From positions 28,302-92,301 of the forward strand of contig JAFZBH010000005.1 in the NCBI GenBank assembly GCA_017561865.1: a DNA stretch of 64,000 nt. Direction: 5' to 3'. Made by a program: the position numbers and the translations under genes. Numbering within the stretch: position 1 is the stretch's first letter; every line of letters begins with the position of its first letter. The notes under the pieces were generated by a model, which was not told the origin of the DNA, did not search any database, and saw only the letters and a program-made list of their open reading frames with translations. The stretch is from Bacteroidales bacterium (GTDB taxonomy: Bacteria; Bacteroidota; Bacteroidia; Bacteroidales; UBA932). Shown piece after piece: positions 1 to 64,000 of this stretch.

Positions 1-1
1 T

Positions 2-163
2 TTCGAAGGCGCTCAGGCTCAGCACGCCGTTTTGCGTTATCTGGTGCGCCGGCGCCTTTCCAAGTCCCTGCTCACGCAGGGGCGTATCTTCGACGCCTGG
101 GGGCATGAGATCGGCCTCGACGCCCCGCTTCACGAAGGACAAACCATCAAATTCAAGAAATAA
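2..163 (+). CDS. 3' end of a CDS truncated by the window edge (FEGAQAQHAVLRYL...GQTIKFKK*), function unknown
   Basis: Open frame from base 2 to TAA at 161-163, with coding-like GC3 bias, ending 1 nt before the next ATG. Confidence 0.6.
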   Translation, partial: FEGAQAQHAVLRYLVRRRLSKSLLTQGRIFDAWGHEIGLDAPLHEGQTIKFKK

Positions 164-164
164 A

Positions 165-1601
165 ATGAAGAAACTGTTTCTGACCCTCGCCGCGGTCTGC
201 CTGCTGGGTGCTGCGGCCTTTGCAGAAAAGAAGGAGGTGCATATCATTTCCGTCAATGACATGCACGGCAAGATCGAGAATTTCCCGCAGCTGGCAGCCA
301 TCGTGGACAGTATGCGCGCCGTTTATCCCGACCTGCTCGTCATTTCCGCCGGCGACAACCGCACCGGCGAGCCGCTCAACGACCTTTATGAGATTCCGGC
401 CTATCCGATGGTCATGCTGATGAACATGGTCGGCTTCCACGCCACCACGATGGGCAACCACGAGTTCGACTCCGGCGCCGCCGGACTGGGCAAGCTGATG
501 GGCATGTCCGGTTTCAGCTACATCTGCGCCAACCTGCAGCCGAATCCCGAACTGGGCGTCGTGCCGCGTCCCACGCAGATCTTTGACGTGAACGGCGTCA
601 AGGTCGGTTTCGTCGGCGCCGTCGAGATCAACGACCGCATGACCCCGGATACCCACCCGGACAATGTCGTCGGCCTGACCTTCACCCCGGTCCTCGAGAC
701 CCTCGAGAAGTATAAGGGCCTGCGCGACGAATGCGACGTGGTCATCTTCCTCAGCCACATCGGCTATGAAGCCGACGTCGAGATCTCCAAGGACCTTCCC
801 TGGGTGGACGTCATCATCGGCGGCCACTCGCACACCCAGATCGCGGGCGGCGAGATGCATAACGGTCTGATGATCACCCAGGTCACCAACCGTCTCAAGA
901 GAGTCACCCATATCACCATCACCGTCGAGGACGGCAAGGTGGTCGGCAGGAAGGCCGAGAACATCGAAGTCGAGGGCTATCCCAAACAGAATCCGGTCGT
1001 GGCGGAAGTGGTCCGCTATTTCAGCGACAACCCCGAGTTCCAGCGCGTACTCGCCACGCTGACGGCCCCGATGACCAGCTATGAGCAGCTCGGCTGCATG
1101 ATGACCGACGCCTGGCGCGTGGAGACGGGCTCCGACATCGCCTTCACCAACACCGGCGGCGTCCGTTACGACTCCCTGCCGGCCGGCCCGTTCACGGTCA
1201 GCGACGTGCTGAGGCTCGATCCGTTCGGCAACGACACGGTCCAGCTCGAGCTCACGGGCCAGGAGCTCAAGGATATGCTCATCGCCACCACCTACAACGA
1301 CACCTACGGCTTCCCGAAGGTCAGCGGCATCATCTGCAACGTCATCTTCGACAAGAAGAACCCGGAGAAGATCAAGGAGCTGAAGATCACCAACCCGGAC
1401 GGCAGCAAGTTCGACCTCAAGAAGAAGTACAAGGTCGTGACCAACAGCTACACGGCTTCCATCGCGGATTCCCCGCGCAAGGACCAGGGCCGCGCGCTGA
1501 ACCGCACCACCGCCTCCATCATCCAGGAATACCTGGAGCACCAGGGCACCATCGACTACACGGGCGTGGAGCGCACGTTCCAGAGTGTGTCGAAGAAATA
1601 A
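165..1601 (+). CDS. Secreted bifunctional metallophosphatase / 5'-nucleotidase
   Basis: Signal peptide MKKLFLTLAAVCLLGAAAFA; motifs NDMHG, SAGD, GNHEFD, LSHIG, GGHSH; C-terminal N.GGVR...PFGN 5'-NT domain. Confidence 0.9.
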   Translation: MKKLFLTLAAVCLLGAAAFAEKKEVHIISVNDMHGKIENFPQLAAIVDSMRAVYPDLLVISAGDNRTGEPLNDLYEIPAYPMVMLMNMVGFHATTMGNHEFDSGAAGLGKLMGMSGFSYICANLQPNPELGVVPRPTQIFDVNGVKVGFVGAVEINDRMTPDTHPDNVVGLTFTPVLETLEKYKGLRDECDVVIFLSHIGYEADVEISKDLPWVDVIIGGHSHTQIAGGEMHNGLMITQVTNRLKRVTHITITVEDGKVVGRKAENIEVEGYPKQNPVVAEVVRYFSDNPEFQRVLATLTAPMTSYEQLGCMMTDAWRVETGSDIAFTNTGGVRYDSLPAGPFTVSDVLRLDPFGNDTVQLELTGQELKDMLIATTYNDTYGFPKVSGIICNVIFDKKNPEKIKELKITNPDGSKFDLKKKYKVVTNSYTASIADSPRKDQGRALNRTTASIIQEYLEHQGTIDYTGVERTFQSVSKK

Positions 1602-1616
1602 TCCGATATACACAAA

Positions 1617-1653
1617 GAAGAAGCCCGGCTGCGAGGTGCAGCCGGGCTTCTTC
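1617..1653. terminator. Bidirectional intrinsic terminator between convergent genes
   Basis: GAAGAAGCCCGGCTGC-gaggt-GCAGCCGGGCTTCTTC perfect 16-bp stem. Confidence 0.85.
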
Positions 1654-1667
1654 GTATCATTGAACGA

Positions 1668-2897
1668 TTACCAGTTCAGGATCTTCTTGAAGTCATAGTC
1701 TTCCGGGTTGGAGACATACTTCTTCGCAGCCTCGTAGTCGGCCGGGGTGATGAAGTGGCAGATGAAGCCGTAGTAGTTGCGGCAGATGCCGTTCTCGATT
1801 TCCACGCGACGCGGGGGAATCTTGCCCTCCGCATTCTGGAGATCCTTCAGGTAGAGAGGTTTGGTGTTTCCGCAAGGGTCCACGTAGACCATGCAACCGG
1901 TCTCTCCGCGGGAATAAAGGTCGTAGACGCCCATGGCCAGTTCCGTGCAGTACGAAAGGTCGTATGCGATAGGATCCTGGCAGCGGACGTCGTAACCGAT
2001 TTCCACGGGACGCGTCTTGACACCGAGGCCGATCTCCTTGAAGCGCTTTTCAAGGATGTCATTGAACAGGACAGCCTTGCTGATCTTGCCGAGTTCCGGA
2101 TGGCCGTGCTCGTCATAGGTCATATGCACGCCGGCATTCCTGATCTCCTCGGCATCCAGATCGTGGAAAACGCCTTCGGCAACCACGATGGTTCCGTAGC
2201 CGATGCCCAGGACCTTCCGCTTGAGAATGGAGGAAATGGCCAGGTTGACGATCTTGTCCAGGGAGATGGCCGTCTTGTTGAACATCTCCGGGATAATGGT
2301 CATCGGGCAGTGGGTTGCCTCACCAATGCCGAGTGCAAGATGCCCTGCGCTGCGTCCCATAGCGCTGATAATAAGCCAGTTTCCGCTGGTCCGAGCATCT
2401 TCGTAAACGGTCTTCGCAAGGTGGGCGCCTTCGTCTTTGGCAGAGTTGAAGCCAAACGTAGGGGCGTTGCCCGGAAGCGGGAGGTCGTTGTCGATGGTCT
2501 TCGGAACGTGGATGTTATGGATCGGATAGTTCTTTGCAGCCAGGAACTTGGCGATACGGTTTGCCGTGGAAGCGGTATCGTCACCGCCTACGGTCACCAG
2601 CAGCTTGATGTTGTTGTCCTGGAAAAGGGAAAGGTTGAAATTCTCCTCGAAGTCGGCATCCTTGGGCTTGAAGCGGGACATCTGGAAATAGGAACCGCCG
2701 CGGTTGAAGTAATAATCGGCCAGGGCGAAATCGATGTCCTCGGTACGGGGATTCTTGCTGAAAAGACCGCTGTAGCCGCCATGCAGGCCGATGACACGAA
2801 AACCATTGGACAGGAAGGTCTTGGCAACAGACATTACGACGGTGTTCATACCCGGAGCCGGGCCGCCACCGCAAAGGATGATGATGGAATCTTTCAT
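1668..2897 (-). CDS. pfp: Pyrophosphate-dependent 6-phosphofructokinase (PfkA family)
   Basis: GGGPAPG, GGDD (PPi-type), PKTIDND, MGRSAG, IPE motifs. Confidence 0.88.
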   Translation of the reverse strand: MKDSIIILCGGGPAPGMNTVVMSVAKTFLSNGFRVIGLHGGYSGLFSKNPRTEDIDFALADYYFNRGGSYFQMSRFKPKDADFEENFNLSLFQDNNIKLLVTVGGDDTASTANRIAKFLAAKNYPIHNIHVPKTIDNDLPLPGNAPTFGFNSAKDEGAHLAKTVYEDARTSGNWLIISAMGRSAGHLALGIGEATHCPMTIIPEMFNKTAISLDKIVNLAISSILKRKVLGIGYGTIVVAEGVFHDLDAEEIRNAGVHMTYDEHGHPELGKISKAVLFNDILEKRFKEIGLGVKTRPVEIGYDVRCQDPIAYDLSYCTELAMGVYDLYSRGETGCMVYVDPCGNTKPLYLKDLQNAEGKIPPRRVEIENGICRNYYGFICHFITPADYEAAKKYVSNPEDYDFKKILNW

Positions 2898-2969
2898 TGT
2901 GATATACTAACTAATTTGACTTTCACGAAATCTTGCGAATTTACACATTTCTCGCCGGAAATCCAATTC

Positions 2970-5888
2970 CTACATCATATTAAACATCGCGTCCTGTACG
3001 CGGGCGTTCTTGGCGGGATTCATCTTGCCGAAGCTCCACTTGAGCGAGAACATCGCATAGCGGCCCATGATGAGGCTATAACGGTCCTCGACGTATTCCG
3101 CATTGACCGTGTGCTGCTGCATACGCTGCTGGTTCAGCAGGTCAGAAATGCCCAGGCTCAGGGTAAAGGCGTTGATGTTCTTGCTGACGTTCACGTTCCA
3201 GAGGCAGTATGGATCATTGAATCCGGCGGGATAGCCCAGGAAATGATCATATTCCACGTCCGTCTTGAACTCCCATCCGTGCAAGGTTTCGTAAAGCAGT
3301 TCGAGCCGATGTCCGAACTGCCAGTAATCCGTATTGGCGGAGGAATCGAGGCTGTAGCTGCTGCGCTGGTTACCGGCATAGGAATAATAATCGATCGAGA
3401 AACGGTCCAGTCTGTATGTAAAGCCCAGGTTGCCCTGGAGTGTACATTGAAGGACCCGGCTCTCGGAGAATCCGCTCTGCCCGCCGTAGAAACGGCTGCC
3501 GCCTGCATCACCCCAGAAATCCGTCATGAAAGCATTGTAATCGAAGGACAGCAGGTCCATCCCGGCCCGCCGGCCCGTCGCCTGGTAATGCGTACTCGCA
3601 GACATGTTTCCGTATAAACCGGCAGAAAGACTCAACCGCTTCTTCTTTCCGACAGGCTGACGCCAGGAGAAGTTGCCGTAAAGGGAATTGGAGGGTTTGC
3701 GGGTATTGACGGGGACGGAAAACCGGACGCCCTCCGTGTCAAACCACGAGGCGGATACAATCCCGCGCTGGGTCATCGTTCCGTCGATATAAAAGCTGAA
3801 ATAAGAGAGGGTTTTCCGGTTGTTATAGTTCCAGGAGATGTAGGCGTCATGCACGTAACTCGGACGCAGATAGACATTTCCGGTCGTGATTTCCAGCGGA
3901 TTGGAGATATCCAGCACCGGGTTGATCCGGACCGCCGACGGCTGGGATGAGGTCCCCTGATAGTACGCACTGAGGGAGTGTCCGCTCTCCCAGTTCCAAC
4001 GGAAACTGATATACGGCGACCAGTCGTGCAGCCACTCGCCGATGCCGGTTTCCGTGTCCCGGCCGAGCGTCCGGGAACGCATCTCATTGCGGGTCTGGTC
4101 GTGCGTCAGACCGAAATAGAACTGGTTGTTCTCCTTGCGGTACTGCATCTGCAGGCTCTGGTGCAACAGGAGAAAGTCGTTGCGCGACATCGAGGAGTAA
4201 TAGTCGTTGGCCGAGCCGTCGGCATTGAAGGCGGCTTTCTCGTTATTCCGCTGCTGCCAGCACGTGGAGGCGATCGCCGCGAGCCCCCAGTTTTGCCCGA
4301 AGGGCTCCAGATAAGAGAGATTCCCGCCGAGCACCTTGCCGCTGCCGCCGGTGTCGTAACGCAACTCGCGCGGCGTGACACTCGAGCCGTACCAGGTCCG
4401 GGAATCCTCCCGGCTCTCGCCCAGGTTCCGGTTGAAATTGTAATTTACGCTCAGGTTCAGGCTGCGCCGCTCCTTGCCGAAATCCTTGTAGCCGCCCGAG
4501 ATGCGCCCGCTGGTCTGGAAGCTGCGAGAGAAGGCGGATTTGCTCGCATCCGTGCCGTTGACCTCGGCGCCCTGGGCGTCCTTCGTCGCGGACTGGTTGC
4601 GGGAACTCGACGCGCTGCTGTTGAAACCGAACCTGGGCTGGAAGGAGAAATTGAACTTCTTAGGGTCCTTCTTGTTCAACTCGAAGCCGAAATTGACCCG
4701 GTTCGACCTGTTGTTGCCGCTCGTCCGGCCGTCCGTGAACAAGGGACTTTCCCCCACCAGCGTCGACTGACGCGCGCTGCGCTGCCCGGAGAGTTGGTCG
4801 GAGAAGTTGTAGCTGACGCTGGCGGTGGATTCCATCCCCTTGATGCGGTCGGAGTTAAGGTTCGCTCCCGCCATCGCAGACGTCTTCAAGCCGCCGATCA
4901 GGGAAATGGCGTCCAGGCTTTCAAGATCGAAATCTTCACCCGTGGCGACCAGGACGAAGCCGTTGCTGCTGCCAGGATCCGGCGCGTTCTGCCCGTTCGC
5001 AATCAATGTCAGCTGGTCCTGCTCGTCATAACCGCTGACCAGGACATTGCCGTTGAATAAGGCGTGGCGGTCATCGCCCAGTCCATCCTTATCGCTGCCG
5101 GGCCGCCAGCCGCCACCCAGTTTGGCGTTGCCGAACCAGCCTTGTTTGTATTCTTCCTTGAGCTCCAAGTCCATCACTTTCTCGCGGCTGTCCTGCGACG
5201 CGATGCCCGAGAAGGCGGCCTCCTTGTTTTCCTGGTCGATGACCTTGATCTTGTCCACAATCTTGGCCGGGAGGTTTTTCAGGGCCGCCGACGGGTCGTT
5301 GAAGAAGAAGGTCTTGCCGCCGACGGTGATCTTGTCCACCGGCTCGCCATTCACCTTGACCGTACCGTCCTCGCCGACCTCCATGCCCGGCATCTTCTTG
5401 ATCAGGTCCTCCAGCATCGCATTGTCGCCCACGTGGAAGGCCGCCGCATTGTAGATCAGCGTGTCCTGCCGGACCTCGACGGCGTTGCCCACCGTGGTGA
5501 TGGTCGCCGCGTCGATGATCTCCGGATTCTCCTCCAGCTTGATCTTGCCGAGGTCTTCCTCATAGTTGCGGAAGTTGTAGTCTTTCCGGAAAGGCGTGTA
5601 GCCGATCAGTTCCACATTCAGCCGGTAGCGCCCCACGGGCACGTCCCCGATCTCCACTTCGCCCTTCTGGTCGGACAGGGCGAAATGGGTGATGGTCGTG
5701 TCGCCCTGCGGGTTGAGGTACACCGTCGCGAAGGGCAGCGGCTCCTCGGACTTGGCATCCTGCACGGTAAGTTTGACCTTGATGTTCCGGTTGCGCTCGA
5801 ACATATCGTAGTCCATCACGACCACCTGCGCGTGGGCGGACATGGCCAGCAGGAGGCCAAGTATGGCAAAAGCGATTCTTTTCATCAA
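2970..5888 (-). CDS. Outer-membrane beta-barrel protein with N-terminal carboxypeptidase-regulatory-like domain and plug-like region (TonB-dependent-receptor-like)
   Basis: Signal peptide, EPLPFATV, DTLIYNA..EDLIKKMPG..NLPAKIVDKIKV; C-terminal amphipathic strands (GRYAMFSLKWSF). Confidence 0.8.
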   Translation of the reverse strand: MMKRIAFAILGLLLAMSAHAQVVVMDYDMFERNRNIKVKLTVQDAKSEEPLPFATVYLNPQGDTTITHFALSDQKGEVEIGDVPVGRYRLNVELIGYTPFRKDYNFRNYEEDLGKIKLEENPEIIDAATITTVGNAVEVRQDTLIYNAAAFHVGDNAMLEDLIKKMPGMEVGEDGTVKVNGEPVDKITVGGKTFFFNDPSAALKNLPAKIVDKIKVIDQENKEAAFSGIASQDSREKVMDLELKEEYKQGWFGNAKLGGGWRPGSDKDGLGDDRHALFNGNVLVSGYDEQDQLTLIANGQNAPDPGSSNGFVLVATGEDFDLESLDAISLIGGLKTSAMAGANLNSDRIKGMESTASVSYNFSDQLSGQRSARQSTLVGESPLFTDGRTSGNNRSNRVNFGFELNKKDPKKFNFSFQPRFGFNSSASSSRNQSATKDAQGAEVNGTDASKSAFSRSFQTSGRISGGYKDFGKERRSLNLSVNYNFNRNLGESREDSRTWYGSSVTPRELRYDTGGSGKVLGGNLSYLEPFGQNWGLAAIASTCWQQRNNEKAAFNADGSANDYYSSMSRNDFLLLHQSLQMQYRKENNQFYFGLTHDQTRNEMRSRTLGRDTETGIGEWLHDWSPYISFRWNWESGHSLSAYYQGTSSQPSAVRINPVLDISNPLEITTGNVYLRPSYVHDAYISWNYNNRKTLSYFSFYIDGTMTQRGIVSASWFDTEGVRFSVPVNTRKPSNSLYGNFSWRQPVGKKKRLSLSAGLYGNMSASTHYQATGRRAGMDLLSFDYNAFMTDFWGDAGGSRFYGGQSGFSESRVLQCTLQGNLGFTYRLDRFSIDYYSYAGNQRSSYSLDSSANTDYWQFGHRLELLYETLHGWEFKTDVEYDHFLGYPAGFNDPYCLWNVNVSKNINAFTLSLGISDLLNQQRMQQHTVNAEYVEDRYSLIMGRYAMFSLKWSFGKMNPAKNARVQDAMFNMM

Positions 5889-5900
5889 TAATCTATGGTG

Positions 5901-7724
5901 TTATTCCTGTTTCAATGCCTTATCCAGCCCCGCCAAAACACTTTCGCCGTACCCGATGATCTTATCCTGAATCTTCCCGTCCCGGCCAACGATCAAGTAT
6001 GTCGGGTAGGCATTCGACTCAATTTGCGCGAAGATAGCTCGTAACTGTTCGTCGGAGAAGTAGTAGTGGTCACCCCGGATGTCGCCTATCATTTCTTTCC
6101 ACTTCGGAAGCGGTGAGGTCGTGCTGGTGAAATACACGAAAGTAACGTCCTTGAAACGGCTGTCCTTCAACGGTTCCATGGCCTTGTGTCCCTCCCGGCA
6201 GGGGCCGCACCACGTTGCCCAGAAATCGACGAGGACCACTTTCCCCTTATACTGAGAAAGAATGGTGTCCAACATTTTATTCGCGGGGACATCCGGAATC
6301 TCCTTCACGCAGGCCGGCATGGCCGCCGAAGCGGCTTCATTGGCCTCCTGCAGGGAAAGAATGCATTCCTTGTAAAAAGGCGAATTCAACGCGTCGAGTA
6401 TGGCCATATCGTCATCGTCAGGCGTTGCACCTTTCAGGACTTTCTGCGAAATCGGATAAGCGTCGGTATAGTCGGCCTGCAGGCATTTCCTGTCCGGAAA
6501 CACCAACGGACTGAGCGTTGGAGCCAGAATACCTGCAGGACCCATAAGTATCATCCTGGGGTTGTTCAGGTCGAGTTCCTTCAGGAATGACAAGTCTTCG
6601 GGCGAAAATGATTCTGCGACATATCCGGTCCGATCACCTTGATGGGCTGCCTCATATTGCACCCTCCTGATGTAACCTGCGTTTGACAAGGCGGATATCG
6701 CTTCGGATGCGATAAAAGCCTGGAGGTATTCCCGTTGGGCGGGAGATATGGAATCATCCGCATCAAGAATTGCCTTTTTCTCCTTGTAGATTGTATACAC
6801 GGTATTCGCGTATTCCGATAGATTTTTGGCATCGGAGGCAAATTCGCCATTCAAAGCATTGAAAGTATATTTGATTTCACCGTTGCGCTCAATATTGTTG
6901 ATTGCAGCAAAATGGCCAGAATACACGGCTGAGGGAGCGGCCGGCTCTGTCAGCATGAACCGTTCCGCAGTCAAATTCCTCCCGCTGCCATCAACCGTAA
7001 CCGTGATTGTTTCGCCCGGATGAATCAAGATATATGCATACGAAAAGTCGTGCCCCACGACAAGTATTGCCCTTGCCGGACCGTGATGATCAAAAGAGAA
7101 GGAGGCGACTCCATTATCGTCCATAACGGTCGAATATTCGTTCTGCTCTGGCGGGAAAAAGTCGTTGACATACAACCTGACGGTCACCGGTTGAAGCCCT
7201 TTCAAAGAACACGGGAGGTGGACTTCCAACCGGGATGTTCCGGACTTGAGTTCAATCTCCGGCAATGCGTCTGAATGCGTAGCGGGGACTTTCAGCGTTG
7301 TTCCGGCTTTCCCGCTCAGGTCTATATGATAGAAGTTGAATGCTCCCTCGACTCCTTCTGCTTCAATATAGCTGATATCCTTTGTCTTATCCGGTATCGG
7401 CTCGAAGAAAAGCTTGTACTCGGCGTTTCCGTTTTCATCCATATGCAAATGCTCGCCGGGCGTGATGCCTTCCGTTCCCTTCAGGGCATACCGCACCTTC
7501 CCATCGGTCAGGTAGGCTTCCGGAGCGACCTGAATCCACCATTGCGGCCGGAAAAAGGATTTGAAAGACAGAATCGTAGCCGTGTCCGTTCGTTCCACGC
7601 AGACCAGTTCCTGCGAATTGGCATTCCGGAAGGCGTAGTGCGGATAATCCACTTTCTGAGGCAGTTTTCCGGTGCATGCCACCAACAGTACCGCAACGAA
7701 TGCTGTAACGATGCTTTTTCTCAT
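5901..7724 (-). CDS. TlpA-family thiol-disulfide oxidoreductase lipoprotein
   Basis: Lipobox LLVAC; C-terminal KGKVVLVDFWATWCGPC and YPTY. Confidence 0.88.
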   Translation of the reverse strand: MRKSIVTAFVAVLLVACTGKLPQKVDYPHYAFRNANSQELVCVERTDTATILSFKSFFRPQWWIQVAPEAYLTDGKVRYALKGTEGITPGEHLHMDENGNAEYKLFFEPIPDKTKDISYIEAEGVEGAFNFYHIDLSGKAGTTLKVPATHSDALPEIELKSGTSRLEVHLPCSLKGLQPVTVRLYVNDFFPPEQNEYSTVMDDNGVASFSFDHHGPARAILVVGHDFSYAYILIHPGETITVTVDGSGRNLTAERFMLTEPAAPSAVYSGHFAAINNIERNGEIKYTFNALNGEFASDAKNLSEYANTVYTIYKEKKAILDADDSISPAQREYLQAFIASEAISALSNAGYIRRVQYEAAHQGDRTGYVAESFSPEDLSFLKELDLNNPRMILMGPAGILAPTLSPLVFPDRKCLQADYTDAYPISQKVLKGATPDDDDMAILDALNSPFYKECILSLQEANEAASAAMPACVKEIPDVPANKMLDTILSQYKGKVVLVDFWATWCGPCREGHKAMEPLKDSRFKDVTFVYFTSTTSPLPKWKEMIGDIRGDHYYFSDEQLRAIFAQIESNAYPTYLIVGRDGKIQDKIIGYGESVLAGLDKALKQE

Positions 7725-7812
7725 ATCAAAAAAGTTTCTGTGAAGATAGTTGTATTCTATTCATCCGCCAAGTCAAAACCCTCGATTTGCTTGTTAAATC
7801 CCCGTTTCTGGA

Positions 7813-8805
7813 TCATTTCATTCCATTTGCAATGAGCGCTTCAAATTTGGCCTGGGGAATTTTACCTTCGATGCAGACGAACTGGCCGTAATTGTAATCG
7901 ACATCCATCCGAACCAGCACGAAACCCGTTACAATCTTGCCGTCCCCGGCGACATAGAGTCGGGTAACCAGTTCACCATCACGCTTTTCCATCAAGAGTA
8001 CGTAACCGCTATCGGCAAGATAATCCTGGATGTCCATTTTGAGACCGCCGAATTGCGTGTTGCGCTCATAGCGCTGTGTGTGGGTGTAGCTCGTGCCAGC
8101 GAGATTGCTGGTCCATTCTTTAGCGAATTCCAGCATATACAGGCCGTCGAGGGTCTGGATGATAGGTGAAAGATCCACGGGGCGCTTGAGTTCGATCTGG
8201 GGAATCTTCCCGATCATCTTGAACATCGCCTGGGAAATGTAAGTGGCGGTAACGCCCTCCTTTACTGACCATTTGGCGAAGAGGGACATCGCATCCGCCT
8301 TGGCAAGCGGGGCCGCCAAAGAGGATCCGACCGGACCGGATCTGACTCCCGCACGGTCCTCCTGCAGGGCCCGTTGCCATGCTTCGATGACCGGTCGATT
8401 TGATTCTTGCGCCGCTTTGAGGTTCTGTTCATCCCGGAAGTATTCCGACACTGTTCTTCCGTTCAGCAGCATAGTACGTTTCCCGTTTACAGGATGGTTC
8501 TGCCAGGAAATGGACTTGATGGGCTTTCCGCCGAGCGGACGGACCACAAAATACGTAACCCGGTTACTTACCTTGACATATAGCCCCAGGAATTCATCTT
8601 TATCGGTACTCATCGTGCTCTGCGTGCGGAAATTCTTAACTTGGTTTCCATCCATATCAATGATTTCCAGCGTCTTGAACTCACCGGGAGTCAGCGTATA
8701 CTGTTTACTGACCAAGACGGAAGAGGTCACTTCGTTTTCCGCACCTGCGGGCAACGCCAGGACCAGACCGAGAAGCAGACTCAACAGGATAGAAACTCTT
8801 TTCAT
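7813..8805 (-). CDS. Secreted DUF4252-like protein with N-terminal extension
   Basis: Signal peptide; C-terminal half LFAKWSVKEGVTATYISQAMFKMI...FVCIEGKI resembles DUF4252; lies downstream of an ECF/anti-sigma pair. Confidence 0.65.
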   Translation of the reverse strand: MKRVSILLSLLLGLVLALPAGAENEVTSSVLVSKQYTLTPGEFKTLEIIDMDGNQVKNFRTQSTMSTDKDEFLGLYVKVSNRVTYFVVRPLGGKPIKSISWQNHPVNGKRTMLLNGRTVSEYFRDEQNLKAAQESNRPVIEAWQRALQEDRAGVRSGPVGSSLAAPLAKADAMSLFAKWSVKEGVTATYISQAMFKMIGKIPQIELKRPVDLSPIIQTLDGLYMLEFAKEWTSNLAGTSYTHTQRYERNTQFGGLKMDIQDYLADSGYVLLMEKRDGELVTRLYVAGDGKIVTGFVLVRMDVDYNYGQFVCIEGKIPQAKFEALIANGMK

Positions 8806-9200
8806 AATCCGTTCGTTATCTGATTGTTTTCAATGGGTTGATTTGCATGCTGCACCGCCTCCTGGAACATCGCGAACGCACGCGACATTTCAATGTACGC
8901 CAGTGTCGGGTCCGTGAAAGTATCCTTCGGCCGCTGCGGCTTCCTGACAAACAGGAATACGGCAACGGCGGCCAGTGCCACAGCCGGGACGGCGCCCCAC
9001 AGCCAGCGGGCGGGACGCTGCCGGAGCGCGGTCGCGCCAGGCTTATCCGCAAGCGCTTCCGCGCCTTTTTCCGCCAGGGATGCTGCACTGGCCATTGCCT
9101 GCAGCCGGTCCGGAAGGGCTTCCGGAACGGGGGTCTGCAGATCTTCTGCCATCCGCTGCAGCTCTTCGAGGCTGAGCCTCTCAATATCTTCCGTTGTCAT
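8802..9200 (-). CDS. Single-TM putative anti-sigma factor
   Basis: Overlaps ECF gene by 4 nt; one TM helix followed by PKDTFTDP..AY motif. Confidence 0.65.
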   Translation of the reverse strand: MTTEDIERLSLEELQRMAEDLQTPVPEALPDRLQAMASAASLAEKGAEALADKPGATALRQRPARWLWGAVPAVALAAVAVFLFVRKPQRPKDTFTDPTLAYIEMSRAFAMFQEAVQHANQPIENNQITNGL

Positions 9201-9661
9201 ATCTTCTTCTTGAGTTGGTTCTTCAAACGATGGAAAGCGACGCGTAGCGCGTTTTGTGAGAGTCCTGTATTTTGGGAAATCTCCTCAAAGGACATATCTT
9301 CTACCAGGCGCAGACGCAGCAGTTCCCGGCTTTTCGGTGGCAAGGCCCGGACGGCCGCCAGGATCCGTTCCATGCGGGCGCTACGCTCCCCTACTTCTTC
9401 TGGAAGATCATCTTCTACTGGTACTCTCCGTTTCCCAGCCCGCTCCCGAAGACGATCGACACACAAGTTACGCATCAATGTCAGGCACCAGGCTCGCGGA
9501 TTGTCCACCCGGTCGAGACCGTCCCTGCGGCTCCAAACCTTGATGAACAGGTCCTGGACGGCGTCTTCTGCCTCAGCCTGCGAGCCAAGCAGGCGGAATG
9601 CCACCCGATACAGGCTATCCCCCAGCGGCAAGTACACACGTATGAACTCTTCCGGCGTCAT
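9197..9661 (-). CDS. ECF RNA polymerase sigma factor
   Basis: LYRVAFRLLG..EAEDAVQDLFIKVW (region 2); LPPKSRELLRLR..SFEEIS (region 4). Confidence 0.92.
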   Translation of the reverse strand: MTPEEFIRVYLPLGDSLYRVAFRLLGSQAEAEDAVQDLFIKVWSRRDGLDRVDNPRAWCLTLMRNLCVDRLRERAGKRRVPVEDDLPEEVGERSARMERILAAVRALPPKSRELLRLRLVEDMSFEEISQNTGLSQNALRVAFHRLKNQLKKKI

Positions 9662-9667
9662 TCAATT

Positions 9668-9697
9668 ATTAGACGGAAAAAACGGCAGAATATTACA
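9668..9697 (-). promoter_or_regulatory. Putative ECF-type autoregulatory promoter TGTAAT-N16-CGTCTAAT giving a near-leaderless transcript
   Basis: Minus-strand motif 6 nt upstream of the ECF ATG; near-identical motif at 16206-16236. Confidence 0.55.
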
Positions 9698-9700
9698 TCC

Positions 9701-9782
9701 CGGGAGCAAAAAAGCCCTGATTTGCTCCCGGAGTGCGGAAAATCCGGTCGCCGGGAGCGGAGAAGGGCCTCAGCGCTCCCGG
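9701..9782. repeat. REP-like palindrome doublet (2 x CGGGAGC-N16-GCTCCCG, 51-nt period), orphan copy
   Basis: Units begin at 9701 and 9752; same geometry as the doublets flanking the RAYT-like gene. Confidence 0.8.
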
Positions 9783-9788
9783 AAACCG

Positions 9789-11516
9789 CTATTTCCTCGA
9801 CCCCTGTCGCACCACAAAGACAACGGGGATGGTCAGGCCTTGCGCGACGGGGCGCCCTTTGTACGTCGCCGGCTCCCATTCCGGCGACTTTTCGACAGTC
9901 GCTACGACCAGCGCATCCAGTTCTTCGCAGATTCCTTCTATGATCTTCACATCCCGGACGCGGCCGTCCGTACCGACCTCAAACGACACTTTCACCGTCC
10001 CGGTATGATCACAAGTCTTTGGCCGCACGATGTGTCTGGCCAGCCAGCGGGAGAAACCGTTCAGGTCCTCACCTTGGAAAGTGGGCATCGTGTCCGGATT
10101 CAACAGATAGAAAGGCACTTCCTCATCCTGATTATCCCTATAACTGACCACGACGACTTCGTCCAGTTCCTGAGGACGTTTCATTGTGAAGACAACAACA
10201 CCGTTGGCGGCCCGGTCTCCGTATATTTGCCGGGCGTCGGCATCGTCCATTACCTCAATGGAACTGATACGGTGTCTATCGATTGCGTCGAATTCGTCTT
10301 TGGTCATTTCTTTTTCTTCACTCCCTGGCTGACGCAGAATGTATAGTGGGGTCACCACTTGGGCGCTATGCCGGGTCTTCAGTACACCGGCTTGTCGGAG
10401 TTGGTTGCGCAACTCGAGTTGCACCGCCTCCGGAGTGTCCGGCGCTTGATCAATGCTGGCGACCAGTTCCAGCCCCGGGACCTTCAGGGACTGAAGACGC
10501 GTCGCTACCTCGCTCAGCAGACATTCTTTGTCATCTATGAGAATCTTTCCATCCGCGTCAACATGAATGGCAACGATTTTTTCCTGGACATCCTGATTCC
10601 CTTCGTCGGTAACGACATTTTTACTATCTTTGTCTGTTGGGACATAGACAGTCCGCGCCTGCAGGCCAAGCCCTAAGCAGATGAGCGGGAGCAGGTAAAG
10701 CGCCCGCAGGCCTCTCGCGAGAGAGGATTTGGTTTTTGACATCATAGTAATACGATTTTTAAGGATACTGTGATTAAAGCTGTTGGCAACCGAGTAGCCG
10801 CTCTTGCCGACAGCTTTTCTTATTAACAGGTATTGATATTCCCTGAGGTTGGCGCCTCCCCGGAGCACGGCGTCATCCGCCTCATACTCATGGAGTTCCT
10901 GCAGGTCCGCGCGGAGCATCCAGATGGCCGGATTGAACCACTGGAGGGCGGATAGGACGTCCACCAGCAACAATTCGACGGAGTGCCCGTAGGCGATGTG
11001 CGCCTTCTCGTGCGCAAGAATGGGCGCGTGATCCCCTTCCCAGTCCTTGCGGGACAGGACGATGTAGCGCATCCAACTGAAGGGATCGAGGTCGCGGTCC
11101 GTGACGATTATCTTGCAATCGTCCTCCTGCCGGACCTGTTCGCCCTGGCGGATAATCCGGAGGATAGAAAAGATGGAAATGATGACTCTGGCCAGCACGA
11201 ACGCCACCCCCGCCCAGAACAAGATGGTAAGCGCAATTTGCCACCAGGGAGCGGACGGCTCCGCGGCCGATGCCATCTCCACTGCAGACAATTCCGGCAT
11301 CGCCACCGCCTGCCCGGTGACCTGCAAATCCATTTCCACCGGCTTACGAATGGTGATGATGCACAGCGGCAGCAGGAACGACAGTACGGCCGTCCCCACC
11401 AGCACCACGCGATTGAAGCGGTGGAAAGTTTCCTGCTTCAGGAGGAAACGGTAGAAGAGGTAGAAGACCAGCAGCGCTGCGGCCACCTTGCCTTCATAGA
11501 CGAGGAACTCCATCAT
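9789..11516 (-). CDS. BlaR1/MecR1-like M56 peptidase fused to ExbD-like, plug-like and TonB C-terminal domains
   Basis: HEKAH Zn motif, WFNP, HEYEAD, LKNRITMM; C-terminal GTVKVSFEVGTDG..WEPA..G.PV TonB_C. Confidence 0.88.
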   Translation of the reverse strand: MMEFLVYEGKVAAALLVFYLFYRFLLKQETFHRFNRVVLVGTAVLSFLLPLCIITIRKPVEMDLQVTGQAVAMPELSAVEMASAAEPSAPWWQIALTILFWAGVAFVLARVIISIFSILRIIRQGEQVRQEDDCKIIVTDRDLDPFSWMRYIVLSRKDWEGDHAPILAHEKAHIAYGHSVELLLVDVLSALQWFNPAIWMLRADLQELHEYEADDAVLRGGANLREYQYLLIRKAVGKSGYSVANSFNHSILKNRITMMSKTKSSLARGLRALYLLPLICLGLGLQARTVYVPTDKDSKNVVTDEGNQDVQEKIVAIHVDADGKILIDDKECLLSEVATRLQSLKVPGLELVASIDQAPDTPEAVQLELRNQLRQAGVLKTRHSAQVVTPLYILRQPGSEEKEMTKDEFDAIDRHRISSIEVMDDADARQIYGDRAANGVVVFTMKRPQELDEVVVVSYRDNQDEEVPFYLLNPDTMPTFQGEDLNGFSRWLARHIVRPKTCDHTGTVKVSFEVGTDGRVRDVKIIEGICEELDALVVATVEKSPEWEPATYKGRPVAQGLTIPVVFVVRQGSRK

Positions 11517-11878
11517 TTCTGCTGACCTTTTTCGACCAGTTCAATCAATTCCTTCAGCTCCTCGATGCTGATCTTCTCCTCCTTCACCAGGGCCGACACG
11601 GCGCTCAGATAGGAGTTGTCGAAGTATTTGTCGATGAGACCGATCAGCGAGCGCTGCTTGTATTCTTCCTTCGTCACCTTGGCGAAATACTGGTAGGTTG
11701 GGCCATACGCCTTGTGGCCGATAAAGCCTTCCTCCTGCAGGGTCCGCACCTGCGTGGAGAGGGTGGAGAAATGCGGCCGGGGTTCCGGGTACAGTTCCCG
11801 TAACTCCCTGACAAACAGGGGCCCCTGCTCCCAAAAGTGATTCATAATTACCTCTTCTTTCTTGGTCAGTCGTTTCAT
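11513..11878 (-). CDS. BlaI/MecI/CopY family transcriptional repressor
   Basis: LTKKEEVIMNHFW, HFSTLSTQVRTLQEEGFI; overlaps the M56 gene start. Confidence 0.92.
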   Translation of the reverse strand: MKRLTKKEEVIMNHFWEQGPLFVRELRELYPEPRPHFSTLSTQVRTLQEEGFIGHKAYGPTYQYFAKVTKEEYKQRSLIGLIDKYFDNSYLSAVSALVKEEKISIEELKELIELVEKGQQK

Positions 11879-11896
11879 ATCAGCAGTGTTTTTCTG

Positions 11897-11923
11897 CAAA
11901 TATAGCTAAAAGTTTTAACTATA
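11897..11923 (-). promoter_or_regulatory. Bacteroidota -7 box (TATATTTG) overlapped by a 23-bp imperfect palindrome, candidate BlaI operator
   Basis: caaatata at 11897-11904; TATAGcTAAAAgTTTTAaCTATA at 11901-11923. Confidence 0.6.
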
Positions 11924-12090
11924 CAACTATTTTTGTTTAATTATTCGATTATTTCCAATAACCGCGAAAATGGGTATATTTATTTAGCTCAGAATCAAGC
12001 TATTATTTATTATATCAACATTCTATTGCAAATAATACAATATAAATATTGTACAATATAATCATTGTTGCTATCTTTGCAGAAAAAGAA

Positions 12091-12552
12091 ATGACGTTTG
12101 ATAAGATACTTGACGACAGGCGGCTAGGAATTGGATTTCTTGAGGCGAACCAGTCCCCCACCCCTTCCCGTTGGCGCGAGAATGCACAATGGCGCCGGGA
12201 CAATGAGAATTGGCTCCGGTATGCGCGTTTTATTACGCTACAGGTAATGCGTGCTATGGAAGATCAAGCAGTCACACAAGTGGAATTGGCCAAGCGTATG
12301 GGCTGTACGCAGCAATATGTATCCACCTTGCTGAAGGGCAGTTCCAATATGACGCTCGAAACCATTGCACGTCTGGAAAACGCATTGGATATCGACCTTG
12401 TCAGATCCGCATTAACCTACGTTAGCGGATATGGCTCTGCGGCTTCGCATCCGAAATACCTTAATGATTCCGGAGGAGAAAAGTTGCCCGCCGGAATCAA
12501 GACAAGCGACCTAGTCGATGGTTATAAGCCTGAGAAGGAAGACCGCGGGTAA
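12091..12552 (+). CDS. XRE/HTH_3 family transcriptional regulator
   Basis: TQVELAKRMGCTQQYVSTLLKGSSNMTLETIARLE; TATCTTTG -7 box at 12072-12079. Confidence 0.85.
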   Translation: MTFDKILDDRRLGIGFLEANQSPTPSRWRENAQWRRDNENWLRYARFITLQVMRAMEDQAVTQVELAKRMGCTQQYVSTLLKGSSNMTLETIARLENALDIDLVRSALTYVSGYGSAASHPKYLNDSGGEKLPAGIKTSDLVDGYKPEKEDRG

Positions 12553-12641
12553 GCATTACTGCGCAAGCGCGCGCTCGGCATGGGTCTCAGCATACGGCTT
12601 CCGGTAAAACCAAACACCATACCACGGCTAGCTTCCGTTGT

Positions 12642-13427
12642 CTAATACCGAATCGTCAATCCGGTGCTGATTGTCGTGTATTCGGGGCCTGCACTCCAAC
12701 CGCTGGGATGCACGGATACGAAGGCGCCTAATTTGCGATACCAGACGGCGGCTTTGGCACCAAAGCGAAATCCGACGTTGGTGATGGCTGTATCTGCATG
12801 CAATTCGGATTTCCCCCCGCCATGCAAGACGAGACCGTCCACCACAGGGACCATAGTCGTGGAGTAGAGGTTCTTGTATTGGGAATAACCGAGCCCCGGC
12901 TGCAACTGGATGCCGAAAGACCAGTCCCCGGATTCCCGGACATACCCGAGTTCGAGGGACAGCATCCGCTCCGAATAAGCGGCATCGAAACTGCCCATCG
13001 CATGAGCGACCCGGACAGGTTCGTTGTTATTATCGAACAAGGTTCTTCTGGGCAGAGAGCGGCTCTCGAATCCATAGTTCAATCCCAGCATGAACAGATT
13101 GCCGTTCCTCCACGGTCTATACCGCAGTTCCAGAAGGGAAACGGCTCCATAGATGCCTCCGGAGTGCAACCCGATCGGTGTACGATACTCTTCAACCAAA
13201 TCCCCGGATGCAGTAGTCCCTTCATACGTATAGTAATACTCCGGGACGTGCAGGGCATAACTGTATCCCAGGTTCACCTCCCCGAATGCAACGAGGGACC
13301 ATTGCGGCTTCACGTTCTTCACGGTCAACCCGAACAGGGGGACCTCAAAATTGAGTTTGTCTTCGACTTGAGCCGCTGCCGGCAGCATTACCAACATAGC
13401 CGATAAAACAAAAAATATCTTCTTCAT
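12642..13427 (-). CDS. Putative outer-membrane beta-barrel protein
   Basis: Signal peptide, alternating beta-strand pattern, C-terminal aromatic residue (GLTIRY). Confidence 0.6.
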   Translation of the reverse strand: MKKIFFVLSAMLVMLPAAAQVEDKLNFEVPLFGLTVKNVKPQWSLVAFGEVNLGYSYALHVPEYYYTYEGTTASGDLVEEYRTPIGLHSGGIYGAVSLLELRYRPWRNGNLFMLGLNYGFESRSLPRRTLFDNNNEPVRVAHAMGSFDAAYSERMLSLELGYVRESGDWSFGIQLQPGLGYSQYKNLYSTTMVPVVDGLVLHGGGKSELHADTAITNVGFRFGAKAAVWYRKLGAFVSVHPSGWSAGPEYTTISTGLTIRY

Positions 13428-13438
13428 CTGACTGTATA

Positions 13439-13882
13439 TTATTGCTTTTCAAACATTCCACGTAAATCGGCGAGGGTCGCGGAGCCCTCCAGATAGAGGA
13501 TGGTCACCTTCCATTGCCCGTCCACGGGCCGGGCCTGGTAGCAAAGGTAGCGATGGATGCGTCCTTTGGTTTTCGGCTGAATCAGTGCATAAGTCAACAA
13601 GAGGCCCGTCTTCTCCGTCTCCCGGACATCCGCCGCGGCGACATCCTCTTCGATAAGCGACGCCACTCTCGCCGCCAGATCCTCTTCCACCAGGAAACTG
13701 ATGCCCTTGTAGTAGTCTAACTTGTAAGCCGCCACGCTGCTGCCGCGGACTTCCGTGACCACCATCTGCCTCTCCGGGACTACCCTTCCCCGGAATACCG
13801 GGTAGCAGTTCAGTCCCCGCTGGGCAAAGGCCGCAACGGAAAACAGGAGCAGCGCAAGGATGCTTGTGAGTATCTTTTTCAT
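13439..13882 (-). CDS. Secreted hypothetical protein in ECF operon
   Basis: Signal peptide MKKILTSILALLLFSVAAFA; 4-nt overlap with the upstream anti-sigma gene. Confidence 0.7.
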   Translation of the reverse strand: MKKILTSILALLLFSVAAFAQRGLNCYPVFRGRVVPERQMVVTEVRGSSVAAYKLDYYKGISFLVEEDLAARVASLIEEDVAAADVRETEKTGLLLTYALIQPKTKGRIHRYLCYQARPVDGQWKVTILYLEGSATLADLRGMFEKQ

Positions 13883-14298
13883 CTCGTGAACATTTCAATC
13901 AGACTGGTCTCGACGGAGATCTCCTGCCCGAAGAAATCCGTCAGGGAGGCTTCCACCGAAGCCATGATCAATTCTTTATCATCCTCTTTCTCGCCATATG
14001 CAAAGCGGATGCAATCTTCTTCCGGAACCCGATGGCCGGCAACCGAAAGACTCACGCCCAGGACAGCGATGACGGCGATGCCCGCTGCAACGGCAAACGC
14101 ATAGAAGCGGATTGCCCGGCTCCGGCGGGCCTTCTCCTGCCTTCCGATGGACAGGTATCCCAACGCGCCCCGGAGTTCCTCGAACTCAGGATCATCCGTC
14201 CGCGCGGCGTACCGGGCCAGATCCCGCTCCTCTTCCGGGCTGGTCTCCGCCTCCCAGTATCGATGCATCAAACTCAAGTATTTCTCTTTATCTGTCAT
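13879..14298 (-). CDS. Single-TM putative anti-sigma factor
   Basis: LMHRYWEAETSPEEERDL N-terminal motif plus one TM, downstream of an ECF sigma. Confidence 0.7.
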   Translation of the reverse strand: MTDKEKYLSLMHRYWEAETSPEEERDLARYAARTDDPEFEELRGALGYLSIGRQEKARRSRAIRFYAFAVAAGIAVIAVLGVSLSVAGHRVPEEDCIRFAYGEKEDDKELIMASVEASLTDFFGQEISVETSLIEMFTR

Positions 14299-14785
14299 CT
14301 TTCAAAGCGTTTCTTAGTGTTTTCCTCGCACGGGAGAGTTGCATCCTTACCGCCGCCGCTTCCATTCCCAGTTCCCGGGCTATATCTTCGAGCGTCCTCC
14401 CACCGTATTCTTTTTCTTCCAATATATATTTCTGCAGTTGCGTCAACTCGCTGTCTATCTTTCGTTTCAGCTTGTCGTATGCCCGTTGCTTTTCATCATC
14501 ATCCGGGCTCTCATCCGGCAAATCCGTTTCCAGCGGTTGCGGCCGTTTTCGTCGCCGTTCATTGAGGCTCGCATTCCGTACCGTCCGGGTGAGCAGCGCC
14601 TCCGCCTCCTGTTCAGACCGCAGCGGATAGTGCTTTCGCCAAAGCCGCACGAAACTGTCCTGCAGGACATCTTCCGCCCCGTCCGGATCCGCCGTCACGC
14701 GCCCGGAAATCACCTTCAGCTTCTGTCGAAGCCGTATGAATGCCTCAGTTAAAAAGTCCTGTGTCACGCTGAGCCCTTTGAGCAT
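14288..14785 (-). CDS. ECF RNA polymerase sigma factor (start at ATG 14785 or GTG 14767)
   Basis: AEDVLQDSFVRLW; TLEDIARELGMEAAAVRMQLSRARK. Confidence 0.88.
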   Translation of the reverse strand: MLKGLSVTQDFLTEAFIRLRQKLKVISGRVTADPDGAEDVLQDSFVRLWRKHYPLRSEQEAEALLTRTVRNASLNERRRKRPQPLETDLPDESPDDDEKQRAYDKLKRKIDSELTQLQKYILEEKEYGGRTLEDIARELGMEAAAVRMQLSRARKTLRNALKDDR

Positions 14786-14850
14786 TTTTCGTGCCTCCAC
14801 TATAATAACACGCTGTGCGAGGAGATGTAACAGCGTTTTACTGTCGGGCA

Positions 14851-15228
14851 TCAAATATTCAGAAAGCGGGAGTGGTGGCGGGCAAGGCTGAGCGGAAGAA
14901 CGATGGCGCAGGCAGCGGAGACAATACCGAGGGCCAGCAGGATATAGTTGACAACGTTTCCAGCCAGGGCATCCTGCGGGACGATAAGAGAAATGTCCGT
15001 CAAGTTGACAGGATGAAAGAGAAACAGCACCGTAAGAGCAACGCCGAGCAGGATTCCTGCCACGAAAACGATGCACATCGTCCGGCGGCTGCGGCGGTAT
15101 TCACGGTCGCGGTAAGTTTTTATCTGTTCGACGGCGGAGAGCCGGGCATTCAGTTCCAGGCGGAAAGCCGCCGGATCGGACGGCTGCGGGGCCGCCTCAT
15201 GCAGGAGGGTTCTTATTTCGTCTTCCAT
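14851..15228 (-). CDS. Two-TM putative anti-sigma factor
   Basis: Overlaps the ECF 3' end; two hydrophobic helices. Confidence 0.6.
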   Translation of the reverse strand: MEDEIRTLLHEAAPQPSDPAAFRLELNARLSAVEQIKTYRDREYRRSRRTMCIVFVAGILLGVALTVLFLFHPVNLTDISLIVPQDALAGNVVNYILLALGIVSAACAIVLPLSLARHHSRFLNI

Positions 15229-15704
15229 TGTTCCAATAATGCTTTGATGTGTTGCCGGCCACGGGTCAGATAGACCCGGACGCTGCTGGCAGGTATGCCA
15301 AGGATTTCGGCCACTTCCTTGACCGGCCGGTCTTCCATATAATAAAGCAGTACGGCTGCGTGTTCCTTTTCCGGCAGCCTCCGGATGGCGCGGTGCAGCG
15401 CTTCATGGCGGAATGCGGCGTCCGGGGCATCCCCGTCTGTCAGCGTCCGCGCGCCTTTTTCCAGCGGCCCGGTCGGCAATTTGCGCCTTCGCTGCCGGTC
15501 GATGAAGATATTGTACGCGATTCGGAACAGCCAGGTGCCGAAGCGGCTGTCGCCGCGAAACGAGCCCGAGGCTACATAGGCGTTGAGCAGCGCGTCCTGT
15601 GCGATGTCATCGGCCTCGGCCGGATCACCGCACAGCGCGAGCAGGAACCTCCTTAATGGCTCCTGCTCAACTGAAACCAACCCTATAAACTCCTCGCGGG
15701 TCAA
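15213..15704 (-). CDS. ECF RNA polymerase sigma factor (probable TTG start)
   Basis: ADDIAQDALL..FRGDSRFGTWLFRIAYN; LPEKE..YYMED..KEVAEILG. Confidence 0.9.
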   Translation of the reverse strand: MTREEFIGLVSVEQEPLRRFLLALCGDPAEADDIAQDALLNAYVASGSFRGDSRFGTWLFRIAYNIFIDRQRRRKLPTGPLEKGARTLTDGDAPDAAFRHEALHRAIRRLPEKEHAAVLLYYMEDRPVKEVAEILGIPASSVRVYLTRGRQHIKALLEQWKTK

Positions 15705-15708
15705 TCGA

Positions 15709-16176
15709 TTACCGCTCGAGTTCCGCCAACTCTCTGGCCCAGGTCTTCTTCCCGACAAAGTACACGATCAGGAAGGCGATGCCTACGGCGAGTATGATGC
15801 CGGAAATACACATAAACACCAGCGGAAAACAAGATTGATCCTCCCATAAATCCGCCGTGGAATAATAGACCACTTGAGCAAGCAACGTTATCAAGCCTAT
15901 GACGCCTGTCACCATCGCCGTTGTCAGATATCCCATCAACTTGTCCTTGACGGACTTCGGCCGGGTTGTCACGTTGAAGAATTCCGGGTTCAGTTCCGCC
16001 CCGTTCTCAATGGATTTCATCAAGATCTCCGTCTTTTTGTCCACCTCGTGCCGGCGGGCCCGCATCACCAGCCAGACCACCAGCACGGGCAACACGACCA
16101 CAATCGTAATCGGAGTCAGAACCTGAACAAAATGGTCCAGGACACGCCATCCGTCAGTAGCAAGAATCGTAAACAT
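15709..16176 (-). CDS. DUF6249-like membrane protein upstream of an ECF sigma
   Basis: IVVVLPVLVVWL..KTEILMKSIENG; three TMs. Confidence 0.7.
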   Translation of the reverse strand: MFTILATDGWRVLDHFVQVLTPITIVVVLPVLVVWLVMRARRHEVDKKTEILMKSIENGAELNPEFFNVTTRPKSVKDKLMGYLTTAMVTGVIGLITLLAQVVYYSTADLWEDQSCFPLVFMCISGIILAVGIAFLIVYFVGKKTWARELAELER

Positions 16177-16205
16177 ATCAAATCATTTTTAAGTAATTTT
16201 CACTT

Positions 16206-16236
16206 ATTAGACGGAATCCGGCCGCGAAAGGCTACA
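16206..16236 (-). promoter_or_regulatory. Putative ECF-type promoter TGTAGC-N17-CGTCTAAT
   Basis: Matches the 9668-9697 motif; upstream of the DUF6249-ECF operon. Confidence 0.55.
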
Positions 16237-16330
16237 AAAGACAATAAGCCTGCACTTATATCCAAAGACTATACCACGCGGGAAAGCTTGTTTTTGATTC
16301 TATCCCGGATTATGAGTACCTTTGCGCGCT

Positions 16331-17179
16331 ATGAATACGATTTGGATTGTCCTTCCCATTTTGACACTCCTGATGTTCGATCTGGGGCTTTCCCTGCGCT
16401 TCGAAGATTTTGGCAAGGTGTTCCGGCACCCCTGGCCTATCGTGGTGGCGCTGTTCGGGCAACTGGTTCTGCTGCCCGCCATCGCGCTCGGCCTGGCCTA
16501 TTTGTTCCGGCTGCCGCCGGTCTTCTTCATCGGCCTCGTGCTCATCGCCTGCTGCCCGGGCGGCAGTTCCTCCAACGTATTCTCCAAACTGGCGAAAGGC
16601 GACGTGGCGCTTTCGGTCACGCTGACCGCCATCAGCAGCGTCGTCACACTGTTCACCATCCCCTTCATCATGAGCTGGGCCACGCGGCTGGTGGGCGACA
16701 GCGTCGGCATTTCCCTGCCGGTGGGCAACCTCATCAAGCAGAACCTGGTGCTGATGCTGCTGCCGGTCCTGCTCGGCATCGGCCTACACTATGCCTGGCC
16801 GCAGGCGGCGGAAAAGACCGACAAAGTTCTCTCTAAGCTGGCCTTTCCCCTGCTGCTGGTCCTGATCACGGTGTTCTACATCCAGCACCACCGGACTATC
16901 CTGGACAATATCGGCGTGCTCGGCGCCTGCGTGACCTCGCTCATCCTGCTGGCCATCGGCTGCTCCTCCCTGCTGTCCCGCCTGGTCCGGAACGACGCGC
17001 AGCAGCGCCGGACCGTCATCATCGAAGTGGGCATGCAGAACGCGGCTCAGGCCATTGCCATCGCCTCCAGTCCGCTCATCTTCGCCAACGAAGTGATGGC
17101 CATTCCCGCCATCCTCTACTCCCTGATGATGAACATCGTCCTGCTGACCTACGTCGGTCTCGTGCGGCGCAGGAAATAA
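16331..17179 (+). CDS. Bile acid:sodium symporter (BASS) family transporter
   Basis: CCPGGSSSN, KGDVALSV, IEVGMQN; TACCTTTG -7 box at 16317-16324. Confidence 0.92.
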   Translation: MNTIWIVLPILTLLMFDLGLSLRFEDFGKVFRHPWPIVVALFGQLVLLPAIALGLAYLFRLPPVFFIGLVLIACCPGGSSSNVFSKLAKGDVALSVTLTAISSVVTLFTIPFIMSWATRLVGDSVGISLPVGNLIKQNLVLMLLPVLLGIGLHYAWPQAAEKTDKVLSKLAFPLLLVLITVFYIQHHRTILDNIGVLGACVTSLILLAIGCSSLLSRLVRNDAQQRRTVIIEVGMQNAAQAIAIASSPLIFANEVMAIPAILYSLMMNIVLLTYVGLVRRRK

Positions 17180-17183
17180 AATA

Positions 17184-17265
17184 CGGGAGCAAATAGCCCC
17201 CGTTTCGCTCCCGGAATGCGGAATAACCGATTTCCAGGAGCAAAACGAGGCGTTCCCGCTCCCGG
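17184..17265. repeat. REP-like palindrome doublet upstream of the RAYT-like gene
   Basis: CGGGAGC(17184)-N16-GCTCCCG and CAGGAGC(17235)-N16-GCTCCCG, 51-nt period. Confidence 0.8.
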
Positions 17266-17430
17266 CAACCGCTTAATCCATACAAAATGGCGGCGTTTTC
17301 TATTTTTTATATGATTCAAACGTGCGGATTAATCATATAATTCATTGGGAACCATTTTTTTACAGGAAGTATTCAAAGTTAAACGATTAATCGGAAAAGA
17401 AATCGGATAAGCTGCATTAGTTTTGCAGGC

Positions 17431-18378
17431 ATGGATACATTTCGAAACAAAGCACCACGCGCGCTGTCTTTCCACGAAGCGGAACACCAGTGTGAACTGA
17501 CATTCCAGGACAACGGCCCCTATTATCACCTGTGTACACCTGGCGAAGAGATGGAGATCCTGTTTGAGGAAGAAGCGGATTTCCGCTTTGCGATGAACCT
17601 TGTCGCCTCTTGTACTTGGCAGACAAAAGGGGTAATCGTCCTGACGTTTGAAATCATGAAGAATCACCTGCATGTCGTCATGTCCGGAGATCGTGCCCGT
17701 TTACTGGAATGGTTCTCGTTGTTCAAGCGAAGGTTGCAACGCTATCTTGCAGACAAAGGTATCGTAATAAACTTGTCCGGCTTCGAAGCGTCCCTCTTCC
17801 CGATTGACAACTTGGAGACGCTTCGGAATACGATAGCCTATGTGAACCGGAACGGCTATCTGGTAGATGCCCGTTATACGCCTTTCTCCTATCCTTGGGG
17901 CGCTAACCGCTTCTTCTGCAACCCGGACATCCCCTTCCTGCAAGGGATCCCGTACGGGAACCTGACCTTTCGGGAAAAGAGACAACTGTTCCGGAGCCAT
18001 GCTATTGATTATCCGGACGACCACCTGGTCATGGACGGATACATTCTTCCGACATCCTACTGTAATCTCGCTTTGGCGGAAAGGATGTTCCAAAGCGCAA
18101 GAAGCTATTTCTTCCTCCTGTCCCGGAATGTCGAGGTTTATCGCAGCATTGCTGTCCAGTTGGGAGATCTCGTGTATTATACCGACGATGAACTGTTTCT
18201 CGTCGTTCGGCAGCTGTGCAAGGACGCATACGGCAACTCGCGTCCGGCTTCTCTGCCAAAGGATGCCAAACTGGAAATTGCCAAAAAGATGCACTTCGAC
18301 TATCAGGCGGGGAATAAGCAGATACAGAGGATGCTGCGGCTGGAAGAGCGCGATGTCGTCGCGCTCTTCGGAAAGTAG
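17431..18378 (+). mobile_element. RAYT-like / IS200-type Y1 HUH tyrosine transposase with C-terminal extension
   Basis: YHL, MKNHLHVV (HUH), AYVNRN (catalytic Tyr), YPWG; flanked by REP-like doublets; TAGTTTTG -7 box at 17418-17425. Confidence 0.8.
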
Positions 18379-18382
18379 ATTG

Positions 18383-18464
18383 CGGGAGCACAAGCATCCC
18401 GTTTTGCTCCCGGAGCACGTTAATTTCGTTCTCCGGGAGCAAATAAGGCCTTCTCCGCTCCCGG
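18383..18464. repeat. REP-like palindrome doublet downstream of the RAYT-like gene
   Basis: CGGGAGC at 18383 and 18434, each followed after 16 nt by GCTCCCGG. Confidence 0.8.
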
Positions 18465-18567
18465 CAGGCGGAGCAGACGGATGGCCGCGCCGGCCTGGGC
18501 AGCACGATGATGGGAGGCGGTATGATGTAACGGATATTTTGCTATCTTTGTAAAAAATGCCCAGGAG

Positions 18568-19620
18568 ATGAACAGACAGCACAACCGTCTCATCCTCAAC
18601 GTCGCGCAAGTCCTGATCTGGGCCTGCGCGATGTTGCTGCCCGCAGCCGTGACCTTGCTGATTTCAGGTGACAGCAACCGCTTCGCCAGGACCTTCTGGC
18701 CGTCCTTCTATATGATGCTCCCGATCTGCCTGGTGTACCTGCTCAATTACTTCCTGCTGGTCCCGAAACTCCTGTTCCGCAAGCAGGTGGTCTGGTTCAT
18801 CGTCCTGAACGTGCTGCTGCTGGCCCTGCTCAACGCCCCGAGCCTGTTCCCCCGCGGGGAGATTCCCGAAGGCCTGCGTGCCCAGCTGCAGCGGCGGGAC
18901 ATCCTGGCGTTCCGCATCCCGACCCTCATCTCCGCCGCGTTCTTCCAGCTGGTGTTCATCTTTCTGGCCATCGGCGTGCGTTCCATCATCCGCTCCAACG
19001 ACATCCAGTTCCAGCTGCAGGAGGAGAAGCGCAAGACGGCCGAGGCCGAACTGACCTGGCTCAAGCACCAGCTCAACCCGCATTTCCTTTTCAATACCCT
19101 GAACAACATTTCCTCCCTGACGCAGATCGACCCGGACAAGGCGCAGGAGAGCATCGGGCAGCTCAGTGACACGCTTCGCTACGCCCTCTACGATACGGAG
19201 ACGGACAAGGTGCCCCTCTCCGGCGAGGTGGGTTTCATGGACAACTACATCCGCCTGATGCAGCTCCGCTGCAACGAGCTCACGGAAGTCACGACCTCGT
19301 GGGACCTCCCCTCAGGCGACGTGAAGATCGCCCCGCTGCTGTTCATCTCCCCCATCGAGAATGCCTTCAAGCACGGGGTGAACGCCCGGATGGCGTCCTT
19401 CGTGCACATCGGACTGCATCCGGAAGGGAAGGACCTGGTATTTTCCTGCGATAATACGGTTTTCGAGAAAACCGGCGAGGACCACATCGGATCCGGCATC
19501 GGCGTGGAGAACCTCAAGCGCCGCCTCGAGTTGATTTATCCGAACGCATATAGCTACGAACAGACCGAAAAGGACGGGGTCTATTCCGTCCGGATCACGC
19601 TGAAGAACCTGCTGGGATGA
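18568..19620 (+). CDS. LytS/YehU-family sensor histidine kinase
   Basis: LKHQLNPHFLFNTLNNI, ENAFKHG, GIGVENLKRRL; N-terminal TMs. Confidence 0.93.
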   Translation: MNRQHNRLILNVAQVLIWACAMLLPAAVTLLISGDSNRFARTFWPSFYMMLPICLVYLLNYFLLVPKLLFRKQVVWFIVLNVLLLALLNAPSLFPRGEIPEGLRAQLQRRDILAFRIPTLISAAFFQLVFIFLAIGVRSIIRSNDIQFQLQEEKRKTAEAELTWLKHQLNPHFLFNTLNNISSLTQIDPDKAQESIGQLSDTLRYALYDTETDKVPLSGEVGFMDNYIRLMQLRCNELTEVTTSWDLPSGDVKIAPLLFISPIENAFKHGVNARMASFVHIGLHPEGKDLVFSCDNTVFEKTGEDHIGSGIGVENLKRRLELIYPNAYSYEQTEKDGVYSVRITLKNLLG

Positions 19621-20360
19621 AAACGCTGCGCTGCATGGTCGTCGACGACGAGCCGCTCGCCGTCAAGATGCTGGAGAATTACATTTCCAAAACTTCCTTC
19701 CTGGAACTGGAAGCCTCTTTCACCGACCCCGTGGCAGCGCTGGAAGCTATCCGGGAAAAGCGCCCGCAGCTGGTTTTCCTGGACATCCAGATGCCCGACC
19801 TCAACGGAATGGAACTGTCGCGGATGATCCCGGACGGGACGCGCATCATCTTTACGACAGCGTTCAAGGACTACGCTTTCGACAGCTACGAAGTCTCCGC
19901 CCTGGATTTCCTGCTCAAGCCCATCCGCTACCAGAAATTCCTGGAGGGGGCCGAGAAAGCGCGCGCCTGGTTCGAGCTGGTGGACAGTGCCGGATCGGCG
20001 GAAAACGCCGCCCCGGCTGCGGAAAACCGTCAGGATTCCATCTTCGTCAAGGCTGACGGGCAGCTGCACAAAGTAGCCTTCTCCGACATCCGCTACGTGG
20101 AGGGGATGAAGGACTATGTCCTGCTGCATCTCTGCTCGGAGAAACGGCCGCTCGTCACGCACATCACGATGAAGGCGGTCGAGGACCTGCTCCCCGACAA
20201 AGCCTTTATGCGGGTGCACCGCTCCTACATCATCGCCCTGGACAAGATCGACTCCATCGGCGGCTCTTACGACATTTCCATCGGCGACACGCTCATCCAC
20301 GTCTCCGATGCATACCGCCCCGCTTTCGAGAATTACCTTTCGCAGCGGATGCTGCGATAA
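19617..20360 (+). CDS. LytTR-family response regulator
   Basis: VVDDE, FLDIQMP, LLKP; LytTR FMRVHRSYII. Confidence 0.94.
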   Translation: MKTLRCMVVDDEPLAVKMLENYISKTSFLELEASFTDPVAALEAIREKRPQLVFLDIQMPDLNGMELSRMIPDGTRIIFTTAFKDYAFDSYEVSALDFLLKPIRYQKFLEGAEKARAWFELVDSAGSAENAAPAAENRQDSIFVKADGQLHKVAFSDIRYVEGMKDYVLLHLCSEKRPLVTHITMKAVEDLLPDKAFMRVHRSYIIALDKIDSIGGSYDISIGDTLIHVSDAYRPAFENYLSQRMLR

Positions 20361-20382
20361 AACGGCATCATTCATCTTCGAT

Positions 20383-22404
20383 ATGATCTCAACCCTTGCA
20401 TTGACCCTCCTGGTTCTCGCCTTCGTCATCTGCTATGCGATAACCACCATCCTGCTCATCAAACGGAAGCCCACACTCCTGTGGACGCCGGCCACCATCA
20501 TCGCCCTCTGTTCGATCGTGTTCTACTGGAACGTGTACGGACAGACCGGCGTGATGTCCCCGCTCCCCAGGCTCATCGTCTCGGTCAGGGATTCGTTGAA
20601 CCTCTTCCTGTTCAACATGAATTCCACCTTCGGCCGCTTCGTCAATTTCTTCTACCTGCTTCCCGGCCAGTCGGCCGCCACCCAGGAGAGCATGATGGTC
20701 GAACAGCATTTCATCCTGCTTTCGGGCCTGTTCCTGTGTTCCATCTGGACCACCTCCCTGCTGATCGTCTATTTCCTCGCCCGCCGTTTCTCCAGCAGGC
20801 TGATCCTCGCCTGGAATACCCGGACGCAGTCCGACAAACCGGTCCGCCTGTTCCTGGGCAGCGACCCGAAAGCCATCTCGGTCGCCAAGAGCATGGACAA
20901 AGGGGAAAGGGTCGTTATCGTGGAATTCCCGGAAAAGGAGTTCATACCCAACAAGATGTCGCTCTTCCAGCTGCTTCGCAGCGTCCGTTCCTACTCCGAC
21001 ACGAGCCGGAGCATCCAGCGGCAGGTCCCGGGGTCCCTGGTCCTGAAGGCCCGCAAGGCCCTCGCCAACTGCTCCGAGAACCATTTCTTTGCGGATATGG
21101 GCCTCAAAGACCTGGAAAAATGGGCCAGTTTATCCAATACCTGCATCTTCCTGCTTTCCGACGACAAGGCCACGAACCTGGACGTGATGCGCAAGATCCT
21201 CACGTTCCCGGCCCAGATCTACTGTCACGCCAAGCGGGAAGGCGTCACGCTCCGGATGGAACTCGCCTCCGACCACATCCATATCCTGGACAACACCTTC
21301 CTGGGGACCCAGGCGCTCAAGATGCGCCAGGACCTCTACCCCGTCCACGTCGTGAATGTGGCCAAAGATGCGACCGGAGCCCCTCTCGGCTATGTCCAAA
21401 GTCCTTTCAACGCCCTCATCTGCGGATTCGGGCAGGCCGGGCAGGGCGTCCTTTCCTTCCTGTATGAGTTCGGCGCTTTCGTGGGCGAGGACAAGAACCC
21501 GATTATTTCGCACTGCGAGGTGATCGATGCCAAGATGGACGCGCTTTCCGGCGCCTACCTCGTCTCACACCCGGGCCTGAACCCGGCCAGGGTCCATTTC
21601 CGGCAGGAGCAGACGGAAAGCACCCGCTTCTGGCAGGACCTGCGGGAAAGCATCCAGACACTGAATTTCATCTTCGTGGGCATCGGTGACGACAGCCACA
21701 ACCTGCAGTTGGCGCTCGATCTGCTCGATTTCACCTACCGGTTCCGGACTTCCCGGGAGAACTTCCTCATCCTGGTCAAGCTGAACCGGCCTTCCGCCTA
21801 CAAGGAAACCATCGACTTCTATAACCGGAATTTCGGCACGGAAGGCTGCCTGAGGACCATCGGGGACCTGGACGTCATCTGGACCTGGGACAACATTTCC
21901 GGCCGGAAATACGAAGGCCAGGCCAAGACCTTCTACTCCGCCTATGCCCGCGCCTCCGCCGACCCGACCAGCTGGGAAGAACGCAACCGAAGCATCCTGC
22001 GAAAGCCCGGATCGGAACTGTCCAACAAGATGGAGATCATCCGCAAGATCGGACAGGACTTCACCAACAGTTTCCATATGGACGTAAAAGCCGTGCTGTG
22101 CCCGCCCCGGCTGTGGATCAACCCCGAGGTGGCCGCGGCCATCCCTTCATTCCCGGACGGCGACATCCATTATACGGGCGACAAGGAAGCCGACAAGGAG
22201 GTGCTCGAATACCTCGCCATCGGCGAGCATATCCGCTGGAATGCCGCGATGGAAGCGGAAGGATACGCCCCGGGATCCGTCAAAAGCGAGGACAGGAAGA
22301 CGCTTCCCAACATACGGGAATACGACTTCCTGACCGAAGAGGTCAAACACTACGACTGGATCGTGGTGAAGACCACGCTGGAGACCTTGCGCTCCAGACT
22401 GTAA
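20383..22404 (+). CDS. Membrane protein with Rossmann/RCK-like domains and a C-terminal RyR domain
   Basis: Three N-terminal TMs; ICGFGQAG Rossmann motif; LAIGEHIRWNAAMEAEGY...KTLPNIREYDFL..EVKHYD RyR signature. Confidence 0.7.
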   Translation: MISTLALTLLVLAFVICYAITTILLIKRKPTLLWTPATIIALCSIVFYWNVYGQTGVMSPLPRLIVSVRDSLNLFLFNMNSTFGRFVNFFYLLPGQSAATQESMMVEQHFILLSGLFLCSIWTTSLLIVYFLARRFSSRLILAWNTRTQSDKPVRLFLGSDPKAISVAKSMDKGERVVIVEFPEKEFIPNKMSLFQLLRSVRSYSDTSRSIQRQVPGSLVLKARKALANCSENHFFADMGLKDLEKWASLSNTCIFLLSDDKATNLDVMRKILTFPAQIYCHAKREGVTLRMELASDHIHILDNTFLGTQALKMRQDLYPVHVVNVAKDATGAPLGYVQSPFNALICGFGQAGQGVLSFLYEFGAFVGEDKNPIISHCEVIDAKMDALSGAYLVSHPGLNPARVHFRQEQTESTRFWQDLRESIQTLNFIFVGIGDDSHNLQLALDLLDFTYRFRTSRENFLILVKLNRPSAYKETIDFYNRNFGTEGCLRTIGDLDVIWTWDNISGRKYEGQAKTFYSAYARASADPTSWEERNRSILRKPGSELSNKMEIIRKIGQDFTNSFHMDVKAVLCPPRLWINPEVAAAIPSFPDGDIHYTGDKEADKEVLEYLAIGEHIRWNAAMEAEGYAPGSVKSEDRKTLPNIREYDFLTEEVKHYDWIVVKTTLETLRSRL

Positions 22405-22413
22405 AAAGGGAAG

Positions 22414-22443
22414 ATCCTGCGCGTATCAGAATACGCGCAGGAT
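22414..22443. terminator. Bidirectional hairpin between convergent genes
   Basis: ATCCTGCGCGTAT-caga-ATACGCGCAGGAT perfect 13-bp stem, half inside the PEGA gene's last codons. Confidence 0.7.
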
Positions 22444-24771
22444 GTTGTTACCCTTGGAATCTTTCGAACCCAGCGAGAACCCGATGGTCACGACGAACAT
22501 GCTCGGGACCGGAACGTCCTGCACGAAGAAGTTCGCCTGCTCGCCGGAGGCTGCCTTGTAGTCGGAACTGTAGATGTTCGCCTGGAGGTTGGGATACATC
22601 TGCATACCGGCCTTCAGGTTGACGTTCATGATCGGGAAGCGTGTGGACACTTCAGCTCCGATGAACACGTCGTGGCCCGACATATAGGAGATCGGAATGA
22701 TCTTTTTCCAGAAATCCGGATACCAGGCATAGGAGACGATGGCATTCGCGTCCAGGACGCTGAGCACGGATCCGCCCACGCGGAATTCACCGTTGAGGAA
22801 CAGGCAGGTGAAACCCGGAAGGTAATTGGCATTATCCAGGAAGATGGAGCGGGAGGTATCCCCGCTGCCCTGAGGGATCTCGAGCGGAGTATCGCCGTCT
22901 CTTCCCTGGAACAGGGTCGCCCGGATGACGGAGGTGGACAGACCGCTGAAGACACGGAATTTGATCAGATTGGCGTTGGCGATATTCCGGTACGGTTTGT
23001 TGTTCAAGCCCAGATTGACCTCCGGAGCACCGGCCAGGAAGTAATTGGCGCTGATGATCGAGAAATCCGACTTGGACCAGGAACGGATGAAGAGATTGTC
23101 CTTGGACCCTTCGTTGAACCTGAAGTTGCCCCTGTAAGCCAGGTGCCGCTCACCGATTCTGGAGACCTCGAAATAGTACGGCTTGTCACGCCAGGGCAGC
23201 CCGATTTCTGCGGGGAGGGGAACTTTGTTGACATAGAGGGAATCGCCGCCTCTGCGGTCCTTCACCGTCAGTAGAAGGTCCGCCTCGTCGGCGGAGAAAC
23301 CGAACTTGTGCGCAGTCTGCAACTTCGCGTGTTCGGTGACCACATCCTGCGCGCTGAAATCCGGTACGATATCCCGCTGCACGGCCAGGTATTCCCCTTT
23401 CTCCACCACCAGTTTATAGACGTGTTCCGGGCCCAGATCCCGGAGGAAGTACGGCTCGGTGGGGGTGTATCCGATCACGTCGCCGTCCACCGTAACCGTG
23501 GCGTCAGAGGGGTCGGAAGTGAAAACATACGGGCGGAAACGCACCATGGACACCCCGATGGAGACTTCTTCCTGTTCCTTGACGGTGACCGGATAAGTCG
23601 TCTCCCGGGACACGAACCCTTCTTTCTCCAGCGTGATCAGGTGGTCGCCCACGAGGACAGGCTTGCGCACCAGGTCACGGACGGTCCCCACCGTTTCTCC
23701 GTCCATTTTCACGACGGCATCCAGCGCCTGGCCTTCATCCAGGAGCGTAAGATAGCCGGAGAACGGCCTCAGGGTATAGGTAATCGGAATCTCCTCCCCG
23801 GCGCGGGCCTGGACCTGCGTCTTGACGGACTCGAAATTCCGGCACGTCACCAGGACGTCCACCCAACCGGGCGAGACAGGGATGGTCCCGTCCGAATAAT
23901 AGCAATAACGCTGGATGTCCCGGTCGTCATCATAATTGTATTCGTCGCGGGGAGCGGACACGGCCACGCCGTTGAGGGTCAGGATAACGGGCTCCTGTCC
24001 GAAATGGAATCCTTCTTCAGGAAGGATCTCGACCTTGAGCTTGGCAAACTGGGGCGCCAGTTTCAGGACGACATCCTGGATCTGGCCGATCTGCATATCG
24101 TCCACCACGGTGATCACGGTATCCTTCTGGTAATAGCCGTTCTTCTCGGCGTGGATCTTATACACACCGGACGGCAGCGTATCTTCCCACAGTCCGGAAA
24201 CCGGGGATTTACCCTCGACAGTCACCGTAGCGTGGTCCGGCTCCGTCCGGACGATCACCTTTTTCTGTGTCTCGGGGCGGGCGACCTGCTCCACCTGGAC
24301 CGTGCGCCGGATTTTGCCCATCGTCACGGTAAGTTGCGTCTTGCGGGGAGCTTTGTCGGGATTGAATTCGGTGCTGTAGACGATAAACTTGTCCGTTACC
24401 CGTTCCACCTTGAACCAGGAAGGGTCCGAGGACACGGCCTTGACGGTCGAAGGCCTCGCCGCCGTAAAGGCGAGACTGTCGAGACCGCGCTGATAGCCGA
24501 CTTCCAGGTTGTTGGTCGCCATATCCAGCTGGTCCCTCTTGGAGATGGCCTGCGTACAGCGGCTTTCCAGGACACGGCCCATCTGGATCTGGTCGGCAGA
24601 CAGGGAGGGAAGGTTCCTCAGACTGTTCTGGATCGCCGTTCTGGCCTTTTCGAACTGGCCCTGATTATACAATTGTTCAGCCTGTTCATACCGGCGCTGA
24701 AAATCCGGATTCTGCGCCAGAAGCGAGCATACCGGAAGAATCAGGAAGAGAAGGACGAATAATTTTCTCAT
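22426..24771 (-). CDS. Secreted protein: TPR-like helix, BACON-like domain, multiple PEGA domains, C-terminal beta-barrel-like region
   Basis: Signal peptide; YEQAEQLYNQGQFEKA; SDPSWF..NP..PR..VEQ; TSDPSDATVTVDG..G.TP. Confidence 0.7.
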   Translation of the reverse strand: MRKLFVLLFLILPVCSLLAQNPDFQRRYEQAEQLYNQGQFEKARTAIQNSLRNLPSLSADQIQMGRVLESRCTQAISKRDQLDMATNNLEVGYQRGLDSLAFTAARPSTVKAVSSDPSWFKVERVTDKFIVYSTEFNPDKAPRKTQLTVTMGKIRRTVQVEQVARPETQKKVIVRTEPDHATVTVEGKSPVSGLWEDTLPSGVYKIHAEKNGYYQKDTVITVVDDMQIGQIQDVVLKLAPQFAKLKVEILPEEGFHFGQEPVILTLNGVAVSAPRDEYNYDDDRDIQRYCYYSDGTIPVSPGWVDVLVTCRNFESVKTQVQARAGEEIPITYTLRPFSGYLTLLDEGQALDAVVKMDGETVGTVRDLVRKPVLVGDHLITLEKEGFVSRETTYPVTVKEQEEVSIGVSMVRFRPYVFTSDPSDATVTVDGDVIGYTPTEPYFLRDLGPEHVYKLVVEKGEYLAVQRDIVPDFSAQDVVTEHAKLQTAHKFGFSADEADLLLTVKDRRGGDSLYVNKVPLPAEIGLPWRDKPYYFEVSRIGERHLAYRGNFRFNEGSKDNLFIRSWSKSDFSIISANYFLAGAPEVNLGLNNKPYRNIANANLIKFRVFSGLSTSVIRATLFQGRDGDTPLEIPQGSGDTSRSIFLDNANYLPGFTCLFLNGEFRVGGSVLSVLDANAIVSYAWYPDFWKKIIPISYMSGHDVFIGAEVSTRFPIMNVNLKAGMQMYPNLQANIYSSDYKAASGEQANFFVQDVPVPSMFVVTIGFSLGSKDSKGNNILRVF

Positions 24772-24788
24772 AAGGGATATGTGGTAGG

Positions 24789-25784
24789 TTATTTGTTCAG
24801 CTTGTCTTTGATTTCCAGCAGAGACGCATCGGACGGACGCAGACGGAGCGCCCAGTTCACATAACGCAGCGCTATCTCCTTGCTCCCCTCGTCAGGCAGC
24901 AGCAGATAGTCGTTGTAATTCAGCCGGGCCGTCTGGCTCCAGAAACGGAACATCGAATCCCGCCGGGCCGTGATCTGCTGCTTCTGTCCAGCCGTGGACA
25001 CGCCGGAGAACAGGGACGCATAAGCGCCCAGATGGTAGGCGTTGCAGATGGAATCCACCTTCGCGAGCTGCCTGGAAGCATCTTCCAGACTGGTGCATTC
25101 CAACTCGAAGGTAGCGAAGGAGTTCTTGAGATTGCGGAGCGAATCCGCCTTGGAAATGGCCTTGCCGGCCTCCGCCTGAGAGCTCTCGCATTCCCGGACG
25201 GCAGCAAAGGCCGCTTCTTCGGCCTGCCGTTCCGCTTCCGCCTGCCGTTTCTGCTCCAGCGACTGCCGGACGAACAGGCCCAGGACGATGGCGGCGGCGA
25301 GGGCGATGACCGAGAAGATGATCGTGGCCATCTTCTTGATGGATTTTTTCTCCTGCTGTTTAATCGTCTCCCCGGCGTGCGGATCTTCCAGCCTCTTCTT
25401 GATGTCGGCGGGCAGGTCGTTTTCGACGGTATAGCGGGAAGAGAGGATGCGCCAGTTGATGTTGCTCAGCAGGAACTCCAGATTCTTGGGGAGCTCGCTG
25501 TTGTCGATGATCAGGGGAAAGATGAAACGGCTGCCCTTGTTGTTGACGGCAAACGTCAGCTCTTTTTGCGTAAACTCGGATGCATAGGAATGCTCGCTGG
25601 CCAGATACAGCATCAGCCTGGCGCTCATGATGGCTTCGGCGAGGACGGTCGGGAAATCAGCACCGCCGGAGATGCCCTCCAAATCCATAAAACAGCTGAT
25701 TCCATTATCAATCAGCGCTTTATATATCTTGTTCGCTACCTCGGAATCCTTCCTGGAATAGCTGATGAAAACATCGTAAGTCAT
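24789..25784 (-). CDS. TIR-domain protein with one TM helix and an extracytoplasmic helical domain
   Basis: YDVFISYSRKD; SEFTQKELTFA (catalytic Glu position retained); IFPLII; TM at about aa 153-172. Confidence 0.85.
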   Translation of the reverse strand: MTYDVFISYSRKDSEVANKIYKALIDNGISCFMDLEGISGGADFPTVLAEAIMSARLMLYLASEHSYASEFTQKELTFAVNNKGSRFIFPLIIDNSELPKNLEFLLSNINWRILSSRYTVENDLPADIKKRLEDPHAGETIKQQEKKSIKKMATIIFSVIALAAAIVLGLFVRQSLEQKRQAEAERQAEEAAFAAVRECESSQAEAGKAISKADSLRNLKNSFATFELECTSLEDASRQLAKVDSICNAYHLGAYASLFSGVSTAGQKQQITARRDSMFRFWSQTARLNYNDYLLLPDEGSKEIALRYVNWALRLRPSDASLLEIKDKLNK

Positions 25785-25826
25785 TACGTAAAAATAGCTG
25801 ACCCTAAAGTTAGCATTTTATTCTAA

Positions 25827-28115
<2,289 letters not shown>

Positions 28116-28121
28116 CGCAGG

Positions 28122-29057
28122 ATGAAGATAGCCAGCAAGATAACCAATCTGTTCACGGACCGGATCTGGGCCCTCGACACGGGCTCGGACAAGTCCGCGT
28201 ACGGCCGGCTCGTGCGGACCATCCAGGTCATCCGCATCACTTTCAAGACCTTCACGGAGAACAGGATGGGCTTCCAGTGCGTGTCGCTCAGCTATTTCAT
28301 CACCCTGGCCCTGGTGCCCTTCATCGCCTTCGCCTTCGCGATCACCGGCGGTCTGGGCCTGGACGACAAGGTGACCGAGATCCTGCAGAACATCCTTCCC
28401 TCTCACCCCGAGATCGTGAGCATGCTCTCCGAGAAAGCCGGGAACATCCTCAATTCGGCGCAGGGCGGCGGGCTCGGGCTCGTATCCGCCCTGATGTTCC
28501 TCTGGGCCATCATCTGGATGATGTTCCAGGTGGAGCGCGTGTTCAACAACGTCTGGGGCATCCTGAAGATTCCCCGCAAGCTCTACACACGCTTCGGTTT
28601 CTATTTCCTGGTGCTCTTCCTCTCGCCCTTCATCATGATCATCTTCGGTACCGGCATCGCGTACTCGACGAACCTTCCGAACCTTTTCGGCCTGGACGTC
28701 AAGGACCTGCGTTTCATCATCAAGTTCCTGGGTTACGTAGTCTTCTACGTCGTGCTGGTCGGGACCCTGTCTGTGATGTACAAATACATCCCGGCCACGT
28801 TCGTCAAGTACAAATACGCCCTGTGGGCTGCGATGATCGCCGGCATCATCTTCCTCCTGTTCCAGTACCTCTACCTCAATACGCAGATGTTCGTGGGCCG
28901 GCTGAGCCAGACCTACGGACTGCTCGCCGCCATCCCGCTCTTCCTGATCTGGCTGAATTTCAGCTGGCAGATCATCATCTACGGGGCGCAGCTCACCTAC
29001 AGTTTCCAGAATGTCGACAAATATCACGTCTCCACGTGGGACACTGAAAGCAAATGA
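28122..29057 (+). CDS. YihY/virulence factor BrkB family membrane protein
   Basis: SLSYFITLALVP, YKYIP, YGLLAAIPLFLIWLNFSWQIIIYGA. Confidence 0.9.
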   Translation: MKIASKITNLFTDRIWALDTGSDKSAYGRLVRTIQVIRITFKTFTENRMGFQCVSLSYFITLALVPFIAFAFAITGGLGLDDKVTEILQNILPSHPEIVSMLSEKAGNILNSAQGGGLGLVSALMFLWAIIWMMFQVERVFNNVWGILKIPRKLYTRFGFYFLVLFLSPFIMIIFGTGIAYSTNLPNLFGLDVKDLRFIIKFLGYVVFYVVLVGTLSVMYKYIPATFVKYKYALWAAMIAGIIFLLFQYLYLNTQMFVGRLSQTYGLLAAIPLFLIWLNFSWQIIIYGAQLTYSFQNVDKYHVSTWDTESK

Positions 29058-31243
29058 GTTTCTCCCAGTTCACATCCGATGACTACAGCCGCATCGACGC
29101 CGCGTTTGCAGCGCTGATGGACATCGCCGCGAAACGTTGCAAGGACGAGGGCGAGACCGAGACCATCCGCAAGGCGTTCGTCTTTGCCAACGAAGCCCAC
29201 AAGAACGTCCGCCGGCGCTCGGGCGAGCCGTATATGCTGCACCCGATCGCCGTGGCCAGCATCGTCGTGGGGGAAATCGGACTGGGCTGCAAGTCCATCT
29301 GCGCCGCCCTGCTGCACGACGTCGTTGAAGACACTGCTTATACGGTCGAGGACATCCGCAACCTGTTCGGCGACAAGATCGCCTCGCTCGTGGACGGGCT
29401 CACCAAGATCAAGACCGTCCTCGACAACGAGGACCGCAAGGGCGGAACGGTAAACACGGAGAGCCTGCAGGCCGAGAATTTCAAGCGCATCCTGCTTACC
29501 CTGGGCGACGACGTCCGCGTCGTGCTGATCAAGCTGGCGGACCGGCTGCACAACTGCCGCACCATCGAGTTCATGCCCGAGCACAAGCGTGACAAGATCC
29601 TCTCGGAGACGATGTTCATCTTCATCCCGCTGGCGCACCGGCTCGGCCTGTACAGCATCAAGTCCGAGATGGAGAACATCTGGCTCCGCTACAAGGAGCC
29701 GGAAGATTTCCGCCGCATCACCGAACGCATCAACCAGAACATCGCCACGCGCGACGAGGACATCGACGCTTTCATCGCTCCCATCGAGCAGGCGCTGCGC
29801 GAGGCCGGCTATCATTTCACCATCCGCAAGCGCATCAAGACCCCCTACTCCATCTGGTTCAAGATGCGCACCAAGCACGTCCCCTTCGAGCAGATCTACG
29901 ACCTCTATGCCGTCCGCATCATCTTCGACCCGCAGGAGGCCAGCCTCCAGGCCGAGCGCGGACAGGCCTACCTCATCTTCTCCACCGTCACCCAGTTGTA
30001 CCGCGAGAACCTGAGCCGCCGGCGCGACTGGATCTCCCAGCCCAAGAACAACGGCTACGAAGCCCTGCACTGCACCCTGATGAGCCACAAGGGTTTCTGG
30101 GTGGAAGTTCAGATCCGCTCGCGCAGGATGGACGACATCGCCGAGAAGGGCATCGCCGCCCACTGGGCCTACAAGAACGACGGCTACATCTCCGAGAACG
30201 ACTCCGAGATGGACAAATGGCTCGCCGAGGTCCAGGAAATCCTGCTGAGCGACGACCTCAGCGCACTCGAACTGCTGGACATCATCCACAACGACCTGGT
30301 GACCAGCGAGATCGTAGTCTTCACGCCGAAAGGCGAACAGAAGACGATCAGCAGCGGAGCCACCGCCCTGGATTTCGCCTACCGCATCCATACGGAGATC
30401 GGCAACAAGGCCATCGCCGCCAAGGTCAACATGAAACTCGTCCCCCTGTCGCACACCCTCAAGGCCGGCGACCAGGTGGAGATCATCACGGCCGAGAACG
30501 CCCGGCCCAAGATGGAATGGGGCTCCTTCCTGCAGACGCGCTATGCCCGCAACCGCGTGATCGAGTATTTCCGGCGCGATTTCGACACCATCGCGCGCGA
30601 AGGTGAGCGGATTTTCGGTGAACGCATCCGCCTGATGGGGCTCGAAAGCAACCGCGAACTGATTCGCAAATTCCTTGACTACAGCCAGTTGCGCGACGAG
30701 AACGAGCTTTGGTTCCGCATCGGTCTGGGCCTGCTCGGTCCCGAGGAATTCAAGGCCATCATCGACGAAAAGGATCTTTCCGGCGGCGATAAGAAGAAAT
30801 TCGCCAGCCGGGACGACAACGCCCACGCGGTCCAGTACAAGATCGCCGAATGCTGCCACCCGATCCCGGGCGACCCGGTCATCGGCTTCTCGATGAACGA
30901 CAACCTCGTCATCGTCCACAAGAAATCCTGCCCTGTGGCGGAAAGCCTCGCGAGCAAATACGGCAACCGAATGGTCGTCCCGCAGTGGGGCGCCGTCGAG
31001 CAGGAGTACCCGATCCGTATCTCGCTGAAGGGTATCGACCGGGTAGGCTTGCTCAACGACATCACCAATTTCATCTCCCAGACCCTCGGCATCAATATGC
31101 GCAAGCTCCAGCTTTCCACCGAAGCCGGCCTGTTCGAGGGTTTCATCGAACTGCTCGTCCGCGACAAGAAGAACCTGGAGCGGATGGTGGATGGGCTTTC
31201 CCTGATCGACGGCATCCAGGACGTCGTCCGTACCGATATCTGA
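29054..31243 (+). CDS. relA: Bifunctional (p)ppGpp synthetase/hydrolase (Rel/SpoT) with TGS and ACT domains
   Basis: RRSGEPY.HP, LLHDVVED, KLADRLHN, EVQIR, FTPKG, CCHPIPGD, DRVGLL. Confidence 0.95.
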   Translation: MSFSQFTSDDYSRIDAAFAALMDIAAKRCKDEGETETIRKAFVFANEAHKNVRRRSGEPYMLHPIAVASIVVGEIGLGCKSICAALLHDVVEDTAYTVEDIRNLFGDKIASLVDGLTKIKTVLDNEDRKGGTVNTESLQAENFKRILLTLGDDVRVVLIKLADRLHNCRTIEFMPEHKRDKILSETMFIFIPLAHRLGLYSIKSEMENIWLRYKEPEDFRRITERINQNIATRDEDIDAFIAPIEQALREAGYHFTIRKRIKTPYSIWFKMRTKHVPFEQIYDLYAVRIIFDPQEASLQAERGQAYLIFSTVTQLYRENLSRRRDWISQPKNNGYEALHCTLMSHKGFWVEVQIRSRRMDDIAEKGIAAHWAYKNDGYISENDSEMDKWLAEVQEILLSDDLSALELLDIIHNDLVTSEIVVFTPKGEQKTISSGATALDFAYRIHTEIGNKAIAAKVNMKLVPLSHTLKAGDQVEIITAENARPKMEWGSFLQTRYARNRVIEYFRRDFDTIAREGERIFGERIRLMGLESNRELIRKFLDYSQLRDENELWFRIGLGLLGPEEFKAIIDEKDLSGGDKKKFASRDDNAHAVQYKIAECCHPIPGDPVIGFSMNDNLVIVHKKSCPVAESLASKYGNRMVVPQWGAVEQEYPIRISLKGIDRVGLLNDITNFISQTLGINMRKLQLSTEAGLFEGFIELLVRDKKNLERMVDGLSLIDGIQDVVRTDI

Positions 31244-31249
31244 CGCCCG

Positions 31250-33049
31250 ATGAGAAACAAGATCCGAAGCCTCCTCCCCCTGGTCATAGCGGTCTGCGCC
31301 TGCCTGCTGCCGCTGTTCGCCCCCTCCTGCGCCAACACGACGCAGGCCCCCTCGGGCGGCAAGAAGGATACCATTCCCCCGCTGATCATCGACATCAAGC
31401 CCTTGCCGGGTGCCGTCGGCGTGCCGCTGCAGGGAGCGCGTCTCATCTTCACGTTCAATGAATACGTGACCATCAAGCAGGCGCAGAACATCTTCCTGTC
31501 GCCGCCCCAGCAGCGTCAGCCCAAATCCCGGCTTCGCGGGCGCAACCTGATCGTCTCGTTCGAGGAGCCGCTCGAGCCCAACACCACCTACACGCTGAGC
31601 TTCACCGACGCCATCGCGGACGCCAACGAGGGAAATATGTTCCCGGGCTACACCTATGTCTTCTCCACCGGCGAGAGGATCGATTCGATGATGATCACGG
31701 GCACCGTGCGCGACTGCAACACCCTCGCCCCCGTCAAGGGCGCCACCGTGCTGCTGCACAAGGACCACGCGGATTCCGCCGTACTGCTGCACCGCCCCTA
31801 CGCCGCCACCAAGACCGACGACTGGGGCTTCTTCGTGCTGCCCTTCATCCAGGACACGCTTTACCGCCTTTACGCCGTCAAGGACGCCAACAACGACAAG
31901 ATCTACGACCCCGAGTCCGAGACCGTCGCCTTCATCGACTCGCTCGTCCGGCCGGTTCTCTTTGCCGCCGACACCGTCCCCGAGATGCTCAAGTACGATA
32001 TGCTGGACACCGTCCGCTGCCTCGCGCGCCGCAGTGAGCACGAACTCAAACTTTTCCGCGAGAAGCCATCCAAGCAGTTCATCGTCAATAAGGTACGTAC
32101 AGCCGAGCGCTCCGCCTACCTGACTTTCCAGGCTCCCGGCGCCTGGATCGACTCGCTGTGGATCCGCGGCTACCGCGCCGACCAGGTCATCAGCCAGTTC
32201 AACATCCTGCAGGACAGCCTCGAGCTCTGGGTCAACAGCCGCCGGGCGGCGCCGGACACGATGAGCATCTGGGTCAACTACCGCAAGACCGACTCCCTGG
32301 GCCGGCTCGTTCCCACCCAGGAGATCGTCCGGCTGCCCCTGCCGGCCGACAAGCGCACCTACTCCAAGACCACGCGCCGCAACATCCGGCACGACGACAC
32401 GGTCTGCGTCTATACCTTCAAGACCTCGCCCGAGACCGTGGAGCAGAACGGGTTCGAACTGGAGTTCCGCAATCCGATCATCTACGAGCAGTTCGACTCC
32501 GTCCAGTTCTATTCCATCAACACCCGGCAGCGCCAGACGCGCGCCGAGTTCACCGTCGAGCAGGACAGCCTGAACCTGCGGCGCTACATCCTGCGTCCGA
32601 AAGACCCCCTGATGCCGGGCTTCGAGTATTCAATGAAACTGCCCTACAAGGCCTTCCGCGACATCAACGGCTTCTGGTCCGACAGCACCGTGGTCAAAGT
32701 CAGCCTTCCCAAGGACGAGACGCTCAGCACGCTGGAGCTGGACCTGGGCGGCGTGGACCGCAAGATCATCGTCGACCTGCTGGGCGAAAAGCGGGACAAG
32801 GTCCTGCGCAGCTATGTCACCGACCGGGACGGCACGCTCCGCTTCCCCTACCTCAAGGCCGGGAAATACAGCATCCGCATCACGGAAGACGGCAACCGCA
32901 ACTCCATCGTCGACACCGGTTCCCTGCTGGAGCACCGGCAGCCGGAGGCGGTCGTGTTCCTGGAAGTGGCGGGCGACACGTATATCAGAATCCCCTCCAG
33001 CGCCGAGCTCTCGCAGAGCGTCGACGTCGGCGCCCTGTTCAATCCGTAA
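31250..33049 (+). CDS. Ig-like (Big_5) domain lipoprotein
   Basis: SCAN..PSGGKKDTIPP, FNEYV, LEPNTTY..I.D.NEGN..VFSTG. Confidence 0.8.
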   Translation: MRNKIRSLLPLVIAVCACLLPLFAPSCANTTQAPSGGKKDTIPPLIIDIKPLPGAVGVPLQGARLIFTFNEYVTIKQAQNIFLSPPQQRQPKSRLRGRNLIVSFEEPLEPNTTYTLSFTDAIADANEGNMFPGYTYVFSTGERIDSMMITGTVRDCNTLAPVKGATVLLHKDHADSAVLLHRPYAATKTDDWGFFVLPFIQDTLYRLYAVKDANNDKIYDPESETVAFIDSLVRPVLFAADTVPEMLKYDMLDTVRCLARRSEHELKLFREKPSKQFIVNKVRTAERSAYLTFQAPGAWIDSLWIRGYRADQVISQFNILQDSLELWVNSRRAAPDTMSIWVNYRKTDSLGRLVPTQEIVRLPLPADKRTYSKTTRRNIRHDDTVCVYTFKTSPETVEQNGFELEFRNPIIYEQFDSVQFYSINTRQRQTRAEFTVEQDSLNLRRYILRPKDPLMPGFEYSMKLPYKAFRDINGFWSDSTVVKVSLPKDETLSTLELDLGGVDRKIIVDLLGEKRDKVLRSYVTDRDGTLRFPYLKAGKYSIRITEDGNRNSIVDTGSLLEHRQPEAVVFLEVAGDTYIRIPSSAELSQSVDVGALFNP

Positions 33050-33053
33050 CGCG

Positions 33054-33857
33054 ATGAGAAGAAAGATCCTGACCCTGCTGCTCCTGCTCTGCATCCCGGC
33101 CGCCTTCGGCGCCCGGGCACAGGCCGTGTTCGATGAGCCGGACGAAACCCAGACCCAGAAAACGGAGATGATCAACGACTACCTGCTGATCGGGGCCAGC
33201 TACGGGGTCACTTTCTCCAATATGTACTACGCACCCGCCAAGCACAACCGGGCCTGGCCGTTCATGCCGAACTATTTCTGCGTCACCGTCACGAAGTTCA
33301 GCAAGATGTTCGACAAGCTGCCCTATTTCGCCCTGGTGGTGGGCGCGGCGCACGGCTACGAAGGGTTTGCCTTCAAGCGCGACCCCCAGACAGGATATTC
33401 ACAGACGGTGGACAATGCCGAACAGGCCACGATCGAGGTCTTCGAGATCCCGGCCCTGGCTCAGATCCACGTGGACTTCTACCCCGGCAAGCTGCTGGCC
33501 AACGTGGGCGTCTACGGAGGCTGGCGCAACAGCATTTCCCGCTCGGGGCCCAACCTGGAGCCCGAGTTCGAGAACGCGTTCCGGCCCTATGAGAACCGCT
33601 GGGACTACGGCCTGCAGGGCGGCGGCGGCTTCGGCCTGATGTTCGACCCCGTCGAGATCCATTTCAACGCCACGATCCGCTGGTCCTGGTCCTCGCTCTA
33701 CCAGCCGGACTATGCCAGCCAATACTACTATCGCTACGCCTATCCGATCGACATCATCGCCACCGTGGGCGTGCATTTCCAGCTGACCAAGCGCTCCGGC
33801 AAGACCACCTCCCAGCTGCGCCGGGAAGCCAAGGACATCGTATATGGCACGCATTGA
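33054..33857 (+). CDS. Outer-membrane beta-barrel (porin/PorT-like) protein
   Basis: Signal peptide, EIPALAQ, WDYGLQGGGG, amphipathic strands. Confidence 0.65.
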   Translation: MRRKILTLLLLLCIPAAFGARAQAVFDEPDETQTQKTEMINDYLLIGASYGVTFSNMYYAPAKHNRAWPFMPNYFCVTVTKFSKMFDKLPYFALVVGAAHGYEGFAFKRDPQTGYSQTVDNAEQATIEVFEIPALAQIHVDFYPGKLLANVGVYGGWRNSISRSGPNLEPEFENAFRPYENRWDYGLQGGGGFGLMFDPVEIHFNATIRWSWSSLYQPDYASQYYYRYAYPIDIIATVGVHFQLTKRSGKTTSQLRREAKDIVYGTH

Positions 33858-35283
33858 GACCCTTCCCGTCCGGGTCGGTGAGTCGCTCGTGATCGGCGCC
33901 GGACATCCCATCGTCGTCCAGACGATGTGCAACACGCATACTTCCGATGTCGAAGCCACCGTAGCCCAGGTCCTGGAGCTTGCCGCGGCGGGGGCGCAGA
34001 TGGTCCGCATCACCGTGCCGGGCCGGCAAGACGTCCCGCACGTGGCGGCCATCCGGGAACGGCTGCACGCAGCGGGCTGCCGGGTGCCGCTGGTGGCGGA
34101 CATCCATTTCTCGTCCGAGACAGCCATCGCGGTGGCCCCTTACGTGGAAAAGGTCCGCATCAATCCCGGCAATTTCCACCCCGACCACGACCAGGCACGC
34201 GCGCAATTCGCCCGCTTCCTGGAGGTCTGCCGCGAACACGGCACCGCCGTGCGCGTGGGGCTCAACCACGGTTCGCTGGGCCGCTACATCACCGACCGCT
34301 ACGGCAACACCCCGCACGCGATGGCGATGGCGGCGATGGAGTGGCTGGAGATGTGCATCAAGGCGGATTTCCTCAACGTGGTGGTCTCGTTGAAGGCGAG
34401 CAACACGGTGGTGATGACCGAGGCCTACCGCGAGCTGGTCCGGCGGATGCAGGAGCGGGGTGTGGTGTTTCCCCTGCACCTCGGCGTGACCGAAGCCGGG
34501 GGCGGCGACAGCGGGCGCATCAAGTCCTGCGTGGGAATCGCGACATTGCTTCAGGAGGGCATCGGAGACACGATCCGCGTCTCTTTAACAGAGCCCCCTG
34601 TCAACGAGATCCCTGTAGCACAATACCTTGCCCGCTACGGCGCCGGCGAACGGAGTCTTCCAGACGGGCGGCCGGAAATTATTTTTCGGACAGGTTTGCC
34701 GAAAAACCAATTTCCGCTCCGCTGTCCGTCGCCGGCGCCTGCTTTGAGCGAAGCAAAGTCCGCATCAGCGGACCGGCCCGGTCCCGGGACTTTGCCAACG
34801 GCAAAGTCGGAAAGGGACTTGAGGGCCGCAAGGGGTTCGGGGGATATGCCCCCGTTTGAGCAGATGCTGGCAGCAGCCAGCATCTGGGGACCGAAGCTAT
34901 TGAAGCGGGAGATCGATGAGATTCCGGCGGAGGCGGGGCTGTCGGAGTACCTGCGGGACGAGATCATGCAGGCGGCCCGGCGCCGTTTCTACAAGCCCGA
35001 GTATATCGCCTGCCCCGGCTGCGGCCGCACGATGTACGACCTCCAGGCCACCTTCGAGGAGGTCCAGCGCCGCACCGCACACCTCAAGGGCCTGGTCATC
35101 GCCGTGATGGGCTGCATCGTCAACGGCCCCGGCGAGATGGCCGACGCCGACTGGGGCTATGTGGGAGAAGGCGGCGGACGCGTCACCATTTACCGCCGCA
35201 GCGAACCCGTCCTGCGGCACATCCCCGATTCCGAAGCCATCAACCGGCTGCTGGAGCTGATCGACAAAGAAAAGCAGGACTAA
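33844..35283 (+). CDS. ispG: 4-hydroxy-3-methylbut-2-en-1-yl diphosphate synthase
   Basis: VQTMCNT, PLVADIHF, RINPGN, HLGVTEAG, GDTIRVSL, CPGCGR, VMGCIVNGPGE. Confidence 0.96.
   Translation: MARIETLPVRVGESLVIGAGHPIVVQTMCNTHTSDVEATVAQVLELAAAGAQMVRITVPGRQDVPHVAAIRERLHAAGCRVPLVADIHFSSETAIAVAPYVEKVRINPGNFHPDHDQARAQFARFLEVCREHGTAVRVGLNHGSLGRYITDRYGNTPHAMAMAAMEWLEMCIKADFLNVVVSLKASNTVVMTEAYRELVRRMQERGVVFPLHLGVTEAGGGDSGRIKSCVGIATLLQEGIGDTIRVSLTEPPVNEIPVAQYLARYGAGERSLPDGRPEIIFRTGLPKNQFPLRCPSPAPALSEAKSASADRPGPGTLPTAKSERDLRAARGSGDMPPFEQMLAAASIWGPKLLKREIDEIPAEAGLSEYLRDEIMQAARRRFYKPEYIACPGCGRTMYDLQATFEEVQRRTAHLKGLVIAVMGCIVNGPGEMADADWGYVGEGGGRVTIYRRSEPVLRHIPDSEAINRLLELIDKEKQD
34639..34857. repeat. Palindrome-rich segment in frame inside ispG
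   Basis: 11-bp IR GGCGCCGGCGA/TCGCCGGCGCC (34639-34739) with an inner stem; GACTTTGCC-aac-GGCAAAGTC (34788-34808); CGGGGG..CCCCCG; codon bias breaks here. Confidence 0.65.
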
Positions 35284-37673
35284 ATATCCTTTTCCTGATA
35301 CGTGAACTGGGTCTGACCGATCTGGAAGCGTGAGCCGTGATACAGGCTGACCGGCTTGTCCACCTTCAGCGGCTTGCCGCCCACCGTCACGCCGTCCTCC
35401 AGCGCCACCAGACGCGGGACGCCCTTCTTCATCGTAATCTCGGCGTGAACCGGCGCCACCGCCCCCTGCAGGTCCCAGGTCAGCTGAAGCGAGCAGTCCA
35501 CGGACTTGCCGATGGAAACGACGGCGCCCGGGTTGGCCCGGAACCACTTGTACAGGGCGATGTCCATCGTCTTCACAGGCCCCTGCACTTGCAGGAAATA
35601 ATGCTCGGACTTGGGCGCGGCACGGGCAATCGACAAGACCATTCCGATCGCATAGATCATATAGCTGAAGAGCAGCAGGACCCGGAAATCGATCCCGATG
35701 TACATATAAAGGTATGACCACAGGTACATCGAGACCAAAGACACGCCCACCGCGACCAGGATGATCGACTTTTTCAGTTTCACGCGGGTGCCGTAAGTCG
35801 CCACGATCGCGATGAGGAAGCTGGACAGCGTCCACGGGATCAGATTGATGATGAATCCCGCCTCTTCGACGTGGAACGCCAGGCCGGCGGCGCTGGTCAC
35901 CAGATAAAGGAACCAGGAACCTGCCGCGGCGATCAGGGCCCGGACGAAGAAGTTGAGATAACTCAGCGGGTGCTTCTTCCGAATGGACAGGAAGGCGATG
36001 CCGAAGGTCAGGAAGAAACCGATCATGAAACCGTAGCTGGGAAGCTGGTTCAGGTGAGCGCTGTTGTTCCCGTCGGAGAAGAGTTCGGCAGGCAAGAGAT
36101 ATTCCAGTATATGCCTGGAGGTGAAATGCGTCCACACCGAGTAGACCACCCAGGCGCAGATGGAAGCGATCACTGCCATCAGCAGCCACTTCATATAGAA
36201 GGTCGCATTGCGCCTGTCGAACAGGTTCTGCCTGTCATAGAAATGTGAACCGGTCTTGCAGTGACGGCCATATTCAGGGCAATGATATTCGTTCTCGTCC
36301 CAGCACGACTTGTGCATCGTGTGTTCGCACTTCACGACCACTTTGTCCCCCTTGACGAACGGCGCCTTGCACAGGTAGCAGGACTCCCCGACCTCGATCC
36401 CCTCGACCACCATCTTGGAACCGGTATAGTCGATGACGTATTTGTGTTCGAACCATCTGTAGCGCAGATACGGGATCAGCAGTTGGCAGACCAGGTAGAT
36501 GGCCAGCAACAGCAGCAGACCGAGAATGATACCCTGCAGGATGATCGCATATAGCCGCACACCGTGGACGATGATCGGCCGGTAGAGCGTCCCCTCGTTG
36601 ATATGCGCCGTGGCGGAAGCGACCAGGTGATTGTCCTTGACGCTGTAGAAGAGGATCCTCAGCTGGTTGTTGTCGCCCCGGTAGATCTTGCCGTCGGGAT
36701 TGACGAAATCGAAACGGTTGGAAGCGATGTCCCGGCTGTATGAGCCCAGCATCGTATTCTCGAGCAGGGTCCAGCTGAAGCTTGGCAGGCTGGCGCCGCC
36801 CGTGCTCTCACACAGGGAAGTCAGCACGTTCGCTGCGTCAGTGTCCTCTCCCCGCTCGGCACCCCTGCCGAAGTTGACATAATAGACGTTCACGATTCCG
36901 TCGTCCAGGGCCTGGGAATGCAACATCTCGTTCGCCATCTCGAAATGGTCGGGATCCAGGGGCTGGTCGTTTTCGTCATACACCTTTCCGTCGGAGAATA
37001 TGACCAGCTTGCGTTGCGTGGCATCATCCCAGGGCTCGCCTCCCCGGGCGACCTCCCGGATCTTCGAAAGGATGGAGCGGTATAGGCGCTTGGAGCCTTC
37101 CGCACTCTTGAAATACTGGTTCAGGACATAATCGGTGGCTACCATAGTCGACGTGACCGACGCTCCTGACATAAAAGAAACGAAGAGATTGTCCTGGTTG
37201 AACACGGTCATCATCTCCTGCACGGCATCCCGCTCCGCATCCACCAGCACCTGCGGCAGCGACAGGTCCACGAGCACGAGGATCTTGACACCCAGTTCCT
37301 TGACCTGGTCACTCTCGGTATTCCAGGCTTTCACCAGCTGCGGCTGCACGCGGCGGGAAGTCCTGACACCGTCGTCATACTCCTCCACCTCGATCCGGAC
37401 GACGGTCGAGTCCGTCAGCGGATAGGGACCGATGTCACTGACCACTCCCGTCCAGACGGAGAAAGTCTTGTAGTCCGGCGAGAAGTCGACTTTGTTGACC
37501 ACCAGTTTATCCTGCCTGCCCGTATCCGCGGTCTTGATGCCCGGCATCCCCGAAGTCTCGAAGAGGCTCGTGGGATCGTCGACCCCCAGCCGGGACAGCA
37601 GCCCCGACTGGCACGCCGTCAGGCAGCACGCAGCCGCCAGGGGCAAGAGGAATCTGTACATCTTCTTTGTCAT
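35280..37673 (-). CDS. Membrane lipoprotein: vWA-like domain, TM, RING-H2/Prok-RING-like zinc finger, about 6 TMs, FHA-like domain (candidate membrane E3 ligase)
   Basis: Lipobox CLTAC; ILVLVDLS and LVIFSDG (vWA); CYLC-x13-CEHTMHKSCW-x6-CP-x5-C; C-terminal SIGKSVDC..VHAEI..LYHGSRFQIG. Confidence 0.75.
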   Translation of the reverse strand: MTKKMYRFLLPLAAACCLTACQSGLLSRLGVDDPTSLFETSGMPGIKTADTGRQDKLVVNKVDFSPDYKTFSVWTGVVSDIGPYPLTDSTVVRIEVEEYDDGVRTSRRVQPQLVKAWNTESDQVKELGVKILVLVDLSLPQVLVDAERDAVQEMMTVFNQDNLFVSFMSGASVTSTMVATDYVLNQYFKSAEGSKRLYRSILSKIREVARGGEPWDDATQRKLVIFSDGKVYDENDQPLDPDHFEMANEMLHSQALDDGIVNVYYVNFGRGAERGEDTDAANVLTSLCESTGGASLPSFSWTLLENTMLGSYSRDIASNRFDFVNPDGKIYRGDNNQLRILFYSVKDNHLVASATAHINEGTLYRPIIVHGVRLYAIILQGIILGLLLLLAIYLVCQLLIPYLRYRWFEHKYVIDYTGSKMVVEGIEVGESCYLCKAPFVKGDKVVVKCEHTMHKSCWDENEYHCPEYGRHCKTGSHFYDRQNLFDRRNATFYMKWLLMAVIASICAWVVYSVWTHFTSRHILEYLLPAELFSDGNNSAHLNQLPSYGFMIGFFLTFGIAFLSIRKKHPLSYLNFFVRALIAAAGSWFLYLVTSAAGLAFHVEEAGFIINLIPWTLSSFLIAIVATYGTRVKLKKSIILVAVGVSLVSMYLWSYLYMYIGIDFRVLLLFSYMIYAIGMVLSIARAAPKSEHYFLQVQGPVKTMDIALYKWFRANPGAVVSIGKSVDCSLQLTWDLQGAVAPVHAEITMKKGVPRLVALEDGVTVGGKPLKVDKPVSLYHGSRFQIGQTQFTYQEKDI

Positions 37674-37688
37674 CTCCGTTCTATGGTT

Positions 37689-38576
37689 TTATATGGTCGG
37701 ATAGTCATCCTTTCCATTCTGTTTCAGTGCGTCCTTGTATTTCTTCATATTCTGGCGCATCTCCCTGGCCGCCTTGATCTTAGCGTGCACCATATTGACG
37801 AACATCAGCAGGACCGCTACGGCCGCCAGGCCCAGCAGGTAGTCCTTGATCCGCTGGATGAGCGGCTTGTAGGTCATCGCCTGGATGGTCTCCGACTTGT
37901 TCTTCAGGATGGCGTAGGCGTCCTCCAGTTCATCCATATGGCGGGCCGAGACCACGTGAAGTTGCTCGGCTTCCCGGGCTTTCTCGAACTTCTCCTCCAC
38001 GGTGGCGAAGATCAGCTGCTCCTTCATCTTCTGCTTCTCCAGGAGCGGCGCCGTCCTGGGAGTCAACGACATCTCGAACGCCTTCTTGCCCAGGTTGTTG
38101 TATGTGCTGTCCAGGCTCTCCATATAGGTTTTCGCCTCGGAGAAGGCCCGCAGGGCCTGGAGCATCTGCTTGCGCACCTCGAGCGAATCCGCGGCTTCCT
38201 GCCGCATCATCTCGAAGTGTTCCACGCTGTCCATCAGGTCCTCATCCTGGGAGATCTCCCACTGCACGGTCGGATAGTAGTTGTCCCAGCGGACATTGAG
38301 CGAGCGAAGGTTCAGCTCCAGCGAGCGCAGACGGTTGTCGATCATCCGCAGGTAGCCGTCGGTAAGCTGGACGTCGTTCGATACCGGTAGCCGCGCCTTG
38401 CAGGAATCGTAGATCCGGCCCATTCCGTCCAGGAACTGGTTCAGCCGGCCTTGCACCGCCAGCCAGGTGGCCTCGTCGAGCGCAGGCTGGTTCCCCGCCT
38501 GCGCCCGGGCACAGACTCCCCCCTGGAGCATCGAGAGCCCCAGAACCAGGAGATATGTGACGAGCCTCCGGCGCAT
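37689..38576 (-). CDS. Exported helical/coiled-coil protein with C-terminal TM anchor
   Basis: Signal peptide MRRRLVTYLLVLG.., helical body, TM YLLGLAAVAVLLMFVNMV, basic tail ending YPTI. Confidence 0.7.
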   Translation of the reverse strand: MRRRLVTYLLVLGLSMLQGGVCARAQAGNQPALDEATWLAVQGRLNQFLDGMGRIYDSCKARLPVSNDVQLTDGYLRMIDNRLRSLELNLRSLNVRWDNYYPTVQWEISQDEDLMDSVEHFEMMRQEAADSLEVRKQMLQALRAFSEAKTYMESLDSTYNNLGKKAFEMSLTPRTAPLLEKQKMKEQLIFATVEEKFEKAREAEQLHVVSARHMDELEDAYAILKNKSETIQAMTYKPLIQRIKDYLLGLAAVAVLLMFVNMVHAKIKAAREMRQNMKKYKDALKQNGKDDYPTI

Positions 38577-38589
38577 GCTTAAATGAATC

Positions 38590-39741
38590 TTATTGTCCGC
38601 AAGTCTTCCTGAAATACCGTTCCGCCTGTCGGAACACCCTGACGGCCTGCTGGTCCTCGGCCGTCTTGGGTTTCTGGCGCGTGAGCACATCGTTCACGTC
38701 CTTGATGATGTCCAGGCATTGCATCACCAGGTCCCGGCGTTCCAGGTCGTCCTTGCTCACCAGCCAGCGGGCCACGGCCTTGTCGATCTGACGGGCCTGC
38801 GAGTAGATCATCTTGGTGTCCAGGTCCCGGCCCGCATCCAGAAAGCCCTCCCCCTCGGCGCGCACCTTGACGCTCATCACGCCGATGGAATCCACATACT
38901 GGTTATACTGGTCCGTCAGACGCTGCAGATCCGGGCAGTCCGATGTGAGCTTCCTCACGGGGAACTGCGTCAGCAGCACCCGCCGGGTGTCGCCGAAGAT
39001 CTTAAGCCCCTCTTCGTTGGGCACCGTACCGCCGCCATAGGTCTTCTTGAATGCCGTAAAGGCCCCGCGGATCTCGTCCAGCAAGCCGCGGGCCGCAGCG
39101 ATTTCCTCCTCCTTGCCGAAACAGGGGTTGCGGCGGATCTCGATCTGGTATTTCGTGTTCAGGTCCCGGCCTTCCAGCAGTTCATATCCGTCGGGCTTGT
39201 TCCCTTTCCTTTCCAGCAGATACAGGTCGCGCAGGGTCACGGTGACGGTGTTGCGCTTCTGGAGGATGTCGAAACCCTGCTCGATATAGTCATTGACCAT
39301 CTTGTAATCCATCGGCACGGGCTGCAGGCCTTCGTATTCGATCCAGCGCTTGAACACATAGTTCCGGCGGGACTCCGGGAGCGTCTTTCTCAGCGAACGG
39401 GACAGTTTGAAGCGGCTGCCCGGCTCGGCCTCCGCCAGATACGGCAGGAGGTCCGGATGCAGACGGTGGCACTTGACCACCGACGAATAGCGTGTCGCTT
39501 CGCGGAAGACGAACAGGCTGCGATACGACAGCACGCTGACGGTCAGCGTGTTCTGCTGCTCGTCAAAGATGAACTTCACCATCACGTCCATATCCCGGCT
39601 GTCCTCTCCCAGGGAGATATGGTCCGTATAGGACGCGTCGTTGCTGACGGAAATCGTCTTGACGGTCTGCGCCGGGAGGGCGGCCGTCAGGCAGGATGCC
39701 AGCAGCAGGAGGACCAGTTTCTGTATGATAATCTTCTTCAT
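38590..39741 (-). CDS. Secreted hypothetical protein (beta-rich N-terminus, helical C-terminus)
   Basis: Signal peptide MKKIIIQKLVLLLLASCLTAALPA; tight operon spacing. Confidence 0.75.
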   Translation of the reverse strand: MKKIIIQKLVLLLLASCLTAALPAQTVKTISVSNDASYTDHISLGEDSRDMDVMVKFIFDEQQNTLTVSVLSYRSLFVFREATRYSSVVKCHRLHPDLLPYLAEAEPGSRFKLSRSLRKTLPESRRNYVFKRWIEYEGLQPVPMDYKMVNDYIEQGFDILQKRNTVTVTLRDLYLLERKGNKPDGYELLEGRDLNTKYQIEIRRNPCFGKEEEIAAARGLLDEIRGAFTAFKKTYGGGTVPNEEGLKIFGDTRRVLLTQFPVRKLTSDCPDLQRLTDQYNQYVDSIGVMSVKVRAEGEGFLDAGRDLDTKMIYSQARQIDKAVARWLVSKDDLERRDLVMQCLDIIKDVNDVLTRQKPKTAEDQQAVRVFRQAERYFRKTCGQ

Positions 39742-39746
39742 ATTCT

Positions 39747-40334
39747 TCAGCCTTGTTCAAAAAAAATCCACTCCCGGGGCTCTCCCTGCCGGATCACCCA
39801 GGCCGCCACCTGCAGGTCCTCGGGATAAGGAGGCTCCGAGACGGCGTGATACAGATCGTATCTGAGATACTGCGCGATCCTGTCCACGCCCCAGGCGAGG
39901 TCCGTATAGGTGTCGCCCATATTCAGGCACACCCGCCCTGCCATCGGTCCGAACCAGCGGATGTTCGGATGCCAGGGATGCGGAAGGGGACGTCCCTGAG
40001 CGTCGGCGGTCAGGAAACGGAACACCGGCGAGCCGTCCACGCAAGGGTAATTGGCCGGCAGCTCGATTTCCATCCGGAAGGCGTCGGCGAACAGCGGCGG
40101 ATTCTCCACGCCGCGCTCCCCCATCCGTTCCACCTGCTCCACGCCGCAGATGCTGCGCAGGCGGTACTCCACCCGGTAACGGACGGGCAGGCCGGCGGCG
40201 TTGCAGGCGGCCACCTGCACGTCGATGTCCGGTCGGGCGCCGAATCTGTCCTCCAGCGTCCGCCATTCGTGGAGCAGGCGGCGGTTCCGCCCGCTCAGGG
40301 TTTCCGGTATGAAGTCCTGACTGCGCATCGTCAT
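39747..40334 (-). CDS. E2 ubiquitin-conjugating enzyme-like (UBC fold)
   Basis: RRLLHEW helix 1, FRMEIELPANYP, PVFRFLT, PWHPNI, GRVCLN (catalytic Cys codon at 39927-39929). Confidence 0.85.
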   Translation of the reverse strand: MTMRSQDFIPETLSGRNRRLLHEWRTLEDRFGARPDIDVQVAACNAAGLPVRYRVEYRLRSICGVEQVERMGERGVENPPLFADAFRMEIELPANYPCVDGSPVFRFLTADAQGRPLPHPWHPNIRWFGPMAGRVCLNMGDTYTDLAWGVDRIAQYLRYDLYHAVSEPPYPEDLQVAAWVIRQGEPREWIFFEQG

Positions 40335-40337
40335 CCA

Positions 40338-40655
40338 TTAACCCGGGAAGGGATCCGGAACGAGGAACAGCGTGTCCCCGTTGTGTACGTTATAATCCGC
40401 AAGCGTCTGGTCCGCTTTCCCGATGCGGGGACGCAGGACCCGCACTTCGTGCACGGCAGGGTCCTCCACCCCGAAGAAGTAATCCATCGGGGCCCCCGTC
40501 TCGTCGATGGACGGGAAGTCGAAGATCAGCCGGCCGTCGCTGCCGATCGCGTGGCGCAGGTTGGTCATCAGCTGGCTGAGGGGCGCCTCGGGATTCACGA
40601 CCTTGAAGCGGACCTTCTTGTTCTTGTAAACGATATCAAGGAAATAGTCTTCCAT
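40338..40655 (-). CDS. Ubiquitin-like (beta-grasp) protein with free C-terminal Gly (alternative TTG start at 40670)
   Basis: QTLADYNVHNGDTLFLVPDPFPG* parallels ubiquitin [23 protein letters not shown]; 3 nt from the E2 gene. Confidence 0.8.
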   Translation of the reverse strand: MEDYFLDIVYKNKKVRFKVVNPEAPLSQLMTNLRHAIGSDGRLIFDFPSIDETGAPMDYFFGVEDPAVHEVRVLRPRIGKADQTLADYNVHNGDTLFLVPDPFPG

Positions 40656-40670
40656 ATCTCTTCTGTTCAA

Positions 40671-42401
40671 TTATTGTTCATCTTCTATGGTTATCTGCAC
40701 CCGGACGGGATAGATGCCGGTGCTCCGGACCTCGATCATCTTCCGCATCAGAAGTTCCGCCTGAGACAGTTTATCGGAGAAACTGCGCTTGACGAACGGA
40801 GTGCCGGCGAGTGATATTTCCGTCACGATCTCATACCCGCAACCGGCCCCGTCCTGCTGCTGGCGACGGTTCAGGCGCAGTCGCCTGACCAAGTCGCTCC
40901 CGATGCCATAACGCACCATCAATTCCTTGTAGCAGAACATCTTGATGTCGGCGAGCGTGACGATGCGGTCGCCGGTGGCCAGGGAGTATCGCATCAGGCT
41001 GGACAGGGCCCCTTCGTCCCGGATTTCGTCGGTGCCCGGCACGGGAGGGGCGATCAGGCGAAGCTGTCCCGGCTTGAAACCGGAAGGAGCCGTGAACGAA
41101 CTGGACTGACTCAGCTGGCCATTGACCGCCGCCCCGGCGGTGGTCAAGTACTTCACGTTCAGGCTGAAATCCTTTTTCTGCGAGCGATTGCGGGGCATCA
41201 GATAGACGCCCGAGACACTGCGCAGCACGTTTTGCGCGCTCTCCTCCCGGAGTTGGGAGAGCGCCGTTTCCAACTGATAGACCGTATTCTCGGTGAACGT
41301 CCCCTTCAACTGCTGATAGGCATAGAAGTCGGAACGGTACTTGGAAATGACGCAGCCCAGCAGTCTGAGCAGGCTGCCCTGATTGAAACGGTCGCCCGCC
41401 ACCCCCCGCACTTCCAGTTCCGTATTACCATAAATCTGGCTGTCCGACGGACGGACCAGATGCAGGAACTGGCGTGAACTCAGGTTCTTGTCCGGCGTCG
41501 GGCTGGACTGGCCGCCGGCAATCCGCGCAATGGGGCTATCTGAAGAAAGCGTGACCTCGTGCACCTGCGCGTTCACCAGCAGCACGGGATTCAGGCAAAG
41601 GCTGCTCTTGTCGAAACGGAAATCCTCCGGAATGCCCGTGAACTCGAACACCAGATCGATCTGTTCCGTTTCCTGCGGAATGAACTTCTTGGGATCGTGC
41701 CTTTCAATGCAGAACAGACGAATGTTCTGCCGGGCGAACAGGTCCATCGGGAGCAGGGACACATTGCAGACCTGCCCGAGATTATATGTCATCGAATCGG
41801 GCGCGAAGCACGGGGCCAAAGGCAACTCCGAATACTGCCAGGGCTTGATGAGCGGAAGGGGCTGCCCCTTGACGCTCACCGTCAGATTCCGGAAAACAGT
41901 ATCCTTGATGACAAAAGCGAACGACGAAAGGTCGGTCACCGGGTGCTTGAAACCCAGCGAGACCTTCCAGCGGCGGCCGTCCAGGCGCACGACGGAGCGG
42001 ACGTTCGCATTCAGCGCACGCGTTTCCAGCAGCGGGATGAAAGGATGTTCGGAAGAAAGCCTGAAGACACTGCTCTCCCCCAGCGACAATTCAGCCACAT
42101 CATCCTGCAGCGCCGCCTCGACGACTGCCGTCGCAGGCGTGGCGTGTCCCATCTCATAGGGGACCAGAATCCGGGAGAAATCCTCCAGCACTTCTGTTTT
42201 CAGCCGCTCCAGCTCGCCGTCCAGTTCGTTGGACTGATAGGCGAAGGCCATCATCAGCAGCGAGAATACGGGATCCTCGCCGATGCCCTCGAGGGCATCC
42301 GCCTGATCGCTCTGCTGCCAGATGGCCAGTGCCTCCCGCTTCAGTTCTTCGGCTTTTTGCCGCGTTTCAAATAACGTCTGTTTCATCTTTTCTATTTCCA
42401 A
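40671..42401 (-). CDS. tssF: T6SS baseplate subunit TssF-like (alternative ATG start at 42386)
   Basis: 576 aa; DPVFSLLMMAFA, LVP...ATPATAV, LNPVLLVN, YLTTAG.AVN, DRIVTLADIK.FC. Confidence 0.8.
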   Translation of the reverse strand: MEIEKMKQTLFETRQKAEELKREALAIWQQSDQADALEGIGEDPVFSLLMMAFAYQSNELDGELERLKTEVLEDFSRILVPYEMGHATPATAVVEAALQDDVAELSLGESSVFRLSSEHPFIPLLETRALNANVRSVVRLDGRRWKVSLGFKHPVTDLSSFAFVIKDTVFRNLTVSVKGQPLPLIKPWQYSELPLAPCFAPDSMTYNLGQVCNVSLLPMDLFARQNIRLFCIERHDPKKFIPQETEQIDLVFEFTGIPEDFRFDKSSLCLNPVLLVNAQVHEVTLSSDSPIARIAGGQSSPTPDKNLSSRQFLHLVRPSDSQIYGNTELEVRGVAGDRFNQGSLLRLLGCVISKYRSDFYAYQQLKGTFTENTVYQLETALSQLREESAQNVLRSVSGVYLMPRNRSQKKDFSLNVKYLTTAGAAVNGQLSQSSSFTAPSGFKPGQLRLIAPPVPGTDEIRDEGALSSLMRYSLATGDRIVTLADIKMFCYKELMVRYGIGSDLVRRLRLNRRQQQDGAGCGYEIVTEISLAGTPFVKRSFSDKLSQAELLMRKMIEVRSTGIYPVRVQITIEDEQ

Positions 42402-42850
42402 ACGTTGATGACAGATAAATACTGGTAATCGGCGCCGGTCTGCCGGATCACGCCCTTGACGGTCACGTAGATCTTGCGCTCCTCGCGGATATAGGTCATC
42501 GACACGGACACCTCTTCCAAACGTTTCTCATAGGATTCGATCGTCTGCTTAAGCTCCGCCGCAAAGGTGTTGAGATTGTTGGACGAACCGGATATCTTTT
42601 TGTCATAAAGACCCTCCCGACCTTCGAAATAGCCCTTCAGGCCGGAAGAATTGTAGACGACCCCTTCGTTCTCGTTGAAGATCTCGAAACGCAGGTTGTT
42701 GAAGACGAAGCCATATTGCGGATCGGCCGCGCAGCTGTAGCAGGGCGTGGCCATCAGCAGCGCCAGGGCGCTGTCGATCGCCGCCTTCGGGTCGTCCGTA
42801 CGGCCGAGGGCGCCCTTGTCAATCCGCAGTGGTATCGAAATGCTTCCCAT
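42392..42850 (-). CDS. tssE: T6SS baseplate TssE (gp25-like)
   Basis: AIDSALALLMATP...DPQYG...IESYEKRL gp25 signature. Confidence 0.8.
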   Translation of the reverse strand: MGSISIPLRIDKGALGRTDDPKAAIDSALALLMATPCYSCAADPQYGFVFNNLRFEIFNENEGVVYNSSGLKGYFEGREGLYDKKISGSSNNLNTFAAELKQTIESYEKRLEEVSVSMTYIREERKIYVTVKGVIRQTGADYQYLSVINVWK

Positions 42851-42857
42851 AACGGTC

Positions 42858-43997
42858 TCAGATCATCGGATAGAACTTCTCTTCCTCCTCTTCGGGGACA
42901 TACAGGGCGTTGTAGAGCGCATCGTACAGCTCCGGATAAAGCCGGCCGTACAGCGACGGATCCAGTTCCGCGTTCAGCGAATCGTGCAGACCCGGTTTGA
43001 CCTGTCCGTCGATGAATTCGGTCAGGCTGCCGGTCAGCTGCTCCCGCAACTCTTCGCGCAACTCTTCCTTGATCTGAAGAAGCAGCTGTTCGCGCAGTTC
43101 CGGATTCAGGCGCTCGTAGAGTTCGGCCTTGGCCTGGGCGAGCAGGGCTTCATAATCGATCGAATTGTCCTCCAGCACCACGCCGTCCAGAATGCTGGAA
43201 GCTCCCGAGAGATAGTCCGAAAGCCACTGCAGCCATTTCTGGACGTCATACGGGGTAGGCGTGGGCACGGCGACCGGTTTGTCGGTGTTCGGCGTGACGA
43301 TGTAATAGTCGATGGCCTGGGCGATTTCCTGCGTCAACTGGACGAAGTCGCGAACGCTCCCCTCCCAATTGTATCCCTTGAGCAGGAACAGGTAACGCAG
43401 GATGCACCGTTTTCCTTCGCCGTCCACGAGCTTTTCGTGCGCGGCGAGCGCCTGAAGCTTCTCCGCATAAGCCGCACCGAATCCGACGAAACGCGGATCC
43501 GCCGACAGCAGCAGGCAGGGCGGAATGTAGTCCGGATCGACCGCGAACACCCCGTCCGATACCCGGAAACGGGCCACGGGCAGCAGATCCTCCTTGGACA
43601 ACTCTCCCAGATCATGGATCGCATAGGCCTTCACGGTGCTCACATAAGGCACTTCCTCTTTCTCGAAAGCGTGTTCCTGCTCGCCATACGTGACGGTCAG
43701 ATAATACTCATTCCCGAACAGCATCGGAATCGTCAGCGACACCTTCTCGTCGGCGCTCAGGATCCTGCCGGACGGCAGGGCGGCCAGGCAGCGGAAGCGC
43801 TCGATCTCATAGGTATTCCTGACGAAGACGCCCTTGCAGCTGAACTCCGCTCCCGGCAACAACCCCAGTTGCGATCCGCCCAGGGCAGCGCGCACGGCCA
43901 CCTGCTGACGGAAATCCAGGTTCGCGTCCAGCTCCTTGAAGGTCTGGGCGGTAAGCTCCATTCCGGGCATCCAGTTAATTCTCGAATCGATATCCAT
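42858..43997 (-). CDS. tssK: T6SS baseplate TssK-like with repetitive helical C-terminus
   Basis: INWMPGMEL...F, LGLLP, C.A..PSGRI, DPDYIPPCL. Confidence 0.8.
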   Translation of the reverse strand: MDIDSRINWMPGMELTAQTFKELDANLDFRQQVAVRAALGGSQLGLLPGAEFSCKGVFVRNTYEIERFRCLAALPSGRILSADEKVSLTIPMLFGNEYYLTVTYGEQEHAFEKEEVPYVSTVKAYAIHDLGELSKEDLLPVARFRVSDGVFAVDPDYIPPCLLLSADPRFVGFGAAYAEKLQALAAHEKLVDGEGKRCILRYLFLLKGYNWEGSVRDFVQLTQEIAQAIDYYIVTPNTDKPVAVPTPTPYDVQKWLQWLSDYLSGASSILDGVVLEDNSIDYEALLAQAKAELYERLNPELREQLLLQIKEELREELREQLTGSLTEFIDGQVKPGLHDSLNAELDPSLYGRLYPELYDALYNALYVPEEEEEKFYPMI

Positions 43998-44004
43998 AAT
44001 CGTG

Positions 44005-44787
44005 TTATATTTCCGTGTTGTAATCCAGAGTCAGTCCCTCTTTCAGCTCCGGTCCGGAGCCGTGCTGCCGGATGACGATTTCCAGGCGCACTTCCATCGG
44101 GATGAACCATTCGCCGAGGAAGGCCGTCAGCGGCTGCAGGTCGTTGTATAAAGCCTGGACCTCCCCGGCGGAGAGGCCGGGAATGAGCAGCTCGTAACGC
44201 GCGACCGGCAGCCAGCTGCGGGTGCTGTCCGTCCCGCTGTAGCGCCGCTGCGAGAACTGCACTTCGCAATGGAAAACGGCCGAGAGCAGATTGCGTACCA
44301 GGCCGAAATCCCCCCGCCGCTGCCGGATGCAGGGCAGCAGGACGGCGAATTCCCGCACGTACGGATTCTGCTCCGCCGCCAGGTCGAAGCCGAAGTAAGT
44401 CTTCAGGATATACTCCAACTTGCCGTCCAGCAGCTCCGACACCTCCCGCTCGGCTTTCAGTTGCCGGCGGAAGCGGAAGGTATCGATGGGCAGGAACGCC
44501 TCAGAGAGGACCTTGATCCGCTCTTCAAGCGCCTTGTGCTTATCCTGTCTGTCACCTTTCTTCAGTTCTTCCTCCGGAGACAGGAGCCCCTGCGGGAGCA
44601 GGGCCAGGAAGCCGTCCCGGGACAGGGACACGCTCTCCTCTTCGGGCTCCAGCGACAGGATGTCCCGGTTGTAGTTGCGGTAGAACGTCCCGTCGTGACG
44701 GGCGGTCCAGCGCTCCTCCAATTCCGGGTAGAGATAGTTCAAGAGCATCTCCGCCCCTATTTCCGGTATTTGCGTCAGCTCGTTCAT
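44005..44787 (-). CDS. tssG: T6SS baseplate TssG-like
   Basis: GTFYRNYNRDI, LSRDGFLALLPQGL, FLPIDT, LP..RRGD, WFIP. Confidence 0.78.
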   Translation of the reverse strand: MNELTQIPEIGAEMLLNYLYPELEERWTARHDGTFYRNYNRDILSLEPEEESVSLSRDGFLALLPQGLLSPEEELKKGDRQDKHKALEERIKVLSEAFLPIDTFRFRRQLKAEREVSELLDGKLEYILKTYFGFDLAAEQNPYVREFAVLLPCIRQRRGDFGLVRNLLSAVFHCEVQFSQRRYSGTDSTRSWLPVARYELLIPGLSAGEVQALYNDLQPLTAFLGEWFIPMEVRLEIVIRQHGSGPELKEGLTLDYNTEI

Positions 44788-45914
44788 TGCATTTCCATAT
44801 AATAGTCTCCCGTGTCCGCCGTGACGTACAGGACGTCCCGCTCAGGGATACCCAGCTGTGAGAGCGTGAGGCCGGGATACGGGAAAGTCCCGTCAATCAC
44901 CCGCCATTCGTTTTGATACAGGGCGCTCAGCGGGATGCCCCGCCAGGCGGGATCCTGCTCCAGCCGGGCCGCGACGGCCCTGCCGGGCAGCATCACTTCC
45001 AGCCGCCCCTCCCCTTCGCGCCGCAGCACCTCATCCACGAAGCAGTCGCCCGTCAGAGCGATGCTCACCTGCTCCGAGCGCAGTTCCGTCCGCAGGTACG
45101 CAAGCGCCTCCGCCACGCTCATCGCAGCGTGCAGCGAAGAAGGCCGTACCGGCTCCCAGCAGTCGTGCACGGGGCAGTCGGGATCATAAGCCTTGAAGTC
45201 CACCAGCCGGGTGCTCAACCGCTCCCCTTCGTAGTAAAACATCTTGCCGCACAGACTCGTCAGGCTCCCGTCCGCGAGCGCTTCGGGATGCAGGAGTTTC
45301 AGCGCTTCCTGCACCTGCACGGCACCGATTACCGAAGCGATCATCGGGGTTGTCGGTGCCTTGCCCGCTTCTTCTTCGCGGCGGATCACGCCCGAACAGG
45401 GCTGACGCCGCGCCATATCCTTGAGGCCCTCCGGGCCCAGGTTGCAGGCATAGCAGTTCTCGCCGGGAGCGAAGACGCGGACCGTCCCTTCCAGGGTGCC
45501 GATGCCGCCGTCCACCCAGGGGATGCCCGCGCGCATACACAGGCGGTTGATGCAGTAGCGCGCCCAGCGGTTGTCCACGCAGCCGATCACCACGTCCATT
45601 TCCCGGGCCAGGCCCAGGCCCACGTCATAGGCGATGTCCCCCCGGATGGTCTGCACCTCCAGGGCGGGATTCATCCCCTTTAGCCGGTCCCGGGCCGCAT
45701 CCACTTTGTAGCGGCCCGACTCGGCATCCTCCTTCGTGAACAGGACGCTGCGGCTGAGGTTCCCGACCTCCACACGGTCGAAATCGACCAGGATCAGATG
45801 CTCCGCACCCAGCAGCGCGAGGTTCTTGAGCACCTCGTTGCCCAGGGCGCCGCATCCGACCACCATCAGGCGGGCGGCAGCGATCCTGTCCTGTATGAAG
45901 GGGTTATTCGTCAT
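44784..45914 (-). CDS. E1-like (ThiF/UBA) ubiquitin-activating enzyme with C-terminal ubiquitin-fold-like extension
   Basis: GCGALG, DFDRVEVGNLSRSVLF, YK, GCVDN, CYAC, QPCSG (candidate catalytic Cys), DCPVH; C-terminal TLSQLGIPERDVLYV. Confidence 0.88.
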   Translation of the reverse strand: MTNNPFIQDRIAAARLMVVGCGALGNEVLKNLALLGAEHLILVDFDRVEVGNLSRSVLFTKEDAESGRYKVDAARDRLKGMNPALEVQTIRGDIAYDVGLGLAREMDVVIGCVDNRWARYCINRLCMRAGIPWVDGGIGTLEGTVRVFAPGENCYACNLGPEGLKDMARRQPCSGVIRREEEAGKAPTTPMIASVIGAVQVQEALKLLHPEALADGSLTSLCGKMFYYEGERLSTRLVDFKAYDPDCPVHDCWEPVRPSSLHAAMSVAEALAYLRTELRSEQVSIALTGDCFVDEVLRREGEGRLEVMLPGRAVAARLEQDPAWRGIPLSALYQNEWRVIDGTFPYPGLTLSQLGIPERDVLYVTADTGDYYMEMQ

Positions 45915-46617
45915 CGTCGGGGTTCCACTTCATCTTCAGGCCGGCCTGAGCTTCCTGGGCCGAATCCTCTTCTTCCTGTTTCTTGGCCTCTTTCTCAGCT
46001 TGCTCCTCCTGATAGCGGGCATAAGCCTCTTCAATCTCCTTCTCCTTATCGGCACGGAACGTTTTGCTCATCTCGTCATACCTGTCGCGGATCTGTTGAA
46101 GTGAATCCTTGGCCTCATCCACCTCCTCACCTGGTGCATCTATCAGTTTTACCACGATTCGGGCGGCATAGTCCGCCATAGTTGCATCCAGGATGCCATT
46201 ACATGCATCGGAAAGCATCGCCACCGCTTGCATTAAAACGTCGTGCCGGTCTTTATTGACCACCGGCATCGTCGCTACGATATATTGAACCCTGTCTTTG
46301 TCGACCGAATCCGGATTGGCATCCCGTATATCCAAATCAAACTCCGGATGGGCTATCTTGATTCCTTTTACGAGGGGAATCAGCAGGTCAGGGCTCAATG
46401 GCAGAATCTCAAACTGGTCATCACGATCTTTGGGATTCCGGGCTTTGGCCACATTCTCAATCGGTTCGTCGCCGTCCTCCGTTTTGACCATAATCGCAAG
46501 GAGCGCTTCAGGCAAAGCCTTGATACACAAGTTCATATAGCGGTAGTTCAAGAGAGAGACATAGCCTCCCATCTTCTTCTGCGCCTCGTCCAGCAAACTG
46601 ATGATCGATTTTCTCAT
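45904..46617 (-). CDS. Divergent ribosome recycling factor (RRF)-fold paralog with acidic tail
   Basis: Collinear with RRF: EAQKKM..., A.PEALL.I.V, PIENVA, MPVVNKDRH..L, LQQIRD....ADKEKEI. Confidence 0.65.
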   Translation of the reverse strand: MRKSIISLLDEAQKKMGGYVSLLNYRYMNLCIKALPEALLAIMVKTEDGDEPIENVAKARNPKDRDDQFEILPLSPDLLIPLVKGIKIAHPEFDLDIRDANPDSVDKDRVQYIVATMPVVNKDRHDVLMQAVAMLSDACNGILDATMADYAARIVVKLIDAPGEEVDEAKDSLQQIRDRYDEMSKTFRADKEKEIEEAYARYQEEQAEKEAKKQEEEDSAQEAQAGLKMKWNPDDDE

Positions 46618-46622
46618 CTCGC

Positions 46623-47963
46623 TTATTTTTTCTTCATTTTCAAATATACGTCCACTTGGTTATTGCCCCGGGGCCGGACCGTTTTCGTCCTGGGCTTGAA
46701 ACCCGGCTTCGAGAGCGTGACTTCATAGCTCTTCGTGGCATCGAGCCGGACCAGCTGCGGGGTCTGACCGAAATCCTTCCCGTCGATACGGATCCCGGCG
46801 CCCGTCACGTTGCTGTGGATGTTCAGCAGGCCATATCCCGTCCCGGGAGCGGAGAGGTTGATCTCCTGCGGGAAATCATCCTCAATCCACAGCCAGGTGG
46901 CGGCCGACTCCCGGCCGTCCCGCAGGGTCTGCGCCAGATGGAATCCGGGCTCCAGCGCCCCTTCCCACTGCCCCAGGCCCTTCCGCTCCCGGTCCACCCA
47001 GATCTCCGTCCGGGCGTCCGCAGCGGACAGCCTCACATTCGAGCCGGCCTCCAAGGCAGGCTGACCGGCGTTCTCCTCCCCTGCCTCCAAGGGCTCCAGA
47101 GGCGCCATGACCGGCACGGGGTCCGTCTTGCGCAGGTCCCGCGGGGACAGGTCGCGTTCGCTGAGCTCCAGCACCTTCTTCTCGGCGCGCCCCACGAACA
47201 GGAGCGAATCGTACCAACAGCGCTCTTCCCGGAACAGGGCCACCCGGTGATACCCTTCGGCCAAGCGGTAGCTTGTGGCCTCCTCTTTCCGGATCGGCGT
47301 GCCGTCGACGAATAGATCCCCGCCGGAAGCGGGCATCTTCACGCTCAGGAAAGAATAGAACGGCTGCAGCGTCACCCGGATGTCCGTCCGGACGCTGTCC
47401 GAGAGCGTGAACACATCCTCCACGGCTTCGTGGAAGGGAGCCTCGATGCGGTAACTGTGGCTGCCCACCGGAAGGTAATACTCCAGGGTCTCCTGCCGGA
47501 CCGGCCGGGTTACCGAATCCAACTGCAGCAATGCATTGGAAGGGCTGATGTGGAAGACCACCCACTGCTTGGGAGACTTGTAGTCTTTCGTCGGATCGAC
47601 GGCAATCAACAGCGCCTGGTAGTGTTTTCTGCGCTTCAGGTACTTACCGTCGGGGACGCGCCACACGAGCTGGCCGTACTCCGGATGCTTGATGGTCACG
47701 TAAGCCGTCTTGTGGGGCAGCGCAACCGTGATCACGCCTTCGCCCTCCTCGGCCGCCGCCGGTTTCTTCGCTCCGGAAAAAAAGGAGAATCCCTTCTCAT
47801 CGGTAATGAAATCCAACAGGGCGGAAGCCTTGTCCACCGGGACTTCGGCACGCTTCCAGAGCGGCCGGTGCTGAATGCCGAACTCCTCCACCCGCATCTG
47901 CTGTGCCGAAACGGGCAGCAGACAGGCTAAGAGGAGAAACAGGGTCAGGACCGGACGCTTCAT
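46623..47963 (-). CDS. Secreted PEGA-domain protein
   Basis: Signal peptide MKRPVLTLFLLLACLLPVSA; NIHSNVTGAGIRIDG..FGQTP..VTLSKPGF. Confidence 0.8.
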   Translation of the reverse strand: MKRPVLTLFLLLACLLPVSAQQMRVEEFGIQHRPLWKRAEVPVDKASALLDFITDEKGFSFFSGAKKPAAAEEGEGVITVALPHKTAYVTIKHPEYGQLVWRVPDGKYLKRRKHYQALLIAVDPTKDYKSPKQWVVFHISPSNALLQLDSVTRPVRQETLEYYLPVGSHSYRIEAPFHEAVEDVFTLSDSVRTDIRVTLQPFYSFLSVKMPASGGDLFVDGTPIRKEEATSYRLAEGYHRVALFREERCWYDSLLFVGRAEKKVLELSERDLSPRDLRKTDPVPVMAPLEPLEAGEENAGQPALEAGSNVRLSAADARTEIWVDRERKGLGQWEGALEPGFHLAQTLRDGRESAATWLWIEDDFPQEINLSAPGTGYGLLNIHSNVTGAGIRIDGKDFGQTPQLVRLDATKSYEVTLSKPGFKPRTKTVRPRGNNQVDVYLKMKKK

Positions 47964-47973
47964 CGGCTTTCGT

Positions 47974-48363
47974 TTATTTTCCTTCGGCCAGGCAAACGTT
48001 GCCCGGCATCGAAACACTGATGTTTCCGCCCCAGTTGCACATACACTTGCAGTTGTCCAGCAGGGCCGGCATGTTGGAGATCTTCACCTGGCCGCCGGGC
48101 GCCCAGGGCGCCGCAACCACCGGGATGCAGGGCATCGGGGTCAGCACGCCCATCGCCGCCGACGTAGCGGAAGCCACCGTCGGGTTAGATAGCGACTGGC
48201 ACATCCCGAAAGGCATGATGTTGACCATCGGCTTGTTGTCCATAATGTTCCCGATGGGTTTGTTCTGGACCTTCGGGCGCATCGGATCCACCACCATAAA
48301 GGACGACGGCGCCATTCCGAAACTGCATTGGAGCAGCGCTCCTGCACAAACGAACTTTCCCAT
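47974..48363 (-). CDS. DUF4280 PAAR-like spike tip protein
   Basis: VCAGALLQCSFG, NIMPFGMC, PMPCIP....W, C.C.WGG.I. Confidence 0.9.
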   Translation of the reverse strand: MGKFVCAGALLQCSFGMAPSSFMVVDPMRPKVQNKPIGNIMDNKPMVNIMPFGMCQSLSNPTVASATSAAMGVLTPMPCIPVVAAPWAPGGQVKISNMPALLDNCKCMCNWGGNISVSMPGNVCLAEGK

Positions 48364-48367
48364 ATCG

Positions 48368-50161
48368 CTACTCCTTCTTTTCGGGTGCGTCTTCGGCCTT
48401 CAGCTTCGCGCTCAGGCTGCCGCCGCCCCCGGCGCCGGGAACGGCGATACCGTCACTGATATTGGAGGACTTGAAGGAACTCTTCGCCTCGAGGTTGTCG
48501 ATCGTGGCCTTGGGGGCCTTCAGTTCGTCCTTCACCTCGGTCTTACCGTTGATGGTGGTGGCACCGAAAACCTCGGTCTTGCTGCCTCCCACCGCGGCGT
48601 TGCCGCCGGCAAGCTGCAGGGCGGCCTTGCCTTCGTCCTGCTGAGCCTCGAAGGTCTTGTCGGCAAACAGGCCCAGCTCCTCGCTGACGGCCTGCAGCTT
48701 CTTGGACTTGATGTCTTTTTTCTTGGCGCCCAGGAACATCTTTTCCGCCAGAAGTAGCATCGAACTGTCCGCGGCGAGCTTGTCGTCGGTGCGCTTTTCC
48801 TTGTCCACGTCCATCGAGCGCACGGAGAGATCCTTGGCGTTGAGTGCGATGCTGCCCGTGGCCTTGCCTTCCGTGTCGGTGGCGGACACATCGACCTTTT
48901 CGGTCCGGATGGTGAAGGCGCTGTCTTTGGTGAGGGCCTTCTCCTCCAGCTTGCCGTCCTTGAGCTCGCTGTCCACGGACTCTAGCGTAACGGTCTTGGA
49001 GCGCACGAGGACGTCGCCCTCGGCGGGGTACTGACCGGACTCGAGCTCTCCCTTGTCGTTGTATTTCAGCTCTTTGCTGTTGACCGTGGAGACTTCCACC
49101 GTTTGCGCGTTCACAAGCACCTTGCCTTCCGGCTGCAGGGCGCCTTCGGCGTCCAAAGACCGAATCTCGATGTTGTTGGCCAGAATGCCCACACCAGCCT
49201 CCGGGTTGTCCCGCAGATTGCCGTCGCCGTCGTGACTGACGATATCCACCCGTTCGCCGACAATGGAGACAGCTGCACCGGTGGGCTTCTGCTTGAAATC
49301 GTCACCGCCCTTGATAGCATCTTTTTCGGCCTTCAGGCAGGTAATCTGGCGATTCAGCTCCGCCAGACGGGACAGGGCACTGGTCGCAGATGCATAACCC
49401 TGATAAAGAGCCGGAGCAAGGGATTCCATCAAGTCGCTCATATCGGAAAGAGCACCGACATTGGACCGGAGTTCCATCACGTCCGAAGTCATCTTTTCAT
49501 TCTTTTCAAACAAATCCTGGATGGCTTTCGCCGACGAACCAAAGGCTTTGATACCGTCCTTCACCTCCGTTTCCACGGTAGATTTCAATGTTTCCAGTTG
49601 CTTGACCTGTTCATCAAGGCTCGCACTCAGCCCTTCGGCAGATGCACTGGCGTCCACGACCAGCTGCCTATCGGCGTGTATAGAGACACTGCCTTCACCC
49701 GCAGAAGCGGGTGTTTGTGAAAAGACACCTGACGAATCATTCGCTGCGAGCACCACCTGCCTTGCCTGGCTCACCACTTCGGACAAAGAGCCCACAACAG
49801 ATTCGAGGCCGTCAATACCCGGATCCACCGCCGTCTGGCGGATGCTGGCGGCACGCGTGTGCACGCTGCCGCTTTCACCCACGCCTTCCAGCGCCACGCT
49901 CTGGCCGCGCAATATCACGACCGAACTGCCATCTCCCATCAGGACACCGTCCCGGTCCACATTGCCCAGGATGATCTCCGGAGCGGAGATCACGACACGG
50001 TGTTCGTCCCGGAGATAATAGCCGCCACCCATCGCACTGAATATCTCCGATTTCATCTGACGGACTTCTTCTTTGTGCTGACGGATTTCTTCCAGGTCCT
50101 TTGAAACGCTGGACTGGAAATCCTCCAGAGCTTTCTTCCAATCGTCAAAATTGTATTCCAT
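48368..50161 (-). CDS. Hypothetical spike-associated protein: beta-strand repeats interrupted by a coiled coil
   Basis: Between vgrG and PAAR; repeated short strands (VVISAPEIILG, VSIHADRQL, VLVNAQTVEV, IALNAKDLSV). Confidence 0.6.
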   Translation of the reverse strand: MEYNFDDWKKALEDFQSSVSKDLEEIRQHKEEVRQMKSEIFSAMGGGYYLRDEHRVVISAPEIILGNVDRDGVLMGDGSSVVILRGQSVALEGVGESGSVHTRAASIRQTAVDPGIDGLESVVGSLSEVVSQARQVVLAANDSSGVFSQTPASAGEGSVSIHADRQLVVDASASAEGLSASLDEQVKQLETLKSTVETEVKDGIKAFGSSAKAIQDLFEKNEKMTSDVMELRSNVGALSDMSDLMESLAPALYQGYASATSALSRLAELNRQITCLKAEKDAIKGGDDFKQKPTGAAVSIVGERVDIVSHDGDGNLRDNPEAGVGILANNIEIRSLDAEGALQPEGKVLVNAQTVEVSTVNSKELKYNDKGELESGQYPAEGDVLVRSKTVTLESVDSELKDGKLEEKALTKDSAFTIRTEKVDVSATDTEGKATGSIALNAKDLSVRSMDVDKEKRTDDKLAADSSMLLLAEKMFLGAKKKDIKSKKLQAVSEELGLFADKTFEAQQDEGKAALQLAGGNAAVGGSKTEVFGATTINGKTEVKDELKAPKATIDNLEAKSSFKSSNISDGIAVPGAGGGGSLSAKLKAEDAPEKKE

Positions 50162-50169
50162 AGCTCATA

Positions 50170-53100
50170 CTAGAAAGATTTCAGCGCTTCCCGCACCAGA
50201 TAAGCATCGGCTTCGATACGGCCGGGAGCTATAGTCTTCTCTACGGATCCATTATCCGCAAAACGGAAAGAAACATTTTCCTTGTCCGAGAAAAGGATCT
50301 CTCCCTTGGCGTCCGCTTTCCACGGACTTATCTCGAACAGCGCAAGCTTGGAAAGCGGCTCAAAAATGGCACCTTCCGCCAGACCTGAAAGGAAATCCCA
50401 TCCCCAGTTACTATCCTGTTTTTTCTTCTCAAAAGAAATACCGCTGATATACGACGCCCAATCGTGATCCGAGAACGGGGTCTCGGGCTTATACAAAGTA
50501 GTGCCGGCGGGATAATTGGTCGTTACTTTGAACGAGTCGAACGGATTATTATTACCCCGGCAGAACTCAATCAGAGCACATATAAGCCTTCTACAAACAA
50601 TCTTTTTCCAGCTATTAAAAACGTTGGGCTTCAATAAACTCGGAACGTCCGGCGTGAATACTGCAGCATCCGGGCTGGCATTATCGATAAACTTTTGAAC
50701 TTTCAGGTAATAAGCATGATAGAAGCCGTTTTCACTTCCGCCATCCTCGGCGGCCGGCGTTGGCGTATCCGGCGCAGGCCCGACAGGTTGGCCACCAACT
50801 AAAGTTGCATTGCCAAGAACGTCTATGTGGTCATCACCCACATTCGGTGCAGGGACCTCCGGTTTGGTCATCTTCAAGATTTCATCATAGGTGAAACCAA
50901 TCGCCTTGTGATGATAGCGCACGGTGCCGAAGCGGAAAAAATTTTCGAAACGGGATCCAAACGGGGGAAGGACTCCTTTTCCCGTCAGGTCCGCAAACAT
51001 CGTATCATACCCGAGATGGAATTTCTTCAGAGCCAGCACCGCGCGCATCAAACCTTTGACAGAACCCTTTATAGAGGCAGCCCTGCCGTCCTCCGTTCCG
51101 GTTTTGATCTTGAATTTCGTTTCATCTCCGGCAAAAGTGTCAAATGCCGCATCGAAATCCTTGCCCTTGGCAAGGCAGGCCTCATCCAAAGCAAACAGAG
51201 AAGTAAGCAAGGTCGTCAAATCAGTGGGAGTTTCCACTTCGGAAGGCCAGTTTCTTGATGAGAGCCAGCGGAAAAAAGCCCGGATCGCATAATTCACATT
51301 ATTGAATAATTTACAATACTCTTGAATATACTTATCCAATGTTTCCCGAATATATGGCACCGCGAACACCAGGCTTTTGCCTTCCTGGCCGCCACCGCCC
51401 TCAAACTCATTATAGTTGGACGGTATCGCGGCAGCCTTGCCTTTTCCGGCCTCCATCATCAAATAACGGTTGGACTTGATCGACAAGGTACCGTCCACCG
51501 GACGGATGAAGACCTCCAGGATCGAACGGATAAACGACAGGTCGAAGAAATCGGCATAAAAGGAAGATATAATCGAACCGGCAGCTTCGCCGACCTTATC
51601 CCCTTTGGTGAAAGGAGCCAAATAGCCAAGGCGATACTGGTCAAGGCCCAGATCGATATTCTTGCCGGATGTGACTTTTAATTTATTATAGGCCGTGATA
51701 TCCACATTCTTGCCGACAATCTTGATGTCACCGTTGGGCGCATTGATCTTGATGCCCGAGAAGGCGCTCATTTTCACATCGCCAAAAGGAGAAGCGATGG
51801 AGACACAACGATCGTGCGAAGACATCTTAATCTTGTAAAAACCATACTTGTCCGACATCTCGATGCCTCCGAGAACTTCGTTCACTTTGTCGTCCATAAA
51901 GTGCATCTCAACACCGTAGTTCTTCAAGAGTTTAAGTCCGGGGTACATCCCCGCGAGAAGCAGGGAGCCGTCATTCGGATCAGACATCTTGATGGTGTGA
52001 CCGTTCTTGGACTGGATGATCCGGCTGCCGTCAGGTACGGTTACGTTCTTGGAATACAGCGTACCCACGACGTAAGGATGCTCGATGTTGCCGTTCTCGA
52101 AATCCACCATCACTTCATCCCCCTTCTCCGGTTTGAAATACATTCCACCTCCGGATGTAGCCATCGGCGTGGACATCCGGATCCACGGGGTAGCATCTTC
52201 CCGAGCGGCCTCATTTGCGACTGCCAATTCGGTCTTGCAGCGATTATACTCGGTCAGTGCAGCATCATAATCAGCCTGCTTAGCCTCTTTCTTCTTGACA
52301 GGCTTACCGCTTGTGTCAAAGGTCGCATATTTCTCCAGCTCTTTTTGGGCATTGTTAAGAGCTGTCTGTTTGGCGTCAGCGTCATATTTCGGCTGCCAGG
52401 GGAAGCGGACGCGCACGCGTCCCTGATTCTTCCAGTCGCCTGATTCGTAAATAAATGCCGGCTGCGGGCCACTCTGACGAAATGGTTGGCCCGGGAGCAG
52501 CGGCGGATAGAAAACAGATGTCGTTGTCCCCCCCTCCTCCTTTTCATACATCGGAATGGCATAAATACGCTGAGTCTGGCCCTCTTCCTCCATTTTATTA
52601 TTTCCAGACAGTTCTTCATAGCTGCGATTCCACTTTACTCCGGAGGTCATCTCAATCCGCACGACCACATAAGTATGCTTTGAGTCGTTCGGCAGGGAAA
52701 TCCGGTCTCCAAGTTTCACATCGGCGTAGTCTTGTCCCATATCCACGCAGACGGTTTTTCGCATCTGCTCCTCTTCCCTGCTGCGGATGTCCTGATGATA
52801 CTTCAGCGTAACCCAGTGATCCTTAAACTCGCTTGCATTGGTAAACAAGACCTTATAGTCTGCGTCACCAATAGAATCGTTTCCCTTTTTGTTCGTCTCA
52901 CCCGTTTTCGTATGTGCCTGAATAGCCGAATGAATGGACGATGTGGCAAAATTGGTCATCACCTCCAACAGGGAAGTGGATTCCAGGATCATCGCAACCA
53001 CCTCCAGCGTTTTTCCGATCTTGTCTCCCACCCATAAACTGTTCAGATCATCCCGGGCGAACTTGTTCTTGTACAGAATCATATACTGATCCTCGGGAGA

Positions 53101-54051
53101 AATCTCCGAGTTGTACGGAAACTCTCCCACCTCATATCTCGGGAAGGCGTCATCAGGGTAATCATCAGTTCCTTTCTTTACAGGATCCGTAAGAATCTTG
53201 TTTTTTTCCAGGGCATAGGTTGTGGAACCGTCTACAGTCCGCTCTTGCTTGACAGCATCGCGCGCATAGTCCTTAACTGTGATAGGCTTCGAAGAATACC
53301 GTTGGAAAATAACACGGCTGGCATTGGTAATGGATGTTTTCTTTTCGGTATCAGGAAGGCCGAAACAAAGCTTTCCGTCCTCGAAATAAAACACTTCTCC
53401 GCAACGGTTGGCCACCCGGGACAGGAAATCGTAGAAAGTCTCGTTATACTGCACCAGATAGGGCTGGACCAACTCATAGCGCCTCGTCTTCTTAAATATT
53501 GTCACCTCGTAACTCAAATTATGGAGCACTCTTGTTTCCATCTCAATGGAGCCGAAGTGATATAACGAGTTCTTGACGATATCCGCCACAAGACGTCTTC
53601 CCAAATGAGCCTGGCTATATTTATTGAGAGTCATCTTCTTGTCCGGGCTGAAGATGTCCAGTTTCACATAGATATCATATTTGTAATAATAAGTTTCCCT
53701 TTTTCCGCCCCTGATTTTGACAAACTCAGCACGGCGCCCTTTTTCGTATTGGGGGGATATCTCGTGAACATAATAGTTTTTTGCCACCACGGTCTGGTTG
53801 ACGGAGAGGGAGACGGACTTATTCAGAAAAAAGTCCATCAAGGCATCCACGTCAGGAGCCGACGGTTCTGTTTTTTCCTCTGTTGACATCAGGATTTCCG
53901 CCTCAATATGCCCCGGCTGATATACCTGACGTTGGAAAGACACGCCATAAAGAGAAACATCCAACTTGTAGTCGCCGATGGTCAGGTCAGTCTTGGCGTC
54001 GTTCGAAATAGTCTTCCCACCTAAGGTTAAACTATATTTCAGGAGATTCAT
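50170..54051 (-). CDS. tssI: VgrG/TssI spike protein with about 400-aa C-terminal extension
   Basis: YLVQYNETFYDFLSRVANRCGE.FYFEDGKL, GRVRVRFPW, TPWIRM..P.A..GGG.YF.PEKGDEVMVDFENGN.EHPYVVG, SKNGHTI. Confidence 0.92.
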   Translation of the reverse strand: MNLLKYSLTLGGKTISNDAKTDLTIGDYKLDVSLYGVSFQRQVYQPGHIEAEILMSTEEKTEPSAPDVDALMDFFLNKSVSLSVNQTVVAKNYYVHEISPQYEKGRRAEFVKIRGGKRETYYYKYDIYVKLDIFSPDKKMTLNKYSQAHLGRRLVADIVKNSLYHFGSIEMETRVLHNLSYEVTIFKKTRRYELVQPYLVQYNETFYDFLSRVANRCGEVFYFEDGKLCFGLPDTEKKTSITNASRVIFQRYSSKPITVKDYARDAVKQERTVDGSTTYALEKNKILTDPVKKGTDDYPDDAFPRYEVGEFPYNSEISPEDQYMILYKNKFARDDLNSLWVGDKIGKTLEVVAMILESTSLLEVMTNFATSSIHSAIQAHTKTGETNKKGNDSIGDADYKVLFTNASEFKDHWVTLKYHQDIRSREEEQMRKTVCVDMGQDYADVKLGDRISLPNDSKHTYVVVRIEMTSGVKWNRSYEELSGNNKMEEEGQTQRIYAIPMYEKEEGGTTTSVFYPPLLPGQPFRQSGPQPAFIYESGDWKNQGRVRVRFPWQPKYDADAKQTALNNAQKELEKYATFDTSGKPVKKKEAKQADYDAALTEYNRCKTELAVANEAAREDATPWIRMSTPMATSGGGMYFKPEKGDEVMVDFENGNIEHPYVVGTLYSKNVTVPDGSRIIQSKNGHTIKMSDPNDGSLLLAGMYPGLKLLKNYGVEMHFMDDKVNEVLGGIEMSDKYGFYKIKMSSHDRCVSIASPFGDVKMSAFSGIKINAPNGDIKIVGKNVDITAYNKLKVTSGKNIDLGLDQYRLGYLAPFTKGDKVGEAAGSIISSFYADFFDLSFIRSILEVFIRPVDGTLSIKSNRYLMMEAGKGKAAAIPSNYNEFEGGGGQEGKSLVFAVPYIRETLDKYIQEYCKLFNNVNYAIRAFFRWLSSRNWPSEVETPTDLTTLLTSLFALDEACLAKGKDFDAAFDTFAGDETKFKIKTGTEDGRAASIKGSVKGLMRAVLALKKFHLGYDTMFADLTGKGVLPPFGSRFENFFRFGTVRYHHKAIGFTYDEILKMTKPEVPAPNVGDDHIDVLGNATLVGGQPVGPAPDTPTPAAEDGGSENGFYHAYYLKVQKFIDNASPDAAVFTPDVPSLLKPNVFNSWKKIVCRRLICALIEFCRGNNNPFDSFKVTTNYPAGTTLYKPETPFSDHDWASYISGISFEKKKQDSNWGWDFLSGLAEGAIFEPLSKLALFEISPWKADAKGEILFSDKENVSFRFADNGSVEKTIAPGRIEADAYLVREALKSF

Positions 54052-54055
54052 CTGT

Positions 54056-54535
54056 TCAGTCTTTTGTTATCGTCAATTCTACCAAATGCTCCGTTCCCAC
54101 ATAAGAAAGATGGCTGAGCAACAGCCGGGCGCGAAGCAGCGTCTGCTCAGGAGAGGAGCCCGGACTGGGATCGCCGTGGATTTCTTCCATATCCACGATA
54201 TAACCCGTAGCGACCAGTGCGTCATCATATGTGGAAAGATACTGTTTGTCATTAAAACCGGCATTGAAGAGAAAACTGTAGCGGAAGGTCTCCGTACGCA
54301 GTATCCGGTCATAAAACACTTTCTCTTTTTCTCCAGCGGCGACTCTGATGGTAAAGTCCAGATAGGAAGGGACTGTAGGGCCATAAGGCGCGCCCTCGTC
54401 ATTCCGCTGGCGTCGGCACCCGTAACTGAAATGCTGCACGGTAAAGCAACCGGTGCGCTGCACTTTGATTCCCTTTTCCGTTATATCCCCTGCCAAAAGC
54501 AAGGCCTTCAATTGATTTGAAATCGGTCCGGACAT
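54056..54535 (-). CDS. tssD: Divergent TssD (Hcp)-like protein
   Basis: FTVQHFSYGCRRQRNDEGAPYG, LDFTI; directly upstream of vgrG. Confidence 0.55.
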   Translation of the reverse strand: MSGPISNQLKALLLAGDITEKGIKVQRTGCFTVQHFSYGCRRQRNDEGAPYGPTVPSYLDFTIRVAAGEKEKVFYDRILRTETFRYSFLFNAGFNDKQYLSTYDDALVATGYIVDMEEIHGDPSPGSSPEQTLLRARLLLSHLSYVGTEHLVELTITKD

Positions 54536-54951
54536 TACGCTTGTGATTTAAAAACAATGTCATCTATGATGATCTCCGCAGGAACCGCGCGAAGTTTCAG
54601 CGTCCGGAGTATACTCTTATCGATGTGATATTCTTCTTCGATGGCGAAACAGACGCAATCTTCGAAAAGGATCATTTTCCATTGCCCCTGCCGGCCAAAA
54701 GCCACAGAAGGCATCTCAATCAGGACACGGCCACTCATTGTGGTGCCCTTCTCATACCATTCGTAAAGATTCAAGTCGCTCTTGCCCGGGGCAACCACCG
54801 TCAGTTCCATCTGGTCGCACTGGGCACAACCTTCCGGGCGTGCCTCATTATGGGAACGCAGGATATGACATTTGAAATCCACCACCGTGTATTCCTTGTC
54901 ATACCGAAGGGCTCCGTTGTTTCCGAATTGGAGTTTTGCTATTAATGACAT
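54535..54951 (-). CDS. tssD: TssD (Hcp)-like tube protein
   Basis: AKL..., YTVVDF, LYEW, SGRV.I, I.FEDCVC...EEY. Confidence 0.7.
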   Translation of the reverse strand: MSLIAKLQFGNNGALRYDKEYTVVDFKCHILRSHNEARPEGCAQCDQMELTVVAPGKSDLNLYEWYEKGTTMSGRVLIEMPSVAFGRQGQWKMILFEDCVCFAIEEEYHIDKSILRTLKLRAVPAEIIIDDIVFKSQA

Positions 54952-54964
54952 CGGATAAAATTAC

Positions 54965-55000
54965 GGGCAAGTCAGCCGGCAAGGCCGGCTGACTTTACCC
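54965..55000 (-). terminator. Intrinsic terminator or stabilising hairpin after the second major tssD
   Basis: AAGTCAGCCGGC-aag-GCCGGCTGACTT perfect 12-bp stem followed on the minus strand by an A/T-rich tract. Confidence 0.75.
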
Positions 55001-55016
55001 AAATTAGTTAAATGAT

Positions 55017-55415
55017 TTATTTCCAAGGGTTCTCGAAGGAGACGGGGCCGTTCTCCAGCTTCTGGCAAACGATCTCGACCTCCTCGAAGTGCTCCTGGCC
55101 GTCCTCCCACTTTTCCTTGTAGTGGACGCAGTAGCAGCCGGTGCCATTGAGCTCCTTCATCGTGGAGCCATCCACGGTGTTGTAGTAGGTCACGGTGAAG
55201 TCACGCGGGTCGTTCGGGGACAGCATCCACTGGAGAAGCTGGTTGTTGCCGTCGTTCATCGCCTTGACGCGGACGGTGACTCTGCCGCCGCGGGGAATAC
55301 CGGAAATCTGACCTTCGCGGTCCGTAGCCTGGTTGAACTTGTAATCGACCATCATCACTTCACGCACCTCGAAGTCCTTGACGGCCAACTGTACGGGGGT
55401 TACATTTTCTGCCAT
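55017..55415 (-). CDS. tssD: TssD (Hcp) tube protein
   Basis: REVMMVDYKFNQATDREGQISGIPRGG, LLQWM, YCVHYKE, FENPW. Confidence 0.9.
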   Translation of the reverse strand: MAENVTPVQLAVKDFEVREVMMVDYKFNQATDREGQISGIPRGGRVTVRVKAMNDGNNQLLQWMLSPNDPRDFTVTYYNTVDGSTMKELNGTGCYCVHYKEKWEDGQEHFEEVEIVCQKLENGPVSFENPWK

Positions 55416-55460
55416 AATATGGTTCCTCCTAATTATTTAATTCTTACTTGTCTAACCAGA

Positions 55461-55853
55461 TTAAGCCCATTCATTCTCAAAGACAACGGAGCCAAACTCG
55501 ATTTTCTTGCAGGTGATGGTGATGAGCTCGAAATGGCCCATCTTGTCCTCCCACTTCTCTTCGAATTCGACGCAATAGCCGTTGGTGAACTTAATTTCTT
55601 TCATCGCCTTGCCGGTCTTCGTCTCAAGGAACTGGATGGAGCCGTTCTTCGGGAGATTCCGCTCGCACATCCAGGCCAACAGGTCGGGTGTGCCGTCGTT
55701 CAGTGCTTTCACGCGGACGATGATCTTGCCGCCGCGGGGGATGCCGGCCATCTGTCCTTCGACGTCGGTGGCCTGGTCGAACTCATAGGTTACCATCAGG
55801 ACTTCGCGGTCCTTGTAACCGTCGATCTTCATACAAACAGGGGTCTTTGCCAT
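55461..55853 (-). CDS. tssD: TssD (Hcp) tube protein
   Basis: REVLMVTYEFDQATDVEGQMAGIPRGG, LLAWM, KFTNGYCVEFEE, FENEW. Confidence 0.92.
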   Translation of the reverse strand: MAKTPVCMKIDGYKDREVLMVTYEFDQATDVEGQMAGIPRGGKIIVRVKALNDGTPDLLAWMCERNLPKNGSIQFLETKTGKAMKEIKFTNGYCVEFEEKWEDKMGHFELITITCKKIEFGSVVFENEWA

Positions 55854-55889
55854 AATTTATTAATTATTAATGGTTGATAAAACTTTCAA

Positions 55890-57254
55890 TTACGCGCCCG
55901 TCATCGTTGCTTCCTTGCTCTTCTTGTCGGCCGCCACCTTGATGACGAAGTTCTTGGCCGCATAGAAGGGTGTCAGGGTGATGTCGCAGGTGATCTGCTT
56001 GGTGACGGGATCCTGGCGGGGCTCGCCGATCTCGTAGTTCTGGAACAGGTTGCCGTAGCCCTTGTACATATTGAGGAACTCCTGAATCTTGGCCTTGAGG
56101 TTCTTCGGGGAGTTGTACGGGTCCCAGTTCTCAAGGGCGACTTCGTGGACGAAGTTCATCAGCACTTTCTTCACCCAGTCGAACACGCGCACGATCGGAT
56201 ACTCCTTCATCGCGTCGAGGTCGCCGTTGTAGAGCGTGGTGTTGTTGAACGCCATCACGCGGCCTTCGCTGTAGACCATCGGGATCACCTGGTTGTCCAT
56301 CAGGGCGGCGATCTCGGACTTCAGCAGGTCGCTCTTCACGCCCTTCACGCCATCCAGGGTGCCGTACTTCTTGCCGCCGGCGCCCTGCGCCATATTGGCC
56401 GTCTCGTCATAAAGCTTGCCGCAGAGGGCCGCGGACGGGGCGATGAAGAAGGCCTTGGCGTCCTCCTCGTCGGCGGACATCTTCTCGGCCTCGCGGCCGA
56501 CGATCCAGTTGGCGGTCATCACCACGTTCATCAGTTCCTGGTCGCTGTCGCGGTAGCCTTCGGTATTGGCCTGCAGGTCCTCGAAGGAATACTCGTCGGC
56601 GTGGTCGGTGATCAGCAGGACCTTGTACTTGAAGGCCATCTTGGCCCAGCGCAGCAGGTCCACTTTGTCATTGAACACGGCACCGGGCACGCACACGAGG
56701 CTGTAGGCGTCCTTCAGGCTCAGGCGGTCGAATCCGTTGCGCAGAATCCCCTCGACCTCCTCATAGAAGCCGGAGTCGGCGTCGGCGATGTCTTCCTTGA
56801 CGACGTTGATGAGGCGAAGGTTCTGGACCTTGTCGGTGCCGCAGGTCTTGAAGAACGAATCGAGCTCGCGGTAGCTGCGCTCAAGGTTCTGGGTGGCATA
56901 GAGGGCGTCCGTGATGCCCTGCTCGAGCACCTTGGTGTACTTCTCCTCCTTCTGCTTGCAAGCGTCGGCGAAAGCGGTGGCGCTGTCCAGGTCGCCCTGG
57001 TCGAGCAGTTCGAGCCAGCCCTTGATGTCCCGGGCCAGGGTCTCGCGCTTGTCGGCGAAACGCTTGTCGGTCAGGAAGACGTTCTTCTGGGCCTTGCGGG
57101 CGGGGTTCATATTGTCGGCATCCGGCATGAAGCCGCGGATGGCGTTGAAGCCGCCGAACGAAGCCAGCAACTCCTTATTGACTTCTTTTTCTTTCAGCCC
57201 TTCCGCTGCGGCCTGTCCGGCCACGGGGGCTTTCTTCAATTCAGTATCAGCCAT
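55890..57254 (-). CDS. tssC: T6SS-iii contractile sheath large subunit TssC (DUF5458-like)
   Basis: FGGF, NMNPARKA.K..FL, LERSYR.L..FF, DRLSL, NWIVGR, PSAAL.G, YPIVRVFDW, TPFY.AKNF. Confidence 0.9.
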   Translation of the reverse strand: MADTELKKAPVAGQAAAEGLKEKEVNKELLASFGGFNAIRGFMPDADNMNPARKAQKNVFLTDKRFADKRETLARDIKGWLELLDQGDLDSATAFADACKQKEEKYTKVLEQGITDALYATQNLERSYRELDSFFKTCGTDKVQNLRLINVVKEDIADADSGFYEEVEGILRNGFDRLSLKDAYSLVCVPGAVFNDKVDLLRWAKMAFKYKVLLITDHADEYSFEDLQANTEGYRDSDQELMNVVMTANWIVGREAEKMSADEEDAKAFFIAPSAALCGKLYDETANMAQGAGGKKYGTLDGVKGVKSDLLKSEIAALMDNQVIPMVYSEGRVMAFNNTTLYNGDLDAMKEYPIVRVFDWVKKVLMNFVHEVALENWDPYNSPKNLKAKIQEFLNMYKGYGNLFQNYEIGEPRQDPVTKQITCDITLTPFYAAKNFVIKVAADKKSKEATMTGA

Positions 57255-57280
57255 TTTGATATCTCTTTAAGGATTAAATA

Positions 57281-57745
57281 CTATTTTGCTCCCTCCAGTT
57301 CGTCGAGCATAGCTTGAAGCATCGCCTTCATCTCCTCGCGGGAACCGGCATCCTTCAGGATGTCGCGCAGCTTGCGGTTCTGCTCGATGCTCTTGCGGAT
57401 CTTGGCGTTGGTGTCGATCTCTTCCTTGACGCCGGACAGGAACGGGCTGTTCTGGACAAGTTTACCCTTGCCTCCCTGGGCCTCGAAGTCACGGAGTTCG
57501 CCGAACTTGAGCGTTTCCTCCACGGCGCCGCCTTCGGCGTCGGTGAAGGTCACGTCCACCTTCGGTTTGAAATGGGCGAAGGCGTCGCCGATGTTCTGGA
57601 TGTCCTCCACGAACTCGGGGTTGCCGGGGTCCACGTCGGTGGTGTACTGGTCGATCATCAGGGTTTTGTTCTGGTCGACCAGACTGACTTTCGCGCTGGA
57701 CTCCTCATCGGGAGCCATCGAGATAAAGTTCTCTTTCATTGCCAT
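57281..57745 (-). CDS. tssB: T6SS-iii contractile sheath small subunit TssB
   Basis: NKTL.I.Q.T, F.HFKP.VDV.F....G..VEETL.F..L.DF, L...S.FL, LDELE. Confidence 0.88.
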   Translation of the reverse strand: MAMKENFISMAPDEESSAKVSLVDQNKTLMIDQYTTDVDPGNPEFVEDIQNIGDAFAHFKPKVDVTFTDAEGGAVEETLKFGELRDFEAQGGKGKLVQNSPFLSGVKEEIDTNAKIRKSIEQNRKLRDILKDAGSREEMKAMLQAMLDELEGAK

Positions 57746-57781
57746 AGCTGTAAAAAATTTAATTGTGAATATATTTGTTGC

Positions 57782-60016
57782 TTATTGTTCAGGGTTGATG
57801 ACGAACTCGGGATTGCCTTCGGCGTCCAGCCGGACCTCGATCCGGTCGCCGGGCTTGACCTTGCCGGCGATCAGCATCTTCGAGATCGGGTGCCGCAGCT
57901 CCTTGCGTATGATGCCGAGCACCGGACGGGCGCCGTACTGCTGGTTGTAGCCGCGCAGCGCGATGGTCTGCCGGGCCTCGGGCGTCAGGGTCAGGGTAAT
58001 GCTCTGCTCGGCGAGCAGCTTGTGCAGACCCTTCATATGGATGTCGAAGATCGCGGTGACGCTCTGGTCGGTGATCGGCGAGAAGGGCACGATCTCCGTC
58101 AGACGGGCCAGGAACTCAGGGCGGAAGTAGCCCTGCATGATGTCCATCAGCTCGTTGTTCTGCGGGACGACACCGCTGTTGAACTTGTCCACGATGGCCT
58201 TGGCGCCGATGTTCGAAGTGAAGAGGATGAGCGCGTTGGAGAAATCGCCCACGCGGCCCAGACGGTCGTGCAACTTGCCTTCGTCGAGAATCTGCAGGAA
58301 GAGGTCGAAGACCGACTTATGCGCCTTCTCGATCTCGTCGAAGAGCACCACGCTATAGGGCTTCTGGCGGATCTTGTTCACCAGTAGACCGCCCTCCTCA
58401 TAGCCGACGTATCCCGGAGGCGCGCCGTAGAGAAGCGCCACGGAATGCTCCTCCTTGAACTCCGACATATCGAAACGCAGGAGCGAACTTTCGTCGCCGA
58501 AGAGGAACTCCGCCAATGCCTTTGAGAGCTCCGTCTTGCCGGTACCGGTGGGACCGAGGAAGAAGAACGAACCCATCGGCTGGCCCTTCTTGTTCAGGCC
58601 GGAACGGGCCTCGAAGACGGCGTCCAGCACCTTCTTTACGGCGTGGTCCTGGCCCACGACGCGCTTCTTGAGGATCTCCTCGCCGCCCAGCAGGCGCTCG
58701 CGCTCGCCGCTTTGGACCTTGCCCAGGGGAATGCCCGTCTGGGCGGCCACGACGGCGCTCAGGTCCGCAGGGCTCAGCTCGGTATGGAAACGCTCCTTGT
58801 CGCCCAGGTCGTTCTCGACCTTGACGTGCGACATCGTGCGGTCGATCAGGTCGATGGCCGAGGCCGGCAGCGACTTCTCCGTCAGGTAGCGCTTCGCCAG
58901 ACGGATGGCTTCCTTCATCTCCGGCTCGCCGAGGGTCAGACCATGATACTCTTCATAAGCGGGCATGATGCCCTTGAGGATCTCCAGGGTCTGGTCCACG
59001 CCGGGCTCATCGATGGAGATGCGCTCCAGGTTCGAAACCATCTCCTTGTCGGTCTCGATATTCTTCGTGAAGCCGTCGATGCTCGAGGTGGCCAGGAGCT
59101 GCAGGCGGCCTTTGCTGAGTTCATTTTTCAGGATGGTGGACGTGCCGTAGAGGGCGCCCTGCTTGTCGAACAGTTTGTCCACGCTCTCGATGATCAGCAC
59201 CGCATTCGGCAGGGCCTCCACCTCATCGATCACGCCCTTGAAGCGGTCTTCGACCTCGCCCTTGTACTGGGCGTCGCTCCCCAGGGAGGCGGTGTCAAGT
59301 TCATAGGCCACGGCCCCGCTGAGGAAGCCGGGCACCTTGTCGGCGGCCAGCTCCCGCATAAAACCGTTGACCAGCGAGGTCTTTCCCACGCCGGACTCGC
59401 CCGTAATCAGGAGGTTGGCCTTCATCTTGCGGCCGAGGATCTCGTAGATGACCCCCATCTCCTTTTCGAAGCCGATGACGTTGTCCAGGTTGCCGGCACG
59501 GGCCACCGCCGTCTTGTCGGTGCAGTATTTGGCCAGGTTGCCCTTGCCGGAAGCGGGCGTATTTTTCTTCAATTCCGCTCCGCCCATATAAGGCGCTTCT
59601 ACATTGGCTCCGCCGCCCATCTTCGCGCTGATGTCGGAAGGGGTCAGGGGAAGGGTCTTGAGCTGGTCGAAGGAGAAGCCCACGCCCGGGGTCACCAGGG
59701 CGGTGAGCACGCACACGTCCGTACACTCGTCGAGGCCGAACTTGACCATGTAGTTCTCCGCTTCGTCCAGCACGGCCTGCGACTCCGGACTCCAGTCCAG
59801 ATCACGAAGCGGGCGGACGGCGCGGGGGGCGAGCTGCATCTGGACGTCAGCCCAGTCCTGCAGGTAGTAATAATCCTTGTCCAGTTCAGTCTCCAGGAAA
59901 TGGACAAGCCCGATTTCCTTGTGAAGGACGGCCTTGAAGAGATGCGCCGGATAGATGGCGTCACTGCAATACTCCTCCGCGAAGGAATTGGCGATGGGTT
60001 TTAATTTAGCGTTCAT
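57782..60016 (-). CDS. tssH: ClpV/TssH AAA+ sheath-disassembly ATPase
   Basis: Clp N-domain, GESGVGKT, GQDHAV, GPTGTGKT, DMSEF.E.H, VLFDEIEKAH, RPEFL.R, GARP. Confidence 0.9.
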   Translation of the reverse strand: MNAKLKPIANSFAEEYCSDAIYPAHLFKAVLHKEIGLVHFLETELDKDYYYLQDWADVQMQLAPRAVRPLRDLDWSPESQAVLDEAENYMVKFGLDECTDVCVLTALVTPGVGFSFDQLKTLPLTPSDISAKMGGGANVEAPYMGGAELKKNTPASGKGNLAKYCTDKTAVARAGNLDNVIGFEKEMGVIYEILGRKMKANLLITGESGVGKTSLVNGFMRELAADKVPGFLSGAVAYELDTASLGSDAQYKGEVEDRFKGVIDEVEALPNAVLIIESVDKLFDKQGALYGTSTILKNELSKGRLQLLATSSIDGFTKNIETDKEMVSNLERISIDEPGVDQTLEILKGIMPAYEEYHGLTLGEPEMKEAIRLAKRYLTEKSLPASAIDLIDRTMSHVKVENDLGDKERFHTELSPADLSAVVAAQTGIPLGKVQSGERERLLGGEEILKKRVVGQDHAVKKVLDAVFEARSGLNKKGQPMGSFFFLGPTGTGKTELSKALAEFLFGDESSLLRFDMSEFKEEHSVALLYGAPPGYVGYEEGGLLVNKIRQKPYSVVLFDEIEKAHKSVFDLFLQILDEGKLHDRLGRVGDFSNALILFTSNIGAKAIVDKFNSGVVPQNNELMDIMQGYFRPEFLARLTEIVPFSPITDQSVTAIFDIHMKGLHKLLAEQSITLTLTPEARQTIALRGYNQQYGARPVLGIIRKELRHPISKMLIAGKVKPGDRIEVRLDAEGNPEFVINPEQ

Positions 60017-60060
60017 ATTTTATCGGTTAGGAGCGTCGGGCTGTTTTCCGCCCATATTCC

Positions 60061-60084
60061 TTCAAATTTATATAAAAATTTGAA
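60061..60084 (-). promoter_or_regulatory. Candidate -7 box (TAAATTTG) of the T6SS locus, inside an inverted repeat TTCAAATTT-N6-AAATTTGAA
   Basis: caaattta at 60063-60070, 46 nt upstream of the tssH ATG; 9-bp IR arms at 60061-60069 and 60076-60084. Confidence 0.55.
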
Positions 60085-60144
60085 AAGAATGCGTCACTTT
60101 CCGAAAAAATATGCTTTCAAAAAAGTATTTGCAGCAGGAAATAA

Positions 60145-63100
60145 TCAGAACAGGTCCAGTTCGGCCATTCCGGCGGCATTTCCGCCTGCGGCGATGGCCG
60201 TGGAGCGGATCTGGACGTAGCGGGTCCGCAGGGGCTTTTCGAACGTGTGGGTCCGGCGGGTCGGGTCGTTGACGAGGTTGCCGAAGGCGAAGACTTCGGC
60301 GTCTTTCCAGCTGCGGCCGTCCGCGCTGATGCGGAAGATCCCCTGCTCGATCATACTCTCTTTCGTGAAGGAATGCGGCGTATAGGCGAAGCCGTGCAGT
60401 TCGCGGACCTCCCCGAGATCGATGCTGATGTATTGCTGCACCCCGTCGCGGGACTGCCAGCAGCTGTCGAGGCGGCCGTCGATGGCCTGAGAGGCAAACT
60501 GTCCGGGATACTCGCTGCTGCAGTCGATGACCTTCCAGTCCCGTTTGGCCCAGCCGAAATGCCGGACCAGTTCCGGGCCCCGCTCGCCATTCAGCTCGGC
60601 CACGGCACGCAGTTCGCCGTTCTCCAGGTGGAACGGCCCCTCATAGGGTTTCAGCTCCCCGTCCGGCTCCGTCGAGTAGAGGATGGTGCAGCCGGCGTAA
60701 AGATCCGTAGCGTCGTTGTTGCGGAAACTCCACCAGTGCATGGACTGGAAGACGGGTTTCAGGGTCACGGTCCCGTCCGGGGCCTGCACCGCCTCGACGG
60801 CAGGCGGACGCGTCCGGTAGCGGTAGGCCTCCACCCCGCAGAGAAGCGGCTCGTCCCGCGTGGCGGTGATGCGGATGCGCAGGGCGTCGGTCGTGACGTC
60901 GGCGAAGCGCAGGATGCGCCGGAAGCCGATGTTGGTGCCCGTCGCAATCTCCTGCCACTCCCCTCCAATCAGCGCGTCCACGGCGAGAGCCTCCACCCGC
61001 TCGCCGACGGTACGGACCGGTTCGCGCAGCAAGACGCGGTTCAGGGTGACGGGCTTCCTCAGGCGGATCACGAGGCCGTCGGCAGGGACGTACGTGCCGT
61101 CTTTGCCGTCAAGGACCTGCTTCGGGCCCCTGGCGCGGGCAAGCAGGTTGCAGCCATCGCCATAGGTTTCGCGGATGCGGGCGCCCACCTCCTGCAGCAC
61201 GGCTGCATCGCGCTCGGAAAAGCGTCCTTCGCGGTTCGGCGGGATGTTCAGCAGGAAGATGGAATTGCCGCCCACCGCACGTTCGTAGATGTCGAACACG
61301 TCGTCGGCCGTGCGGACTTCCTGCGTGTCGTCGTCGCTGAAGAACCAGCCGGCGCGGATGGACGTGTTGGTCTCACAAGGTTCGTAATGCAGCCAGAAGG
61401 GTTTCTGCTGCTGAGCGTATACCCGCCGGGTACCCAGTTCCCCGTACATATCCTCGAACTCCGTCATCACGGCCGGGTCTTCCTGGAAGGTGACGACGTT
61501 GAACTCGGCGTCGCGCGTGGAGCCGCCTTCGTTGCCGCACCAGCGGATGTCTTCGCGGCCGAAGACGGTCGCGTCGGGAGCCAGCGTGCGGATGAGCTCG
61601 CGCCAGGCGGTGTAGTCGTAGGTCTGGCCGCCCTTGCGCTTGGGATGGGCGCCGTCGAACCATACCTCAGAGATGGGACCGTATTCTGTCAGCAGCTCAA
61701 ACAGCTGATTGAGAAAGTATTCGTTATAGTCATCTACCGTGAAGGTGAAGGTTCTCTTATCATCAAACGGACGGCCTTCCACCGGGCGCGGGATGGTGCG
61801 TGGCGTCTTGGCGCTGAGGTTGCCGTACAGGCCGTCCGGGGACTCGATCTGATATAGGTCTGCCGGGGACAGGTAGATGCCCAGTTTAAGGCCGTATTTG
61901 CGGCAGGATTCGGCCAGTTCGCGCAGAACGTCCCCCTGGCCGTCCTGATAACCCGTGGACATGATGCCGTGCGTGGTGTAGCGCGTCTGCCACAGGCAGA
62001 AGCCGTCGTGGTGCTTGACCGTGAGGATGGCCATCTTCATCCCGGCGTCCTTCATCTGCCGGCACCAGTCGTCGGTGTGGAGTTCCTTCAGGTCGAATAC
62101 CGCGGGGTCCTCAAACCCCGTACCCCATTCGCGCCGGGTGAAGGTATTGGGACCGAAATGCAGGAAGGCGATGAAGCCGTTCTCCAGCGCTTCGGCCTGG
62201 CGCGGGGAAGGCACGAGGTTCGCAGCCTTGCGGACGATCTCGTCCTGCGTGTCGCCTGGGTCCACGCGCACCGTTTCCACATAGGTGGTCTGTCCCGGCC
62301 GGGACGGTTTCACGGCGTCCGAAGGCGTCAGGCCGGGCAGGAGCTGGAGCTTCGGCTGCTCGCCGCGGGTGTCGGCGACCTTGCAGCGCACGCTGATGCG
62401 CCTGCTTTCGCCCGGGAGCAGCGAGATCCAGTTGTCCTCATAGAAAACGGGCAGGATCTGCTCGCCGCTGCGCGCGCCCACCAGGTTCAGGCGGAGCATC
62501 AGGGCCGGGGTCCTGGAATTGTTCTCCAGCGTGGCGGTGCCCAGCCAACTGTCGCCCTCGCGGGTCCATTCGGAACGGAAGTCCACCTTGGCCTCGGGCA
62601 ACTGCCTCAAGGCCTGCAGGTTGCCGGGATCGGTGGGATTGAGGACGTAGAAGTTGTCGGCGAGGGTCCGGTCGGACTGCGTCAACAGGAGGCGGAGAAG
62701 CAGGAGATTGCTCGACTCGCAGCGCTCGCTCGAAATGACAGAAGAAGCGCCCGGAATGACAGGAATCGTCGAGTCTTCGGGGGCATCCAACCGGGCGCTC
62801 TGCTCCGAGAGGACGGAGCCGTCAAGGGCGGCCCAGACGGCCGTAGCCGTGAGTCCAGACAGGTCGCCGGCGTTGTTGTTGACGACCTCAACCTGCTCCG
62901 AGGCAGGATTCCACTGGATGCGGATCGGGGCGGAACCCTTCTTCGCACCGAAATACGCCGCCGTCGGCGCGAAATAGTAATCATAGGTCTGCCAGACCAT
63001 CGAAGGCCAGCAGGAGTGGCTCATCCAGATGATCACGCCCTTGCGGGAAGCGCTGCGCGACTCGTACATCGCCCGGTATCCCTCGTAGTCGATCCACTGC

Positions 63101-64000
63101 GCCCACGTGGCGAACTGCTCCAGGCTCTGCGGCTGTCCGAAGGCCTTTTCCACCATCGCGTTGAAAGTCGCGGCGCTCTGGGCGCTCTCCAGGGCATAAT
63201 CGTGCATCCCCCAGACATTGTTCTGCGGCCAGCGGTGCTCCTCACGCAACATCCGCTCCAGGCTCTCGAGGGTCGGCACGTTCGGCATCCCCCGCTCGCT
63301 GTGCAGGGTCCGGGCGCCTTGCGGCAGCGAGAAATACTCCTCCACCGGCAGGGCGCGGTAAGGGCCGTAGCCGCTGACCGTGCCTTCGGCGGAATGCGGG
63401 ATGTAGTGAAGGCCCGGATGCAGGCGCTCCACCAGTGCGGAGAGGCCCGCGTCGAGCGAGGCGGGCGGATTGCCTTCGTTGCGCCCGCAGTACAGCGCCA
63501 GGCAGGGATGATGGCGGATCTTGCGCAGATAGTCTTCGGCGTTCGCCAGGAACATCGCTTCGTCGTCCGGCTCGGGCCCGTCGGCCGGATTGGCAAGCCA
63601 GAAGTCCTGCCACACCATCACGCCGTGGCGGTCGCAGGCCTCCCAGAATGCCTCGTGGCCGGTCTGTCCCACCCAGTTGCGTATCAGGGTGAAATGCATG
63701 TCGGCGTGGTACGCCACCGCGACGTCGAACTCGCGGGCGCGGTAGTTGAGATTCAGTTCCGGGAAGCCCCAGTTGCCCCCGTTGCCGATGAGGCGCCGCC
63801 CGTTGACATAGATGTCCAGCACGCCGTCTTCGACCGTATAAGACATCTCCCGTACGCCCGACCACTGATGCTTCTCGTCGCAGACTTTCCCGTCCACGCT
63901 GACGCTCGTCTGCACTTCGTACAGATGCGGTTCGCCATAGCCTGCCGGCCACCACAGTTCGGGCTTCTCCAGCCGGGCGGCAGGCAGGGCGACGTCGCGG
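60145..64000 (-). CDS. Multimodular glycoside hydrolase, 5'-truncated: GH2 (beta-mannosidase/exo-glucosaminidase-like) fused to GH29 alpha-L-fucosidase plus F5/8-type domains
   Basis: Frame is open to the window end (ELWWPAGYGEPHLY); GH2 IRNWVG, CDRHG, YCGRNEG, SERG; GH29 FLHFGPNTF, KHHDGFCLW, VWFDGA, SIRAGWF, LLNIPP. Confidence 0.88.
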   Translation of the reverse strand, partial: RDVALPAARLEKPELWWPAGYGEPHLYEVQTSVSVDGKVCDEKHQWSGVREMSYTVEDGVLDIYVNGRRLIGNGGNWGFPELNLNYRAREFDVAVAYHADMHFTLIRNWVGQTGHEAFWEACDRHGVMVWQDFWLANPADGPEPDDEAMFLANAEDYLRKIRHHPCLALYCGRNEGNPPASLDAGLSALVERLHPGLHYIPHSAEGTVSGYGPYRALPVEEYFSLPQGARTLHSERGMPNVPTLESLERMLREEHRWPQNNVWGMHDYALESAQSAATFNAMVEKAFGQPQSLEQFATWAQWIDYEGYRAMYESRSASRKGVIIWMSHSCWPSMVWQTYDYYFAPTAAYFGAKKGSAPIRIQWNPASEQVEVVNNNAGDLSGLTATAVWAALDGSVLSEQSARLDAPEDSTIPVIPGASSVISSERCESSNLLLLRLLLTQSDRTLADNFYVLNPTDPGNLQALRQLPEAKVDFRSEWTREGDSWLGTATLENNSRTPALMLRLNLVGARSGEQILPVFYEDNWISLLPGESRRISVRCKVADTRGEQPKLQLLPGLTPSDAVKPSRPGQTTYVETVRVDPGDTQDEIVRKAANLVPSPRQAEALENGFIAFLHFGPNTFTRREWGTGFEDPAVFDLKELHTDDWCRQMKDAGMKMAILTVKHHDGFCLWQTRYTTHGIMSTGYQDGQGDVLRELAESCRKYGLKLGIYLSPADLYQIESPDGLYGNLSAKTPRTIPRPVEGRPFDDKRTFTFTVDDYNEYFLNQLFELLTEYGPISEVWFDGAHPKRKGGQTYDYTAWRELIRTLAPDATVFGREDIRWCGNEGGSTRDAEFNVVTFQEDPAVMTEFEDMYGELGTRRVYAQQQKPFWLHYEPCETNTSIRAGWFFSDDDTQEVRTADDVFDIYERAVGGNSIFLLNIPPNREGRFSERDAAVLQEVGARIRETYGDGCNLLARARGPKQVLDGKDGTYVPADGLVIRLRKPVTLNRVLLREPVRTVGERVEALAVDALIGGEWQEIATGTNIGFRRILRFADVTTDALRIRITATRDEPLLCGVEAYRYRTRPPAVEAVQAPDGTVTLKPVFQSMHWWSFRNNDATDLYAGCTILYSTEPDGELKPYEGPFHLENGELRAVAELNGERGPELVRHFGWAKRDWKVIDCSSEYPGQFASQAIDGRLDSCWQSRDGVQQYISIDLGEVRELHGFAYTPHSFTKESMIEQGIFRISADGRSWKDAEVFAFGNLVNDPTRRTHTFEKPLRTRYVQIRSTAIAAGGNAAGMAELDLF
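62705..62761 (-). repeat. REP-like GTCATT-type element translated in frame (VIPGASSVISSERCESSNL) in the GH gene
   Basis: Minus strand TGTCATTCCGGGCG...TGTCATTTCGAGCGAGCGCTGCGAGTCGAGCAATCT; local loss of GC3 bias. Confidence 0.55.

Follow-up and report, generated by a model that had tools for sequence, protein, structure and literature searches.

A Bacteroidales T6SS cluster with an embedded ubiquitin-like conjugation block and a candidate membrane RING E3

The window analyzed here is a 64,000-nt stretch of Bacteroidales DNA, of which positions 35280..60016 hold a T6SS cluster with an embedded Ubl block: 22 ORFs, all on the minus strand, listed below in reading order after a putative promoter element.

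60063..60070, minus: putative -7 promoter box TAAATTTG, about 47 nt before tssH
57782..60016, minus: TssH/ClpV AAA+ ATPase, 744 aa (AAA_2, 4e-59; TIGR03345 below cut-off)
57281..57745, minus: TssB, sheath small subunit (family profile matches canonical TssB, 1e-21 to 3e-25)
55890..57254, minus: TssC, sheath large subunit, divergent clade A (PF17541, 6e-99; tree)
55461..55853, minus: TssD/Hcp 1 (PF17642, 1e-28)
55017..55415, minus: TssD/Hcp 2 (PF17642, 3e-22)
54535..54951, minus: TssD/Hcp-like 3 (PF17642, 7e-6)
54056..54535, minus: probable divergent TssD-like 4 (weak hhalign match to TssD1; no Pfam)
50170..54051, minus: VgrG, 1293 aa (OB fold, PF04717, 1e-15)
48368..50161, minus: 597-aa protein (ESM Atlas leads, 0.81-0.84)
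47974..48363, minus: PAAR-like protein, DUF4280 (PF14107, 3e-32)
46623..47963, minus: exported PEGA-domain protein (PF08308, 2e-16)
45904..46617, minus: conserved 237-aa protein (weak RRF similarity, PF01765, 1e-3, below cut-off)
44784..45914, minus: E1 (ThiF, 2e-50; Zn ligands C154/C157/C247/H250; crossover-loop Cys173)
44005..44787, minus: TssG (hhalign 98.3% to canonical TssG)
42858..43997, minus: TssK, acidic tail ending P-x-[ILM] (hhalign 98.4% to canonical TssK)
42392..42850, minus: TssE (gp25, PF04965, 4e-8)
40671..42386, minus: TssF (profile matches canonical TssF, 1e-14 to 1e-26)
40338..40655, minus: Ubl, 105 aa, ending DPFPG at the stop (profiles, alignment)
39747..40334, minus: E2, HPN motif and Cys136 (UQ_con, 2e-4, below cut-off)
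38590..39741, minus: exported 383-aa protein, conserved cysteines, no family
37689..38576, minus: TM protein with signal peptide, helical periplasmic part, one TM helix and a cytoplasmic Lys-rich tail ending YPTI
35280..37673, minus: lipoprotein-type protein with vWA, TM, RING-H2-like, six TM and degenerate FHA parts; candidate membrane E3

An earlier note on this DNA had described these as 22 co-oriented, tightly packed genes, running from tssH to the vWA/RING/TM/FHA gene, with the ubiquitin-like genes interleaved among those of the baseplate. Every ORF is present in that order, the ORF map confirms the interleaving, and intergenic gaps run from -11 to 65 nt after correction of three starts (tssF 42386, Ubl 40655, TM gene 38576). 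The described overlap of the E1 stop with the tssG start (44784-44787) and the 3-nt spacing between the Ubl end and the E2 ATG are likewise found. The Ubl gene is indeed the next after tssF, but it does not abut it (TTG): its conserved start at 40655 lies 15 nt past the tssF stop. The proposed gene identities are supported by Pfam, family profiles and hhalign, except that of four claimed tssD genes three stand on Pfam and the fourth on a weak hhalign match (E 0.022, 101 columns). Upstream of tssH, a sigma-70 scan found no promoter and no -33 box matching the Bacteroidetes pattern was seen, leaving the full -33/-7 pattern unmatched there; the listed element fits what we take to be the Bacteroidetes -7 box.

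Homology bears out the T6SS core: the sheath, tube, spike and ClpV proteins, as well as TssE, TssF, TssG and TssK of the baseplate, all have counterparts in Bacteroidota T6SS-iii. For TssK, Ubl, E2, RING and RRF the Pfam matches in the window are weak or fall under the cut-off, and a Pfam search gave nothing useful for tssB, tssD4, tssG or tssF; comparison with canonical T6SS-iii loci confirmed tssB, tssE, tssF, tssG and tssK, with profile matches for F, G and K at E 1e-7 to 1e-26. The 597-aa protein, which found no match in Pfam and PHROG searches (VgrG being the sole PHROGs match of the locus), is possibly a gp5/DUF2345-like beta-helical spike extension.

The conjugation genes keep their catalytic residues. 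The terminal Gly of the Ubl is kept in 62/62 aligned relatives, H122/P123/N124/C136 of the E2 in 73/73, and C154/C157/C173/C247/H250 of the E1 are invariant across 33 alignment rows; indeed, the catalytic features of the block are intact in every aligned relative. The E1 (376 aa) consists of a single ThiF domain and a C-terminal domain. MoeB is the top structural match of its core, and the MoeB and 8tyz alignments end near residues 251-254, whereas among the 50 structural matches listed only UBA3 (2nvu; Z 26.3, rmsd 8.1, 297 aligned) and UBA1 (9mc4; Z 24.4, rmsd 6.4) align over the full span, residues 1-376. The C-terminal domain is thus predicted to be a UBA3-like ubiquitin-fold domain (UFD), a call made by structural alignment only, as a PDB sequence search with this domain alone gave no match. 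The nearest solved structures to the E2 are eukaryotic UBE2K/Ubc13: a 44-row E2 profile finds UBE2K as its best PDB match (E 1.3e-4), and a 13-row profile finds none. The E2 and Ubl folds rest on profiles and, for the Ubl, on an ESM feature match (0.86) to ubiquitin/YukD clusters, which we treat as a lead.

A weak YukD match of the Ubl raises the reading that it is a non-covalent subunit like EsaB/YukD, or a sulfur carrier, with no isopeptide formed; beta-grasp proteins do serve secretion systems non-covalently in the available text of PMC11217815, and the MoeB match would suit a sulfur carrier. However, EsaB-type proteins are described in the same text as having no terminal Gly-Gly motif, while the Ubl here ends in an invariant Gly, and sulfur transfer has no place for an E2 with HPN and Cys, a RING, a JAB or a UFD-like domain; a separate ThiF-like gene also lies on contig C20. 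We consider this reading very unlikely. A thiamine or molybdopterin role was rejected. The locus departs from a ThiF/MoeB sulfur-carrier system, which pairs an E1-like enzyme with a Ubl and has no E2/E3, in that E2 and RING genes belong to the block.

The candidate E3 is the only polytopic inner-membrane protein of the locus. Its C449/H451/H454/C457/W458/C465/C472 are kept in 59/59 relatives and C432/C435 are invariant in 45 rows, giving eight RING ligands in all; its lipobox Cys is present in 58/59. The best PDB match of the RING region is RNF24 (E 0.005), and the vWA domain has a structural match at Z 16.6. On a model of pLDDT 83, the C-terminal domain reaches a TM-score of about 0.8 to the FHA fold. 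Phosphothreonine-binding FHA domains carry conserved G-R, S-x-x-H and N-G; the window has G-K, A-P-V-H and D-G, and clade B has G-M/A and A-K-E-H, so that by its residues the domain, though FHA-folded, is without the conserved phosphothreonine-binding positions. The TM protein is fused in frame with the RING protein in some relatives.

Of 86 loci fetched via E2 similarity, 74 were scorable. The expectation that the ubiquitin-like genes are conserved with the tss genes was confirmed: tssF-Ubl-E2 adjacency holds in 73 of the 74, the arrangement recurs in 14/14 GTDB loci, and the linkage persists in a rearranged genome (G211) and in the sister clade B. Chance arrangement is rejected on this recurrence, and pseudogene decay on dN/dS, which is below 0.25 for Ubl, E1, E2 and RING in the pairs computed and lowest of the block for the Ubl in 7/8 pairs. 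Distance correlations lend weak support, because linked genes co-diverge anyway. TssC and TssF of Ubl-type loci form a clade separate from canonical ones, in unrooted trees that do not distinguish gain from loss of the block. The claim that the cascade is complete holds for conjugation (Ubl, E1, E2, RING) but not for deconjugation: no JAB was found in 8 clade A genomes (the window's clade; controls 2/2), whereas in clade B and G211 a membrane JAB peptidase is retained, its metal motif intact. There the Ubl already ends in Gly despite the JAB, which is consistent with reversible conjugation; reversal in clade A is left unexplained.

All characterized bacterial E1/E2/Ubl systems are defensive or proposed to be so in the available text of PMC10557695 and PMC11601596, and the block is patchily distributed (2/90 same-genus genomes), as would be expected of a Bil-like anti-phage system that sits within the T6SS operon and tags phage tail proteins. 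Against this, PADLOC matches only the ThiF domain shared with defence systems and leaves Ubl, E2 and RING unmatched, the Ubl evolves the most slowly of the block instead of diversifying, and the cluster is flanked by housekeeping genes, not defence islands. We regard an anti-phage role as highly improbable.

The canonical TssNOPQR membrane complex was not found in the locus, where the conserved Ubl-E1-E2-membrane RING block is present instead. In the available text of PMC10781749, tssN normally adjoins tssK/tssG and is near-ubiquitous, the cytoplasmic domain of TssN recruits TssK, and TssO, TssP, TssQ and TssR diverge fast. In our data, 16/18 genomes that have a canonical TssC carry tssN, which turned up in no Ubl-type locus we examined; in these loci tssG and tssK are adjacent (54/54). 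A search for the TssN family PF17555 gave 0/5 (control 5/5). G000 is 56% complete; G211, 99% complete, is also without TssN. PF17561 and PF17643, the test for TssO/TssP/TssQ/TssR, gave 0/5 without a positive control. With thin hhalign profiles, the Ubl, RING, TM, exported and PEGA proteins show no similarity to TssN/O/P/Q/R, nor did a repeat against single TssR sequences. Conversely, E2 and RING were found in 0/17 purely canonical genomes.

With membrane-anchor genes not found and a cascade among the baseplate genes, this T6SS is likely assembled or switched on by ubiquitin-style tagging. We give about an even chance to the proposal that docking of the baseplate at the inner membrane, or firing there, is under the control of Ubl conjugation by the membrane RING E3, a role favored over cargo loading or TssH targeting because tssN is missing from its usual place and the block holds the only polytopic inner-membrane protein of the locus. 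The Ubl would be made already ending in Gly, with E1, E2 and RING retaining their catalytic and zinc residues. On established E1/E2 chemistry, the E1 very probably adenylates the Ubl and passes it from a Cys173 thioester to E2 Cys136 via the UBA3-like domain, and the cytoplasmic RING of the 7-TM lipoprotein probably activates E2~Ubl. The exported and single-TM proteins, together with the vWA domain, may somewhat more plausibly than not make up the periplasmic part of an alternative membrane complex and sensor. In the weakest step, the Ubl would be attached either to a baseplate subunit or to the single-TM protein at its Lys-rich tail, and this beta-grasp tag would be a conditional docking surface for TssK, such as the fused beta-grasp domain of TssN supplies in B. 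fragilis (Ubl and that domain show no sequence homology). The recognition signal could be the P-x-[ILM] C-terminus common to TssK (61/61) and the TM protein (68/68), found in 32/2874 background ORFs. Basic TssK tails occur in clade C and canonical loci as well, so the argument from matching charges is weakened. A predicted complex of the Ubl with TssK residues 335-379 scored 0.06 (mark 0.32), a value that counts neither for nor against the proposal. Taken further, and somewhat short of evenly balanced, gut and rumen Bacteroidales may have here a new subtype of T6SS, anchored in the membrane by a ubiquitin ligase, the RING E3 attaching a free beta-grasp tag in a signal-dependent manner to form the docking site that in canonical T6SS-iii is a fixed domain of TssN.

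Relatives bear on how specific this role is. Clade C (G716, G743, G701) is tssN-less and has many kinases and FHA proteins; it shows no Ubl, E1, E2 or RING gene in 35-40 kb around tssC and no E2 or RING match genome-wide, which makes the block dispensable for a T6SS that has no tssN. In G015 a related E1-(Ubl)-E2-(JAB)-membrane block adjoins srfB/srfC, and three genomes from other orders have such blocks next to large secreted-protein genes. None of the stretches covered there holds tss genes, so the block can serve other ends. It might thus be a portable trans-envelope signaling module, co-transcribed with the T6SS and tagging a regulator or other non-structural protein, while the membrane proteins anchor the machine without conjugation. 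In its favor, block-less clade C has kinase/FHA/PP2C genes (clade B has both sets), and the joining of a periplasmic vWA to a cytoplasmic RING would suit a sensor. We think it unlikely, given that the block genes interleave and overlap with baseplate genes, that clade A loci covered hold no conserved regulator gene, and that TssK shares its tail motif with the block's TM protein. Four queries of G000 (56% complete) found no kinase or FHA partner, and one PP2C on contig C23.

Alternatively, the Ubl could tag tube, spike or cargo for loading, or spent sheath for TssH. Bil modifies phage tail fibres (available text of PMC11601603), the clade B Ubl gene comes after PAAR, effector and immunity genes, and the locus has four Hcp-like genes and a variable VgrG extension: residues 901-1200 are 7-16% identical to five orthologs (residues 900-1200 being hypervariable), against 32-49% over residues 601-800. 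Yet the clade A Ubl gene follows tssF, distant from vgrG, the candidate E3 is a polytopic membrane protein, and canonical T6SS-iii handles cargo loading and sheath recycling with no Ubl, which makes this decidedly unlikely.

To our knowledge, characterized bacterial ubiquitination (CBASS Cap2, Bil, Bub) has no E3 and is defensive or of unsettled role, and RING-containing bacterial operons are predictions whose target is not established. Cap2 of CBASS is an E2-E1 fusion that acts on the cyclase; Cap2 and Bub share E1/E2-type conjugation chemistry with the locus, while RING and T6SS genes are missing from both. A prokaryotic Ub-E1-E2-RING set with eukaryote-like enzymes also exists in Candidatus Caldiarchaeum subterraneum, but that cascade is archaeal and proteasome-linked with a soluble RING, whereas the system here is bacterial, membrane-bound and secretion-linked. 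Burroughs 2011 is said to predict prokaryotic tri-ligase Ubl operons with Ubl, E1, E2, RING and JAB. The locus resembles these (PF14446; FtsH-ternary, available text of PMC7159879) in that a single operon encodes E1, E2, RING and a Ubl whose last residue is Gly, with a weak PF14446 match; it differs in being T6SS-embedded, in its RING fused into a vWA/7-TM/FHA lipoprotein, in having no EAD1, MoxR or FtsH, and in the JAB, absent from the window's locus and clade and present, tri-ligase-like, in G211 and clade B. As in Bil (BilABCD; available text of PMC10557695), Ubl, E1 and E2 are separate, with catalytic cysteines and a eukaryote-like E2; Bil, as described there, has no E3, a JAB, and an E1 of tandem inactive and active domains without UFD. 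Bil membership was rejected on the single ThiF domain with predicted UFD, the missing JAB and the RING; the earlier note's distinction from Bil and CBASS is upheld by the membrane RING and T6SS context. Bub, with E1 Tyr and E2 Ser oxyesters and DUF6527 fusions (available text of PMC11601596), was rejected on the invariant E1 Cys173 and E2 Cys136 and no DUF6527 among the 22 ORFs. With T6SS-iii (available text of PMC10781749) the locus has TssB, C, D, E, F, G, H, K, VgrG and PAAR in common by homology, and both have several Hcp genes and encode a polytopic inner-membrane protein and a lipoprotein with a vWA domain; the difference claimed from GA1-3 loci also stands, in the Ubl/E1/E2/RING genes, the separate TssC/TssF clade and the TssN, TssO and TssR families not found. 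T7SS EsaB/YukD and EccD domains likewise place a beta-grasp protein at a secretion machine, and a phospho-independent-looking FHA appears both here and in the T7SS/T6SS comparison (available text of PMC11217815); EsaB/YukD, unlike the block, have no conjugation terminus or enzymes. T6SS control by threonine phosphorylation (same text) is also post-translational control of assembly, with Ubl conjugation as the would-be modification here. A literature search, with Burroughs 2011 and supplements outside it, found no paper on ubiquitin-style tagging of T6SS in bacteria; loci of this kind might still appear in the operon tables of PMC10557695, PMC11601596, PMC7159879 and PMC10781749.

If the reading of a ubiquitin-ligase anchor is true, bacteria would have here their first working E1-E2-RING E3 cascade, and their first case of ubiquitination that runs the cell's own nanomachine instead of fighting phage. 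The full Ubl-E1-E2-RING set is housed in a machine whose output is easy to follow (Hcp secretion, sheath assembly, killing), its candidate targets are few, and one carrier, Prevotella sp. ne3005 (L004), is a named isolate. Two questions thereby become testable: do RING proteins of bacteria function as E3 ligases, and what anchors a T6SS that has neither TssJLM nor TssNOPQR? With its eukaryote-like E2, its UFD-bearing E1 and its membrane RING, the set is also relevant to the origin of the ubiquitin system.

Accessory content varies among these loci. The PEGA gene is missing in several orthologous loci, and no effector-immunity pair was identified in the window; a clade B locus carries a Tle1-like effector with a DUF2931 immunity gene.

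All 22 open reading frames that the earlier note had named, from tssH to the membrane RING protein gene, lie between 60016 and 35280, on the minus strand and in the claimed order, and the note's finer details, an E1/tssG overlap at 44784-44787 and a 3-nt gap between the Ubl and E2 genes, proved exact. Conserved starts place the beginning of tssF at 42386, that of Ubl (105 aa) at 40655 and that of the TM protein at 38576. The locus lies between an ispG/gcpE gene and a glycosidase gene, and the window's genome (assembly 56% complete) holds no further copy of its genes. Window positions 60145-63915 hold a 1256-aa ORF in which an Ig domain region of exo-beta-glucosaminidase type is joined to an alpha-L-fucosidase carrying F5/8 domains.

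Profile searches identify much of a contractile machine. Pfam recognizes TssC, VgrG, a DUF4280 PAAR protein, TssE, an AAA+ ATPase and three TssD proteins; a fourth TssD had been claimed, and for this one the match is weak (hhalign E 0.022). In five canonical T6SS-iii loci, profiles built from the window's relatives match TssB, E, F, G and K, with an hhalign probability of 98% for TssK and TssG. VgrG is hypervariable at residues 900-1200, and its 597-aa neighbor has lead-level similarity to gp5-type spike repeats, with nothing stronger. No pair of effector and immunity genes was identified in the window. G+C content falls to 48-50% over the vgrG and tssD genes (window 48000-56000) against approximately 60% across the remaining locus, which suggests exchange of the spike region. 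A conserved 237-aa protein (45904-46617) has weak similarity to ribosome recycling factor and is mobile in position among loci of clade A, the window's TssC group; one fetched locus (L127) has a second copy of this gene, along with a partial gene of the 597-aa type, upstream of tssH.

The gene pairings singled out in the earlier note recur in relatives. Scans by E2 gave 14 loci from GTDB and 72 from metagenomes, a total of 86 that were selected by E2 similarity and include near-copies. All 14 GTDB loci have tssF-Ubl-E2 plus baseplate genes, and tssF precedes Ubl in 73 of the 74 loci with enough DNA, the sole miss being a marine contig that is short and has an E2 only distantly related. E1 and tssG are adjacent in 47 of 51 loci by script, and in 49 once two mis-scored loci had been inspected; in two loci without this adjacency, E1 is relocated behind the RING gene. 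The exported protein and RING genes follow downstream in 61/61 loci, and tssG abuts tssK in 54/54. The spread is patchy, at 2/90 genomes of the same genus and 2/401 across the order (single Ubl query); an isolate, Prevotella sp. ne3005, is among the carriers.

In canonical T6SS-iii, according to passages of PMC10781749, tssK and tssG are adjoined by tssN, and TssN's cytoplasmic domain is a beta-grasp that recruits the baseplate. Among 38 genomes (10 + 24 found by TssC, 4 via E2 loci), a TssC tree has four well-supported groups, and the TssF tree, which is unrooted, has the same shape.

TssN, E2 and RING genes in the four TssC groups
Canonical (T6SS-iii): 18 genomes; TssN in 16; E2 and RING only in G761
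Clade A (the window's): 11 genomes; E2 and RING in 11; TssN only in G761
Clade B (sister group): 7 genomes, plus a second locus in G492; E2 and RING in 6; TssN over the cut-off in 0
Clade C: 3 genomes; TssN, E2 and RING in none

The E2 and RING genes of G761 accompany a second locus in that genome, of clade A; five of the 11 clade A genomes were found by TssC alone, and the seventh clade B contig stops short of the block. A search of five Ubl-type genomes, run without a positive control, found TssO and TssR in none, and profile comparison found no accessory protein similar to TssN/O/P/Q/R. Our verdict, judged by the tssN test, is that the locus represents a T6SS variant that is new and falls outside canonical T6SS-iii. 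Two types share a genome in G492 (clades A and B, on contigs C53 and C15) and in G761 (clade A and canonical, on C23 and C35).

Judged from sequence, the Ubl-E1-E2-RING cascade looks intact. The terminal Gly of the Ubl is invariant in 62/62 distinct sequences, the HPN motif and Cys136 of E2 are kept in 73/73, and C154, C157, C173, C247 and H250 of E1 in 33/33 rows; the best solved relative of the E2 profile is UBE2K (E 1.3e-4). In eight pairs, dN/dS is below 0.25 for every block gene and lowest for the Ubl in seven (0.00-0.10); the Ubl family comprises 627 clusters at 90% identity. The Ubl tail contains no K/R, which means that trypsin would leave a long remnant on a conjugate. Conjugation chemistry is very likely in our estimate, and a noncovalent or sulfur-carrier role of the Ubl improbable. 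The E1 model has pLDDT 90, with low confidence in the loop at 171-187 that carries Cys173. Among the 50 matches shown, only UBA3 (rmsd 8.1 Å) and UBA1 (6.4 Å), both at high rmsd, align through the E1 C-terminal domain, which points to a predicted ubiquitin-fold E2-binding domain there. In contrast, BilD, the E1 of Bil, is described in part of PMC10557695 as lacking a ubiquitin-fold domain. We consider an anti-phage role for the block improbable.

The candidate E3 (797 aa) is modeled at pLDDT 83 as a lipoprotein in which a vWA domain (Z 16.6, rmsd 2.8, 168 aligned), one TM helix and a RING (soluble region at about 403-492) are followed by six more helices and an FHA fold, an arrangement that would place RING and FHA both on the cytoplasmic side of the membrane. 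RING ligands and W458 are invariant in 59/59 sequences, and C432/C435 in a 45-row alignment; RNF24 is the best solved relative (E 0.005), and the last two ligands have a six-residue spacing rather than two. The FHA fold is without the residues typical of phosphothreonine binding. The RING protein family has 481 representatives at 50%. In three loci (L027, P0127, P0165), the TM protein and RING protein are fused in frame, so they act together.

The TM protein has a C-terminal feature in common with TssK:

42858-42870, minus strand: P-x-[ILM] motif at the end of tssK
37689-37700, minus strand: P-x-[ILM] motif at the end of the TM protein gene

In clade A this ending occurs in 61/61 TssK and 68/68 TM proteins, compared with 32/2874 background ORFs and, in the window, none of the remaining ORFs that reach 100 aa. 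Acidic or aromatic residues precede the common motif, which is reminiscent of Ubl-binding motifs; candidate binders are the Ubl, the FHA fold or another. The clade A TssK tail is acidic and the first hairpin of the Ubl basic; clade B has an acidic Ubl, and its five TssK tails are basic with a final Ile; those of clade C end RKKHH. This apparent charge match is only suggestive, because basic tails are the rule in canonical TssK too. That the block acts as an E3 and as an anchor, and what it targets, we infer. In the mechanism that we propose, and to which we give an even chance, the membrane RING E3 would attach Ubl to the tail of the TM protein or to a baseplate subunit, and this would switch docking or firing of the baseplate. 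Signaling to a nonstructural target seems unlikely, and tagging of cargo or TssH rather doubtful.

In clade B the genes run PAAR-[effector/immunity]-Ubl-E2-exported-TM-JAB-RING-E1-tssG-K-E-F, and kinases and a PP2C often come next; one locus encodes a Tle1-like effector alongside a DUF2931 gene. The Ubl of this clade ends in VPIAG, and the metal motif of the membrane JAB is intact; deconjugation would fit this JAB, because the adjoining Ubl needs no trimming. In clade A, G211 has a JAB in a rearranged gene order, and JAB was found in 0/8 other genomes (positive controls 2/2). The clade B locus of G827 (L183-L185, G827:C1:2860001-2915000) lies among TraG and relaxase genes within a conjugative element on a single contig of 5.08 Mb; after tssF come kinases, PP2C and a LysM glucosaminidase. 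Long clade B ORFs with Hcp-like domains (L189, L190, L193; 632-1192 aa) are possibly Hcp-effector fusions.

Clade C has no block, and this is the main result that counts against the block being required. Several kinases of the Ser/Thr type are present instead, together with FHA and PP2C proteins, and this third tssN-less lineage may be a further undescribed subtype under phosphorylation control; around the tss genes of L176-L181 (G716:C6, G743:C7, G701:C33) are five or more Ser/Thr kinases with FHA, FHA-trypsin, PP2C and WG-repeat proteins. Related blocks are also found in stretches that, as far as read, contain no tss genes, so the block is a portable envelope module, kept as a fixed part by these T6SS lineages. 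In G015, which has no TssC in the genome, an E1-Ubl-E2-JAB-vWA/RING/FHA block (L095:1548-20000 and L120, on G015:C685) has srfB, srfC and an S8 peptidase gene as neighbors, and its Ubl has a tail after the Gly; downstream are a protein in which two Ubls are fused in tandem and another JAB. Three of 400 class-wide genomes, from other Bacteroidia orders (G947, G1120, G1202; L199-L204), have blocks of the form E1-(Ubl)-E2-(JAB)-membrane protein next to secreted proteins of very large size (1212-5014 aa), with no match to the RING pattern in these blocks.

Our literature search, which covered passages of main texts, found no paper on a T6SS with E1/E2/RING genes; Burroughs 2011 may mention such loci. 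The locus is real and conserved, and apparently undescribed. Tri-ligase Ubl operons with a prokaryotic RING have already been predicted, as stated in the part of PMC7159879 that cites Burroughs 2011, and the module type is therefore known as a prediction.

Follow-up and report, generated by a model that had tools for sequence, protein, structure and literature searches.

The window analysed here, a 64,000-nucleotide stretch of a Bacteroidales genome, raises the question of why a membrane protein with a RING-like finger is encoded within a T6SS cluster interleaved with a ubiquitin-like conjugation cascade, and of what such a protein could do for the secretion machine. The conserved RING, the complete ubiquitin-like kit and a T6SS cluster without its usual anchor gene together denote a likely ligase that tags and docks weapon parts. 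The identification of the RING protein as an E3 ligase is well supported by the predicted features described below; that this co-opted membrane E3 replaces TssN as the baseplate hub of a Bacteroidales T6SS is, on balance, probable. The protein and its parts are as follows.

35280..37673, minus strand: membrane RING-FHA protein, candidate E3, 797 aa (whole ORF)
37611..37673, minus strand: signal peptide and lipobox LTAC (C21), clade-specific (alignment of homologs)
36558..37508, minus strand: predicted periplasmic region, residues 56-372, with beta-strand segments either side of a vWA domain (about 121-315), MIDAS degenerate, DLSLP...SDG (model, Foldseek, alignment)
36474..36530, minus strand: TM1 (382-400), predicted out-to-in, then a basic stretch (hydrophobicity, charge, AlphaFold)
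36258..36380, minus strand: C3H2C3 RING-H2-like finger (432-472), central helix shorter by one turn, 5-residue insert after C-P (motif, alignments, PDB/Foldseek matches)
35619..36197, minus strand: six more predicted TM helices (493-685) (hydrophobicity, AlphaFold)
35283..35606, minus strand: FHA domain (690-797) without the phospho-Thr-binding Arg and Ser (Pfam, alignments, Foldseek)

The original prediction had laid out this ORF as a lipoprotein signal, vWA, TM helix, RING, six further TM helices and FHA, and the layout was borne out. Downstream of the signal peptide there are seven hydrophobic segments (382-400, 497-515, 546-564, 580-598, 606-624, 637-655, and 665-683), and the K+R content of the loops per sequence alternates (0.8 / 5.2+2.7 / 1.3 / 3.5 / 0.3 / 3.2 / 1.3 / 2.0). 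Consequently, the vWA region is placed outside and the RING and FHA inside, so that the topology proposed earlier agrees with the positive-inside rule and is consistent with the AlphaFold helices, as a prediction. The lipobox Cys is kept in 96/97 close homologs; lipoprotein status as a family-wide trait was rejected, since six distant homologs aligned show no lipobox Cys. For the six-TM region, no fold match was present among the best 50 Foldseek ranks listed. No vWA Pfam match was obtained in the 797-aa protein; Foldseek on the model matched the vWA domains of ArnB, ITIH1, Rpn10, and CMG2, and a distant homolog (G050) has a Pfam VWA match (E 1.2e-6). The likeness to TssR suggested earlier extends to domain type only, with no sequence relationship (family profile against a 636-aa TssR stretch, -3.8 bits), and a derivation of the vWA from TssR was rejected for the same lack of similarity. 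Phospho-Thr-binding FHA domains carry GR and SxxH residues. The FHA domain here matched Pfam above cut-off (E 1.5e-6) as well as FHA domains in Foldseek, and the predicted departure from this motif was confirmed as G722-K723 and A740-P-V-H743 (K in 84, R in 12 and A740 in 96 of 97 close homologs); among 116 distant homologs, these positions hold R in 37 and S in 12.

The RING-H2-like ligand pattern with an extended last pair is present as claimed (C432-Y-L-C435-x13-C449-E-H451-x2-H454-x2-C457-W458-x6-C465-P466-x5-C472, at 36380..36258), with all eight ligands conserved in homologs. Six Zn ligands occur in 97/97 close homologs (alignment A1), and C465 and C472 in 96/97; among 116 distant homologs, full-length representatives of 50% clusters, each ligand is kept in 112-116 and the full eight-ligand pattern in 106. 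Moreover, the RING is the most conserved domain among close homologs (79% vs. 44% for vWA and 43% for TM), as it is against the same regions of distant ones (59% vs. 26% and 23%). The order of the ligands is that of RING-H2, the last pair being spaced C-P-x5-C instead of the standard C-x2-C, and a longer insert at this point is described in one section of a published account as typical of prokaryotic RINGs (PMC11354881). A Pfam scan gave RING matches, zf-RING_2 at E 0.0013 and Prok-RING_1 at E 0.0076 (residues 428-471), both under cut-off. Prok-RING_1 (PF14446) was matched in 7/7 family members scanned, always below its gathering cut-off of 29.1 bits (16.6 bits for this protein and 15.8-21.2 for six homologs), and was the best RING family match, at E 0.0029, in G050. 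The best 20 of 38 matches in a PDB sequence search were RING E3 domains, RING-H2 nearest, with weak scores (best E 0.001), and the best 15 Foldseek rows for the RING model were RING domains (probability 0.69-0.99, none reaching E 0.001). With a pLDDT of 70.6 for the RING-only model, and 53-67 across the last ligand pair and beyond, the cross-brace geometry stays predicted, and the eighth ligand may be C472 or the nearby conserved H477. Among E2-contact positions, L/F/Y434 (before the second ligand), W458 and P466 are conserved, the Trp lying directly after the sixth ligand, three residues ahead of its place in eukaryotic RING-H2; the basic linchpin is variable. The residue after the last ligand (K473) is Lys in 65/97 close and 46/116 distant homologs, and Lys/Arg at this point is said to matter in part of one report (PMC5654768).

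The gene stands beside the following same-strand neighbors.

37689..38576, minus strand: single-pass membrane protein with signal peptide, predicted coiled coil, TM and a tail rich in Lys that ends in YPTI; a candidate as partner or substrate (no known family matched)
38590..39741, minus strand: exported protein, 383 aa, kept in the block (no known family matched)
39747..40334, minus strand: E2, HPN motif, catalytic Cys136 (nearest solved relative UBE2K, E 2.6e-4)
40338..40670, minus strand: ubiquitin-like protein (Ubl), C-terminus PDPFPG, a free terminal Gly (sequence)
40671..42401, minus strand: TssF, divergent (profile match to canonical T6SSiii TssF)
42392..42850, minus strand: TssE (gp25) (family models)
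42858..43997, minus strand: TssK, C-terminus FYPMI, a P-x-I tail (family models, tail comparison)
44005..44787, minus strand: TssG, 7 bp from tssK, tssN not between (profile, gene spacing)
44784..45914, minus strand: E1 (ThiF family) with GxGxxG, Zn motif and conserved downstream Cys, 4-bp overlap with the tssG start (Pfam, alignment)
45904..60016, minus strand: remaining T6SS cluster, namely ClpV/TssH, TssB, TssC, four Hcp-like genes, VgrG, a 597-aa ORF, PAAR-like DUF4280, a PEGA protein and an RRF-like ORF

The block runs E1-tssG-tssK-tssE-tssF-Ubl-E2-x-x-RING, with the RING gene last and gaps of -4 to 15 bp, near translational coupling. This order is intact in 41/41 GTDB loci reaching E1 (2/43 loci are cut by contig ends), and in a metagenome set seeded with E2 the RING gene was present in 61/61 loci whose downstream DNA was long enough and tssF in 66/66, these loci being related by descent and not independent samples. 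The T6SSiii core (TssB, C, D, E, F, G, H, I, and K) is all present, TssB assigned by position and size only; TssC and TssD pass the Bacteroidota Pfam models, the former divergent (332 vs. 729-770 bits). The E2 carries HPN..C in 44/44 loci, the E1 Cys pattern occurs in 42/43 (the remaining one truncated), and the Ubl ends in Gly in 43/43 loci and 94/94 distinct sequences. E1, E2, Gly-ended Ubl and RING are found together, as in a tri-ligase operon, with catalytic residues intact by sequence. Motif, conservation, fold similarity, predicted topology and this strict linkage favor the candidate E3 reading put forward in the original prediction.

Most of the genomes are incomplete MAGs, so absences here mean 'not found'. 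A JAB/MPN peptidase was not found in the source genome (56% complete) or in any of 80 loci, and was seen in 1/45 clade genomes, there in a second locus; in other clades a JAB gene is adjacent. Two related ideas were rejected: the PG ending of the Ubl as a mark of JAB loss, since G621 ends VPG beside an intact JAB, and the single-pass neighbor as a JAB protein without peptidase, given no homology to three TM-JAB proteins and the presence of both genes in G276. Furthermore, an E1-Ubl-E2-JAB-RING module stays together outside T6SS in 4 genomes, which identifies ubiquitin enzymes as the partners of the RING protein. The comparison shows a stand-alone membrane ubiquitin module, apparently recruited into a contractile machine. 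PADLOC models left the RING protein, E2 and Ubl unmatched and hit E1 only, via a generic adenylation domain; ESM Atlas matches above 0.9 were all to clusters without names, and NCBIfam gave only a sub-threshold TagH FHA match on the RING protein.

In the available sections of Bongiovanni et al. (PMC10781749), tssN lies systematically between tssK and tssG, TssN co-purifies TssK, and its cytoplasmic domain is modelled as ubiquitin-like. Here that slot is empty, and TssN was found above cut-off in 0/46 genomes with the RING gene, with positive controls at 6/9. In an unbiased set of nine TssC-positive genomes, six had TssN without the RING gene, two the RING gene without TssN, and one neither. 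TssO was found in 0/3 genomes tested (controls 2/2), as was TssR (0/3; control only 1/2, PF17643 no match). A C-terminal P-x-I motif is common to TssK (88/92) and the adjacent single-pass protein (96/98), and it occurs in 0 of the 20 other families, 0/5 canonical TssKs and 8/2079 long ORFs genome-wide; the motif was spotted post hoc, and some loci lack it. Both proteins carry it in the distant G276; in a third clade, four loci have a TssK ending in GKQI, GKRI, GPNI or GKKI, and their slot-equivalent membrane proteins are without P-x-I. The baseplate docking proposed earlier is thereby supported indirectly, by the empty tssN slot, by TssN not being found alongside the gene and by the shared TssK tail. 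The P-x-I tail, newly noted here, is a candidate ligand of the FHA domain, which we read as phospho-independent.

In the proposed mechanism, the E1 would adenylate the ready-made Gly-ended Ubl and pass it to Cys136 of the E2; the cytoplasmic RING, at the membrane just behind TM1, would bind E2~Ubl and stimulate transfer. The FHA would bind substrates or serve for docking, its most likely ligands being the C-terminal hydrophobic-P-x-I tails of TssK and the adjacent single-pass protein. Ubl on membrane-proximal proteins could provide a beta-grasp docking surface, or license baseplate assembly; TssN has a modelled ubiquitin-like fold as a fused domain. The periplasmic vWA region, its MIDAS decayed, may, like the two exported proteins encoded upstream, have a mainly structural role, and with JAB not found in the clade tagging may be one-way. 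A bolder version, which we hold possible but rather doubtful, is a third kind of T6SS membrane complex built by covalent Ubl tagging, in which a co-opted E3 recognizes via its FHA the P-x-I tail on TssK and its membrane partner, Ubl replacing the fused domain of TssN, one-way in a clade that lost JAB. If true, native substrates and a defined recognition motif would be in hand for a bacterial RING E3, and conjugation itself would build the baseplate dock.

It seems unlikely that the protein is instead a membrane scaffold without catalytic activity, with zinc playing a structural part in the finger and the Ubl left free to act as a beta-grasp adaptor, in the manner of EsaB/YukD of T7SS or the TssN cytoplasmic domain. 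The atypical Trp position and variable linchpin would suit such a scaffold, as would the loss of the first Zn site in two homologs without T6SS and the use of unconjugated Ubls by secretion systems, as part of one source has it (PMC11217815); however, in that same partial account EsaB/YukD are without terminal Gly-Gly whereas every Ubl here ends in Gly, E1 and E2 catalytic residues are retained throughout, the RING is the best-conserved domain, and the Zn-less homologs still adjoin E1, Ubl, E2, and JAB. Alternatively, the ligase may be real but merely co-expressed with the T6SS, tagging effectors or cargo for loading, clearing membrane proteins or modifying phage proteins; this we consider improbable and rank behind the scaffold. 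Its occurrence without T6SS in 4 genomes, the modification of a virion structural protein by Bil (PMC10557695, in the portion available) and a layout resembling PA-TM-RING ligases, among the nearest RING matches, speak for such targets; against them, the genes are interleaved with baseplate genes almost without gaps, PADLOC does not recognize the RING protein, E2 or Ubl, and TssN, essential in B. fragilis, was not found, so that another membrane hub is needed.

The MIDAS motif of vWA domains is DxSxS...T...D, and here it is incomplete, with DLSLP in place of DxSxS; the third position is P in 66 and S in 21 of 97 close homologs. This bears on the third alternative, the least probable of the three, in which the periplasmic vWA responds to a bound ligand or to envelope damage by activating the ligase, an analog of PpkA/Fha1, the phosphorylation checkpoint of proteobacterial T6SS. 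The receptor-like layout, with TM1 connecting vWA to RING, the retention of acidic residues in the distant set (D136 115/116, D228 96/116) and the JAB eraser adjacent in other clades would agree with a switch. Nevertheless, T6SS-linked copies examined are degenerate (DLSLP, DLSIP, DKSAN) whereas DxSGS is intact in four copies without T6SS (and in 12/116 distant representatives), which weakens the sensor idea; the vWA is also among the least conserved parts, and JAB was not found in the clade to reset a switch. Sensing is the weakest step of the original prediction, which as a whole is supported in part.

Regarding known systems, the best family match, below cut-off, is prokaryotic RING family 1 (PF14446), with a membrane RING beside E1, E2, and Ubl here (and JAB in other clades); the present finger differs in being C3H2C3 against the C4HC3 cited in a review (PMC11354881), in its T6SS baseplate operon and in JAB not being found in the clade. 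A membrane-bound RING beside E1, E2, Ubl, and JAB genes was reportedly described by Burroughs, Iyer and Aravind in 2011. Eukaryotic PA-TM-RING E3s (RNF13, ZNRF3, RMR1) share an extracytoplasmic domain, TM and cytoplasmic RING-H2, an analogy of layout; the protein here has vWA in place of PA and adds six TMs and an FHA, with about 20% identity confined to the RING. TagH/Fha of proteobacterial T6SS likewise places an FHA in a T6SS cluster (TIGR03354, E 1.8e-5, 24.7 bits vs. cut-off 120, FHA alone matching), but here it is fused to a membrane RING and the phospho-binding residues are missing. As a works-like model, the Ub/E1/E2/srfp/Rpn11 cascade of Ca. Caldiarchaeum subterraneum has separate E1, HPN-type E2, RING-H2 E3, and Ubl in one operon, although, by the sections available, the RING protein srfp is small and soluble and the pro-Ub has to be processed (PMC5654768), whereas the candidate E3 here is a seven-TM protein that includes a vWA and an FHA, and the Ubl terminates ready-made in one Gly (PG). 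Bacteroidota T6SSiii with membrane complex TssNQOPR shares TssB-I plus K and, in the accessible part of its description, depends on a TM hub that docks through a cytoplasmic domain and on partners in the periplasm, a vWA among them (PMC10781749); the present cluster departs from it in the Tss proteins not found, the interleaved ubiquitin cascade and the TssK tail. Bil (BilABCD), Bub, and type II CBASS Cap2 are also bacterial E1/E2/Ubl conjugation systems, for which the portions available describe no RING E3 and a defence-island context (PMC10557695, PMC11601596), in contrast to a T6SS context with a RING here.

In the literature searched, a ubiquitin cascade in a T6SS was not found described; the stand-alone architecture may already figure in Burroughs 2011/2012, whose supplements, or those of PMC10781749 on systems without membrane-complex genes, may bear on novelty. 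'Ubiquitin' and 'GA4' are absent from García-Bayona 2021 (PMC8102008), a prokaryotic RING tri-ligase is mentioned in PMC7159879 in a vWA-MoxR/FtsH system only, and PMC3417536 held nothing relevant. The available text of one paper describes RING E3s as rare in bacteria and the operons that hold them as uncharacterised (PMC10557695), and the tested bacterial conjugation systems in the literature covered are tied to phage defence or without known role. In this context, the locus presents a cascade of E1, E2 and RING in the eukaryotic style, for which candidate substrates can be named and the tail motif tested, with sheath assembly or Hcp secretion as a clear read-out. It suggests that some rumen and gut Bacteroidales carry a T6SS lineage whose membrane anchoring does without TssN, and screens requiring TssN would miss such loci. 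The locus also occurs in a cultured isolate, Parabacteroides distasonis An863 (L032).

The RING protein, a candidate E3, is encoded at the end of a long gene run:

37673..35280, minus strand: ORF of the RING protein, 797 residues, last of a same-strand run of 22 genes

This run begins with ClpV at 60016 and has intergenic gaps of -11 to 65 bp. Near the RING gene, genes for an E2 (HPN, Cys136), a ubiquitin-like protein (Ubl) with a free terminal Gly and an E1 are interleaved with tssG, tssK, tssE and tssF, so that the components of a ubiquitin-like pathway are present and linked to a type VI secretion system (T6SS). Among 43 GTDB loci, mostly from rumen and gut MAGs (record titles Bacteroidales, Prevotella, Parabacteroides, Alistipes and others), gene order was intact in all 41 reaching the E1, the other two ending at a contig edge. 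Moreover, in a metagenome set seeded with the E2 (best 80 of 505 matches), the RING gene was found in 61/61 loci with sufficient downstream DNA and tssF in 66/66. Throughout the loci, E1 and E2 keep their catalytic residues and Ubl its terminal Gly; since these loci are kin, their counts indicate stability and not independent events. The cluster edge is marked by ispG, a convergent gene whose stop-codon end overlaps that of the RING gene by 4 bp (35280-35283).

The metal-ligand pattern of the original prediction is real, and was found exactly at 36258-36380. Regarding its classification as a RING, zf-RING_2 and Prok-RING_1 both matched in a Pfam scan, below their cut-offs; the protein resembles prokaryotic RING family 1, yet failed the cut-off for that family, while its FHA domain scored above its own. 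A homolog search with the RING protein returned 417 proteins, nearly all of the 120 listed being full length. In an alignment of 97 sequences (95 of these 120, the query and one distant homolog), six zinc ligands were invariant and two were present in 96, and the ligands were retained in 112-116 of 116 full-length representatives of 50% clusters, drawn from 150 listed of 461 matches. The RING is the best-conserved part of the protein (identity of 79% vs 44% and 59% vs 26% for RING and vWA, respectively), and the conservation of ligands and domain is far beyond chance. Furthermore, the first 20 of 38 matches of a RING-only profile against the PDB were RING E3 domains (best E 0.001), and the first 15 Foldseek rows for a RING-only model (pLDDT 70.6) were RING domains, none at E 0.001. 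Unlike eukaryotic RING-H2 domains, this one has a Trp directly after the sixth ligand, C-P-x5-C as last ligand pair and a variable linchpin position; a longer insert in the last pair is a prokaryotic RING trait, according to a review (PMC11354881).

In the full AlphaFold model (mean pLDDT 80.6), residues 374-412 form one long helix and residues 493-685 six more, with a beta-rich domain at the C-terminus. A Foldseek search with this model gave vWA and FHA structures, with 51 matches at E up to 0.001. The proposed topology, with vWA outside and RING and FHA inside, agrees with alignment-averaged hydropathy, which shows seven membrane segments with the alternation of Lys+Arg between loops that this orientation predicts. 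The FHA indeed lacks Arg and Ser, the usual residues of such domains, and the vWA metal-site motif (MIDAS) in the window is DLSLP.

The core of a T6SSiii is present, while TssN, the usual membrane hub, went undetected: it exceeded the cut-off in 0/46 genomes carrying the RING gene, with two weak sub-threshold matches. Of 400 genomes drawn evenly across the order, nine had TssC; six of these had TssN and no RING gene, G276 and G477 (near-complete) had a RING gene adjoining the T6SS and no TssN found, and one fragmented genome had neither. TssO and TssR were absent from searches of G276, G477 and the window's source genome, the TssR model missing one of two controls. According to one study, tssN is systematically located between tssK and tssG, and TssN binds TssK and has a cytoplasmic domain of ubiquitin-like fold (PMC10781749). 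The tssG-tssK spacing in the window is 7 bp.

TssK ends in FYPMI in the window, and the unrelated single-pass membrane protein encoded upstream of the RING gene ends in DYPTI. This P-x-I end, a motif chosen post hoc after being seen, occurred in 88/92 distinct TssK and 96/98 neighbors across loci; the four TssK exceptions end in P-x-L/M and the two neighbor misses are mis-assigned RING fragments. It was found in none of the 20 other families of the loci, none of five canonical TssKs, none of all 273 ORFs of canonical regions, and 8/2079 long ORFs of the source genome. Both proteins carry it in the distant G276, and the G477-type clade is mostly devoid of it (TssK ends in G-K/P-x-I and the membrane neighbors differ). 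Since two unrelated proteins retain one terminal motif, a common reader would be implied. The nearest candidate for it would be the FHA, which is phospho-independent; another would be the trimer formed by TssK. In the G477-type clade, the E2 has a conserved tail ending in ISLSI (L162 849-1511, L163 5584-6240, L164 14719-15378) and the TM-JAB, a membrane form of the Ubl-removing peptidase, carries the stretch I-I/V-V/I-R-R-K after its TM helix, so short linear motifs may recur in such modules.

In this context, the RING protein is probably both the E3 and the membrane hub of a T6SS ubiquitin-like pathway, for which we infer all binding and transfer steps. Ubl would be charged by E1 and carried by E2, and the RING would activate transfer at the membrane, where the FHA would hold TssK and the Lys-rich tail of the neighbor (at least three Lys within the last 36 residues in 46/46). 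Attached Ubl could then dock or license the baseplate, substituting for TssN. A non-catalytic scaffold seems unlikely, and a ligase acting on other targets is slightly more doubtful still. Least probable is a sensor triggered by a ligand.

The probable mode of action of the ubiquitin-T6SS system parallels that of the E1/E2/RING cascade of Caldiarchaeum (PMC5654768), and PADLOC does not identify the system as Bil, Bub or CBASS (PMC10557695, PMC11601596). No description of it was found in the literature searched.

Homologs of the RING protein also occur in four genomes without TssC (G050, G216, G621 and G802), with an operon E1-Ubl-E2-(TM)JAB-RING protein in the three having enough DNA. None of these copies has a lipobox, and in each the MIDAS is an intact DxSGS. 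D-P-I-T takes the place of the first CxxC in G621 and G802, a change that we take to be reminiscent of a U-box:

L148 15347-17725 and L150 16325-18670: G621/G802 homologs without the first CxxC and both His; E1, Ubl, E2 and JAB adjacent

JAB adjoins the RING gene in G276 and the G477-type clade, and searches of the clade to which the window belongs did not detect it there. We infer that a self-contained membrane ubiquitin module was recruited by a T6SS lineage, the direction being a proposal. In G050, SrfB and Virul_Fac (SrfC-like) family genes come immediately after the T6SS-free module (L005 1548-20000, L006), and about 15 kb farther on another JAB is encoded, along with a protein fused to a Ubl. 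A Prevotella MAG, G074 (L021, L161-L162), has two distinct ubiquitin-T6SS loci, of which one belongs to the JAB-less clade and the other includes JAB.

Other features of the window were also observed:

45904-46617, minus strand: 237-aa ORF that matches ribosome recycling factor below threshold (E 0.001); many of the T6SS loci retain it close to the PAAR-like gene, at times inverted
48368-54051, minus strand: 1293-aa VgrG of low GC (about 0.49 vs 0.58-0.6 in the surroundings) with a long C-terminal extension without family match, then a conserved 597-aa ORF without Pfam match
54056-55853, minus strand: four consecutive Hcp-like genes, three above the TssD cut-off and a 159-aa one without Pfam match
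20308-25784: N-terminal-TM protein (weak RyR match), PEGA-repeat exported protein and TIR membrane protein (TIR_2 E 1.8e-20); this cluster may be a module of its own, for conflict or signaling

In G477-type loci, membrane proteins directly downstream of tssF appear Ser/Thr-kinase-like by eye alone:

L056 1361-2830 and 6303-7625: kinase-like membrane proteins
L161 4403-5929: kinase-like membrane protein
L164 148-1635: kinase-like membrane protein
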